A DNA stretch of 64,000 nt, from the NCBI GenBank assembly GCA_964016885.1, contig OZ024760.1:5456001-5520000 (forward strand), given 5' to 3'. This document shows, piece by piece, positions 1 to 64,000 of this stretch (position 1 is the stretch's first letter; every line of letters begins with the position of its first letter). The position numbers and the translations under genes were made by a program. Origin of the DNA: Eledone cirrhosa (lineage: Eukaryota). Below the pieces are notes generated by a model. It saw nothing but the letters and a program-made list of their open reading frames with translations, was not told the DNA's origin and ran no database searches.

Positions 1-384
1 GTTGTGTGGTGCACAAGATAAGGACTTGAAGTCAGACACATTCCTTTTTGGTCAAACTCTCATCGACTCTTTTCAAGCTTTTATTTGGAAAGTATGGCAG
101 TGGAGAGGGGGGGGGGGGTGCTCACCTCCAGTAAATTTACCAAAAGGTGGGTGAAAATAGCGAAAATGGCAAGAATGAGTTTATTTCTGCCAGCTTATGT
201 CCGTAGGTTAGACAATGACAGTTATTGAGAGAGAACTCTTGCCATTGATGATCGGAGTGATTGTAGGTCTGTGTGTGGGATTATTCAATTTAGCTTTAGG
301 TATTCAGCTCTCTGTAGCAGGAGTAGTTATGGTTTTCGTAATTTTTTTGTCGGAAATCGTTCCTCCAAAGGGGCAGCGTTTCTC

Positions 385-683
385 GATAGAGTGCATAGCT
401 CGGAGATCAGAGAGCCACTACTTCTCTCAATTACGGACATGTGGTTAGAATGTCTCAGGAAATAATCGCTGGACAGATTTTTACGATCAAAACCAATTAG
501 CAAGAGACTCAGGAGTAGACTCTGGGCAAGATGGTTAGATAACATCCTTGAGCTTGGCTGGTCTCGTTTGGGGATCTGGCCGGATCAGTTGGAGACGGTT
601 GTTTCTGATAGGACTCACTGGAAGGAGTGTTTGAGGACTTCCTCCACGACCCTCCCATGAATAAGTGGACGAAAAAAAAAAAA
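385..683 (+). mobile_element. RTE-clade LINE 3' remnant with A-tail
   Basis: Frameshifted translation SEIREPLLL / GHVVRMSQE*SLDRFLRSKPISKRLRSRLWARWLDNI...VVSDRTHWKE matches the RTE ORF2 C-terminal pattern GHVxRM..R.RGRP..RW.D; ends ataagtggacg(A)n. Confidence 0.8.
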
Positions 684-933
684 GGAAATCGTATAAGGAT
701 TTGGTGATAAAATAAATATGTATATCACATTATTCAATGTATATAATTCGTTCGAAGGTTGCCACTCATCAAACGGTTAAATAGTTAACGTCGTGATGAG
801 AATGTTGGACGGAATATACTTGATTATAAATGAAAAGGCCGTCTACTTTAGTTAGGACTAATTTGGGAACATGTCCATCGTGTCAATAGGATGTAATAAA
901 ACATAGCCATCAACTAAAACTATCTCGGCATGC

Positions 934-1220
934 CTCTCTCTCTCTCTCTCTCTCTCTCACATACACACGTCTGTCTCTCTTTCACATATATATACACACA
1001 CATGTATGTCTCTCCTTTCACACATATTTATCTATATACACAAACACACACATATATACACACACATCCATGTCTTTCTCTTTCACACATACATGTTGAT
1101 CTCTCTCTCTCTCACATCTATTTATACACAAACACGCACATTTATGTATACACACACCTCACTATATATTATCTATTTATACACACATACATATATGTAT
1201 CTCTCCTTCTCCCTTCCCCC

Positions 1221-1255
<35 letters not shown>

Positions 1256-1660
1256 CATATATACATAATCTAATATGTATATACACATACACACACACAG
1301 TATATATATATATGCACGCGCACACATCTTGCCAGGTGTTACTACTTTATCTGCCTCCTCTTCCACACCCCTTACCACCACCATCACTACTGCTACACCA
1401 CCACCTTCGCCATCACACTACCACTACTACACTACTACTACTACTTTTACTAACACTACTTCACCCTCACTCCTACACAACCACCTTCACTACCACACTA
1501 TATCACTACTGCTACATCACCACACCACCACCACTACTATTACTACACTACCACTACACCACCACCACACCACTTCCTTACCACCACCACACCACTACCA
1601 CACCACCACCACTACCACTATATTTCCACTACATCACCACCACTACCACCACCAACCAGC
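934..1660. repeat. compound microsatellite (CT)n/(CA)n/(TA)n then (CAC/TAC)n
   Basis: Seen directly; explains the low-complexity ORFs at 930-1934. Confidence 0.95.
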
Positions 1661-1991
1661 TGTCTCTAAAATCCTGGTCTCGAAAGTTCACTGCACCCCA
1701 CCTCCATGTTTCCGCCTCCCCACCTTGTTTTATACAGTAAACACATCTCCCCATCCCCTCACCCCACCCCCTATCACCAAGATATTTACTGAAAGATCAA
1801 TCAGTTCATTTACACGTACATATTGGAAGTCGCTTAATGTGATCGATTTGATACAGACCCTTTTCGATAACAATACCCGGCTGATAGCATTAAGCGGAGG
1901 ATGTACCAATATAATCCAGGCTTGCCGTTTATAACAGATGTGATAAGCTGCTTCCGCCTCCCCTCTCTCTATTTACACACGCATACATGTT

Positions 1992-2067
1992 CAGGGTGGC
2001 CCCCAAAAATGTATACACCCTTCAACAGCATTGTAATTAGTGTGTATACATTTTTGGGGACACCCTG
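1992..2067. mobile_element. Tc1/mariner-type MITE (~76 bp)
   Basis: TIRs cagggtggcccccaaaaatgtatacac / gtgtatacatttttggggacaccctg followed by TA; same family at 40528 and 40670. Confidence 0.75.
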
Positions 2068-2229
2068 TATATATATATATATGTATAAACATATTCTATA
2101 TGCTCTCCCTCTCTCTGTGCCCCCACAAATCATCCAGTCCTTTAACAAGTCATATATAGATATGAGTCCTGGGTTCAATCGGAAGTAACCACAGTAAGGT
2201 ACTCAATGCATTAGTAGAGTGTAAAGATC

Positions 2230-2350
2230 AAGAATAATACAGGAATGGCTTGTACAGGAGTACAAGAAATCACCAGGAAAGCCCTTTCCTGGTAATATCT
2301 TTTGAATGAAACAGTTCTAGTCCTGCAGAAACCATTTCTGTATTATACTT
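2230..2350. mobile_element. foldback element, family C (Penelope-like terminus)
   Basis: Inverted arms agaataatacaggaatgg..tacagga / tcctgcagaaaccatttctgtattatact around the hairpin ccaggaaa-gccc-tttcctgg; motif gaatgaaacagttctagtcctg recurs reverse-complemented near 4742 and 59735. Confidence 0.5.
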
Positions 2351-2365
2351 TATATATGTATATAT

Positions 2366-2535
2366 AACGAAGGAAATGTGGTAAGGAACCAGGTGGTCCA
2401 TAACGCACCAAAGAACCCAATACTTAGGGTAGTAGAGTGGGTAATAGGAACGAGTAGGACCCCGACGACTGAGCTCAAGCCGTTTCGACGGCTAATTCTG
2501 GACAAATTAGCCGTCGGGGTCCTACTCGTTCCTAT
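2366..2535 (-). mobile_element. foldback element, family B, in (TA)n (Penelope-like terminus)
   Basis: Near-identical to 4844-5055, 58432-58631 and 58644-58838; partial inverted end; flanked by TA repeats. Confidence 0.7.
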
Positions 2536-2944
2536 ATGTATATATATATAGAATAGAAAACGAAAAATGTGTGTGTGTACGTACACACTTATGGCAGAAG
2601 GGTGTGAGGACCTATGACCTTTATAGACGCTCCTAGATTGACATGACAGTGTTTGTCAGTGAGAGAGAGAAGGATGCAGAGAGGCCAGGCGTTGAAGGCA
2701 TTCCAGTAGGAGTTGTAGTTATGGATATGTAGGTAGAGAGAGAGAGTGGGAGGAGGAGGGGGGGGGGGGCTGATAGACAGGGATCACTTAGTACTACTCC
2801 TAACAACAACAGTAACATCATCGTCATCAGCTCTCAATCGCGTGTGCCAACGACCAGCTTGACATGTTACACCTGGTCATTTCGACGACTAGAAATCGCA
2901 GCTAGATTCATCCGAAATTGCAGCATACTGTCTTATAAAGTAAA

Positions 2945-3826
2945 TAATTGTTTCTACGGTTTCTAATTTGATAGAATCAACACCAGTGCATTACTGGTAC
3001 TTTATTTTATCAATCTCTTTAGGGTGAAAGGAAAGTCTAACCTCGGCGGGATTTGAACTTAATAATGGCTTCTAATATAGGCACAAGGTCAACAATTTTC
3101 TTTTCTTTTTTGGGGGGTGGAGGTGGATAAAGTCAATTAAATCGATTTCAGTGCGCTAGTGGTACTTTATTTTATCCCCCCCCCCCCTGTAAGGATGAAA
3201 GGCAAAGCTAACCTCGGCAGGATTTGAACTTACAACTTACAATGACGTAACTCTATGCCACAAAGCATGTTGTACGACGCCTTGCACACACTGTGAATAA
3301 TAATTGTTTCTACTTTTGGCACAAGGCCAGCAATTACCACCAGTGTATTACTGGTGCTTTATTTGATCAACCCCGTAAGGATGAAAGGCAAAGTTAACCT
3401 CGACGAGATTTATAATATAGTACATATGCAAGAAATATACTATATATGAAATCAGAACATTGAGGGACGTAACTATATGCCGCAAAACATGTCCGACGCT
3501 CTACCGATTACTGCCAATCCACGACACTAGAGTAAAGATGTTAAAAAACCCCCCAAAACAACAACATCTAGAATAAGGATTGCTAACGACTCTACCACCA
3601 AGTACCTCTCGCCCCCAATCACACATTCCCGAAGTAATAATTGTTTCTATTTTAGGCACAAGGCCAGAAATAACCCAGTACATTACTAGTACTTTATTTT
3701 CTCGACCCCGTAAGGATGAAAGGCAAAGTTAACCTCGGCGGGATTTGAACTCAGATCATAAAGAGACGTAACTCTATGCTTCAAAGCATGGCGTCCGACT
3801 CTCTACCGATACTGCCAATCCACCGC
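2945..3826 (-). mobile_element. cluster of 4-5 tRNA-derived SINE copies (family 1), minus strand
   Basis: Repeated reverse complement of gagttcaaatcccgccgaggttaactttgcctttcatccttacggggtcgataaaataaagtaccag..ggccttgtgccaaaagtagaaacaatt; head at 3790-3826 has an A-box-like tggcagtatcgg. Confidence 0.85.
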
Positions 3827-3829
3827 CCT

Positions 3830-4530
3830 AATGGTTTGGAGAAGCCGTTTGAGCATCGGACAAATGTTTCATTTTTTATTTTTTATTTTTTGGCTGGCTC
3901 ATTACGTTCTGTTCAAATTCCACTGAAGTCAACTTTGATTTTCATTGTTTCAAGGGGTCATGTAGTTAACTTTGTGCCAGTTTCAGAAAAAAAGATTATT
4001 GGTTGGCAGAATCGGTAGATCGTCGGACAACATGCCTTTCAGCATAGAATTACGGTCCTTTACGTTCTGAGTTCAAATCCTGGCGAGGTTAGCTTTGCCT
4101 CTCATCCTTAACGGGGTTGATAAAATAAAGTACCAATCACGCACTGAGGTCGATTTAATCCCCCCCCCCCAAAAAAAAAATTGCTTGCCTTGTACCTGAA
4201 TCAGAAACCATTATTACTTCCATTATCGCTAAAATAAGGTTACCAGCCAAGTACTGGCGTAGATTTAATCGACTTCCTCATTCCTCACTTCCCAAAAGCT
4301 TTACTGGCCTTGAGCCAAAATTAAAACCCTATATAGTCTGAGTTCAAATCCCGCCGAAGTTACCTTTACCTTTCATTCTTACGGGGTCGATAAAATAAAG
4401 TACCAGTAATGTACTGAGATAATTGCTGGCCTTGTGCCAAAAGTAGAAACAATTATCACTTCCCGTTTAATATTGAAGTCGACTTTTCGACCTACTCTAA
4501 ATTGCTGTCCTTGTGCCACTATTTTAAAGA
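3830..4530 (+). mobile_element. cluster of 3-4 tRNA-derived SINE copies (family 1), plus strand
   Basis: A box tggcagaatcgg (~4004), B box gagttcaaatcc (~4069, ~4340), shared body and agaaacaattat tail. Confidence 0.85.
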
Positions 4531-4799
4531 ATTCTTACTTCCGGGATTGATAAACTAAGGTATTCGGTAAATTAACTATATAACACCTTTCCACCATCAC
4601 ATCCATCCACCACATCCCTGTTTGGGAGGTGTTAAATGTATTTATGTTGTATATCGGGAGGTGACCACAGTTTAAATAAAAATGTGGTCAATATGTTAGT
4701 TGAATATAAGTATATTTATTTTATTACAGAATGACTAATACAGAACTAGAACTGTTTCATTCGTAAAGAAATCACCACAGATATATATATATATGATTT

Positions 4800-4843
<44 letters not shown>

Positions 4844-4848
<5 letters not shown>

Positions 4849-5055
4849 AACAAGTAAGACCCCGACGGCTGAGCTCAAGCCGTTTCGACGGCTAATTCTG
4901 GACTGAATCATTCAGTCCAGAATTAGCCGTCGAAACGGCTTGAGCTCAGCCGTCGGGGTCTTACTTGTTCCTATTACCCACTCTACTACCCTAAGTATTG
5001 AGTACTTTGGTGCGTTATGGTCCACCTGGTTCCTTACCACATTTCCTTCGTTATA
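4844..5055 (+). mobile_element. foldback element, family B, with 3' half of a hammerhead
   Basis: Near-perfect palindrome 4844-4973; GAAA-CGGCT-TGAGCTC-AGCCG-TC at 4932-4954; embedded in (TA)n. Confidence 0.7.
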
Positions 5056-5445
5056 TATATATATGTATATGATTTTTTTTTCGTGCCTGCATGAGTCAGG
5101 AACAAAAATAAGGGAGGTAACTCCAGCACTCACGCGGCTCTCCCTTAAGGGTGTCATTTTTCATGACTTAGTCATATCGATAAATGATCTGATTAGCTGC
5201 TTGTGTGTATATCTGTACTGTAAGTGCGTGTTTTGCGGAGCACTTCATTGTTGTCTAGAAATAGATTCTACGTGTGTGTGTCTGTGTGTAGGCAGATTGT
5301 ACAATTACATGTGTATATATATATATATATATGTGATGAAACACAGATACCAACACATCTGTATATATATTGCAAAAGAAAAATTTAGCCAGATTGTATA
5401 TATATATATATATATACTTAGGCAGATTGTACAATTACATTTGAT

Positions 5446-5480
<35 letters not shown>

Positions 5481-5589
5481 CTTAGGCAGATTGTACAATT
5501 ACATTTGATTTATATGTATAGTTGAAGAAATTACACAAACACGGTGATGCAAAAACACGACGTCTTATTAAGGTCACGCATGTTTGTGT

Positions 5590-5634
<45 letters not shown>

Positions 5635-5638
<4 letters not shown>

Positions 5639-5812
5639 ATCAAAAGATGGTTAAAGGAGTTCCATGTATTTTATTATGCGCATTTTAAAAACAAACATCA
5701 TCATGCAATAAAATGCGCATTTTATTATGCGCATTTCAAAAACAAACATCATCATGCAATAAAATGCGCATAATAAAATACATGGAACTCCTTTAACCAT
5801 CTTTTGATCTTA
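5635..5812. mobile_element. foldback copy of family A (the hammerhead-bearing element at 23622)
   Basis: taagatcaaaagatggttaaaggagttccatgtattttattatgcgcat and its reverse complement as arms, with an internal direct duplication; adjacent to (TA)n. Confidence 0.75.
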
Positions 5813-5906
5813 TATATTATGTATACTCCAGTCCTACAAACTGTAGAGTGCTTCTTATCCGATATCTGCATTGCTTTATTGTACTACAATAAAACTCACC
5901 TCCTAC

Positions 5907-5960
<54 letters not shown>

Positions 5961-6249
5961 AAGGTGCACGCGTGTGCATGTGTTACTTGGTGCTTCAATA
6001 GATGTTTGTGCGTGCATGTGTTTATGTTTCAATGCTACACACTAGGGTTAATAAATAAATAAAAATAAAAACAAAACAATGTATGTAGCAGATATATTTT
6101 TACTGTGTCTCCTCTACTCGGAAATTTTTCTGTTACTATTTACTATTATCAATTTCTTCATTGAAACTAATGCTTTGATCACATCCATGTATAAGTCGCA
6201 CTGGACCTAGTGTGAAAATCTAAAAAACCAAAACAAAACGTGTCTTGTT

Positions 6250-6412
6250 CCCGGAGGTTCATCAGGCAGATGAGAGTACAAGACCCCCCCCCCCCCCCTC
6301 GACAGGTCTCCAGTCAATTGCAGGGTTACACCCTCACCTCCCAGCTACTGCTTGTACACATTTTCCACTGAAGCAACGTGCAATGAAGTGTTTTACTCAA
6401 CAACACACAACA
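6250..6412 (-). mobile_element. degenerate CORE-like SINE fragment
   Basis: Reverse complement contains ttgagtaaaacacttcattgcacgttgcttcag..aaccctgcaattgactgg; related to 11298-11525. Confidence 0.5.
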
Positions 6413-6516
6413 CAGCTGATCTCCACGGGAGAGAGCGAGTAGAAATGAGAAAGAGATATAGAGCAAGAATCAACCGCAATACTGGACTGGTACACTTTTC
6501 CCTCAGATCTCTAAAG

Positions 6517-6987
6517 CAGAGCTTCTCAAAGTAGGTGCTACCGCCCCCGGGGTGGGGCATTGAGAAGGTCCAGGAGGGCGCTTGGGCTTAAGGAGGGGGT
6601 GGCAGTAGAGATGATATAATAGTATATTAACTATCAAATGATATATATATATATAAATATAGCAAAATAAAAATTATATATTTATTCATACATAATATCA
6701 TCATCACTGTTTTACTTAGATTATATTCCACGCCAGCATGGGTTAGACGGGTTGTCCTGTTGTGGGCAATGCCAGGTCAGGTGACCATGTCTTGCTCATA
6801 TGGAAACCAGTAATGAACTGGGTAATTGCTGGCCTTGTGCCAAAAGTAGAAACAATTATTTATTATATATAAATTAACTATTTTATTTTATTATATGATA
6901 TTTACAATTTGCATGTAGGCAGGTCTCTCTGGAAATAGGGTTGAGGGCCATGGGGTGGGGGTGGCCCCAAAAGTTTGAGAACTTCTG
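6517..6987. mobile_element. hAT-type MITE with nested SINE fragments
   Basis: TIRs cagagcttctcaaa / tttgagaacttctg; imperfect 8-bp TSD ctctaaag/cttgaaag; internal sequence shared in inverted orientation with 27732-27969. Confidence 0.6.
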
Positions 6988-8514
6988 CTTGAAAGGAATG
7001 GTGAGGGCTGGAGGCAGAGTTGAGCTTGGGTTTTTAACACAAAGAGCTGGAACAAAAACCCACAAAGTATTCCATTCAACCTGCCACCCCACCACCCCCA
7101 CACCACCCTACTTACCTCCCTCTAAAATATTTCCCTATCTTTTTTAGAAATCATTTCAGATATTGTTGGATTTTTTTTATTTTATTCATTTTTAATATAA
7201 AAAAAAAAAATTAAATTAACAACTAAAACAAAATTACAATGTTGACCTATAAACTGTGTGGGTTATTTAATATAGCTTTGGGAAAGGTTTGTTTGGTAGT
7301 CTCTCTTCTCTTTCTCTCTCTGGCTCCACACTCAATTTTTTCACTCCATCTTTCAATTTTTCTCTCTCTCCCTCGCTATATGACTGGCCTCACTCTCTTT
7401 CAATTTCTCTCCCTCCCTCGCTATATGACTGGCCTCACTCTCTTTCAATTTCTCTCCCTCTCACACTCTCTGTCTCCCTCTCTCTCTCTCATATTCACAC
7501 ACTCTCTCTCTCTTACTCACACACTCTCTCTTACTCACACATACACACTTTCTTTCACACACACACATACTCTCACACTCTCCCCCCCCCCCCCCTCTCT
7601 CTCTCTCTAATATTCACATACTCTCTCTCTTACTCACACATACACACTTTCTTTCACACACACACACATACACTCTTGCTCTCTCATGCCAAGAAAACTA
7701 ACAAACATTGATGTGAAATATCAAACAAAAATATCTTTAATAATCAAGGTCAGATGGACAGCTGTCTACCTCCTAGCTGTCTACCTCCCTCTTAGCTAGC
7801 TACCTACCTACCTAGCTGCCGACCTACTACCTCTCTAGCTGTTTACCCCACCTATGTACTTACCTAACTGTCTACCCATCTACATTATCTAAACACACCC
7901 ATCTTCCTACCTACCTCATCTAGTTGCCTACCTTTCCTACCTACCTTCTAACTTCACCCCTTCCTTCTATCCCTCACCTACCTATCTAACTACCTACCTT
8001 CTAACTTCACCCCTTCCTTCTATCCCTCACCTACCTATATAACTACTCACCTACCTACTTCACCTGTTGAACTCCCTGGCATTCCCAGGTTAATATTGTT
8101 GCTTTTGTTACCTGTTTGTCTGATGGTGAAGGTGATATGTCAAGTGTGGGAAAACAAACTGTATCATTATGACCATCATCATCACCTTTCAGGTAAAAAT
8201 CTAAATCAGTCTTGCATTAATTTATTTGGTGATCTAGCTAGATTTTAGTCAACCTCAAAATATAAGCCTTTGTGATTCTAATGTTGAAAGAAGAGATAGC
8301 TTGATAGATAGATAGAGGAGAGGGGGCGCAGTGAAAGAGAGAGCAGTGGGAACTATATTTCATATAATCCAATGCAAGTTATTAATTCTTTTGATAGCAA
8401 AGTCCCTGAAACCACCCCTGGTTCTAATATACAAAACTTATATCAAGAACACCTTCCATCGTAATTTTATGTAAGAACCTTTAAACTATGCCCAAAACAC
8501 TGATGTAATAAGTA

Positions 8515-8690
8515 ATATACATACTCGAATATAAGCCGAGGAATATGTGACCAAAAAAATCAATGGTAAAACGGGAGGTTGGCTTATATACACCATCTAA
8601 ACAATGTGTTGATTAGCTGCCATGGTTTATAAACAGGGTTTGGATTTTCACTTCTCAGGTACAGAATGGGGGTTTGGCTTATATTTGAAT
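8515..8690. mobile_element. pogo/Tc2-like DNA transposon fragment
   Basis: atactcgaatataagccga and inverted ttggcttatat motifs; related motif at 13576-13655. Confidence 0.45.
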
Positions 8691-8719
8691 TCTATCGTTT
8701 TAACATTATTTATTTTTCT

Positions 8720-9317
8720 ACAGCTTTTCTAGGGCATTTTTGAAAACCTGGTGGTACCCATCTCCTCTCCAAGTTTGACTACAGCAGATTTCTTCCAGAG
8801 AAGGACAGAGGGTCAGAAAATGGAAGTGAGGAAGAATTGACTCCAGTCTTGAACAGGTACTCAGAATGGAGTTCAAATCCTGCCGAGGTTAACTTTGCCT
8901 TTCATCCTTACGGGGTCGATAAAATAAAGTACCAGTAATGCACTGAGTAATTGCTGACCTTGTGCCAAAAATAGAAACAATTATTTATTTTACTACATTT
9001 CTCCAAATTCTTGATTATTTTGGAAAACATTTGAAAACCAGAGACAGTGTCTGTCATTAGAAATATGATAATGAAAATATTGGCAGAGCATCAAATAGAA
9101 TGCTTTGTGGTATTTGATTCAGTTCTCAACTCTTTGAGTTCAACTTTTCATCCATTCAAGGTCGGAAAAAAAAAAGAGTTCCTGTTCAAGACTGAAGTCA
9201 ATTCTTCCTCACTTCCATTTTCTGACCCTCTGTCCTTCTCTGGAAGAAATCTGCTGTAGTCAGACTTGGCGAGAAGATGGGTACCACCAGGTTTTCAAAA
9301 ATGCTCTAGAAAAGCTA
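8720..9317. repeat. ~140-bp inverted duplication (8720-8862 / 9176-9317) around a SINE
   Basis: Arms are reverse complements with only a few substitutions; spacer holds a family-1 SINE (8868-8985). Confidence 0.9.
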
Positions 9318-9476
9318 TGTCAATATGGCGTCCCTATGACCCCCTCAGGAGTTACAGGACCAAACAAAAACAAATGGAAATATTGAGAGAGAGAGAGAGA
9401 GAGAAGTTGTGTGAACTTTAATTATTTACATAATCCAGTGTAAACTAAATGCATTTTTTTAATTTTTGTTTTATAT

Positions 9477-10615
9477 ATATAATTAATTGCAAGCTATCGA
9501 AGGAGGTTGTACTACCACCTTGATTTGGTATAATTAATTGCAAGCTATCGAAGGAGGTTGTACTACCACCTTGATTTGGTATAATTAATTGCAAGCTATC
9601 GAAGGAGGTTGTACTACCACCTTGATTTGGTATAATTAATTGCAAGCTATCGAAGGAGGTTGTACTACCACCTTGATTTGGTATAATTAATTGCAAGCTA
9701 TCGAAGGAGGTTGTACTACCACCTTGATTTGGTATAATTAGATGCAAGCTATTGGTGGAGGTTGTACTACCACCTTGATTTGGTATAATTAATTGCAAGC
9801 TATCGAAGGAGGTTGTACTACCACCTTGATTTGGTATAATTAATTGCAAGCTATCGAAGGAGGTTGTACTACCACCTTGATTTGGTATAATTAGATGCAA
9901 GCTATCGAAGGAGGTTGTACTACCACCTTGATTTGGTATAATTAATTGCAAGCTATCGAAGGAGGTTGTACTACCACCTTGATTTGGTATAATTAGATGC
10001 AAGCTATTGGTGGAGGTTGTACTACCACCTTGATTTGGTATAATTAGATGCAAGCTATTGGTGGAGGTTGTACTACCACCTTGATTTGGTATAATTAGAT
10101 GCAAGCTATTGGTGGAGGTTGTACTACCACCTTGATTTGGTATAATTAGATGCAAGCTATCGAAGGAGGTTGTACTACCACCTTGATTTGGTATAATTAG
10201 ATGCAAGCTATTGGTGGAGGTTGTACTACCACCTTGATTTGGTATAATTAGATGCAAGCTATTGGTGGAGGTTGTACTACCACCTTGATTTGGTATAATT
10301 AGATGCAAGCTATTGGTGGAGGTTGTACTACCACCTTGATTTGGTATAATTAGATGCAAGCTATTGGTGGAGGTTGTACTACCACCTTGATTTGGTATAA
10401 TTAGATGCAAGCTATTGGTGGAGGTTGTACTACCACCTTGATTTGGTATAATTAGATGCAAGCTATCGAAGGAGGTTGTACTACCACCTTGATTTGGTAT
10501 AATTAGATGCAAGCTATCGAAGGAGGTTGTACTACCACCTTGATTTGGTATAATTAGATGCAAGCTATCGAAGGAGGTTGTACTACCACCTTGATTTGGT
10601 ATAATTAGATGCAAG
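9477..10615. repeat. 51-bp minisatellite, ~22 copies
   Basis: Unit gcaagctatcgaaggaggttgtactaccaccttgatttggtataattaatt with two variant blocks (aatt/agat and tcgaagga/ttggtgga). Confidence 0.97.
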
Positions 10616-10904
10616 GTCGTAATATTATTAATATATTTCATACATGTTGAGTGACTTATCATCATCATCATCATACATCTGCTTTTCTATGCTTGCATGA
10701 GTTGGAAAGGTCTTTCTTCCGCACAGCATCCCTCCACTTGTTACAGTCCTTCATCATCTCCTTTGTGAGCTTCACTAGAAGCAACCAAAAGTGTTTGTGT
10801 CAGGAAGGGCAAAGGTCGGTGTCAGGAATGACAAGGGTCGGTGTCAGGAATGACAAGGGTCGGTGTCTGGAAGGGCAAAGGTCGGTGTCTGGAAGGGCAA
10901 AGGA

Positions 10905-11146
10905 TCTCTGTGCTTGACCAGTTGATGACATTGTAACTGTAGGTTACTACTGGTATGGCAAGCGTGTTTATGGCATCGATCCTATTCCTTGCATTCAATT
11001 CCGTTCTTAAGATTGCTCTTACTCTGAGGTAACATTCCTTCCTTATCCTTTCCCTCATTGTTGAGTGCTTGATTCCGTCTCCTTCACAAACACCTAGATA
11101 TTTGTAAGTTTTTTCTTGATCAAGTTCTCTTATCACGTTCCCCCGA
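10905..11146 (-). mobile_element. R4/Dong-clade non-LTR retrotransposon RT fragment
   Basis: GNVIRELDQEKTYKYLGVCEGDGIKHSTMRERIRKECYLRVRAILRTELNARNRIDAINTLAIPVVTYSYNVINW: RT domain 7 YKYLG plus the AINT.A.PV..YS...I.W thumb motif of R4/Dong elements. Confidence 0.8.
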
Positions 11147-11297
11147 TCAGGAAGGGCAAAGGTCGGTGTCAGGAAGGGCAAGGGTCGGTGTAAGGAAGAG
11201 CAACGGTTGGTGTCGGCAAGGGTCAGTGTCAGGAAGGGCATCTAGCTGTAAAACTTTGGCCTCAAAACGCCCCATCCAACCCATGCCTGCGTAGAAA

Positions 11298-11525
11298 ATT
11301 GTGGGTTCAATTATTCCTGAACCAGGTGGCACATGGTGTTTTTGTTCAAAGCACTTCATCATTTCACATTGCTCCAATATACTGAGTACCAGCAGCAGCA
11401 GCAGCAGCTGGGAGTTAACCCTGTGAAGGACTGGCATCCTGTCCAGGGTGGGAAGTTGTGTACTCTCACTCACTTAATGCCAATGAAAAAGGAAACTTGG
11501 AATAAGCACCAGCCTGATGGCTTGG
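11298..11525 (+). mobile_element. CORE-like SINE, degenerate
   Basis: B-box-like gggttcaatt, core-like caaagcacttcat, tail aaccctgtgaaggactggcatcctgtccaggg. Confidence 0.5.
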
Positions 11526-11591
11526 GACAGACTTTAGCCATTTGTGTATCCAGAATTGGACATTGAACGATGTCGCCCTCCCTCTGTCACT

Positions 11592-12580
11592 TTTTTATGT
11601 CTTCTTCTTCGTCCACTTATTCCTGAAAGGGTCTTCAGGCTCTCCTTCCGGAGGGGTCCTGTCAGAAACAACTGCCTCTAATTGATCAGGCCAGCTAGAT
11701 CCCCAAGGGAGACCAGCCAAGCACACAGATGTTATCCAACCAACATGCTCATGATCTAACCCTGGGTCTCCTGTCGGTTGGTTTGGCCCATAAAATCTGT
11801 CCAGTGATTCTTTCCTGAGACATTCTAACCACATGCTCATAGTATCAGAGCTGTGACCTCTCAATTTGGTGAAGTAGTGTCTCAAGTTGGAGTCACTCTC
11901 TGATCTCTGAGCAACAAAGCTGTCCACTGATTCTTTCCTGGGACATTCTAACCACATGCTCATAGTATCAGAGCTGTGACCTCTCAATTTGGTGAAGTAG
12001 TGTCTCAAGTTGGTGTCACTCTCTGATCTCTGAGCTACAAATCTGTCCAGTGATTCTTTCCTGAGACATTCTAACCACATTCTCATAGTATCAGAGCTGT
12101 GACCTCTCAATTTGGTGAAGTAGTGTCTCAAGTTGGAGTCACTCTCTGATCTCTGAGCTACAAAGCTGTCCAGTGATTATTTCCTGGGACATTTTAACCA
12201 CATGCTCATAGTATCAGAGCTGTGACCTCTCAATTTGGTGAAGTAGTGTCTCAACTTGAAGTCACTCTCTGATCTCTGAGCAACAAAGCTGTCCACTGAT
12301 TCTTTCCTGGGACATTCTAACCACATGCTCATAGTATCAGAGCTGTGACCTCTCAATTTGGTGAAGTAGTGTCTCAAGTTGGTGTCACTCTCTGATCTCT
12401 GAGCTACAAATCTGTCCAGTGATTCTTTCCTGAGACATTCTAACCACATTCTCATAGTATCAGAGCTGTGACCTCTCAATTTGGTGAAGTAGTGTCTCAA
12501 GTTGGTGTCACTCTCTGATCTCTGAGCTACAACGCTGTCCAGTGATTCTTTCCTGAGACATTTTAACCACATGCCCATAC
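11592..12580 (-). mobile_element. RTE LINE 3' end carrying a 123-bp tandem array (~6.4 copies, 11797-12580)
   Basis: Same family as 385-683 (shared ataagtggacg end); unit translates SSEIRE*.QLETLLHQIERSQL*YYEHVVRMSQERITGQ. Confidence 0.88.
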
Positions 12581-13044
12581 TGTTTTTTATGTATTTTATT
12601 TAATTATTATTTCTATTTTATGCTGGCCTTGTGCCAAAAATAGAAACAATTATTACTATTTTAATTTTTTTTAATAAAAAAGAAAAGCTGTTGGTTTGAG
12701 GGATTGGGGCTACTATTTCTAGGTAGATGAAGCGTCTATGTGATGATGATGATGATGGAATGTAGAAGTGGATCATAGAATAGGATCATAAAGGAAATGA
12801 CTTCACAAGGAAATCCATCAATATACAATACTTGATGATGTAGTGGTGGTGGTGGTGGTGGAGGAGGAGGTGACAGTAGTAGTGGTGATGGTGGTGTGGA
12901 AGTTGTAGTAGTGGCAGTGACGAGGATGTAGAAATATATGATGATGTTGATTGAGATGGTGGTGGTGGCGGCTACTGTTAATGTTTTTCTATTTTTATTT
13001 TAAAAATAAAATGTTTTAGAATGAATCTTTTTTAGGCTTGTCAG

Positions 13045-13215
13045 TAACTCCTCTCTCTCTCTCTCTACCTCTCCCTGTCTCTCTTTCTTCACTTCTCTCT
13101 GTCTCCCTCTCTTCACCTTTCTCTGTCTCTCTCTCTCCACCTCTCCCTGTCTCTCTTTCTTCACTTCTCTCTGTCTCCCTCTCTTCACCTTTCTCTGTCT
13201 CTCTTTCTCCACTTC
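13045..13215. repeat. CT-rich tandem duplication
   Basis: Repeated cctctccctgtctctctttcttcacttctctctgtc block. Confidence 0.8.
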
Positions 13216-13376
13216 TCTCTATATCTGTCACACTCTCTATTATCTATCTCTCTCCTATTATCTATAATACAAAAAAACAAACCAACCTTTTGTTCCCACT
13301 ATAAAATATTTGTGAGATGAGTGTGAAATAAAGAAAAAAATTACATTTCCTGGGATGTTTTGACTTCAGGAATGGT

Positions 13377-13490
13377 ACAGTCTGTAGAGTAGGGGAGAAA
13401 AAGGTCCCCTGGAGAGGGCTATAGCTCCGTTACATGCAGTCTGTAGAGTACAGGAGAAAAAGGTCCCCTGGAGTGGGCTATAGCTTCGTT
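13377..13490. repeat. 59-bp direct duplication
   Basis: cagtctgtagagta..gagaaaaaggtcccctggag.gggctatagct.cgtt occurs twice. Confidence 0.85.
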
Positions 13491-14116
13491 CCCTTTGTTC
13501 TCAGTTCAATTCCTGCCAAAATTGTTTTTTTAAGCTTCTTATCCTTTCGGGGGTTTGTTGATAAAATATGTAGATACCATATATATACTTGAATATAAGC
13601 CGACCCCTATATTTTATATCTGAGGAATGATAAAACCCCTTGTATAAGTTGAGGCAGTTAATCAACAGATTATGATTACATGGTGCAGTTTTGAAATTCT
13701 TGTGAGTGGAGAATACATTTATGAAGTTTGAATATATCTTGATATTTAAAATGTTTTAAATGTCACTTAGCGTATAGTTTTTTGTTTCACAACTCCATTA
13801 CATAACAATTTAAAAAAACATTTCCAACCCTTTTGAAGGCCATATTCATTCAAAACACATAAAAATCAAATTTCACATCCAAAGTAAAACCGGTGTAATA
13901 TTCCCTTCCAAAGTAAAACCGGTGTAATTTTCTATAAGATACAATCACATAGGAAGTCAGCTAAACCTATATAAGTATGAGCTGTGACTACAACATAAGA
14001 TTGGGGCCCCTATCATTAAGACACCCCCAAAATCTATAAGATATAACATTGGAAACCAGCTGAATCTATATATGTACGAGCTGTAACAACAATATGGTAG
14101 GACTGGGCCTCTATCA

Positions 14117-14466
14117 TTAATCATTTAGCGTTTACATTACTCTATATATACTATTGTATTTTCATGGTAAAGGCTTTATCTCACATAATATCGAATCTAT
14201 GAGATTTTGATATATTATTTATTTTGAGAACAATACCTTAACATCAGTATGTGTAGCAAGTTATGCCCAGTTTGGACAGAAAGAGGTGAGAGAATTTTGG
14301 CTGGGTGCGGCCGGTTTAAACAGAAAGAGGTGAGAGAATTTTGGCTGGGTACGGCCGGTTTAAACAGAAAGAGGTGAGAGAATTTTGGCTGGGTATGGCC
14401 GGTTTGAACAGAAAGAGGTGAGAGAATTTTGGCTGGGTACGGCCGGTTTAAATGCTAAAGAGTTAA
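14117..14466 (+). mobile_element. piggyBac-type MITE (family P1) with internal 44-bp x4 array
   Basis: TTAA at both ends; degenerate TIRs; repeated acagaaagaggtgagagaattttggctgggtacggccggtttaa at 14276-14450. Confidence 0.8.
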
Positions 14467-15114
14467 ACACGCCCAAAAACTATGATACAACATTAGAAAC
14501 CAGCTAAATCTATATAAGTGTGAGCTGTAACAACATTGTAAGACAGGGTCGCCTATCATTAAAACACGCCCAAAACCTATGATACAACATAAGAAACCAG
14601 CTAAACCTATATAAGTGTGAGCTGTAACTGTCACGCCTGCCAGTCTTACCTGGGGGACATTAAAATAGCAATAAAGGACACTGATTCTCAGTGTTAAAAG
14701 CCATAAATGTATATTTTTGACAACATATTCCCAGTATACTCAAGACATTGTATGAACCCATTACAACATATTACATCCCGTTCTGACATAATCTACTCAT
14801 CTACTTTTCTATTAAATGTCCAATTAATGGTCTCTCTCTGTCTGTCTGTCTGTCTGTCCTATGATAATAATTTACGTCTTATTGAACAATGCAGTAAGAT
14901 GATATAATAATAGTAGTAACACTAATAATAATATTAGTCACAGTTGTTAGTCATTTTTATATTGTTTTATTATTAATAGTTGCAGTTATTAGTCATTGTT
15001 TAATTTATTGACCGACAGACACAAAACCCAAGGCACAACACACAGATATATCAGCTCACCACAACCTGTCATGCAGTGGGTTTTTTCAGTGGCATCATAT
15101 ATCACCTCTTGCAT

Positions 15115-15215
15115 GCACATACACACACCCATATATATATATATATATACACATATATACATACACATGTATATACATATATATATATATATATATATAC
15201 ATACACTTCACACGC

Positions 15216-15246
<31 letters not shown>

Positions 15247-15418
15247 TATATGTATATATATATACACACACACACACACATGCATATATGTGCATATATA
15301 TATATATGTGTGTGTATATATATATATGTGTGTGTATATATATATATATATATGTATATTATATATATGCATATAGGTATATTATATACACACACATGTA
15401 TATAAATATATATATATG

Positions 15419-15496
<78 letters not shown>

Positions 15497-15505
15497 CATA
15501 TATGT
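15115..15505. repeat. (TA)n/(CA)n/(TG)n microsatellite
   Basis: Seen directly. Confidence 0.95.
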
Positions 15506-16605
15506 GGGTGTGGGTGTTTTTAAAGATGTCTTCTATTATTTTTAAGGATGTGACCTATTTCCTTATTAGATAATTTATTTGTTATTTTTAGACCAACAAC
15601 TTTCTTAAATGCGTGAGTCTATCTCTTCACATCCTGGAACAGAAAATATCCAAATAAAGACTTGTTAATTCAAATGTTTATAGTATGTTTATTAGTGGAC
15701 AGATTGTTGTGAAAATTTGCAGTATTATTTCTTAACATTCAGTAATGATTTAGAAAATATCTAAAACAGGTTTGTTAATTCAAATGTTTATAGTATCTTT
15801 ATTAGTGGACAGATTGTTGTGATAATTTGCAGTATTATTTCTTAACATCCAGTAATGATTTAGAAAATATCTAAAAACAGGTTTGTTAATTCAAATGTTT
15901 ATAGTATGTTTATTAGTGGACAGATTGTTGTGAAAATTTGCAGTATTATTTCTTAACATCCAGTAATGATTTAGAAAATATCTAAAAACAGGTTTGTTAA
16001 TTCAAATGTTTATAGTATCTTTATTAGTGGATAGATTGTTGTGAAAATTTGCAGTATTATTTCTTAACATCCAGTAATTTAAAAAATATCTAAAAACAGG
16101 TTTGTTAATTCAACTGTTTATAGTATCTTTATTAGTGGACAGATTGTTGTGATAATTTGCAGTATTATTTCTTAACATCCAGTAATGATTTAGAAAATAT
16201 CTAAAAACAGGTTTGTTAATTCAAATGTTTATAGTATGTTTATTAGTGGACAGATTGTTGTGAAAATTTGCAGTATTATTTCTTAACATCCAGTAATGAT
16301 TTAGAAAATATCTAAAAACAGGTTTGTTAATTCAAATGTTTATAGTATCTTTATTAGTGGACAGATTGTTGTGAAAATTTGTAGTATTATTTCTTAACAT
16401 CCAGTAATGATTTAGAAAATATCTAAAAACAAGTTTGTTAATTCAAATGTTTATAGTATCTTTACTAGTGGACAGATTGTTGTGAAAATTTGCAGTATTA
16501 TTTCTTAACATCCAGTAATGATTTAGAAAATATCTAAAAACAGGTTTGTTAATTCAACTGTTTATGGTATCTTTACTCGTGGATAGATTGTTGTGAACAT
16601 TTGCA

Positions 16606-16798
16606 GGTGGATTAGCAGTATTGGTAGAGTGTCAGTCAGACGCCATGCTTTCCAGCAATGAGTTATATCCCTTTCCGGACTGAGTTCAAATCCCGCCGAG
16701 GTTAACTTTGCCTTTCATCCTTATGGGGTCGATAAAATAAAGTACCAGTAATGCAGTGGGATAATTGCTGGCCTTGTACCAAATGTAGAAACAATTAT
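16606..16798 (+). mobile_element. near full-length tRNA-derived SINE (family 1)
   Basis: Head gtggattagcagtattggtagag, B box gagttcaaatcc, body and tail agaaacaattat. Confidence 0.85.
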
Positions 16799-16913
16799 CT
16801 TTTAAACATTCAGTAACGATTTAGAAAATTTCTAAAAACAGGTTTGTTAATTCAAATGTTTATAGTATCTTTATTAGTGGACAGATTGTTATGGAAATTT
16901 GTAGTATTATCTC

Positions 16914-17118
16914 TTAATCCTTTAGCATTCACATTACTCTATATATATTATTATATTTTCATGGTAAAGGCTTTACCTCACATAATTATCTCACATAATA
17001 TCGAATCTATGAGATTTTGAAAGTATTTATTTTGAACATCAGTTTGAGCGACCAGTTTCAACAGAAAAAGGTAGAGAATTCTGGCCGGTTTTGGCCGGTT
17101 TGAACATTAAAGGGTTAA
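16914..17118 (+). mobile_element. piggyBac-type MITE (P1)
   Basis: TTAA-tcctttagcatt..aacattaaaggg-TTAA, inserted at the single TTAA of the array motif tcttaacatcc. Confidence 0.88.
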
Positions 17119-17664
17119 CATCCTGTAACGATTAAGTAGAAAATATCTAAAAATGGGTTTGTTTCTAATGTTTATAGTAGCTTTAGTTTATCAACTTCTG
17201 GAAGGTTTTGAATTCAGAATGTAAAGAGTCTGAACAAATGGCCACGATTTACATTTAGTCAGACATTGTGGATCACCAAAGGCAATAGAAGTATCCTCTC
17301 CTAGGGTTTTTATTTCTTTTTCTCTTATTTCAGAACATCAGCGACAAGGCAGGGTGTTTTAATTGTTTTCCTATACAACACACAATGTTTAAAATTGAAT
17401 CAGCTGAGGGTGATAGATAGATGGATAGTGAGAGAGAGAGAGAGAGAGAGTGTGAGAGAGAGAGAGAAAGTTACTCCTCAATTTACCAGTTGAGAGTGTA
17501 ATAGACAGAGAGAGAAGGGGCTTAAGTTACCAGTTGAGTGTCAGCGTGAAAGATAGATGGAGAATGAGAGATATAGGAACCTCCTGTTACCAGTAGAGAG
17601 TGTCAGTGAAAGTGAGAGTGTGAGAGGCGGCAAGTTACCAGTTGTGTGTCAGTGATAGATAGAT

Positions 17665-18090
17665 AGTGTGTGTGTGTGTGTGAGAGAGTGAGTGTGTGTG
17701 TGTGAGAGTGTGAGAGTGAGTGTGTGTGTGTGTGAGAGTGTGTGTGTGTGAGTGAGAGTGTGTGTGTGAGAGTGTGTGTGTGTGTGAGAGTGTGTGTGTG
17801 TGTGAGAGAGTGAGTGAGTGTGTGTGAGAGTGAGTGTGTGTGTGTGAGAGTGTGTGTGTGTGTGTGTGTGAGAGTGTGTGTGTGAGTGAGTGTGTGTGTG
17901 TGAGAGTGAGTGTGTGTGAGAGTGTGTGTGAGAGTGAGTGTGTGTGTGTGAGTGTGTGTGTGAGAGTGTGTGTGAGTGTGTGTGTGAGAGTGTGTGTGTG
18001 TGAGAGTGAGTGTGTGTGTGTGTGAGAGTGTGTGTGTGAGAGTGAGTGTGTGTGTGTGAGAGTGTGTGTGTGTGTGTAGGTGTGAGAGAC
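17665..18090. repeat. (GT/GA)n compound microsatellite
   Basis: Seen directly. Confidence 0.95.
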
Positions 18091-18332
18091 ACTCTCAAGT
18101 TACACTCACACCCTGTTGTAAACCAAGATTTCCTTCCTGTTGTCAACCAAATATTTCTGGTGTTTGATGGAAACCTGACTTGGAGTGATAATTATGATGA
18201 TGACGATGATGATGATGATGGCTGCTGTGACACTCTGAAAGGATCCAACAGATTATATGAGATGGTGGGAGGGGAGGGGTAAGGAAAGGATGAGCAACAG
18301 AGGGAGAGATACAGGTGTTTGTATTGTGTGAC

Positions 18333-18662
18333 TATGATGATGATGGTTGTGATCATGATGATGGTTGTGGTGGTGATGGTGGTGGTGATGGTGGTGGTGA
18401 TGGTGGTGATGGTGGTGATGATGATGGTGATGGTGATGGTGGTGGTGGTGGTGGTGATGATGATGGTGGTAATGATGATGTTGATGGTGGTGGTGATGGT
18501 CATGATGGTAGTGATGATAGTAGTAATGATGGTGGTTGTGGTGGTGGTGGTAATGATGATGGTCGTGATGGTAGTGATGGTGGTGGTGGCGGCGGTAGTG
18601 ATGTTGATGATAGTGGTAGTGACAATCATGATGGTAATGATGATGATGATGACAGTAATGGT
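18333..18662. repeat. (GAT/GGT)n microsatellite
   Basis: Seen directly. Confidence 0.95.
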
Positions 18663-18849
18663 AGGATTACATAGAAACTTAATAAGAAACTCTCTGACAG
18701 AGAGAGAAACAGAAAGACAGACATACAGACAGACAGACAGGCAGGCAGACAGAGAGACAGACAGACACCTGAGAATCTTTTTTCTTTTTTTTGTTTGTTC
18801 TGTAATTCAATGCAGGTACTGGGTTTGTTATACAGCGGTGTGGCTGTTG

Positions 18850-19020
18850 GTGTTGCATTACATTGTACTGCATGCATCATGTTTATAGTGCAGTCTGCTG
18901 CTGATGCTGTGTTTTGGCGTAGATAGCGCAGTCTATTGCATACTTCCTGTATTGGTTTGGTGCGGTGGTGTCAGTGATTTGTGTGAGGGGGAGGAGTGCA
19001 TGGTTGAGGGGGCGGTGGAG
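18850..19020 (-). promoter_or_regulatory. candidate Pol II promoter (GC box, CCAAT, ETS, TATA) on minus strand
   Basis: GGGGCGG 19009-19015, ATTGG 18951-18955, ACTTCCTG 18942-18949, TTTATA 18882-18887 in canonical order for leftward transcription; motif evidence only. Confidence 0.25.
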
Positions 19021-20123
19021 TGGAGCGGGGGAGGGAGGGAGGTGATGTTGGAGTGGGACAGTGTGGTGGTGGTGGTGGGACAGAGGTGGTAGTGTGACGG
19101 TGAAGTGCAACAGAGGTGGTGATGGTGGTGGTGGTGGGAGTGGGGGTATAGTGGAGGTGGTGATGGTGGTGGGGGTGGATCAGAAGGGCAGAGACAGAGG
19201 TGACTGGTGGTGGTGGGGAGTAGGACAGGCAAAGCAGAGAGAGTGATTGTGGTGGTGTTGGTGAGTGTGGGGGGGGGGGGGCAGTAGAAAGAGAGAAGTG
19301 GTGGAGGGAAGTGGGGAATACAATGGGGGATGATGGTGGTAGGGATGGATGTGGGTTTGGGTAGTTAGATCATCCAACCACAGCAACCCAATACCTACAG
19401 TGTGTCAGTGACCCCTGTCTCCATTCAGCCCTTTCCCACCCCCTTTTAAGTGCTAGACATTTCTAGGTGGGGGGGGGGTCATGTTTCTCCAGAAACAGGT
19501 TACCTGTAAAATATAAATAATCTGAACTAAAGGAATTCTTACCTGTAAACTATCACCCCACCTCACCTATCAGCTCTCTTTTCTCCTCCACCCTCACCTC
19601 TCTCTCTATATATCTCTCTCTCTCTCTCTATCTGTCTCTCTCTGTCTATCATCTCTTACTCTATCCAGCTGTCTGTCTACCTATCTATCCATCAATCAAT
19701 TTATCTATTTGTCTGTCTCAGAGACACTTCCCTTACACAGTTCCTGTTGATGAACATGTGTAAAAAATACCAACACCTGTTAAAAGACAGGTAAAACAAC
19801 ACCTGTAGCTGTTTATTGATTATTATTGTTGTTGTGATGACTATTGCCATACCACCACCACTATTACTAGTTGGCCCGTGTGAAATAAGTTCTCAATGAT
19901 TTTCCTACTCAAAGAATCAGTGTAACATCATCTTTTCCGAAACACCTGGATAGGAGCAAATGGCAAAGAGGCAATTTTATTTTATAAAAAAGCTGAGTAT
20001 GTGAAACTCTACAGTGTTTTTCATGAGTTATATGTAAGGTTATGTAAACATGTATTCTGTTATATATCATTATTATTCAATGAGTTATACAGATGTATTA
20101 AAGTGATATAAAAATGAACTAAA

Positions 20124-21604
20124 TTAACCCTTTATCATTTACATTACGCTATATTTACTATTATATTTTCATGGTGAAGGCTTTATCTCACATAACATTT
20201 ACATTACTCTATATTTACTATTGTATTTTCAGTGTGAAGGCTTTACCTCACATAACATTTACAATACTCTATATTTACTATTATATTTTCATGGTGAAGG
20301 CTTTACCTCACATAACATTTACATTACTCTATATTTACTATTGTATTTTCAGTGTGAAGTCTTTACCTCACATAACATTTACAATACTCTATATTTACTA
20401 TTGTATTTTCAGTGTGAAGGCTTTACCTCACATAACATTTACATTACTCTATATTTACTATTATATTTTCAGTGTGAAGGCTTTACCTCACATAACATTT
20501 ACATTACTCTATATATACTATTATATTTTCATGGTGAAGGCTTTACCTCACATAACATTTACATTACTCTATGTATACTATTATATTTTCATGGTAAAGG
20601 CTTTATCTCACATAACATTTACATTACTCTATATTTACTATTGTATTTTCATGGTAAAGGCTTTACCTCACATAACATTTACATTACTCTATATATACTA
20701 TTGTATTTTCATGGTGAAGGCTTTACCTCACATAACATTTACAATACTCTATATTTACTATTATATTTTCAGTGTGAAGGCTTTACCTCACATAACATTT
20801 ACATTACTCTATATTTACTATTATATTTTCAGTTGAAGGCTTTACCTCACATAACATTTACATTACTCTATATTTACTATTATATTTTCAGTGTGAAGGC
20901 TTTACCTCACATAACATTTACATTACTCTATATTTACTATTATATTTTCAGTGTGAAGGCTTTACCTCACATAACATTTACATTACTCTATATTTACTAT
21001 TATATTTTCAGTTGAAGGCTTTACCTCACATAACATTTACATTACTCTATATTTACTATTATATTTTCAGTGTGAAGGCTTTACCTCACATAACATTTAC
21101 ATTACTCTATATTTACTATTATATTTTCAGTGTGAAGGCTTTACCTCACATAACATTTACATTACTCTATATTTACTATTATATTTTCAGTTGAAGGCTT
21201 TACCTCACATAACATTTACATTACTCTATATTTACTATTATATTTTCATGGTAAAGGCTTTATCTCGCATAACATTTACATTACTCTATATTTACTATTA
21301 TATTTTCATGGTAAAGGCTTTATCTCACATAACATTTACATTACTCTATATTTACTATTGTATTTTCATGGTAAAGGCTTTATCTCACATAACATTTACA
21401 TTACTCTATATTTACTATTATATTTTCATGGTAAAGGCTTTATCTCGCATAACATTTACATTACTCTATATTTACTATTGTATTTTCATGGTAAAGGCTT
21501 TATCTCACATAATATTGAATTTATGAGATTTTGATATTATATATTTTGAGAACAATACCTTAACATCAGTACGGATATGGCTGGTTTAAATGTTAAAGGG
21601 TTAA
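20124..21604 (+). mobile_element. piggyBac-type MITE (P1) expanded by an internal 60-bp array (~23 copies)
   Basis: TTAA-ccctttatcattta .. taaatgttaaaggg-TTAA; unit catttacattactctatatttactattatattttcatggtgaaggctttatctcacataa spans ~20136-21512. Confidence 0.92.
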
Positions 21605-21939
21605 ACATAAATGGACTTCACCTTTCATCTCCTTTACTGAACAGTTTTCATGCGAGTCTGTCTATGAACGCTTGACACTCTCCCTCTCTATATAAAGTGA
21701 ACGTGATGTCTTCTCTCTCTTTCTGTTACACACACACAGACAGACTCTCTTTAAACAAATGGTATTCCTTTTCTCTCTATCTATATCTCTTTCGCTTGGT
21801 GCTGCCCCCATCTATATATATAGATGGGGGCAACGTCATAACTTTCTGTCACCTCGAAAACACACAGCATTCCCTTTTCTCTTCCTCTCTATGTACATAT
21901 CTCTCGCTAGGCGCTCCTTCTCTCTATATAAAGGGATCA

Positions 21940-21998
21940 TGAGAAACAGAGGGAGGGACGGACGGACAGACTGACAGTGCCCTAATTATAATATAGAT
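21940..21998 (-). mobile_element. possible non-autonomous Helitron 5' end
   Basis: Reverse complement reads A|TCTATATTATAA..cagtctgtccgtccgtcc, a TC start plus GTCY microsatellite typical of invertebrate Helitron derivatives. Confidence 0.4.
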
Positions 21999-22009
21999 TA
22001 CTAATACTA

Positions 22010-22425
22010 GGGTGGTAGATTGGCAGAATCGGTAGAGCGTAGTGCACCATGCTTTGTGGTATACAGTTACGGCCCTTTACATTCTGAGTTCAAATACCAC
22101 TGAGGCTAGCTTTGTTTTTCATCCATACAGGATTGATAAAATGGAGTACCAGTATCACACTGGGGTGGAGTTAATCGACTTTCCCCATCCCCACAAATTG
22201 CTGGCCTTGTGCCTAAATCAGAAACCATTATTACGGATTGGCAGTATCAGTAGAAGGTCAGACACCATGCTTTACAGCATAGAGTTACGGCCCTTTACGA
22301 TCTGAGTTCAAATCCCACTGAGGTTAACTTAGCCTTTCATCCTTACGAGGTTGATGAAATAAAGTACCAGTAATGCACTGGAGTAATTGCTGGCCTTGTG
22401 CCAAAAGTAGAAACAATTATTATTT
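22010..22425 (+). mobile_element. two tandem family-1 SINEs
   Basis: Heads tggcagaatcggtagagcg (22021) and ttggcagtatcagtagaagg (22238), B boxes gagttcaaat, tails agaaaccattat / agaaacaattat. Confidence 0.85.
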
Positions 22426-23088
22426 TATCTTTTTTTATTTACCTTTTATTTTATTTTATTTTATTTTATTTTTTTTTTCAATTTCATTGAATATCTAGAA
22501 TAAAGAAAATACTGGCAGCATTTTTGGGAGATGATTCGGCATTAATTGTTTATTGTCTGCCGATTATGCCTGCTTTAGGAGCCCGGTATTCTGTTGATTC
22601 CCTATCCACTCTGTAAATATACCACCACTCACCCACCTTTACTCCCCCACCCAGTAAACATACCACCACCACCACCACACCAAACCTACTCCCCACACAA
22701 ATAATTTATTTTGAAAAAAAAAACATTTTTTTTTTTGTTTTTAATAATTTTTATAGCATTTCAGTTTTTGCAGGAATGCTTTTGCTTTTACACAACTGAG
22801 GGATTGAAAGCGAGAGAGATTATAGTTAGTTGTTCGACCTGCTAGAAATAACAGCCAACTCACATATTAAATAAAGAAACAAAGGTCACATTTGATATAA
22901 TGTAGTTGGTCCCTTTATATAACACACTAACACATATGTATACACAAACTCGCAGAATATACTGGAGACTTATACGTCGAGTGCTCACTTTGGTGAGTTC
23001 CAGATGATCCTGTATAGGGTAAAAGCAGAAATTCTTTGCTTAAACTTTAATCTGTACTAATAATAAATATTTTATATATATATATATA

Positions 23089-23220
23089 TATGAAAGACGT
23101 AAAATAAGAAAATTTTAAAAATTAAAAATCAACTTACTTACTAAAATTTTCACTTGGAGTGAAAATTTTAGTAAGTTGATTTTTAATTTTTTAAATTTTC
23201 TTATTTTACGTCTTTCATAT
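23089..23220. repeat. AT-rich foldback next to (TA)n
   Basis: atatgaaagacgtaaaataagaaaatt..ttttcact-tgg-agtgaaaa..aattttcttattttacgtctttcatat. Confidence 0.85.
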
Positions 23221-23434
23221 AATTGTTCTGCATCCCCCTGCATAGAACTACAAAGGTACTAAGACATAACATATATATTTGCTAGCATGGGTGTACATCT
23301 GTACACATATGTTGGTAGATATACTAATTCTCTCTATATATATATATATAGAAGTTATATTTAATTTGTTGGGATACAACAAGCAAATATTTTTATAACT
23401 GATATAAAGCACTCAACAAATTTTTGGAGTAAAA

Positions 23435-23594
23435 ATACAATATATTAACAAATGGAAACTATATTTATAAAACCATATTTATTTCATTATACATATTTCA
23501 AGGACACCATAATTTGCTTTGATGTCCTTGAAATATGTATAATGAAATAAATATGGTTTTATAAATATAGTTTCCATTTGTTAATATATTGTAT
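23435..23594. repeat. foldback whose arms carry GAAA-TATGTA-TA (half-hammerhead-like)
   Basis: Arms of ~70 bp that are exact reverse complements, around caaggaca..tgtccttg; GAAA at 23530-23533. Confidence 0.8.
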
Positions 23595-23654
23595 ATATAT
23601 ATGTATATATATATATATAATATAAGATCAAAAGATGGTTAAAAGAGTTCCATG

Positions 23655-23725
23655 TATTTTATTATGCGCATTTCAAAAACAAATATCATCATGGGATGAT
23701 ATTTGCGTTCTCATCAGATAAAATA
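23655..23725 (-). ncRNA. minimal type I hammerhead ribozyme (Penelope-like element type)
   Basis: Minus strand: UAUUUUAU-CUGAUGA-GAACGCAAAUAUCAUC(CCAU)GAUGAUAUUUGUUUUU-GAAA-UGCGCA-UA/AUAAAAUA; perfect 8-bp stem I, 16-nt stem II arms, palindromic stem III, AUA cleavage triplet. Confidence 0.8.
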
Positions 23726-23819
23726 GGGAGACATGATATGAAGCTTAAAAAACACTTGCGAGCAGTGAAGTGTTAAATCTACATATGACCTGGGATGAGG
23801 TGATAAAAGCCGACCTTAC

Positions 23820-24210
23820 TCAATTACACCTCTCAAAGGCGATGACACATGACCGTGACCTCTGGCGTCACGCAGTAATACAGAGTACCCGACCTCCCGT
23901 GGGTACAAGCTGAAGCATATAGACAATATGCCCCCACACCCCCCACTGCAAGGTGGTCGTGGAGGTGCCATGGCAAAAAAGCACCCAGCCCACACTGTAA
24001 AGTGGACGTGTAGGCACCATGAAAAAGCACCCAGCACTCACTGTAAATGAGGTTGGTGTTAGGAAGGGCATCCAGCTGTAGAAATCAAGCCAAATCAGTT
24101 CCTGTATGAGCAAGGCATGGTCAGCTGACCAGACACTGCCCACAACAGGACAACCCGTCTAACCCATGCTAGCGTGGAAGAACGGACGTAAAACGGTGAT
24201 GATGATGATG
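23820..24210 (+). mobile_element. RTE-related 3' end / SINE-like element with (GAT)n tail (family R)
   Basis: LSKAMTHDRDLWRHAV motif, ttggtgttaggaagggcatccagctgtagaaa, (gat)n tail; near-identical inverted copy at 34049-34447. Confidence 0.75.
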
Positions 24211-24446
24211 TGTGTAGAGGTGCAAGATAATTGCATCCATAGGCGGTATGGCAGGTGAGCACTCAATGCTCTTGCAGAGCAGAGTATTACACCATCAGAG
24301 ACGAGCTTACATATTGAAGCATATCCAGAGTCAGGTTCGATCGATCACTAATAGATCGTTCCTCGAGCTGATCGACTGTGAAAGTTGCAGAACATAAAAT
24401 AATTAATACAAAACGAGAACCTAGGTTGTTAATCATTCAAATTCCA

Positions 24447-24482
<36 letters not shown>

Positions 24483-24654
24483 CATCATCATTTCATTTTA
24501 CGTCCACTTCTCCCTGCTTGCAAGGGTGGGACGGGAACTGATTTCTACAGCTGGATGCCCTTCCTAACACCAACCTCATTTACAGTGAGTGCTGGGTGCT
24601 TTTTTGCCGTGGCATCTCCACGACCACTTTGCAGTGGAATGATAGGGACCCCAG

Positions 24655-24805
24655 TCCCTATCATCTCATTTCTATAGCTGAGTAAACTAGAGCAATGTGA
24701 AATAAAGTGTCTTGCTCAAGGAAACAACACATCACCCGGTCTGAGAATTGAACTCTCAACCTTTCGATTGCAAGGCCAATGCTCTAACCACTAAGCCATA
24801 TGCCT
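24655..24805 (-). mobile_element. CORE-like tRNA-derived SINE (family 2)
   Basis: Reverse complement has tggcttagtggttagagc head and ccttgagcaagacactttatttcac core. Confidence 0.7.
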
Positions 24806-24900
24806 ACATATATATACAAGTTAATAAATGAAACAAACAAAACACAGGAGGCAATTTTATATGATTATATTAGGTTCACGCTTGGCGGAAGTGGAGGAGG

Positions 24901-24936
24901 TTTCAATGTTTTGGACAGAAGTCCTTCTTCAAGAAA
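24901..24936 (-). ncRNA. decayed minimal hammerhead motif
   Basis: Minus strand TTTC-TTGAAGA-A-GGAC(TTCT)GTCC-AAAACATT-GAAA; three transitions from CTGAAGA..GAAACGTT, two of them CpG-type. Confidence 0.4.
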
Positions 24937-25135
24937 GTTCGGATAAGGAGAGAACAGATAGACGTAAGAATAGTGTCAGAACGTTAGGGAAGGAAGTTAA
25001 AAATATATATATGTATATATCATATTAGGTATGAATTGAAGTTGTAGCTGCCATATAGCAGGTACTACTCAAGTTGTTTGAGACAATCACAAAGCACTCA
25101 ATATAGCAGTTATGTTAATACATTACCGTCTAGAG

Positions 25136-25443
25136 CAGTGGCTCCCAAACTGGGGACCGCAAAGGCATAGCCAAATTTTCATGGTATACTATGTTTGAAG
25201 TTTTAAATCTAGGAAGCAATTTTTCCTTGAATAAACATTTAGAAAGCATTGAACATGATAGCAGTTTTGGGCATTTTGATATTACTTAAATTAAATCATA
25301 GTAGAATTGTCATGCATTTCATAAAGGTTTGTCTTTGAAAAATTTTGGAAATGCTGCCATAATATGATAGGGGACCGCGAGCTATCCAAAAAATGGTAAG
25401 GGGACCGCCGAGAAAAAAATTTGGAAAAGTTTGGGAACCACTG
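25136..25443. mobile_element. hAT-Charlie-type MITE
   Basis: TIRs cagtggctcccaaact / agtttgggaaccactg; 8-bp TSD gtctagag/gtctggag matching the NTCTAGAN target preference. Confidence 0.85.
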
Positions 25444-25857
25444 GTCTGGAGTAAACACAACAGATAAAAAGTGTGACACCAAGGAAAACGACCAAAGGCA
25501 GTGGCCATACATATATCACAACAAGGATAAATACAGGTTGAAATATATATATATATATAGTGATATGTATGTATGTGTGTGTGTAGAGAGAGAATGGTGA
25601 TGGAATGGTGGATGGTGTGGTGTGGGGGGAGTGGTAGTTGAGTGGTGGGTGGTGTTCAGCAGTGGGTAGTTGAGTGGTGGGTGGAATGTTAAACAAGAGT
25701 GCCATTGTTCCAAATGTTTCTATCATGGAGTCATTATTACTTCATATTGTTTTCTATGACATGGTTTTGTTGTTTTGCTTTTGATGGTGATGGTGATGGT
25801 GGTGTGTGTGGGGGGTGGGGGCCTGATTCTGTTTTTGCTTTGCATAGCTTTCTTTAT

Positions 25858-26070
25858 AGTAATAATGGTTTCTGATTTAGGCACAAGGCCATCAATTTAG
25901 GGAGAGGGGAAAGTCGATTAAATCAACCCCAGTACATTACTGGTACTTATTTTATAAGTATGAATCAGAGAAAGCTAACCTCGACATGATTTGAACTCAG
26001 AACGCAAAGGGCCACAACTCTATGCAGCTAAGCATATTGTCCGACGCTCTACTGATTCTGCCAATCCACC
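25858..26070 (-). mobile_element. family-1 SINE
   Basis: Reverse complement of head, B box and tail. Confidence 0.8.
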
Positions 26071-26314
26071 AATAATAATAATAATCACTGTTTTACATCT
26101 ATTTTCATTGCTTCCATGAGATGGACAGGCTATCACATGTGATTAAAAATGTCAGGTGACCACCTTGTTCATACATTCCATTTGGGGCCTGGGTTTTCTA
26201 CGGCTGGATGCCCTTCATAATACCAACCACTTTACATATAGTGTACTTGGAGAATTTTCCATTTCTAATTTAGGTACAAAGCTGTCGGGTTTTTTTTTTT
26301 TTTTAGGGAAGTAT

Positions 26315-26884
26315 ATTTCATTAAAAATATGGCAACAAAAGAGTTAAATTACAACATTCCATCATAATTTTATGTAAGAACCTTTATTAAGTTATGTTCC
26401 AAACACCAGCTTAATAATGAGAAAGTTATTACCCCCCCCCCCCAATCTTGATTATTTTCAAAATGCTTTGAAAATCATATGCAGTGCCTTTTGTTAGAAA
26501 TATGGCAGTGAAAAGGTTAAATTAAGACCTTCTATCATAATTTCATGTAAGAACTTTTATTAAGTTATGTTCCAAACAGAATCTTAATAATGAGAAAGTT
26601 AGCTGTATTACTAAAACCTTTCCAAATTCTTGATTATTTTCAAAACACTTTGAAAATCATATGCGGTGTCTTTCATTGGAAATATGGCTATGAAAAGGTT
26701 AATTTAAGACCTCCATCATAATTTTATGTAAGAACTTTTATTAAGTTATGTTCCAAACACCAGCTTAATAATGAGAAAGTTAGCTGTGTTACTAAACCCC
26801 CCTCCAAATTCTTCATTATTTTCGAAATGCTTTGAAAATCATAGGCAGCATCTTTTGTGAGAAATATGGTAACAAAAGGGTTAA
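26315..26884 (+). mobile_element. three tandem ~180-bp copies of a second TTAA-ended MITE-like repeat (P2)
   Basis: Unit ccatcataattttatgtaagaac..gttccaaacaccagcttaataatgagaaagtt..agaaatatggtaacaaaagggTTAA; also near 8455, 44200-45341, 61625 and 62380. Confidence 0.7.
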
Positions 26885-27259
26885 AAATTGGTTCATTGCA
26901 CAGGAAAGAAATTCCTTAATTCCTGAGGAATTTCTGCCCCAATTTTGTTGTTGTTGCTGCTGCTGCTGCTCTCCAAAATCTGTCTTCTTGCTCAATAGCT
27001 GCAGAGATTGATTTTGGCAGAGGAGGAGAGGAAGATATAAACACACTCCATTATGTCATCTCAAAGAATGTAATCCCCCCCTCCTTCCACCACCACATAC
27101 TTTGTTTTCCCCTTTGTTGTTGCTAGTGTCATTCTTGTTGTTGTTGTTGTTGTTCTATAAAAGACCTAGGTTGCTAATTACGCTGTTAATGGCTTATTTC
27201 TTGACAACAGTTTTTTTTTTTACCCCTCCCAGCTTCAAAGGACAGTCACCATTGTCTTT

Positions 27260-27610
27260 TTGCCTTCTCCCTCCCTCATATCCCCTTCCCTCAGCTACTC
27301 TTCCCCCTCTCTCATCTCCCCTTCGCCTCTCTCATTTCGTCTCCCCCTCTCTCTTCTCTTCCTCTACCTCTCTCCGCTCTTCCTCATTTCCTCTTCTTCA
27401 TCTCCTCTTCTCTCTCATCCCCCTTCCCCAACTCCGCTTCCTCCTCCCCTTCTTCATTCTTCATTCTCATTTCTTCCCCTGCCTCTATCTTATATTCTCT
27501 CCCTCTTCCTCCCCCCTCTCTCATCTCTCCCTCCCCAGCTCCCCTTCCACCTCTCATCTCTTTCCCTCCCTCCCTCTTCCTCATCTCCTCCTCTCACCCC
27601 TCCCTCTCTA
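27260..27610. repeat. polypyrimidine (CT-rich) tract
   Basis: Seen directly. Confidence 0.9.
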
Positions 27611-27731
27611 TAATCCCCATTTACTAGTGAGACTCCAACTCCATAGAAAGCTTCCTCTTCTTCATCATCTAGTGCTGCTGCTGTTGTTGTTTAACCCTAG
27701 GCTAGCCCTCATACAGCAAACTTAAATCAAA

Positions 27732-27969
27732 ACAGGTTCACAAACTTTTGGGGCCACTGGCCCCCTCATGGCCACGTAATACCCTCAGCCCCCCCTCCCC
27801 CATTTCCAGAGAGACCTGCCTACACGCAAATTGTAAATAATATATAATAAATAATATAATATATACTGTATAAATATATATTATATATTTTACTATATTT
27901 ATATATAATATGCATCATTTGATATTTAATATACTATTATATTATCTCTACCGGGGTGGGGAACCACTG
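27732..27969. mobile_element. hAT-type MITE related to 6517-6987
   Basis: Ends caggttcacaaact / ggggaaccactg; shares ttccagagagacctgcctaca.gcaaattgtaaat with the 6517 element in inverted orientation. Confidence 0.55.
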
Positions 27970-28379
27970 ATCTAAAATATACCCAAACATGATTTCTACG
28001 GTTGGATGCCCTCCTTAATGCCAGCAGCCACTTTACAGAGTTCACAGGGTGTATTTTATCATGGCGCTGGCACTACCAAGGAAGAGGGGGGAGGGGGACA
28101 ATAGTATCCCCCACCCCTCCTGTTATTGTCATATAGTAGTATTATGTTGTTAGTAATCTGTTAGTGTGTAGTGATAAATCTAGCTTGTGTCTCTAAGTCT
28201 TGTGTGTGTGTGTGTGTGTATGTATCAGTCTTCCATGTGTGCCTGTATGTGTGACTTGCAAGTGTATCCATGTGTGGTGTCACTCAGTCATGTATGTGTC
28301 TGTGTGTTTCTGAGTCGTGTGTGTATCTGTCTCTCTCTCTCTCTGTCTTGTGTGTGTATCTGTGTATATGTGTCTGCGT

Positions 28380-28890
28380 CTCTGTATATATGTATCTCTC
28401 GGTGTATGTGTCTGTATGTGTGTATCTCTCGGTGTATGTGTGTATCTCTCGGTGTATGTGTCTGTATGTGTGTATCTCTCGGTGTATGTGTGTATCTCTC
28501 GCTGTATGTGTGTATCTCTCGGTGTATGTCTCTTTGTGTCTGTATGTGTGTATCTCTCGGTGTATGTGTGTATCTCTCGCTGTATGTGTGTATCTCTCGG
28601 TGTATGTCTCTTTGTGTCTGTATGTGTGTATCTCTCGGTGTATGTGTCTGTATGTGTGTATCTCTCGGTGTATGTGTTTGTATGTGTGTATCTCTCGGTG
28701 TATGTCTCTTTGTGTCTGTATGTGTGTATCTCTCGGTGTATGTGTCTGTATGTGTGTATCTCTCGGTGTATGTGTTTGTATGTGTGTATCTCTCGGTGTA
28801 TGTGTCTGTATGTGTGTATCTCTCGGTGTATGTCTCTTTGTGTCTGTATGTGTGTATCTCTCGGTGTGTGTCTGTATGTGTGTATCTCTG
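28380..28890. repeat. GT-rich minisatellite (gtgtgtatctctcggtgtat variants)
   Basis: Seen directly. Confidence 0.93.
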
Positions 28891-29069
28891 TCTTTTGTGT
28901 ATATCGATGTGTGTGTATGTGTGTTTAATTATACATACAGGCATACTGACGTGCACATACATAGTCACACACAAGGTAAGCAGTTAAAGTAACCTACCAG
29001 TCGAAATAATATTGTAAGGGAGGTAACTAATGTAATACTATACTTGCTTAATTTTGGGGTAAATTACAT

Positions 29070-29372
29070 ACCGTGGCTTAATGGTTAGTGCCAGGTTTAC
29101 AATCATGAGTTGTATCCTTGAGCAAGACACTTTATTTCACGTTGCTCCAGTTTACTCAGCTGTAGAATTGAGTCGCAATGTCACTGGTGCCAAGCTGTAT
29201 CGGTCATTGCCTTTCCTCGGACACCACCAGTGGTGTGGAGAGAGGAGACCGGTATGGATGGGCGACTGCTGGTCTTCCACAAACATCTTGCCCAGACTTG
29301 TGCCTTGGAGAGGAACTTTCTAGGTGCAAATCCCATGGTCACTCGTGACCCAAGGGGGTCTTTACCCCTTTT
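29070..29372 (+). mobile_element. CORE-like SINE (family 2)
   Basis: tggcttaatggttag head; gtatccttgagcaagacactttatttcacgttgctccag core. Confidence 0.7.
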
Positions 29373-29548
29373 GACATCTTTTTCCCTCATATAACACAAG
29401 CTCTTAAACGTTTTTTAGAAGAAGAAGAAAATATATATATTATAAGTTTGAAGAATAGTCAGATAAAATTTACCCAGTTTTTCTTCTTAGTCCGTAGAAA
29501 TTAGCTAGATAAATAACCATTTAAACAGAATATATATATATATGTATA

Positions 29549-29985
29549 TATGGACTATTGCTTTCAGCTGTGGTCGCCCCACAGTGTCAAACTAACTGCA
29601 GAACTTGAAGCAATCCAACGAAGCTACACCAAGAGGATTGCCTCAATGGAAGAGACAAGCTACTGGGCGAGGCTGAAGAAATTAAAGCTTTATTCCCTGG
29701 AGAGATACACTGATATACATATGGAAGATCCTCGAAAGGTTGGCACCAAACTTTGGCATTGAAGGGAGGACCAACATATGAACAGGGCAGCACTGTGTGG
29801 TGCCAAAGGTCTCATGCATTGCATCTAGAAAAAGGACCACATACTAAAATAGCCTGGGGTTCATGGGACCCCGGCTTTTTAATAAGCTGCAAACAAATTT
29901 GAGAGATTTACATGGTGTGCACACCATGTAGAGGTTTTCAAGAGACATCTTGACATTCTACTGACCAAAATCCCAGATAAACCCA
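29549..29985 (+). mobile_element. CR1-group LINE ORF2 3' fragment
   Basis: DYCFQLWSPHSVKLTAELEAIQRSYTKRIASMEETSYWARLKKLKLYSLE..GPRLFNKL..VFKRHLDILLTKIPDKP, with frameshifts. Confidence 0.85.
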
Positions 29986-30007
29986 CAATATATAAACCAA
30001 AATATAA

Positions 30008-30452
30008 TATATTGTTATACTTTGGGTGGTTGGGGGTGGGTCAGGCTGCCAATAAAAACCTGTTGGTTTTCACTTCAATTTATTATAAATTTCTGGTTGG
30101 TTGGTTTGATAACCAGATGGTTTTTTAAAAATATATTATCAAAGCTCTTTTGTCACACATTCTGTGACCTCCTCAGTGAGTGGGTTTTTATTTTGTGTCT
30201 CTCCTTTGTTCTGTCTTACACCATCTTGAAAAAGCATGATGGTGTAGGACAGAACAAAGGAGAGACGCAAAATAAAATCCTAGTCACTGAGGCGGTCACC
30301 GAATGTGTGACGAAAGAGCTTTGATAATATTTAAACCATCCGGTTATCGAACCAACCAACCAACCGGAAATTTATAAATAAATTGAAGTGAAAACCAACT
30401 GGTGCGTGTGTTTTTATTGGCAGCATGACCCTCCCAAAGTATAACAATATAT
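30008..30452. mobile_element. 445-bp foldback with an outward-facing degenerate hammerhead in each arm
   Basis: Arms of ~210 bp; plus arm CTGAGGC-G-GTCAC..GTGAC-GAAAGAGCTT-TGA (30287-30324); minus arm CTGAGGA-G-GTCAC..GTGAC-AAAAGAGCTT (30140-30176). Confidence 0.7.
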
Positions 30453-30711
30453 ATAATACATACATACACATATCTGGTAATATGTTCCCCTTCCTAAATT
30501 GTTAATCTTGCATCGTACCCACCCCTTCACCACATTTCCCCACCCCCTCACGTCACTCCTTCAAACACCCCCTATCCCCTCCTACACTCCCTCACGTCAC
30601 CCCCTCCCAGCAACATACCCACACCTTCACCCCACTCTCCTACTCCCTACCTATTTCTCAATTGACTGCAGTCATTTCTTATGCCATCTCAGCAAATTTT
30701 CTACCCCCCCT

Positions 30712-31500
30712 TACCTCTCTTTCTTTCCCTCTCTCTCCTTCCCTCTCTTTCCCTCTCTATCTTTCCCTCTCTCTCCTTCCCTCTCTTTCCCTCTCTATCT
30801 TTCCCTCTCTCTCCTTCCCTCTCTATCCTTCCCTCTCTATCTTTCCCTCTCTATCTTTCCCTCTCTATCTTTCCCTCCCTCTCTTTCCCTCTCTCTCTTT
30901 CCCTCCCTCTCTTTCCCTCTCTCTCTTTCCCTCCCTCTCTTTCCCTCCCTCTCTCTCCCTCTCTCTCCCTCTCTCCTTCCCTCTCTCTCCTTCCCTCTCC
31001 TTCCCTCTCTCTCCTTCCCTCTCTTTCCCCCCTCTCTCCTTTCTCTCTCCTTCCCTCTCTCTCCTTCCCTCTCTCTCCTTCCCTCTCTTTCCCTCCCTCT
31101 CTTTCCCTCTCTTTCCCTCTCTTTCCCTCTCTTTCCCTCTCTCTCTTTCCCTCTCTTTCCCTCTTTCCTCTCTCCTTCCCTCTCTTTCCCTCTCTCTTTC
31201 CCTCTCTCCTTCCCTTTCTCCTTCCCTCTCTCTCCTTCCCTTTCTCCTTCCCTCTCTCTCCTTCCCTTTCTCCTTCCCTCTCTCTCCTTCCCTTCCTTTC
31301 CCTCTCTCTCCTTCCCTCTCTCCTTCCCTCTCTCATTCCCTCTTTATCCTTCCCTTTCTCCTTCCCTCTTTCTCCTTCCCTTTCTCCTTCCCTCTCCTTC
31401 CCTCTCTCTCATTCCCTCTCTCTCCTTCCCTTTCTTTCCCTCTCTCTCCTTCCCTTTCTTTCCTTCCCTTCCTTCCCTCTCATCTCCTCTCTCTTCTCTC
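30712..31500. repeat. (CCT/CT)n polypyrimidine array, ~790 bp
   Basis: Seen directly. Confidence 0.95.
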
Positions 31501-31699
31501 TCCTTTGTCAACTTTCCTCACTGCCTCCCTATTTTGTTCATCTATATATCTCCCTCTGCCTCTCTACTCCCCTTCCTCCTGCCCTTTCATCACTGTCTTC
31601 TCCATCACCCTCACACTTCCCATCTTGCCACCCTTGCAACAGTTTGTGTCCCTTTGCTAAGGGGACGTAACTCATGAAACCAGAGTGTTACTGTTATGT

Positions 31700-32400
31700 T
31701 GTGTGTGTGTACATGCGTGTGTGTGTGTATGTGTATGTATGGCTACCTGTCTGACTTTGTGTGTGTGTGTCTGTCAGTGTGTGCTCACGTCTGTCTCTGT
31801 GTCTGTGTCTTTGTCTGTCTGTCTGTGTCTGTGTACGTCCGTGTGCCTGTGTCTGTCTGTGTACGTCCGTGTGCCTGTGTGCCTGTGTCTGTGTACGTCA
31901 GTGTGCCTATGTCTGTCTGTGTGGTCTGTCTGTGTACGTCAGTGTGCCTATGTCTGTCTGTGTGTGTCTGTCTGTGTACGTCAGTGTGCCTATGTCTGTC
32001 TGTGTGTGTCTGTCTGTGTACGTCAGTGTGCCTATGTCTGTCTGTACGTCCGTGTGCCTGTGTCTGTCTGTGTACGTCCGTGTGCCTATGTCTGTCTGTG
32101 TGTGTGTGTCTGTGTACGTCAGTGTGCCTATGTCTGTCTGTGTACGTCCGTGTGCCTGTGTCTGTCTGTGTACGTCAGTGTGCCTATGTCTGTCTGTGTG
32201 TGTGTACATGCGTGTGTGTGTGTGTGTGTGTGTGTGTATGTTTACCTGTCTGACTTTGTGTGTATGTGTCTGTCAGTGTGTGCCCACGTCTGTCTCTGTG
32301 TACGTCCGTGTGCCTATGTCTGTCTCTGTGTACGTCCGTGTGCCTATGTCTGTCTGTCTGTACATGCGCGCGAGTGTGTGTGTGTGTGTGTGTGTATGTG
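31700..32400. repeat. GT-rich minisatellite (gtgtacgtcagtgtgcctatgtctgtct)
   Basis: Seen directly. Confidence 0.9.
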
Positions 32401-32791
32401 AACAAAGCCTTGTATACCTTATTCTCTCTCCCTTCTAGAAAGAGAAAGAATGTAAGAAAAAGAAAGAGAATGGCAGGGGGGGAGAAAGAAAGAAAATGAG
32501 AGGGAGGGAGAGAGAGAGGGAGACGGTATCTACCTTCCAGCTGCACCACACCCAACACTTCCCCAACTCCACCACAACCATCACTCCCTCTACCTCTCTC
32601 ACACCCATCAACCCCTCTACCTCTCTCACACCCATCACTCTCCACCACACCCTTGACATATCTTCTGTGATGTGTTGTAATCATCCACTCCTCTCCCCCA
32701 GAGACAAAACAATAAATAACTTAGGGTGGGGACCATATTGGGCTGTGTGGGGGAGTGTGTGCCCCACCTACCACATGCATGTATACACACA

Positions 32792-32878
<87 letters not shown>

Positions 32879-32933
32879 CCAGCAACAGATAGATAGCAGT
32901 AAATTAAAAAGTATATAGTTTGTTCCCTTCCCA

Positions 32934-32986
<53 letters not shown>

Positions 32987-33331
32987 TCGTATGTATGTGT
33001 GTGTATATATATGTATGTATGTATATGTATGTGTGTATGTGTGTATATATATATATAGTGTGTGTATGTATAAGGGAGGTGGGACTGATACACACCAATA
33101 TGGTCTCTACTCTAAGTTGTATGTGTGTGTGTGTATATATATATATATACACACATACACACACACACACGTGCGCACATAGATATAATACACAAGTATA
33201 CAGACCCACATGCACATTGTACACCCAAGGGTAGTTTGAATGTGCCACTGTTTGATGCCAACCCATTTTAAGATATTTTACATACAGAACTACCCACCCT
33301 TAACTCCTCGAAAATAGGTTACCATTAACAC

Positions 33332-33376
<45 letters not shown>

Positions 33377-33626
33377 CACACCCTTTCCGTATTCTGTCCC
33401 CCACATCATACTACTACTACTACTACTCCTCCTACTACTACTACTACTACTCCTACTACTACTACTACTACTCCTACTACTCCTACTACTACTACTACTG
33501 TGTTCTAATCTAAAATCTGTTAGTGTTGGTGGGATGAAAGAAATCCATTTGATATATTGTGGTGGATTATATATATGTATGTAATACATTATTTGCTTAT
33601 AAACATTATATATATATATACATACA

Positions 33627-33742
33627 TTGAGTTCAAATCCCGCCGAGGTTAACTTTGCCTTTCATCCTTACGGGGTCGATAAAATAAAGTACCAGTAATG
33701 CACTGGGTAATTGCTGGCCTTGTGCCAAAAGGAGAAACAATT
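33627..33742 (+). mobile_element. 5'-truncated family-1 SINE in (TA)n
   Basis: Consensus-like body from gagttcaaatcc to agaaacaatt. Confidence 0.88.
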
Positions 33743-34048
33743 TTATATATATATATACATACACAAATATATATTGTACGAGCCAGCAATTGTCTGTGGT
33801 ACTCTCAAGTTAAATCGTGCGAAACCACAGTCGGTCTGAGAGCTGAAGACGTTAAAAGATGTTTGTGTGATCTTGTCTCGTCCATTTTCTTTCTATCTGC
33901 AGGCCAACACACTTCTAACTGCTGATTTTTGTCTTTTGAGTTAAATTTTACCTGATGCTGTTATTGACAACCTTTAGCGCACACTATTGGTGACTTAATG
34001 CACTGTAGAGAATTCTCCCCCTAATAAATAATGCAGTGTCAAGGGAAA

Positions 34049-34447
34049 CATCATCATCATCATCACCGTTTTACGTTCGTTCTTCCACGCTAGCATGGGT
34101 TAGACGGGTTGTCCTGTTGTGGGCAGTGTCTGGTCGGCTGACCATGCCTTGCTCATACAGGAACTGATTTGGCTTGATTTCTACAGCTGGATGCCCTTCC
34201 TAACACCAACCTCATTTACAGTGAGTGCTGGGTGCTTTTTCGTGGCGTCTACACGTCCACTTTACAGTGTGGGCTGGGTGCTTTTTTGCCGTGGCACCTC
34301 CACGACCACCTTGCAATGGAAGGGCGTGGGGGGGCATATTGTCTATATGCTTCAGCTTGTACCCATGGGAGGTCGGGTACTCTGTATTACTGCGTGACGC
34401 CAGAGGTCACGGTCGTGTGTCATCGCCTTTGAGAGGTGTAATTGGGT
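34049..34447 (-). mobile_element. family R element (RTE-related, (CAT)n on plus strand)
   Basis: Inverted near-identical copy of 23820-24210. Confidence 0.8.
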
Positions 34448-34789
34448 AACAATTAGGAAACAATTCATAAAAATTACTAGAGCACTAAAGGTTAATAGCT
34501 TTCTTGCGTTGAGTTCTTCTCTTTATTCTATGACTTCTAATACACTTGCACTCCAACTTGATATTCGGGAAAACTTTGTATGTAATGTGTGTGTGTGTGT
34601 GTTCAAAGCCTTTCCTCACTTAAAAAAGCTTCAAGCACAGCCATTGTTTGATATGTGACATTTTTTGCAATGCATGGCATTGCTGGCCATAGGCAAGTCC
34701 CTAGCAGGACTAAAATGCCACGTCTGTGCTGCCCATGCTTAAGTATCAAGTGATGGCATTACTTGAAATGGAGTTGCAGCCATCATAAG

Positions 34790-34953
34790 TATATATTGTG
34801 TGTGTGTGTGTCTGTGCACATATGTGTATGTGTGTGCACATATGTATTGTGTGTGTGTATATATATATATATATGTATTGTGTGTGTATATATATGTATT
34901 GTGTGTATATGTGTGTGTGTGTGTGTGTGCATGCATGTTTATATATATATATA

Positions 34954-35004
<51 letters not shown>

Positions 35005-35053
35005 ATGCATGCATGTTTATATATATATATATGTGTGTGTGTGCATGCATGTT

Positions 35054-35084
<31 letters not shown>

Positions 35085-35315
35085 ATATATATATGTAGTG
35101 TGTGTGTGTATATATATATATATGTGTGTGTGTGTGCATGCATGTTTATATATATATATGTGTGTGTATGCATGCATGTTTATATATATATGTGTGTGTA
35201 TGCATGCATGTTTATATATATATGTGTGTGTATGCATGCATGTTTATATATATATATGTGTGTGTGTGTGTATGCATGCATGTTTATATATATATATGTG
35301 TGTGTGTGTGTTTGT
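34790..35315. repeat. (TG)n/(TA)n/gcatgcat compound repeat
   Basis: Seen directly. Confidence 0.93.
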
Positions 35316-35966
35316 ATATCATAGACCTCATTATTCTCACTAGTCCTTGTGCTAAATGTAAACCATGTGTAGAAAACTAAACCAACCTGTGGCTAGTGGG
35401 AGGGGGAGGAGTGACAGAAGTAGTAGTTAGTTTTATTCCCACCCCCCTTCCTCCCGCTCTTTTTCCTTCTCTCTTCTCTCTCTATATCTCCTCCCCTTTC
35501 TCTCCTTTCTTTCTCTGTTTACATCTGTCTCCTCCCCTCTCTCTCTCTGTCTGTCTTCCCCTTTTGTCCTCCCTCTCTCTCTCTTTTTCTATCTCTCTCT
35601 CTCACCTCCCATCTCCCCTGTTCCTCTCCTCTCTCTCTGTCCCTATCTCAATGTCCCCTGCCCCTCTCCTCTCTCTCTCTGTTACCCCCCTTCTCTCTCC
35701 CTCTCTTCACCTACTTTCACTTGGGAAACAAAGAAAGTCTCTAAGACAATATCATCAAATCATACCATTTATTATAAAGTGAACTAACACCAACTCCTTG
35801 TCAGAGTTGCTGAAGCTTTGGACATAAATACTTGGCAATATTTATTATATTTTGGCTCTTTATATATACATGTATCTGTTTTTAAACCTCACTGGCGCCA
35901 ACTTTACCTTTCATCCCTGGGGTTTGATAAAATAAAGTACCAGCCAAGTCTCTCCCAAGCTGTGTT

Positions 35967-37470
35967 CTAAAACTGTTCTCAGCAAACCCCTTAATATCTC
36001 TGTCCCCTAAAACTGTTCTCAGCAAACTCCTTAATATCTCTGTCCCCTAAAACTGTTCTCAGCAAACTCCTTAATATCTCTGTCCCCTAAAACTGTTCTC
36101 AGCAAACTCCTTAATATCTCTGTCCCCTAAAACTGTTCTCAGCAAACTCCTTAATATCTCTGTCCCCTAAAACTGTTCTCAGCAAACTCCTTAATATCTC
36201 TGTCCCCTAAAACTGTTCTCAGCAAACTCCTTAATATCTCTGTCCCCTAAAACTGTTCTCAGCAAACTCCTTAATATCTCTGTCCCCTAAAACTGTTCTC
36301 AGCAAACTCCTTAATATCTTTGTCCCCTAAAACTGTTCTCAGCAAACTCCTTAATATCTCTGTCCCCTAAAACTGTTCTCAGCAAACTCCTTAATATCTC
36401 TGTCCCCTAAAACTGTTCTCAGCAAACTCCTTAATATCTCTGTCCCCTAAAACTATTTTCAGCAAACTCCTTAATATCTCTGTCCCCTAAAACTGTTCTC
36501 AGCAAACTCCTTAATATCTCTGTCCCCTAAAACTGTTCTCAGCAAACTCCTTAATATCTCTGCCCCCTAAAACTGTTCTCAGCAAACTCCTTAATATCTG
36601 TCCCCTAAAACTGTTCTCAGCAAACTTCTTAATATCTCTGTCCCCTAAAACTGTTCTCAGCAAACTCCTTAATATCTCTGTCCCCTAAAACTGTTCTCTG
36701 CAAACTCCTTAATATCTCTGTCCCCTAAAACTGTTCTCAGCAAACTCCTTAATATCTCTGTCCCCTAAAACTGTTCTCAGCAAACTCCTTAATATCTCTG
36801 TCCCCTAAAACTGTTCTCAGCAAACTCCTTAATATCTCTGTCCCCTAAAACTGTTCTCAGCAAACTCCTTAATATCTCTGTCCCCTAAAACTGTTCTCAG
36901 CAAACTCCTTAATATCTCTGTCCCCTAAAACTGTTCTCAGCAAACTCCTTAATATCTCTGTCCCCTAAAACTGTTCTCAGCAAACTCCTTTATATCTCTG
37001 TCCCCTAAAACTGTTCTCAGCAAACTCCTTAATATCTCTGTCCCCTAAAACTGTTCTCAGCAAACTCCTTAATATCTCTGTCCCCTAAAACTGTTCTCAG
37101 CAAACTCCTTAATATCTCTGTCCCCTAAAACTGTTCTCAGCAAACTCCTTTATATCTCTGTCCCCTAAAACTGTTCTCAGCAAACTCCTTTATATCTCTG
37201 TCCCTCAAAACTGTTCTCAACAAACCCTTTATCTTTGTCACCACAAAACTGTTCTTAACAAACCCCTTAGTATCTCTGTCTCCCCAAACTGTATTCTCAA
37301 CAAAGCCCTTATGTCTCCCCCAAATTATGTTCTCAGTAAACCCTTTATTATCTGTCTCCCACAATAAGCTGTTCCCAACATACCCCTTATCTGTGTCTCC
37401 CAAAACCCCTTATCTATGTCTCCCAAAACTCCTTATCTGTCTCCCCAAATTCCTTATCTATCTATGTTCC
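35967..37470. repeat. 40-bp minisatellite, ~31 homogeneous copies plus a degenerate tail
   Basis: Unit ctaaaactgttctcagcaaactccttaatatctctgtccc to ~37220, then diverged copies. Confidence 0.97.
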
Positions 37471-37585
37471 CACAGGCAGTGATTAAAAGGGTTGGTGTCT
37501 GGCAGAGACTCTGGTTGTAAAACATTGCCTCAAAACTGTCCCGTTCAAACCCATGCCAACATGGAAACGTGGGACATGAAAATAG

Positions 37586-37896
37586 CAGGGTTGGATTTAG
37601 AACTTGGGGTCCCAGAAGTACTTCAGGCTTTTTGGAGGGGACTCATACACAAAACAATTAGAATACATTGCCCCCCCCCCCCCCCCCCCCCTCATTTTAC
37701 AAATAATTGGAATTGAAAAGTCATACATACAGGTATTAAATACAAAATTTCTAACCATCCTAAAACTAAAAAGCCTAGCTGTGGGCACCAAATAAATTGC
37801 TAAGGCCGCTGCTGGTGCATCCCCTACCACCACCACTGCAGGGGCCCCCCAGGGTAATTTTCCCCTTTGCCCCCCCCCCCATTAAATCTAGCCCTG
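37586..37896. mobile_element. hAT-like MITE
   Basis: TIRs cagggttggattta / taaatctagccctg; imperfect TSD gaaaatag/ggaaatat; related left end at 46864. Confidence 0.65.
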
Positions 37897-38508
37897 GGAA
37901 ATATGGTTTAGAATAGATACACTGTATCCTCCCTGTGTGTCACACCATATCCTGTGTCACACCATATCCCAGGTGTGTTACAGGAAGGGACAAAAAGGAG
38001 TCAGTGTTTAGAAGAGCCTCTGGTTATAAAACATTGCCACAAAACGTCTCGTCCAGCCCATACCAACATGGAAAACAAAAAAAACCGTGGGGACATAGAA
38101 ATACTAACCTATCCCAGACACCGCCTCATATTTTTGATCTTTCATCCGGAAATATGGAAATTATGATATTTTAATTCCTGACTTTTGGGGTTTTAGTACA
38201 GAAATTTAGGCTGAGGTGGGGGATAAATGAAAGATCTTCTTTAAGGGCTGATAGCTTGGTATTAGTTCTGGTTGAAGGGTATGTGAAGAAAAGAAAGGGG
38301 GGGGGGTTAAATTTAGAGGTTTTCTCAGTATTTTGACAGAAATATAGATATGAAAGTATCTCAGGTGAATATAATTATAAAAGGACAAAGAGGGAGAGGG
38401 TTGAATGTAAGGGCGGTGTTGTTGTTGTTGTTGTTGTTGTTGTATAAATATAAAAAAAATGGCCACCTGTGAACTAATGTTGTTCCATAGTTGTGTATAT
38501 AACTATGG

Positions 38509-38552
<44 letters not shown>

Positions 38553-38554
38553 TT

Positions 38555-38668
38555 AGGCGTGTGGCTGAGTGGTTAGAGAATTGGATTTGCAATCGTAAGG
38601 TTGTGAGTTTGATTCCTGGACCAGGCGATGCGTTATGTCCTTGAGCAAGACACTTTATTTCACGTTGC
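38555..38668 (+). mobile_element. family-2 SINE 5' part (tRNA head plus CORE-like domain)
   Basis: A box tggctgagtgg, B-box-like gagtttgattcc, gtccttgagcaagacactt. Confidence 0.75.
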
Positions 38669-38888
38669 CCCTTCTACCTGGAGTTGCGACCGATAGATAG
38701 TATTAGCAATCGGAAAGACCAACGGAAACATTATTCCCTCGGTCCGATTTGACGAAAGTCGATCGTTCCTTTAATATATACTTAAAACCAAAACTGAATA
38801 CTAACCAATACTATTACTAATTCTCACTTATTCCTAATTAAACTATTTTTCACTGGGAACAATTTGTCAGCATTTTCTTTTCCTTTTA

Positions 38889-38947
<59 letters not shown>

Positions 38948-39023
38948 GGTTATATTGGGGTTTTCCATTTATATGTATGTGTATGTATATATATATGTCT
39001 AAGCATACACTCACTCACTCACT

Positions 39024-39078
<55 letters not shown>

Positions 39079-39671
39079 AGGTATGTATATATATATGTGT
39101 GTGTACACACTGTATACACCTGGTTGTTGCTTTGACAGGCTGGTTAATAGTTCTAATTTAGTGGAACAGGTCTGGTCTACTCCTCACACCCCAGCACCTT
39201 CAACCCCTTCCCACCTGGCACACACCTCCCCGTCACAACGCCTCCTCCATTACAAGGCTTCCCCAGCCCCCCATTTCCTGTGTTCATTGATGAACAAGAA
39301 GGAAAACAAAGGGGTTACCCAACCTGAGTCTAACCTGACCTCATAACAATCACAATCATCATCACCATCAACAATGTCATCACCATCATCATAACAACCA
39401 TCACCATCATCACCCTCGCCTCCATCATCATCACAATCACCATCATCATCACAATCACCATCACCACCACAAACATCATCGCCATAACCTTCGACACCAC
39501 CACCATAACCATCATCATCAAAGGAAACATGGATTGGAATGTATCCTAGCAACATCAGAAGAAAAAGATGCACATGCACTAACACATATGCACTAACACG
39601 CATTACACATACACATGCATTCATACACATGCACACTTTAAGATACATACACATGTTCACTAATACATACG

Positions 39672-39985
39672 CACTAATTCATATACACACGTGCACAATC
39701 CAACACACACATTTACACATACACACTAACTCATACACACATACATGTATATACACACACTAATTCATATACACACGTGCACAATCCAACACACACATTT
39801 ACACATACACACTAACTCATACACACATACATGTACATACACACACTAATTCATATACACACGTGCACAATCCAACACACACATTTACACATACACACTA
39901 ACTCATACACACATACATGTACATACACACACTAATTCATATACACACGTGCACAATCCAATACACACATTTACACATACACACA
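39672..39985. repeat. 86-bp CA-rich tandem repeat, ~3.6 copies
   Basis: cactaattcatatacacacgtgcacaatcc at 39672, 39758, 39844 and 39930. Confidence 0.9.
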
Positions 39986-40348
39986 CACATATGCGCATGA
40001 GATAGACTGGGGAGAGGGGGCCTCTTCTGCATGTAAACTTAATAGTAAAGTTGGTGTTAACTTACTTGATTGTAGTAAAGTAATCAATTTTAATTACTTC
40101 AAAATGAACTTAATAGAGGATCTCTTGAAAGGAGTTTATTATCTTTAGTACCATGCCTCTCCTACCCCCCAAATATGTTTTCAATGTCTAAATTGAATTT
40201 GGATTTAAAGGAAGTAGCTAGGGTTATTTAATCTGAATTTTAATTTTAATTAACATTCATTCATTAATTAATATAATATGCAGTGAAGAATGATTCTATT
40301 GTTTCGTGGCATAGTGACAGCTCTTGATATGTTGCCTGTGTGTATGTA

Positions 40349-40388
<40 letters not shown>

Positions 40389-40527
40389 ACATCTGTACAT
40401 CTGTACATGTGTACAGATATATGTCTCAAGATGTGGGCAACCCCGTCTAACCAATGCATGGAAAATGGATGTTAAATGGTGGTGGTGGTGATATAGACAT
40501 AATTCAAATAGTTCATTTGTGTGTGTA

Positions 40528-40746
40528 CAGGGTGCCCCCCAAAAATGTATCACACATTTATTAGAATGCTGTTGAAGTGTTTATACATTTTTGGGGGACA
40601 CCTTATACATGTACACACACACACACACACACTCTCACACACAAGTAAAACAGTTCATTTGTGTGTATATAGGGTGTCCAAAAAAATGTATACACATATT
40701 TATAAGAATACTGTTGAAGTGTTTATACATTTTTTGGGACACCCTA
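40528..40746. mobile_element. two Tc1/mariner-type MITEs within a local tandem duplication
   Basis: Same TIR family as 1992-2067, TA-flanked; both preceded by agttcatttgtgtgt. Confidence 0.7.
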
Positions 40747-41254
40747 TACATGTACGTACACACACTCTCACACACACTCACTCACTTACACATACATCCT
40801 CTCTCTCTCTCACACATATACACACAGTAAAATAGTACAGGTTTCTGTTCCTGTCCAAGTTTGGCAGAGAGAAGACCTAGCACCAGTTTACACAACCCAA
40901 ACACTGTAACAGTGGAACTGGTGGAACTGGTGCTGAGCTTTCTTATTTTCACTAGAAAATATTTAAATACCATGAATTAAAAATATACTGTGGTTGGTTG
41001 TTAGCATCACATAGATTCAAATCAAACAGTAATGCTGTATAGTTAGTTAGTTAGTCATTCTACTAATGTTACAGTTGACCAAAGATAATTTAGATTGAGA
41101 AGAAAGAATGGAATGTAAAATAAGAAAATATAAAAAAAAATTTTAAATGGAAAAGGAAGGGAATGGCAAGGAAGGGCTTCAGTTTCATAGAATAATGGGA
41201 AGGGATGAGGGTGATTGGGCTCTAGGACTAGGGTGTGGTGGTAATGGGGATGTG

Positions 41255-41519
41255 CCCGCCTGGACAAGACCACAAAAGCATTCCCATGGACAATGGCCTG
41301 TGACAACTGCTGCAACAGCCTCCCCACCTCGCAGTGCTCCTTCCTCAGATGGGCCTCCCATGTTCCGATCTTGTGGAGGAGCTCGACAGTATGGGGTCCA
41401 AGTATGCCTGAGGTCTCGACAGTGACCGGTGTGAAGAGGAAGTAGCTGGACAATCCCCGGTATTTGTGTATCTTCCTTTTCTCTGCGCGGAGGGCCGCGG
41501 TACCGGGGTTTGTGACCAA
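41255..41519 (-). mobile_element. CRE-clade non-LTR retrotransposon fragment (restriction-like endonuclease C-terminus)
   Basis: AALRAEKRKIHKYRGL..FTPVTVETSGILGP..LLHKIG..LLQQLSQAIVHGNA matches the CRE pattern K..KY..L..F.P...ET.G..G...Q.LS.AI.RGNA. Confidence 0.75.
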
Positions 41520-41717
41520 AGTGACTTAGCTGGAGGTGAGTGGAATGTTCTATTTTATTGTAAGCCTCATCCCCTCACTCTCTTTTGGTCTTGCCTGACC
41601 ATGGGTTTTACAGATAGAAAGTATCCCTCCGACATACAAGCCTGAGCAAGGTGTGTTTGTTTGTGAAGGACCAGCAGTCACCCATGGATACTAGTCTCCC
41701 CTCTCTCCACACCAGAT

Positions 41718-41945
41718 GTACCTCAGTCAGGTGTTGAAGAATGTCTGGGTCTTCTGCTGTACCTTCTTTGTTGTCCTCCATGTTTCACATCCCTACAGCA
41801 GTACCGCCTTCATGTTGGGGTTGAAGATGTAAAGTTTAGTTCTTGGGCAGATGTCTTTAGTATGATGAAAGCTGCTCTTACCCTGCCAATCTTGGCTATG
41901 ACCTCTCTTGGTCAGTTCCCCCACATCGATCAACCACACTTCCCA
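41718..41945 (-). mobile_element. RTE LINE RT/thumb fragment
   Basis: VIAKIGRVRAAF..ICPRTKLYIFNPNMKAVLL*GCETWRTTKKVQQKTQTFFNT*LR (LLYGCETW motif). Confidence 0.8.
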
Positions 41946-41976
41946 GGTCGAACCAGCGGGCCTGTGATCAAAACCT

Positions 41977-42380
41977 CCAGCATGGCCAGAGCCTAATGAC
42001 TGAAGTCATTAAAAGAGTAAAAAGTGGTGCCCCAGCATGGCCAGAGCCTAATGACTGAAGTCATTAAAAGAGTAAAAAGTGGTGCCCCAGCATGGCCACA
42101 CACAGCCTAATGACTGAAATCATTAAAAGAGTAAAAAGTGGTGCGCCAGCATGGTCACAGCCTAATGACTGAAACCATTAAAAGAGTAAAAAGTGGTGCC
42201 CCAGCATGGCCACAGCCTAATGACAAACCATTAAAAGAGTAAAAAGTGGTGCCCCAGCATGGCCACAGCCTAATGACTGAAGCCATTAAATGAGTAATAG
42301 GCTGAAGCCATTAAATGAGTAATAGGTGGTGCCCCAGCATGGCCACAGCCTAATGACTGAAGCCATTAAAAGAATGAAAG
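41977..42380. repeat. 55-bp tandem array (~7 copies), probably from a retroposon 3' tail
   Basis: Unit ccagcatggccacagcctaatgactgaagtcattaaaagagtaaaaagtggtgcc. Confidence 0.9.
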
Positions 42381-42993
42381 AAGCACGTAGTTAGTTAACC
42401 TATGTATTAATTAGCAGAGAGCTGTGGGTGTGGGGTGTAATTAATTACTGTGGTTTTTAATTAGGTTTGTTGTTGTTATCTCCCCCTTCTTCTGTACATT
42501 ACTGACACATATGTTACTGAGCACAAAGGATGTGGATATGGTTCCAGTTGTAGAAATTGGGTTACTGTAACTTTATGTGTATGTTGTGAGAGAGAGAGAG
42601 ACAGTGAAGGGTCGAGAGAGAGAGAGAGACAGTGAAAGGGCAAGAGAGACAGTAAGAGGTAGAGAGAGGGGGGGTGAAGGGTAGAAACAGAGAGACGGGC
42701 AGATAGTGAAAAGTATAAAGAGAGAGAAGTAGAGAGGGAGAAAGAAACAGTGAAATGTAGAGAGAGGAGGGGAGGGAGAGAGTGAAAGAGAAGAACAGTG
42801 AAAAAAGAAAGAGAATGTGAGAAAGATAGAGAGAGAGACTGTGTGTGAGAGAGGGAGAGAGAGAGAGACTGAGCAAGAAAGTGAGTTTCATGTTAAATGT
42901 GAACTAAACATATGTGGCATCTCTCATTAAGGTTTACATATACACACACACATATACACATACACACATATAAACTACATATACACACACATT

Positions 42994-43165
42994 ATCACAT
43001 ATACTGCACACATACACATATATATTCTACACACATAATCACATATACTGCACACATACACATATATATTCTACACACATAATCACATATACTGCACACA
43101 TACACATATATATTCTACACACATAATCACATATACTGCACACATACACATATATTCTACACACA
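42994..43165. repeat. 44-bp CA-rich tandem repeat, 4 copies
   Basis: atcacatatactgcacacatacacatatatattctacacacata. Confidence 0.9.
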
Positions 43166-44129
43166 TACATATATATATTCTTCACACACACACATATATA
43201 TATATATATACACACTATATACACAAACTTCAACTTTCTCTGCTACCACCCTGACTTGACTTACATCCACATATAATATTATATGTCTTCTCTTCTGATT
43301 AGTCGATTTTTTTCTTCTCTCAGCTTTCTAAAGAAGGAAACTATATTCCCTAGATATAACAACACAACTTTCTTCTCCTACATAAGTACATCTTGGTACC
43401 ACCACCACCACCACTGTCACCATCACTACCATCACTACCACTACTACCACCTAAAAAAACTATAAATTGGTACCACCACCACCACCACTGTCACCGCCAC
43501 CTCCACTACCACCACCACCACTACCTAAAAAACTATATCTTGGTACTGCCTCCACCACTGTTATCACTACCACTACCACAACAACAACAACAGTAATGGT
43601 CACAAGTACATCTTAATACCACCATCATCATCACCACCACCACCGCCACCAATATTTTAGTACCACCTCCACCACTATCATTAACACAATCACCACCACC
43701 ACCACCACCACCATCACCACAATGGGCACAAGTACATCTTAACACCACCATCACCACCGCCACTACAACTGCAGAGAAATTAAGACATCACTATAAACCA
43801 AAGAATAAAAGTGCTAACTTAAGGCATTTTTTTATTTTTAATGTTTTGTTAAGATCTTGTCATAGCTGTCACAACAGTGAGTGGAGTGGTTTTGTTTTTT
43901 TTTTCATTGGTGATATCTTGGTACTTCTTTCTTGGAGACAATTTTTTTCCTCTGGGTTGATACATTTACTTACCAAATTTCACGCCACTGCCGTTGTCGC
44001 TTCGTGAAATTAACCCCTGTGATTTTTATTAATGGATATAATTCACTGTTCCATAGTTAAGTATTTATTTTAAATTTATTTTAAACGGTTTGATATTAAA
44101 ACTTGCCTAACCCTAACCTAATCCCTCAT

Positions 44130-45341
44130 TACGATTCAAAAACTGTTTGTTTTAGAGTGTTTATATTTATCTAGGGAAAAAAAAGAAGAAAATAAAGAAA
44201 CAACAGCCTTCCATCATAATTTTACATAAAGAACCTTTGTTCTGCTGTTTTTAACACCAACTACAAGAAAGTTATATTATTAAATCCCTCCAAATTCTTG
44301 ATTACTTTCAAAATAATTTGAAAACTTATAGGAAGTGTTTTGTTTTTTTTCTTTACATTATAAATATAGTAATGAAAGTATTAAAGTGTTTAAATTTATT
44401 TATCTACTAAAAACATTCCATCATAATTTTAAGAACCTATGTTCCAAACTCCAACTTAATGAGAAAGTTAGTTTACCCTTTAGCATTTACATTACTCTAT
44501 ATTTACTATTGTATTTTCTTGGTAAACACTTTATTTCACATAATTACCTCGCATAATATTGAATCTACAAGATTTTGGTATTATTTATTTTGAGAACAAT
44601 AACTTAACATAAGTATGAGTGACCAGTTACGGCTGGCTTGAACAGAAAGAGGTGAGAGAATTCTGGTCGGTTTAAATGCTAAAGGGTTATACTACTAAAT
44701 CCTTCCAAATTCTTGATTATTTGAATATCACAGACAGTGTCTTTCTTTAGAAATATGGTAATGAAAGAATTAGTGTTTATATTTATCTAAAACAAACAAA
44801 CAAAAAAAAAACCTTCCATCATAATTTTATATAAGAACCTTTGTTTTGTTCCAAACACCAGCTTAATAAAGAGAAAGTTAGTTATATTACTAAAGCACTC
44901 CAAATTCTTGACTATTTAAAAAATTATTAGAAGACCTTAGGCAATGTTTTTCATTAGGGATATAGTAACGAAAGGGTTAAATGTTTACATTTATCTACGA
45001 AAAATCTTCCATCATAATTTTATGTAAGACCCTTTAAGTTATGTTCCAAACACCAGCTTAATGAGAAAGTTATATTACTAAATCCCTCCAAATTATTAAA
45101 AAACCTTAGGCAATGTTTTTTTTATTAGAAATATAGTAATGAAAGGGTTAAAGTGTTTATATTTATCTACTAAAAATCTTCCATCATAATTTTATGTTAA
45201 GAACCTTTAAGTTATGTTCCAAACATCAGCTGAGAAAGTTAGCTATATTAATAAAACCCTCCAAATTCTTTAATATTTTAAAAATTATTAGAAAACCTTA
45301 GGCAATGTTTTTCATTAGACATATGGTAACGAAAAGGTTAA
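44130..45341 (+). mobile_element. diverged tandem run (~5-6 units) of the P2 repeat with a nested P1 MITE at 44472-44690
   Basis: Recurrent ttccatcataatttt..gttccaaac..agaaatatagtaatgaaagggttaa; P1 TIRs ccctttagcattta / taaatgctaaaggg. Confidence 0.75.
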
Positions 45342-45392
45342 ATTAATTTGTTTCGTAATCCTGTGACATGTGACAAATTTTAGATGTTGAAT

Positions 45393-45846
45393 TTAACCCT
45401 TTAGCATTTAAACCAGCCATATCCAGTCAGAATTCTCTCACCTCTTTCTGTTCAAACCAGCCATAACTGGCTGCCCATACCGACATTAAAGTATTGTTCT
45501 CAAAATAAGTATCAAAATCTTGTAGATTCAATATTATGTGAGATAAAGGCTTTACTGTGAAAATACAATAATAAATATAGAGTAATGTAAATGGTAAAGG
45601 GTTAGTAAAGAGAAAGTTAGTCATATTAGCATTTACATTACTCTATATCTACTATTGTATTCTCACTGTAAAGGCTTTATCTCACATAATTATTTCACAT
45701 AGTTTCTAATCTATGAGATTTTGATATTATTTATTTTGAGAACAATTCCTTAACATAAGTATGAGTGACCAGTTACGACTGGCTTGAACACAAAGAGGTG
45801 AGAGAATTCTGGCCGGATATGGCCGGTTTAAATGTTAAAGGGTTAA
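45393..45846. mobile_element. two P1 MITEs in inverted orientation (45393-45605 minus, 45625-45846 plus)
   Basis: TTAAccctttagcattta start and taaatgttaaagggTTAA end; bodies are reverse complements of each other. Confidence 0.85.
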
Positions 45847-45849
45847 TAA

Positions 45850-46280
45850 GACCCTCCGCTGGCAATGGACTTGGTAAATACCCACAAAGTTATTAACCAT
45901 CTTGCCAACAACAACCCTGAGCACCTTTTTGATCTCCATGTATCTAACACACGTGGACATGCCTACAAAATCAGAAAACAGCACAGCTCCCATGACTTTC
46001 GTAAACATTTTTTCACGCTCAGAGTTGCTGAAGCATGGAACAAACTGCCTAGGTCAGTTGCCGAGACACTGCATCCTTTAAGACACTCATGCTTCCCGAA
46101 ATACGCCAAAACTACACCTGATATACCCCTTCCATACACATGCACACATGTGTATATCATGACTCCTGCACTGTTCATTTTCCTGACGTTTGTACATTAC
46201 CCTATGTACTATACATACACTTTTTGATGAGTTGTAGTGCACCTGAGCACTGTACACAATATTTCGTTATTATTATTATA
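45850..46280 (+). mobile_element. CR1 LINE 3' end with (TTA)n tail
   Basis: DLVNTHKVIN..NTRGHAYKIRKQHSSHDFRKHFFTLRVAEAWNKLP matches the CR1 TRGH..K..R..FF..RV...WN.LP motif. Confidence 0.88.
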
Positions 46281-46971
46281 TTTTCAAAATTATAAGAAAA
46301 CATTAGGCATTGTTTTTCATTAGGGATATGGTAACAAAAGGGTTAAATTAATTTGTTCCTTAATCCTGTAACACGTGAAATTTTTAGATGTTGAATTTAA
46401 AGTTATATATTGTTTTGTTGTTGTTGAATGTTTTTTTTTGTCTTTTGTTGTTTTTTGAAAGCTGATGAGGTGTGGTGTATTGTGTGGTGTGTGTATGTTG
46501 GTGTGGTGTATGTCTATGTCGTGTGTGTGTATATGTTTGTGCTGTGTGGGTGGTGTATCGTGTGTGTGATGTTACCAGGCATAAAGTTCTGTTGTAATAT
46601 TTTTCTGATCTACACATGCTCCACACATTTACATACATACACACTTACACACACACATACACACTTACACACACATACATACACACTTACACACACACAT
46701 ACACACTTACACACACATACATAACACTTACATCACACACAACATACACCACACATATAAACACATACAACACTCACAACTAAACAAAGAACATGTATTT
46801 ATTGTGGCAAAATCAGTATACTTCCTTTGTTTCCTGAGCCCTGAATTTATGAGGAGTCACGGGCAGGGTTGGGTTTAGACCTGGGGAGGCCCAGGGCACT
46901 TCAGATTTGGTGAGCCCTCCTACACAAAAAACTAGAATACACAGCCCTCCCCAATTTTATCTTTCAAAGTT

Positions 46972-47256
46972 AGCTGATACAATGCTGTAGAAATATATAA
47001 AGGGCAAAGGATAACAAATAAAACAAAACAATGTTTTACCCACTATATTTCAACATGGTATTTCAGGGCTAATACCCCCTTTTCAGGGGTAAAACTGTAA
47101 AACAGAAAGAGTCCAAAACAAAAACGAATGCTCAGTGCATTCTTTCCATTTGAAAAGAGGTTAATAGCCCTGAAATATACTGGGTAAAACATTGCTTTGT
47201 TTTGTTTTATTTGTCATCATTTACTTTTTATATATTTCTAATGCATTGTACCAGCT
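46972..47256. mobile_element. degenerate foldback with hammerhead-like cores
   Basis: Arms agctgatacaatgc..aaaacaatgttttaccc / gggtaaaacattg..gcattgtaccagct; cores ctgaaaagggggtattagccctgaaa (minus) and ttgaaaagaggttaatagccctgaaa (plus). Confidence 0.55.
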
Positions 47257-47455
47257 TTTTTAAGCTTTTCAGTTGTTTATCTATCTATGTATCTCTCTCT
47301 CTATATATATATATATATACACACACACATACAATTGTTCTCCAATGTAAACAATATATACCAAACCTCACACCATTTAATAATGTCAAAACAATTCAAC
47401 AAATTTGTTGAATTGTTTAACATTTTAAATGTTTTGAACATTTCAAATTGTACAC

Positions 47456-47498
<43 letters not shown>

Positions 47499-47627
47499 CA
47501 CAAAAATCAGTTCTATTTGAGCAAGACATGCTCACCTGACCTAGCATTGCTCACAACAGGACAACTCGTCTAACCCATGCTACCGTGGAAAAATGGACAT
47601 AAAACAGTGATGATAATGATATATGTA

Positions 47628-48136
47628 CTAGCTGAGTAGCCAGCCGTTACCGGGCAATAATCACAATAGTGTGTCTTTATTTCAATTTTTTTTTTCATTC
47701 CATGTCTGACGAAGTCTCTCCCGAAGGATAGTTTCTTTGATGAGGATGGATTTCATTATTATTATTTGGGTTAACTTTGCCTTTCATCCTTTCGGGGTCG
47801 ATAAAATAAAGTACCAGTAATACACTGGGTAATTGCTGGCCTTGTGCCAAATGTAGAAACAATTATTATTATTTGGGTCAATTTATAATGTTTGTATAAA
47901 CAATGTTTGTTGTTTTTCCATCTGGTCTGTAGATGTAAAGATTTTTCTGACTTCCTACTCTTGAACATCCAACCTAAAGCTGACCACAGGTGACGCAAGG
48001 ATCTTCAACGCGTAAACCCACAACTGAAAATGTTTGTCCTTGTGATTTGTTGATGGTCATGGCAAAACTAAGACCTACTGGAAATTGAAGTCATTTGAAT
48101 TGAAATGGGACAGTTGTGGATTCTAATGATATTCTA
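47628..48136 (-). mobile_element. Helitron 3' remnant: PIF1-like helicase C-terminus and CTAG end, with a nested SINE (47768-47870)
   Basis: Minus strand RISLESTTVPFQFK*LQFPVGLSFAMTINKSQGQTFSVVGL..GQL*VGCSRVGSQKNLYIYRPDGKTTNIVY (about 47890-48136); terminus gcccggtaacggctggctactcagCTAG|T. Confidence 0.88.
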
Positions 48137-48272
48137 TATTGCAATTTGAAGCTTATATGTCATAACAATTCCATTTTTTGATAACTAAAAACCTTAAAAC
48201 ATTCTCATTGGGGCGCAGATTTTGAAAATGAAAACTGTTGTTCTCTAGGTTGCACTATTTCAGAACCTTTGA

Positions 48273-48715
48273 GAGACATACACAGACATACACACATACA
48301 CACACATACACAGACATACACACATACACAGACATACACACATACACACATACACAGACATACACACATACACAGACATACACACATACACAGACATGCA
48401 CACATACACAGACATACACACGCATACACACATACAGACATACACACATACAGACATACACATACATAGACATACAGACATACAGACATACAGACATACA
48501 CAGACACACAGACATGCATAGACATACACAGACATGCATAGACATACACAGACATACACAGACACAGACATACAGACATACAGACATACAGACATGCATA
48601 GACATACACATATATACACAGACATACATAGACATACACATACACACGCAGACATACAGACATACACAGATAAACAGATATACACATATACACATATACA
48701 CAGACATACAGATAC
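48273..48715. repeat. (CA)/(CAGACATA)n compound repeat
   Basis: Seen directly. Confidence 0.93.
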
Positions 48716-48759
48716 ATTCTCATTTATTGTATAGGTATATAATCATCGTTCTTGTTATT

Positions 48760-50975
48760 GCCATCATCATCACCACCACCACCACCACCATCACCACCAC
48801 CACCATCACCACCACCATCACCACCACCACCATCACTACCATCATCACCACCACCACCACCACCACCACCACCATCATCATCATCACCACCACCATTGCT
48901 AGCATCATCGTCATTTTTATAAATATATATTTATATATATCACCATCGTCATCACCACCACAATCATCATCGTCACCACCATCATAAACCATCACCACCA
49001 CCACTGTCATCATTGTCATCACCACCACCACCGTCATCACCACCACCACTGTCATCACCACCACCACTGTCATCATTGTCATCATCATCATCATTGTCAT
49101 CACCACCACCATTGTCATCACCACCACCATTGTCATCATCGTCATCATGGTCATCATTGTCATCATCATCACCACCACCACCATTGTCATCACCACCACC
49201 ACCACCACCACCACCACCATTGTCATCATCATCACCACCACCACCACCATTGTCATCACCACCACCACCACCATTGTCATCATCACCACCACCACCACCA
49301 TTGTCATCATCACCACCACCACCATTGTCATCACCACCACCACCACCACCACCATTGTCATCATCATCACCACCACCACCATTGTCATCACCACCACCAC
49401 CACCACCATTGTCATCATCACCACCACCACCACCACCATTGTCATCATCACCACCACCATTGTCATCATCACCACCACCACCACCATTGTCATCATCATC
49501 ACCACCACCACCATTGTCATCACCACCACCACCACCATTGTCATCATCACCACCACCACCACCACCATTGTCATCATCACCACCACCACCACCATTGTCA
49601 TCATCATCACCACCACCACCACCATTGTCATCACCACCACCACCACCACCACTGTCATCACCACCACCACCACCACCACCATTGTCATCATCACCACCAC
49701 CACCACCACCATTGTCATCATCACCACCACCACCACCATTGTCATCATCATCACCACCACCACCATTGTCATCACCACCACCACCACCACCACCATTGTC
49801 ATCACCACCACCACCACCACCACCATTGTCATCATCACCACCACCACCACCATTGTCATCATCATCACCACCACCACCATTGTCATCACCACCACCACCA
49901 CCACCACCATTGTCATCATCACCACCACCACCACCATTGTCATCATCACCACCACCACCACCATTGTCATCATCACCACCACCACCACCATTGTCATCAT
50001 CATCACCACCACCACCATTGTCATCATCATCATCACCACCACCACCACCATTGTCATCATCACCACCACCACCATCATTGTCATCACCACCACCACCACC
50101 ACCACTGTTATCACCACCACCACCACCACCACCACCACCATTGTCATCACCACCACCACCACCACCACTGTCATCACCACCACCACCACCACCACCATTG
50201 TCATCATCATCACCACCACCACCATTGTCATCATCATCACCACCACCACCATCATTGTCATCATCATCACCACCACCACCACCATTGTCATCATCACCAC
50301 CACCACCATCATTGTCATCACCACCACCACCACCACCACCATTGTCATCATCACCACCACCACCACCATTGTCATCATCACCACCACCACCACCATTGTC
50401 ATCATCACCACCACCACCAACATTGTCATCATCATCACCACCACCACCATTGTCATCATCATCATCACCACCACCACCACCATTGTCATCATCACCACCA
50501 CCACCATCATTGTCATCACCACCACCACCACCACCACTGTTATCACCACCACCACCACCACCACCACCACCATTGTCATCACCACCACCACCACCACCAC
50601 TGTCATCACCACCACCACCACCACCACCATTGTCATCATCATCACCACCACCACCATTGTCATCATCATCACCACCACCACCATCATTGTCATCATCATC
50701 ACCACCACCACCACCATTGTCATCATCACCACCACCACCATCATTGTCATCACCACCACCACCACCACTGTCATCACCACCACCATTGTCATCATCACCT
50801 TTGTCATCACCACCACCACCACCATTGTCATCATCATCACCACCACCACCACCATTGTCATCACCACCACCACCACCATTGTCATCATCACCACCACCAC
50901 CATCATTGTCATCACCACCACCACCACTGTCATCACCACCACCATTGTCATCATCATCATCATCATCATCATCCT
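48760..50975. repeat. ~2.2-kb (CAC)n-ATTGTCAT compound triplet array
   Basis: Seen directly; produces the 628-750 aa low-complexity ORFs in three frames. Confidence 0.97.
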
Positions 50976-51029
50976 GGCAAGTAAATGGCAGATCTGTGTG
51001 AGTGTAGGTAAATATACTTTACACTGTGT

Positions 51030-51620
51030 TTAAATTATCCCAAGGTCAACCTTGCCTCTCATCCTTTCAAGGTCGATTATATAGAATACCAGTTACGGCC
51101 CTTTACATTCTGAGTTCAAATCCCACCAAGGTTAGCTTTGCCTTTCATCCTTTTGGTGATAATATAGAATACCAGTAATGCACTGGAGGTTGATTTAATA
51201 GACTATCACCCTCCCCCCCCCTCCTCACTAAATTGCTGGTTTTGTGTCTAAGATGGACAATATGTTTTGTGACATATAGTTACGTCCCTTTACGATCTGA
51301 GTTCAAATCCCACCGAGGTTAGCTTTGCCTTTCATCCTTACAGGATCGATAAAATAAAGTACCAGTAATGTACTGGGGTCAATTTAATAGACTTTCACCC
51401 CCCCCCCCACTAAATTGCTGGTTCTGTGTCTAAATTGGACAATATGTTTGTTTTGTGGCTTATAGTTACAGCCTTTTACATTGAGTTCAAATCCCTCTGA
51501 GGTTAGCTTTGCCTTTCATCCTTATGGGGTCGATAGAATCAAGTACCAGTAAAGTATTGGGGAGAGGAGGGGGGGGGGGGCGATTTTCCTCAAAATTGTT
51601 GACATTGTGCCAAACATAGA
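51030..51620 (+). mobile_element. tandem run of 3-4 family-1 SINE bodies
   Basis: gagttcaaatccc at about 51112, 51299 and 51483 with shared downstream sequence. Confidence 0.8.
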
Positions 51621-51671
51621 TTGACAGCAGTATTGGTAGAGCACTGGACAATCTTCTTTTTATCATATAGT

Positions 51672-52380
51672 AATGTTGGCAGTGTATTTCAGGGGAGTTG
51701 GAAGTGTTGGCAGTGTATTTCAGAAGTGTTGGCAGTGTATTTCAGAAGTGTTGGCAGTGTATTTCAGAAGTGTTGGCAGTGTATTTCAGAAGTGTTGGCA
51801 GTGTATTTCAGGGGAGTTGGCAGTGTATTTCAGGGGACTTGGAAGTGTTGGCAGTGTATTTCAGAAGAGTTGGAAGTGTTGGCAGTGTGTTTCAGGGGAG
51901 TTGGAAGTGATGGCAGTGTATTTCAGGGGAGTTGGAAGTGATGGCAGTGTATTTCAGGGGAGTTGGAAGTGATGGCAGTGTATTTCAGGGGAGTTGGAAG
52001 TGATGGCAGTGTATTTCAGGGGAGTTGGAAGTGATGGCAGTGTATTTCAGAAGTGATGGCAGTGTATTTCAGGGGTGTTGGCAGTGTATTTCAGAAGAGT
52101 TGGAAATGTTGCCAGTGTATTTCAGGGGGGTTGGAAATGTTGGCAGTGTATTTCAGAAGAGTTGGAAGTGTTGGCAGTGTATTTCAGGGGAGTTGGAAGT
52201 GATGGCAGTGTATTTCAGGGGGGTTGGAAGTGTTGGCAGTGTATTTCAGAAGAGTTGGAAATGTTGGCAGTGTATTTCAGAAGAGTTGGAAATGTTGGCA
52301 GTGTATTTCAGGGGAGTTGGAAGTGTTGGCAGTGTATTTCAGAACAGTTGGAAATGTTGGCAGTGTATTTCAGGGGAGTT
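51672..52380 (+). repeat. 31/22-bp minisatellite inside a SINE
   Basis: Unit gttggaagtgttggcagtgtatttcagggga; SINE head upstream (gcagtattggtagagc, ~51627) and B-box/body downstream (gttcaaatcgcgccgagg, ~52390). Confidence 0.92.
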
Positions 52381-52944
52381 ACATTCTGTGTTCAAATCGC
52401 GCCGAGGTTAGAGGTTAGCTTTGCCATCTTTATGGGTGGGATCGATTAAATTATAGTACCTGTAAAGCACTTTGTTGGCCTTGTGCCTAAATCACACACC
52501 ATTATTATCTTCCCATTCTCCCCCTCCACCCACTACCACCACCTATAAATATGGTGGATTTTCTTAGTGTTTTTTTTTTTTTAATCCTGGGATTATATAG
52601 GGTCTGTAATGGCATCTCTCCATCTCCATCTCTCTCTCTGTCTTTCTCTTCCCCCACCGCATTCCATGTTGTGTCAAATACTTTCTCTATCTACCTATCT
52701 CTCTCTCTGCCCCACCCCAACCCATGTTGTGTCAAATAGCGGAAGCGATTGACTTGATTGACAGATAATAATTATCATCGTTGTTGTTGTTGTTGGAGAG
52801 GGATTTGGTTCCCCCCCCCCTCCCCAATCATGTTTGTAGAGGGGAGGGGGTTGTGAGTGTTTTAGGGAAATAGTTTTTGGTAGATTTATGTGATTATTAA
52901 ATAGCATCACCAGCTTCATCATCAGCAGCAACAAATGACAACAC

Positions 52945-53245
52945 TGTTACTATTATGACTACCACCACCACCACTACTACTACTACTACTTCTACTATCA
53001 CCACCACCACTACTACCAGCACTACAACCACCAGCCCCATTACCACCACCACTACCACTGCTGCTACTATTATTACTACCTCCACCACCGCTGCTGCTGC
53101 TGCTGCTACTACTACTACTACCACCACCACCACTGCTAGCCCCAATACTACCACTAATACCACAACCACCACTATTACTACTACTACAACCACCATCCCT
53201 ACTGCTACCACCACCACCACCACCACTACTACTACTACTACTACA
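52945..53245. repeat. (ACT/ACC/GCT)n microsatellite
   Basis: Seen directly. Confidence 0.9.
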
Positions 53246-53734
53246 TACCTTGCATATATGCGACAATAACAGAATTTTAAAGACCCCCCCCCCAAAAAAA
53301 AATCTGTTAAACTCTTAATTACCTCCCACCCACACCATACCCCCTCCCTCACCAATCCAACACAGATTTACATAAACACTTTAATTTAATCACTTCCGTA
53401 TTAGAGGAGAAACAATGTGGACCTTTATAAAGAAATATAAATGAAATAAATGAAATAAGCCCCTTCCTCCCTTTTCTGGGTTTAGTTGTAGATTTAAATA
53501 GTTAAATAGTTTGACCTAACAAAGAAGTGGTTTGATGAACGACGGTTTATTAGTTGCTTTCATTGTCCTCGGAGATTAATCGATTATACCATTTCATTAT
53601 ATATGTGTGTGTGTGTATTAATCTTACCTATATATATATATACACACACATATATACACATATATACACACAGACACAAGTAGGTGGGATTAATGTCTGG
53701 AATGACACTTTGATTTGACATTTTGCTCTCTCTC

Positions 53735-53784
<50 letters not shown>

Positions 53785-54370
53785 CCATCTCTCTCTTACT
53801 CTCTATATATCTATATCTATCTATCTTCTCTCATGTCACATTTTGTTTTGATTGGAAGATGAAATAACAAGTGTTTATATTGATAATGCATAGGTATTTT
53901 TCCTCTCTTTCTCGTGCTCTATCTATCTATCTCTCTCTCTCTCTCTCTCTCACTCACCTTCATGCTCTTTTACACTCACTGATCTGCTACAAGAGATTTC
54001 ATTATCCCCTGAGCAAACCGACCCAGACCGACCTACCGAGCAGTCTGTTTAAAACTGATCGTGAAAAGATAAGTTTCTCCTCTCGTTGTGAAAAGATAAG
54101 TTTCTCCTCTCGGCTCATCTCTTTATATTCCGACTGCTAAACACATATAGCCACATAAACACTGTAACATTAACAGGACATCTCGTTATCTCACCTGATC
54201 GTCTCAACAATGGGGGCTTCACTATCCAGCTACAGAGAAAAAGAGTCTATTCTGCGTCATAAACTAAAGACTTATCTTCTAAAGAGAATGACCGCCTTCC
54301 CTGTTGTGTCAACTCTCCCTGATATTGAACCAGGGATTGTGACCAGTGAGTATAATTTTGCACTAACCGT

Positions 54371-54700
54371 CTACCCATTTACCCGGCTATTCATCTATCA
54401 AGCTACCCATTTACCCGGCTATTCATCTATCAAGCTACCCATTTACCCGGCTATTCATCTATCAAGCTACCCATTTACCCGGCTATTCATCTATCAAGCT
54501 ACCCATTTACTTGGCTATTCATCTATCAAGCTACCCATTTACCCGGCTATTCATCTATCAAGCTACCCATTTACCTGGCTATTCATCTATCAAGCTACCC
54601 ATTTACCCAGCTATTCATCTATCAAGCTACCCATTTACCCGGCTATTCATCTATCAAACTACCCATTTACCCGGCTATTCATCTATCAAGCTACCCACCT
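54371..54700. repeat. 32-bp minisatellite, ~10 copies
   Basis: Unit ctacccatttacccggctattcatctatcaag. Confidence 0.95.
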
Positions 54701-55049
54701 ACCTAGCAACTTGGTGAACCATCTACCCAACTGACTATCTACACATCCACCCAGCCACATATCTACTCAGCTAACTGTCTACCCATCAACCAATTACACA
54801 TCTAACCATTTATTTGGCTACCCAGCTACCTGGCTACCCAACTACCCATCTAACCAGCCACCCATCTAACCATCTACTCAGGTACCTGGCTATCCATCTA
54901 ACCAGCCACCCACCCATCTACCTGGTTACCAATCTAACCATGCTACCCAGCCACCCATCTAACCAGTTTACTGATCTAATCATCTGTTCATCTTGCCACT
55001 GTTGTGGTTTTTCAACGTCCATTTGTTTTCAGCCATATCTCCCCCTCCC

Positions 55050-55511
55050 TCCCCTGAAATACGCTGCCAACACTTGTAACTCCCCTAAAATACACTGCCA
55101 ACATTTCCAACTCTCCTGAAATACACTGCCAACATTTCCAACTCTCCTGAAATACACTGCCAACATTTCCAACTCTCCTGAAATACACTGCCAACATTTC
55201 CAACTCTCCTGAAATACACTGCCAACATTTCCAATTCTCCTGAAATACACTGCCAACATTTCCAACTCCCCTGAAATACACTGCCAACATTTCCAACTCC
55301 TCTGAAATACACTGCCAACATTTCCAACTCTTCTGAAATACACTGCCAACACTTCCAACTCTTCTGAAATACACTGCCAACACTTCCAACTCCCCTGAAA
55401 CACACTGCCAACATTTCCAACTCCCGAAATACACTGCCAACACTTCGAGCTCCCCTGAAATACACTGCCAACACTTCCAACTCCCCTGAAATACACTGCC
55501 AACACTTCCAA
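55050..55511 (-). repeat. 31-bp minisatellite, same family as 51672-52380, inverted
   Basis: Unit ctgaaatacactgccaacatttccaactctc, ~15 copies. Confidence 0.95.
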
Positions 55512-55591
55512 TGTATGTTAAATTATTTTGAAAATAATCAGAAATTTATAGTAATTTAATCCTGTCATTGTAAATCTGGTGTTTCTAAAGC

Positions 55592-55850
55592 CATGTGGCC
55601 GAGTCGTCAGGGTGTTAGACGTACAAGGAAAAGGGTTGTTGGTTCGATTCCTGGGCAGGGCAACGCACAGGTAGACCTGCAGGTAGAATCAGTGATTGAA
55701 AGACCATTGGAGACATTGTTTCCTTGGTTCCGATTTGATGGTTGACTCCATTATTCCTTTCACCCCCAAATGATAAAATGTACATAATACATGTGGTGAA
55801 CTGCTTGGCATTAGGAAGGTCCCACAGCCTTAGAAATGGTGCCAAAATGG
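55592..55850 (+). mobile_element. tRNA-derived SINE (third family)
   Basis: A box tggccgagtcg, B box ggttcgattcc, tail ttggcattaggaagg. Confidence 0.55.
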
Positions 55851-55884
55851 AACATTTGACCTAGATGTGTCTGGCATCTGAACA

Positions 55885-56109
55885 TTAACCCTTTAGCATT
55901 TAAACTGGCTATATCCCTCCAGAATTCTCTCACCTTTTTCTGTTCATACTGACTGTAACTGGCCACTCATCCAGATTTAAGGTATTGTTCTCAAAATAAA
56001 TATCAAAATCTCGTAGATTTGATATTATGTGAGATAATTATGTAAGGTAAAGCCTTTACCATGAAAATATAATAGTAAATATAGAGTAATGTAAATGCTA
56101 AAGGGTTAA
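55885..56109 (-). mobile_element. piggyBac-type MITE (P1)
   Basis: TTAAccctttagcattta .. taaatgctaaagggTTAA, perfect TIRs. Confidence 0.9.
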
Positions 56110-56941
56110 CCCCCTGCTAGCGTGGGATATAGGCGTAAAATAGTGGTGATGGTGATGATGCTGATGGTGGTGTTGGGGGGATGGTGATGATGGTGGTGGA
56201 GATGGTGATGATGATTGTAGTGGTGGTGGTTGTGGGAATGGGGGTGGGGGTGAGGGTAATGATATTGAAAATAACGGAAATGTTTTATGAGAGAAAATAT
56301 GAAAAATAAAAACATTGAATACAATCACAACATTGCTACCCCCAACGATATGCCCCCCCCCCCTACGGATTGTGGTGGTGTGGGGGAGTTTCGCTGTGTT
56401 CAGGCATGTTGGAGCTGTTCTCTGGTGTTTGGGTGTGTGTGGGGAGGCATTCTCTGACACATGCTGCTTTGTGGTCCCAGCGAGAAAAATGTTTCCCCCA
56501 AAAGATGGTGTGGAGAGAGCCCTGCGCCAACTGGCAGGGCTCCCTCCTGTGGGGTGATGAAGGGGGTGGTCAAGGGTTCAGTTCCACTCCTTCGTTCTAC
56601 CCTACCTACCTGCTCCAGACATCAGACTAAGTCTCTGTCTGAGAGTCAAGATCATCATCATTTTTCTTCCATTTTTTTGTGTTTTTTTTTCCATGCTGGC
56701 ATGGGTTGGATGGGATGTTTCAGACCTAGTCAACAGTTCCTTAGAGTTACTGTCTTCCTAGACAGGTTGAAGGACCATGTTTCTCCAATATCTTCCATTG
56801 CTTCATTTTTACCATAGTTTCTATGTCTGGGTGCCCTTCATAATGCCAACCACTTTACAGAGTACACAGGATGCATTTTACTGTCGTACTAGCACTTGAA
56901 AAGGTGTAATGTCCGTGATGTTAACACATTGTCCCTTTTGT

Positions 56942-57157
56942 TTAACCCTTTAGCATTTACATTACTTTATATATACTATTGTATTTTCATGGTAAAGGCT
57001 TTATGTAACATAATATCGAATCTATGAGATTTTGATATTATTTATTTTGAGAACAATACCATAACATAATTATGAGTGACCGGTTACAGCCAGTTTGAAC
57101 AGAGAGAGGTCAGAGAATTCTAGCCGGATATGGCTGGTTTAAATGCTAAAGGGTTAA
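56942..57157 (+). mobile_element. piggyBac-type MITE (P1), reference unexpanded copy
   Basis: Perfect 14-bp TIRs ccctttagcattta with TTAA on both sides. Confidence 0.92.
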
Positions 57158-57564
57158 CAAAGGCCATTATTTGAGGGAACTTTGGCAGCTTGTTCTAGCA
57201 TATCAAGAGCTCCTATTATCTAGAGTTGTTGAAGTAGTTAGTAAGGATGGCTGTTATAACTTAAGTGCTGATAGTGTTAGTGTTGGTGTGTGCCTGTCTC
57301 CATTCTACAGTCCTCCTCCTATTTATAATCTCTGGGGTCCATATGTTTGGGTCTGTTGTGTAGGTGCTGCACATACACACATACACCTAGCATGGCCCTT
57401 ACAATACCATGGTATAATCAGCTTGTAATATGTAGTCAAATCTAATAATACTTACACAGAAACACTAAATCAGGCTGAAGTTATGTTATGTAGAGAAATA
57501 ACCTAAAATTTGTATGTTTATTTATTTATTTAATATTAAACGGTGATGATTGTTATATATATAT

Positions 57565-58118
57565 ATCATCATCATCACCGTTTTATGTCCATGCTAGCAT
57601 GGGTTAGACAGGTTGTCCTGTTGTGTGCAATGCCAGGTCAGGTGACCATGTCTTGTTCATACATAACTGATTTTGGCTTGGTTTCTACAGCTGGATGCCC
57701 TTCCTAACACCAACCTCATTTACAGTGAGTGCTGGGTGCTTTTTTACTGTGGCGCCTACACAACCACTTTACAGTGTGGACTGGGTGCTTTTTGTCGTGA
57801 CACCTCCACAACGACTTTACAGTGAGGACTGGGTGCTTTTTATCGTGACACCTCCACAACGACTTTACAGTGTGGACTGGGTGATTTTTGTCGTGACACC
57901 TCCATGACCACTTTACAGTGTGGACTGGGTGCTTTTTATCGTGACACCTCCACAACGACTTTACAGTGTGGACTGGGTGATTTTTGCTGTTGTGACACCT
58001 ACACAACCACTTTACAGTGTGGACTGGGTGATTTTTGTCGTGACACCTCCACGACCACTTTACAGTGGGAGGGGGTGGGGGCATACTGTCTATATGCTTC
58101 AGCTTCAGCTTGTACCTG
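57565..58118 (-). mobile_element. family R element with an internal 48-bp tandem expansion
   Basis: Homologous to 34049-34447; actttacagtgtggactgggtg..gtgacacctccacaacg repeated about 7-8 times versus 2-3 in other copies. Confidence 0.8.
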
Positions 58119-58431
58119 TATATATATATAACAATCATCACTGTTTAATGTCTATTATACACACACATATACATCATCATCATCATCATCACTGTTTAAT
58201 GTCTATTTTTCCATACTTGCATGGGTTAAACGGGCCGACCACGTCATGAGACAAGTCTGGCGAGCTGGCCATCCTCTACCTTGCTCAGATGGAACTGTAT
58301 TTTGGCTGGGATTTATATATATATCATCATCATCATCGTTTAACATCCATTACACCCACCCACACATGTATGTATATATATCATCATCACCGTTTAATGT
58401 CCATTACACACCCACGTATATATATATATAT

Positions 58432-58833
58432 AACGAAGGAAATGTAGTAAGGAACCAGATGGACCATAATGCATCAAAGTACTCAATACTTAGGGTAGTA
58501 GAGTGGGTAATAGGAACAAGTATGACCCCGACGGCAGAGCTCAAGCTGTTTCGACAGCTAATTCTGGACAGAGTCCAGAATTAGCCGTTGAAACGGCTTG
58601 AGCTCTGCCGTCGGGGTCATACTTGTTCCTATATATATATATATAACGGAGGAAATGTGGTAAGGAACCAGGTGGACCATAATGCACCAAAGTACTCAAT
58701 ACTTAGGGTAGTAGAGTGGGTAATAGGAACGAGTAGGACCCCAACAGCAGAGCTCAAGCCGTTTCGACGGCTAATTCTGTCCAGAATTAGCCGTCGAAAC
58801 GGCTTGAGCTTTGCCGTCGGGGTCATACTTGTT

Positions 58834-58838
<5 letters not shown>
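58432..58838 (-). mobile_element. two tandem family-B foldback elements separated by (TA)n
   Basis: Each has aacg.aggaaatgt.gtaaggaacc.. followed by a palindrome centred at ~58571 and ~58780. Confidence 0.75.
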
Positions 58839-58895
<57 letters not shown>

Positions 58896-59270
58896 CACAG
58901 ATATATATATATATATGCACACACACACAGATATATATATATACATACACACACACACTACCAGTTGACTATATCATTAGATCTGACTGTTGTCTTAAAT
59001 TATATTGACGTCACACTTGTCACTTGTTCTAGATTTTGTTTTTTAGTCTTATTATTCATCTTTCATCTTTCATAAACTTCATAAACAAGAAGACATGAAC
59101 ACATCCTTATCTTTTTCTCTCTATCTATCTATCTATCTACCTATCTATCTACTGATCTTCCCCACCATCACCACCACCTCTCTCTCTCTCTCTTCCCCTC
59201 TTTCTCACTCTCTCTCCCCCTCTTTCTCACTCTCTCTCCCCCTCTTTCTCACTCTCTCTCCCCCTCTTTC

Positions 59271-59309
<39 letters not shown>

Positions 59310-59559
59310 CCCTCTTTCTCACTCTCTCTCTCTCTCTCTCCCTCTCTCTTTCTCTCTCTCACTCTTTCTTTCTCTCTATCTCCCTCTTTCTCTCTCTCAC
59401 TCTTTCTTTCTCTCTATCTCCCTCTTTCTCTCTCTACACCCCCCTCTCTCTATAACTAACTGGCTTATTGATTCTACCCCAAAGCTTGTTATTTTACTAT
59501 TTTCTTAGCACCACATTCAAACGACCAGTGTCAAAAACAGCTTGTTGTCCTGGTTAAAA

Positions 59560-59638
59560 ACATATATGTATGTGTGTGTGTGTGTATATACATATTGTAT
59601 GTATGTGTGTGTATGTATATATGTATATATTATATATA

Positions 59639-59698
<60 letters not shown>

Positions 59699-60400
59699 CA
59701 GAGTATAAAAGTTTTAATATAGATGAGATTCTACAGGACTAGAACTGTTTCATTCTTTAGAAATCAATATATATATATATATATATAATGTGCGTGATTA
59801 TATGTATGTGTATATAATATTTATGTGTGGGTGTGTGTATATATGTGTATGTACATGTGTGTGTGGGTGTATATGTGCATGTATATATGTATGTGTTTAT
59901 GTATGTAGGTATAAATGTGTGTGTATATACGTGTATGTGTGGGTATATATGTGTAGGTGTATATATATATATGTGTGTGTGTGTGTCTACATGTGTGGGT
60001 GTGTATATATGTGTGTGGGTGTATATATATGTATGTGTTTATGTATGTAGGTATAAATGTGTGTGTATATACATGTATGTGTGGGTGTATGTATATGTGG
60101 GTATATATGTGTAGGTGTATATATATATATGTGTGTGTGTCTGTACATGTGTGGGTGTGTATACATGTGTGTGTATGTATGTGGGTGTGTATATATATGT
60201 GTATGTACATATGTGTGTGGGTGTATAAATATGTGCGTGTATATATGTAGGTGTTTATCTATGTATGTATGTATAAATGTGTGTGTATATACATGTATGT
60301 GTGGGTGTATGTGTATGTGGGTATATATGTGTAGGTGTATATATATATGTGTGTGGGTGTGGGTGTGTGTGTGTATACATATATATATATATATATGAGA
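59560..60400. repeat. (TA)n/(TG)n compound microsatellite
   Basis: Seen directly. Confidence 0.93.
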
Positions 60401-60942
60401 GAGAGAGATAGAGATGTGTCTCTAACAACACATATATCTATATGAAGGAAGATCTTAGTTTAAATAATGTTTATTTGTTCTAGTCTCAGAGACTGAAAGT
60501 GTACTGAGAGTTTACTTGCTGGTACAGCATCATCATCTTAAGTTAATGTCTCCCCCCCCCCCCCCCCCCTGGCAGCAACGATTGGATGGGTCTACATAAA
60601 TGAAGTCAGTACTGAAGCAGGGCTATTGACACACAAATATATATATGTGTACACAGATATATATATTTTATATATATGTAATATATATATGTGTGTGTGT
60701 GTGTGTGGTTGGTGTTAAGAAGGGCATCCAGCTGTAAAAAACTTCAGCCAAAATTCAGTTCTATTTGAGCAAGGTACGTCACGGCCAGCTGACCCAACTG
60801 GCTTCATAACTTGGACAAACCCGGCTAAATAGACATTAAATAGTGATGATGATATATATAATGTAATGTGTGCATTTATATATATATATATATATATATA
60901 TTTATTATATGTACAGATATTTAATAAATATTTGCTCTACAG

Positions 60943-61001
<59 letters not shown>

Positions 61002-61744
61002 GAAAAGTATAGAAATTGTTGTAGCGAGAAACTAACAGTATTCCATAATATAGGATTATATATATATATATAATAAGGATTATATATATATATATAATCC
61101 TTATCGAGCCCTCTTTGTAGTTTAGTCTTCACATTTATTATTACTGAGAAGCTAATAACACTATGTACCATTGACTCCTGCGTTTGTTTGTTTGTCATTT
61201 TGAACTATATATATATATATATTTATATATACACATGCGCACATACACAATTATGCATGTATATATGTGTGCTAAGTTTTTCTGGTGATTAATTCAACTT
61301 CCTGTTGTAATATACAGCACATCTCTTTGTCCTAGTGTTACATTGAATATGTTCACTTTTATTTGAGCCATATGCTTTTCATCATCATCATCATCATCAT
61401 ACTCAGTAGTAGTAGTAATGTTGTGTCTACTGAAGACTGGGTCTTTGGATTTACCCCTGCCACATTCATGCCCAGTAACATGCATCTGTTACCCCCCCCC
61501 CCCCTCTCCACATCCTTTTCTTCAGGGTTTTCTTTTAACAATTTTGATACCAACCCACTTGAAACAGTCCCTGGTTCTACGATATAAAACTGTTTTTAAG
61601 TGTTTATATTTATCTGTAAAATCCTTCCATCATAATTTTATGTAAGAACCTTTGTTTAGTTTTCTTCCAAACATCAACTTAATAATATGTATTAAATCTC
61701 TTCAAATTCATAATTTTTTTCAAAATTATTTGAAAACCATAGGC

Positions 61745-62300
61745 AAACCCAAATTGCCCAAATAATGTTCGCATCACATTTAACCCTTTAGCATTTGCAT
61801 TACTCTATATATACTATTGTATTTTCATGGTAATGGCTTTATCTCACATAATATCAAATCTATGAGATTTTGATATTATCTATTTTGAGAACAATACCTT
61901 GAACATAAGTATGAGCAGCTGGTTACAGCCAGTTTGAACAGAATTCTAGCCGGATATAGCTCGTTTAAATGCTAAAGGGTTAAAATCCACCCAAGTCTTG
62001 GTCCCCATGCTATCTGTCAACTACAAAATCAAACAAGCATATCATAGCAATGATATAACAGAACTACTTTGTGTCAACTGGCCCTCCGTCTTTAATATCA
62101 TACTGAAATACATTAAGACAGAAATAGATCCCATAAATTTAAACATTCCCTAGACAAATTCCTCCAAGAAATCCTGGATAAACCCCCTTATGCCCAGATA
62201 TGTCTCTGAAAACAACCCTTTACTGGAGTGGACCTGTAATCTGAAACACTTCAACATGTGGTGCTGTTAAGTTAGACATGGACTGGGCCAACACTGGCCA
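61745..62300 (+). mobile_element. CR1-group LINE 3' remnant interrupted by a P1 MITE (61780-61983)
   Basis: PNCPNNVRITF|MITE|KIHPSLGPHA..HSLDKFLQEILDKP..ENNPLLEW; MITE has TTAA flanks and ccctttagcatt TIRs. Confidence 0.7.
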
Positions 62301-63657
62301 AAACCTATCAAAGTTATGTCTTTCATTAGAAATATGGTAACAAATAGTTTAAAGTGTTTATTATAATTTATCTAAACACTTTCCATCATAATTCTATAAG
62401 AACATTTGTTGAGTTCCAAATGACAGATAAATAACGAGAAGGTTCATTATAGTAATACTTAATAAATTCCTTCAAATTCTTGATTGTTTTTCCTAATTAA
62501 TGCGGCAATGAATATGTTAAAATAGCAAGGTTAGATTTTAAAGTGGATTTGGTGATAATTTTTAGCAGGTCAAGTAACTTCTATAGAGGTTCATTCATGG
62601 AATCCACTTTCAGGCTGTAAAAAATACAAAACAACTAGTGTGTGCGTATGCAATGTGTGTGTGTATATATGCAATGTGTGCGTGTATATATGGAATGTGG
62701 GCATGCATATGTCATCATCATCATTGTTTAATGTCTATTTTCCATGCTAGCATGGGTTGTATAAATTATAAATATATGTATATTATATATATATATATGA
62801 GATACATATATACACTCACACATTTTATATATATATATCAATTATCATCATCGTTTATATATATATATATATATACATATATAAAGTGTGTATATATATG
62901 TATGTGTATAAATGAGGCAGCTACTATCCATCATATAAAGTGTGGAGGATGTGAAAGGTCAGAGGAATGACACATGTGGCCAGTTTAAGATAAAGTAACC
63001 TTTTTACAAGTCAGCTCTACTTTCTAGTTTAACATCATTCACCCAGTTCCTCTATGATTAACTAGAAATGTTGTTTAGTAACTCTCTCGCTCCCTCTCTC
63101 TCTCTCATTGCCATATACTGCTTTCTTAACTCAGTTAGCCACACTAGCATACACACACAGACATACTAACTTAGATCCTCAGACACTCAAGGTCATACTT
63201 AGCTTTACTAACTTAGACACACACACACACATAAGGTCCTATTTTTGCCATCTTAGCTTAGTCAGACACACCCATAAAGTCTTGCTCTACTTTCTTAACT
63301 TGATTAGTCACACAAGGTCTTAGTTAGCTTTACTAACTTAGACACACACACATGGTCTTACTTTACCATCTTAGCTTGGTTAGACACACACACACAAGGT
63401 CTTATCCTGTTTTCTTAGCTTGGTTAGACATACATGATCTTATTGTTTTCTCATCTTAGTCACATACAAGGTCTTATCCTTTTTCATTAGCTTAAATATC
63501 CAAACAAAGTATTTGTGTTTTTTCAACATAAACACCCTCCACACACACTCACACAAGGTCTTTTTCTGTTATCTCAACATATAGACACACATGGACTTAC
63601 TCTGTTTTCGTAACAAAACAATATTTCTTAGTTTCATCACCTCGAATAATTAAATTT

Positions 63658-63882
63658 GTAAGAATTATTGCTATATTTGAGCCTTGATCCAAACTACAAG
63701 AATTACTGTCATATTTGAGCCTTGATTCAATCCACAAGAATTACTGCCATATTTGAGCCTTGATTCTAATTACAAAAATTACTGCCATATTTGAGTCTTG
63801 ATTCAAACTACAAAAATTACTGCCTTATTTAAACCTTGATCTATTCCACAAGAATTACTGCAATATTTGAACCTTGATCCAT
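63658..63882. repeat. ~39-bp diverged tandem repeat, ~6 copies
   Basis: aagaattactgccatatttgagccttgattcaaactac. Confidence 0.88.
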
Positions 63883-64000
63883 TAGCTTACAGTCTTTGTT
63901 TATTATAACACTGCTATAATTTCCTGGTTATAATTCCTTAAGAAGATTTCAATTTCCAGGATTAAGCTTATCACTCTCTATTCTTTAATCCTGTCAACAT

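Follow-up and report, generated by a model that had tools for sequence, protein, structure and literature searches.

Penelope-like elements (PLEs) of the Hydra clade include Hydra-1_Obim and Penelope-13_HM (Craig et al. 2021, PMC8557442). Insertions of EN+ PLEs have been described as carrying an inverted, 5′-truncated pLTR and an optional tail (Arkhipova et al. 2013, PMC3846280). In vitro, the Poseidon PAc protein nicks and extends both strands, and its reverse transcription (RT) has two start sites, one at each boundary of the tail (Frangieh et al. 2024, PMC11167929). The origin of the inverted pLTRs and of the one-sided tail in PLEs is still open (PMC8557442).

A 64,000-nt stretch of the Eledone cirrhosa genome (GCA_964016885.1, contig OZ024760.1, positions 5,456,001 to 5,520,000 of the forward strand; hereafter the window) holds seven hairpins adjoining (TA)n. 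A preliminary description attributed these to four unrelated families in which cDNA folds back about stem II of a hammerhead ribozyme during retrotransposition. Inspection of the window located all seven hairpins where they had been reported, and retrotransposition stands as their origin. Judged from their sequence, they are the shortest insertions, or back-to-back stubs, of Hydra-clade PLEs, a very abundant known kind. We further propose that the turning point is probably where the element's RNA begins, and not the ribozyme stem. Each insertion consists of two head-to-head arms in (TA)n, and a tail of ~80–100 nt, found on one arm only, lay outside the hairpins as first delimited (Table 1).

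Table 1. Ribozyme-bearing insertions in the window, numbered from its first nucleotide
Feature	Positions	Strand	Details
Family D two-arm insertion	2165..2350		Left end approximate; tail-bearing minus arm, partly deleted, joined at ~2282 to tail-less plus arm; plus arm with decayed whole hammerhead (core 2289-2295, GAAA at 2308)
Family B two-arm insertion	2365..2535		Tail (2365-2444) on minus arm; jump between two internal direct repeats has shortened plus arm
Family B two-arm insertion	4844..5053		Tail-less minus arm; plus arm with tail 4975-5053; 9-nt insert separates arms, each reaching predicted RNA-start boundary; 4844-4974 a perfect 65-bp inverted repeat, fold z = -23.6
Family A two-arm insertion	5636..5890		Tail on plus arm; right end approximate; unusual junction in loop II region and internal duplication
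Family C two-arm insertion	23350..23594		Arms joined through genuine stem II microhomology, a rare class; tail on minus arm, left end approximate
Family A single arm	23622..23786	minus	Complete type I hammerhead at 23655-23725
Family E palindrome	30050..30440		Core 30133-30330; ends approximate; hammerhead-type core in each arm, axis well upstream of core
Family B two-arm insertion	58431..58632		Tail on minus arm, 58431-58509
Family B two-arm insertion	58644..58838		Tail on minus arm, 58644-58721; arms discordant at subfamily-type sites

Their motifs identify families A–D as pLTRs, the ends that bear the ribozyme, of related Penelope-like retrotransposons in the Hydra clade. A common tail hairpin motif and homologous flanking ORFs contradict the view that they are unrelated. 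The family B unit encodes a single ORF (P0001, 786 aa) with an RT followed by a C-terminal GIY-YIG endonuclease, and homologues lie beside the A, C and D ends (ORFs 36–50% identical, E ≤ 1e-134). The assignment rests on motifs because Pfam and PDB searches with the ORFs returned no relevant family or match. The CxCX5C linker is present in all four families, as are CxxC..E and N..CxH; the GIY-YIG domain of B has no CCHH pair. DKG is replaced by DKT in B, A and D, and the C copy examined did not fit this pattern; the N-terminal RWK position reads RWR in B, C and D, with no pattern match in A. The GIY-YIG core contains one Cys in B and C and two in D, the A core being unmatched by the search pattern. 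(TA)n flanks the insertions, as expected for Hydra-clade targets; a (TA)n target masks any target-site duplication.

These features resemble those described for Hydra-clade PLEs in PMC8557442: a single RT-EN ORF, DKT, the CxCX5C linker, CxxC/CxH around E and N, no CCHH pair in the GIY-YIG domain of family B, (TA)n targets, a 3′-end hammerhead and a 5′-truncated inverted copy. The RWR that replaces RWK may be a further parallel. The family D hammerhead layout, CTGATGA-T...T-GAA, equals the Penelope_HM rows of that paper. By contrast, the hammerheads differ from the motif listed there for Hydra-1_Obim, family B combines a U3-A8 core with a long stem-loop II, and its unit of 3,523 nt exceeds the clade's "generally under 3 kb". 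Copy numbers also depart from those described, with tens of thousands of short stubs across the four related families. Like EN+ PLEs (PMC3846280), the insertions display head-to-head pLTRs, a tail at one end, palindromic junctions, and TATA and initiator-like motifs in the pLTR. Unlike them, most are 150–300 bp long, B tails reach ~80 nt versus 30–40 bp, and the inner end is fixed within a few bases, a position for which the account in PMC3846280 made no link to an RNA start. Contigs of four public runs contain the families, with one contig lying on both strands and none spanning the window locus; runs of two other organisms hold the same parent continuation.

Other origins were considered and set aside. 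A non-LTR retrozyme needs tandem monomers, each with a complete hammerhead, whereas the copies in the window derive from coding elements, as stubs with two arms. A MITE or DNA-transposon origin conflicts with ends that are asymmetric and continue into RT ORFs. An assembly artefact would account neither for arms that differ in their tails and at single positions nor for a form found 12,572 times over.

A descriptor scan of the window retrieved the complete hammerhead at 23655–23725 (minus strand) as its sole match, and an Rfam search listed no hammerhead family at E ≤ 1. Family A does occur as a complete ribozyme and as a folded derivative, as previously reported, the latter being a two-arm insertion. 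A canonical hammerhead is predicted from sequence in the pLTRs of A, C and D. For D, the earlier parse is replaced by a stem III of ACAG/CUGU with cleavage after GUA, not GUC, and by arms that carry the whole ribozyme; its stem I pair is A-T in 19 and C-G in 7 copies (26/26 paired). Family B has a variant U3-A8 core, and its minimum-free-energy fold is the hammerhead (z only -0.67). Published hammerheads offer parallels: they include type I forms whose stem III is minimal or palindromic, the U3-A8 variant of the core in Schistosoma Cercyon, and opposite-strand pairs 100–700 bp apart. Half-ribozyme arms and a start site in loop II, as predicted here for family B, are not among the features described. 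The CUGANGA half, described earlier as missing, is indeed absent from the four B copies and from the A and C copies of the window, but those A and C copies are atypical of their families. It is kept in 46/53 arms of A, 82/92 of C and 65/85 of D, where the 5′ ends of the diverged C and D subfamilies were assessed by core-presence and landmark counts; among the families, B alone is without the 5′ half (12,572 palindromes). The evidence gives no support to the suggestion that the hairpins might be trans-cleavable substrates, since a perfect duplex encloses their cut site.

The combination of one tailed and one tail-less arm was found in 84/86 B, 22/22 D, 11/12 C and 9/11 A insertions, corresponding to the unit of EN+ PLEs with its inverted head-to-head pLTR and tail at one end. 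This two-arm architecture is already published. As anticipated in the preliminary description, the fold-back axes are not random; the modal axis lies ~110 nt (A) or ~125 nt (C) upstream of GAAA, whereas D turns most often at stem I and B within loop II. Gaps of 199–227 nt separate the arms in eight of 11 short A palindromes, and both cores are retained in 10 of the 12 palindromes from C. The family E palindrome, absent from the original list, is a counter-example to the half-hammerhead fold-back pattern. Among B junctions, 44/86 are blunt or overlap by microhomology, with inserts among the others. The two arms of an insertion share one haplotype in 30/30 cases versus 26% expected, the copy at 58644..58838 being an exception to this match.

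The preliminary description was correct that parents have the 5′ ribozyme half. Its predicted B parent, including stem I, has no exact match in the genome, and a shorter version of the pattern matches twice, each time in a mutated inverted arm. The true B parent (3,849 matches) has the U3-A8 core and a 5′ stem II strand that differs from the prediction. A search for CUGANGA within 30 nt of B arms yielded 15 matches, which were junction inserts or neighbouring elements and no parents. Extending the pattern past the tail gave 34 matches, mostly microsatellite flanks, yet the parent could be reached from 30 of them.

In B, the arms have a sharp end 18 nt upstream of GAAA, where an initiator-like site follows a TATA-like box at a distance of 29 nt. 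None of 172 B arms matches the parent over at least 24 nt upstream of GAAA, and genome-wide only 36 matches extend into the next hairpin strand versus 12,572 B palindromes. Long arms pair with a long arm in 60 of the first 100 cases, and the 43 short arms that lack a short mate never have a long one; this favours a template end over a stall at the boundary. Within 300 nt there is a single TATA-like start, located 29 nt (B) or 30 nt (D) before a YYANWYY motif, whose +1 is at the boundary in B and within ~1 base of it in D; YYANW itself occurs 14–16 times per 300 nt. Promoter support is weak in A, which has no TATA-like box, and in C, where the box is only 12 nt upstream. The base preceding the boundary in non-palindromic B arms (T 9, G 3, C 2, A 1) gives no clear cap-derived G. 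Truncated arms ending within 2 nt of the ribozyme cut site number 4/19 in B, a count confounded by an internal repeat, and 0/32 in A, C and D.

These observations are probably best explained by two-sided priming. Both nicked strands of the (TA)n target would prime RT on the same RNA, at two start sites in its 5′ pLTR. Each cDNA would then run off the 5′ end of that RNA, and the cDNA ends would be joined head to head by end-joining. The hammerhead would be a passenger, with the share of the ribozyme in each arm set by the RNA start position. We infer the two primers, the single RNA and the identity of the boundary as a transcription start. The matching haplotypes argue for a common template for both arms. 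The Poseidon PAc system is alike in its two tail-bounding RT start sites, the nicking and extension of both strands, an AT-rich target and dispensable ribozyme cleavage; it belongs to a different clade, and head-to-head joining of run-off cDNAs is not among its described results (PMC11167929).

Haplotype identity suits snap-back equally well, and a single cDNA could also produce the two arms. Starting at the tail site, it would reach the RNA 5′ end, self-prime through a short microhomology or added bases and copy back, after which the endonuclease would trim the second arm at the tail boundary. In the literature, PLE junction palindromes have been attributed to self-priming (PMC3846280) and the tail to endonuclease resolution (PMC8557442); the frequent blunt or microhomology-overlapped junctions fit as well. 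We nonetheless consider this unlikely because, in long insertions, the tail-less arm is longer in 11/19, in several by kilobases (tail arm longer in 6/19, equal in 2/19), and RT starts at both tail boundaries in vitro (PMC11167929). That set comprised 22 insertions, 14 of them fetched because both arms were long; 19 were classified, and three had the same tail state scored on both arms. Later deletions at the centre could also make long arms unequal.

Less likely still is a version of dual priming in which the boundary is a processed RNA end or an RT stop, whether a 3′ splice site, a structure stop or a nuclease cut. The B and D boundaries resemble 3′ splice acceptors, coming after pyrimidine tracts and ending in AG; the Drosophila virilis Penelope intron end maps to hammerhead helix I (PMC4209133), where the D boundary also lies; and the predicted fold places the B boundary at a bulge in the apical hairpin of the extended stem II. 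Yet the AG is often included in the arms (36 end at 18 nt versus 4 at 16 nt before GAAA), no common upstream exon was found, and an independent stop predicts many short-plus-long insertions, against the 0/43 observed. Snap-back or template switching at stem II in every family, as first proposed, is very improbable. The C copy at 23435 is a real stem II-mediated junction, with several alike among 181 matches, and loop II holds the turning point of B, its region that of the A copy in the window. Stem II-range junctions in C are at most those 181 versus 14,694 arms, however, and the retained cores, the gapped A palindromes, the variation of modal axes among families, the absent predicted parent and the true parent's 5′ stem II strand, found in 0/86 B junctions, all speak against it. 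As a general rule stem II snap-back is refuted; such pairing accounts for a rare minority of junctions only.

With two-sided priming of one RNA as the preferred reading, the predicted start in family B falls in loop II and would split the ribozyme in two, leaving only the GAAA/stem III/GUC half in the arms. At slightly under an even chance, family B may thus have a promoter inside its own ribozyme, with a TATA box in stem II and the start in loop II. The RNA's 5′ copy would be the substrate half, which could not cut off its own cap, and a whole U3-A8 hammerhead would be confined to the 3′ pLTR or to pairing between copies. The 12,572 stubs would then locate the start at single-base resolution and preserve a record of one RNA primed from two sides.

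Ribozyme-driven fold-back insertions do not hold up as a class, and with them goes what was most surprising in the original finding. The short stubs give base-level predictions for RNA 5′ ends, the two RT start sites and the relevance of ribozyme cutting. Transcription of the perfect hairpins, if it occurs, would make them a large source of dsRNA, and family B suggests a way to stop a ribozyme from cutting the 5′ end of its mRNA.

A 786-aa RT-endonuclease ORF lies upstream of the family B parent, the intact Penelope-like element (PLE) end that carries the whole ribozyme. Pfam and the PDB returned no relevant match for this ORF, and its motifs agree with the Hydra clade as defined in the available part of PMC8557442 (section 11). 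The ORFs adjoining the hammerhead-bearing ends (pLTRs) of families A, C, and D are 36–50% identical to the B ORF and possess the same linker and C-terminal motifs. Entries in the available part of the PMC8557442 supplement include a Hydra family from octopus, as well as one Hydra copy bearing an inverted 5′ copy. Because of the ORF similarity, the common motifs, and the listed Hydra families, A–D are read here as related PLE ends, in place of the unrelated sequence families of the preliminary description.

All seven hairpins reported previously are present, each adjoining (TA)n, and the complete hammerhead claimed alongside them is real; no hammerhead families are listed for the window in Rfam. 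One arm (one half of the head-to-head palindrome) of every hairpin carries an outer tail that the earlier coordinates did not include. Two stacks of different PLE families fit the idea that a single microsatellite is targeted repeatedly.

Features of the window (64,000 nt)
Position	Feature	Remarks
1972-2085; 23136-23176	Small palindromes	Resemble miniature inverted-repeat elements
2165-2535	D next to B	Stacked in one (TA)n tract
2940-4520	SINE-like copies (presumed)	Cluster, both orientations
4742-4790; near 59751	Further D arms	Decayed or solo, minus strand
5636-5890	Family A copy	
8722-9316; 45393-45846	Inverted repeats with spacers (141 and 119 nt)	No hammerhead anchors; possibly other repeat classes
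23350-23594	Family C copy	
23350-23786	C next to A	Stacked in one (TA)n tract
23655-23725	Complete hammerhead	
30050-30440	Fifth palindrome family (E)	Hammerhead-type core in both arms, which apparently extend outward equally far
58431-58838	Two B insertions, direct tandem	Short TA run between; subfamily-type variants differ between arms of the second, possibly by conversion between neighbours

The B parent predicted in the preliminary description, including stem I, has no exact match in the 3.0-Gb animal genome, that of a probable octopus by its SINE-like repeats, and the two matches to a shorter pattern are both mutated inverted arms. In the actual parent, recovered at four loci (L023, L030, L032, and L082), stem I is followed by a UUGAGAA core and the 5′ strand of stem II; a long loop bearing an apical hairpin comes next, ahead of the known 3′ half. 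The parent has 3,849 exact matches. Its minimum free energy fold is a three-way junction with a z of only −0.67. UUGAGAA-type cores correspond to the U3–A8 variant described in the accessible portion of PMC4209133, and one B subfamily displays CUGAGAA instead (TTGAGAA 35, CTGAGAA 12 among 47 parents listed for the top ten patterns). The resulting C3–A8 mismatch lies in the catalytic core of an abundant subfamily (parents such as L030, L116, and L132), whose abundance hints, from sequence, that cleavage may be dispensable.

Systematic fold-back about stem II, as proposed earlier, is unsupported by the positions at which the arms end. In a sample weighted to one contig (C1), the 5′ core was retained in 46/53 A, 82/92 C (ten loci with arms separated by ≤60 nt excluded), and 65/85 D arms, and in 3/35 B arms when counted only at loci not picked by a B pattern. 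Exact 3′ halves number 14,271 (A), 14,694 (C), and 27,663 (D) genome-wide. C palindromes with ≤60 nt between arms total 181 genome-wide, only some of which join at stem II as the window copy does; among 11 short A palindromes, the gap is 199–227 nt in eight; and D palindromes keep both cores in 16 of 23 cases and lack both in none. A compensatory stem I pair in D (A–T 19, C–G 7) supports a revised D structure. Among the 12,572 B palindromes genome-wide, the 86 examined have arm ends peaking at 18, 17, 14, and 12 nt upstream of GAAA; no arm (0/172) matches the parent over 24 nt or more, and no junction (0/86) holds the 5′ stem II strand. Any snap-back through stem II would first have to copy the apical hairpin's 5′ strand, and matches extending that far number only 36 genome-wide, which excludes snap-back as the rule.

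Inverted pLTRs, tails, and junction palindromes have already been published (available parts of PMC3846280 and PMC8557442), and in vitro a PLE protein nicks the two strands and extends each, with reverse transcription beginning at two sites that bound the tail (PMC11167929, in part). We infer that priming from both target strands would yield cDNAs that run off the RNA 5′ end and are then joined end to end, because of the tails, arm pairing, boundary context, common haplotypes, and longer tail-less arms. Insertions combine one tailed with one tail-less arm in families B (84/86), A (9/11), C (11/12), and D (22/22). Of the first 100 long arms matched, 60 have another long arm as mate, and short arms without a short mate have a long mate in 0/43 cases, which points to a template end common to both cDNAs rather than independent stalls. 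A single self-copying cDNA is a less likely reading: the same haplotype on both arms (30/30 informative cases) fits one RNA or one cDNA, and of the 19 long insertions that could be classified, partly chosen as pairs, 11 have the longer arm on the tail-less side, which self-copying does not predict unless later deletions intervene. B junctions comprise 42 inserts, 24 microhomologies, and 20 blunt joins (n = 86). Poly(A/T) runs of ~12–18 nt between the B arms of three loci (L001, L216, and L225) suggest untemplated addition at cDNA ends. At ~1500 in L004 and L010, B arms are joined directly behind the hammerhead region of another family, which could reflect nesting of one insertion in another or template switching from one RNA to the next.

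As to the RNA 5′ end itself, the B and D boundaries (the sharp inner ends of the arms) fall at an initiator-like motif 29–30 nt past the only TATA-like start within 300 nt; promoter-like support is weak for A and C. Transcription of Penelope in D. virilis starts inside the upstream pLTR (PMC2377424, in part). Both of these boundaries, in B and in D, look like splice acceptors as well, and if used as such they would not be starts. In non-palindromic B arms the base preceding the boundary is T in 9, G in 3, C in 2, and A in 1, and truncated arms end within 2 nt of the ribozyme cut site in 4 of 19 B cases, where an internal repeat confounds the count, and in 0 of 32 for A, C, and D. Within the literature covered, mostly outside subscription papers, nothing was found linking the inverted junction to an RNA start or describing a transcription start inside a hammerhead loop, and the available part of PMC13282606 makes no mention of palindrome, hairpin, or hammerhead.

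If transcribed, the B hairpin would bury its GUC site inside a perfect 65-bp duplex and is therefore a poor candidate for the trans-cleavable substrate suggested earlier; dsRNA production from such putative transcripts is plausible. The hairpins are real and abundant, yet their kind of insertion and their clade, as placed by motifs and identity, are both already known; what is new and testable is a single detail, the predicted split ribozyme of family B.
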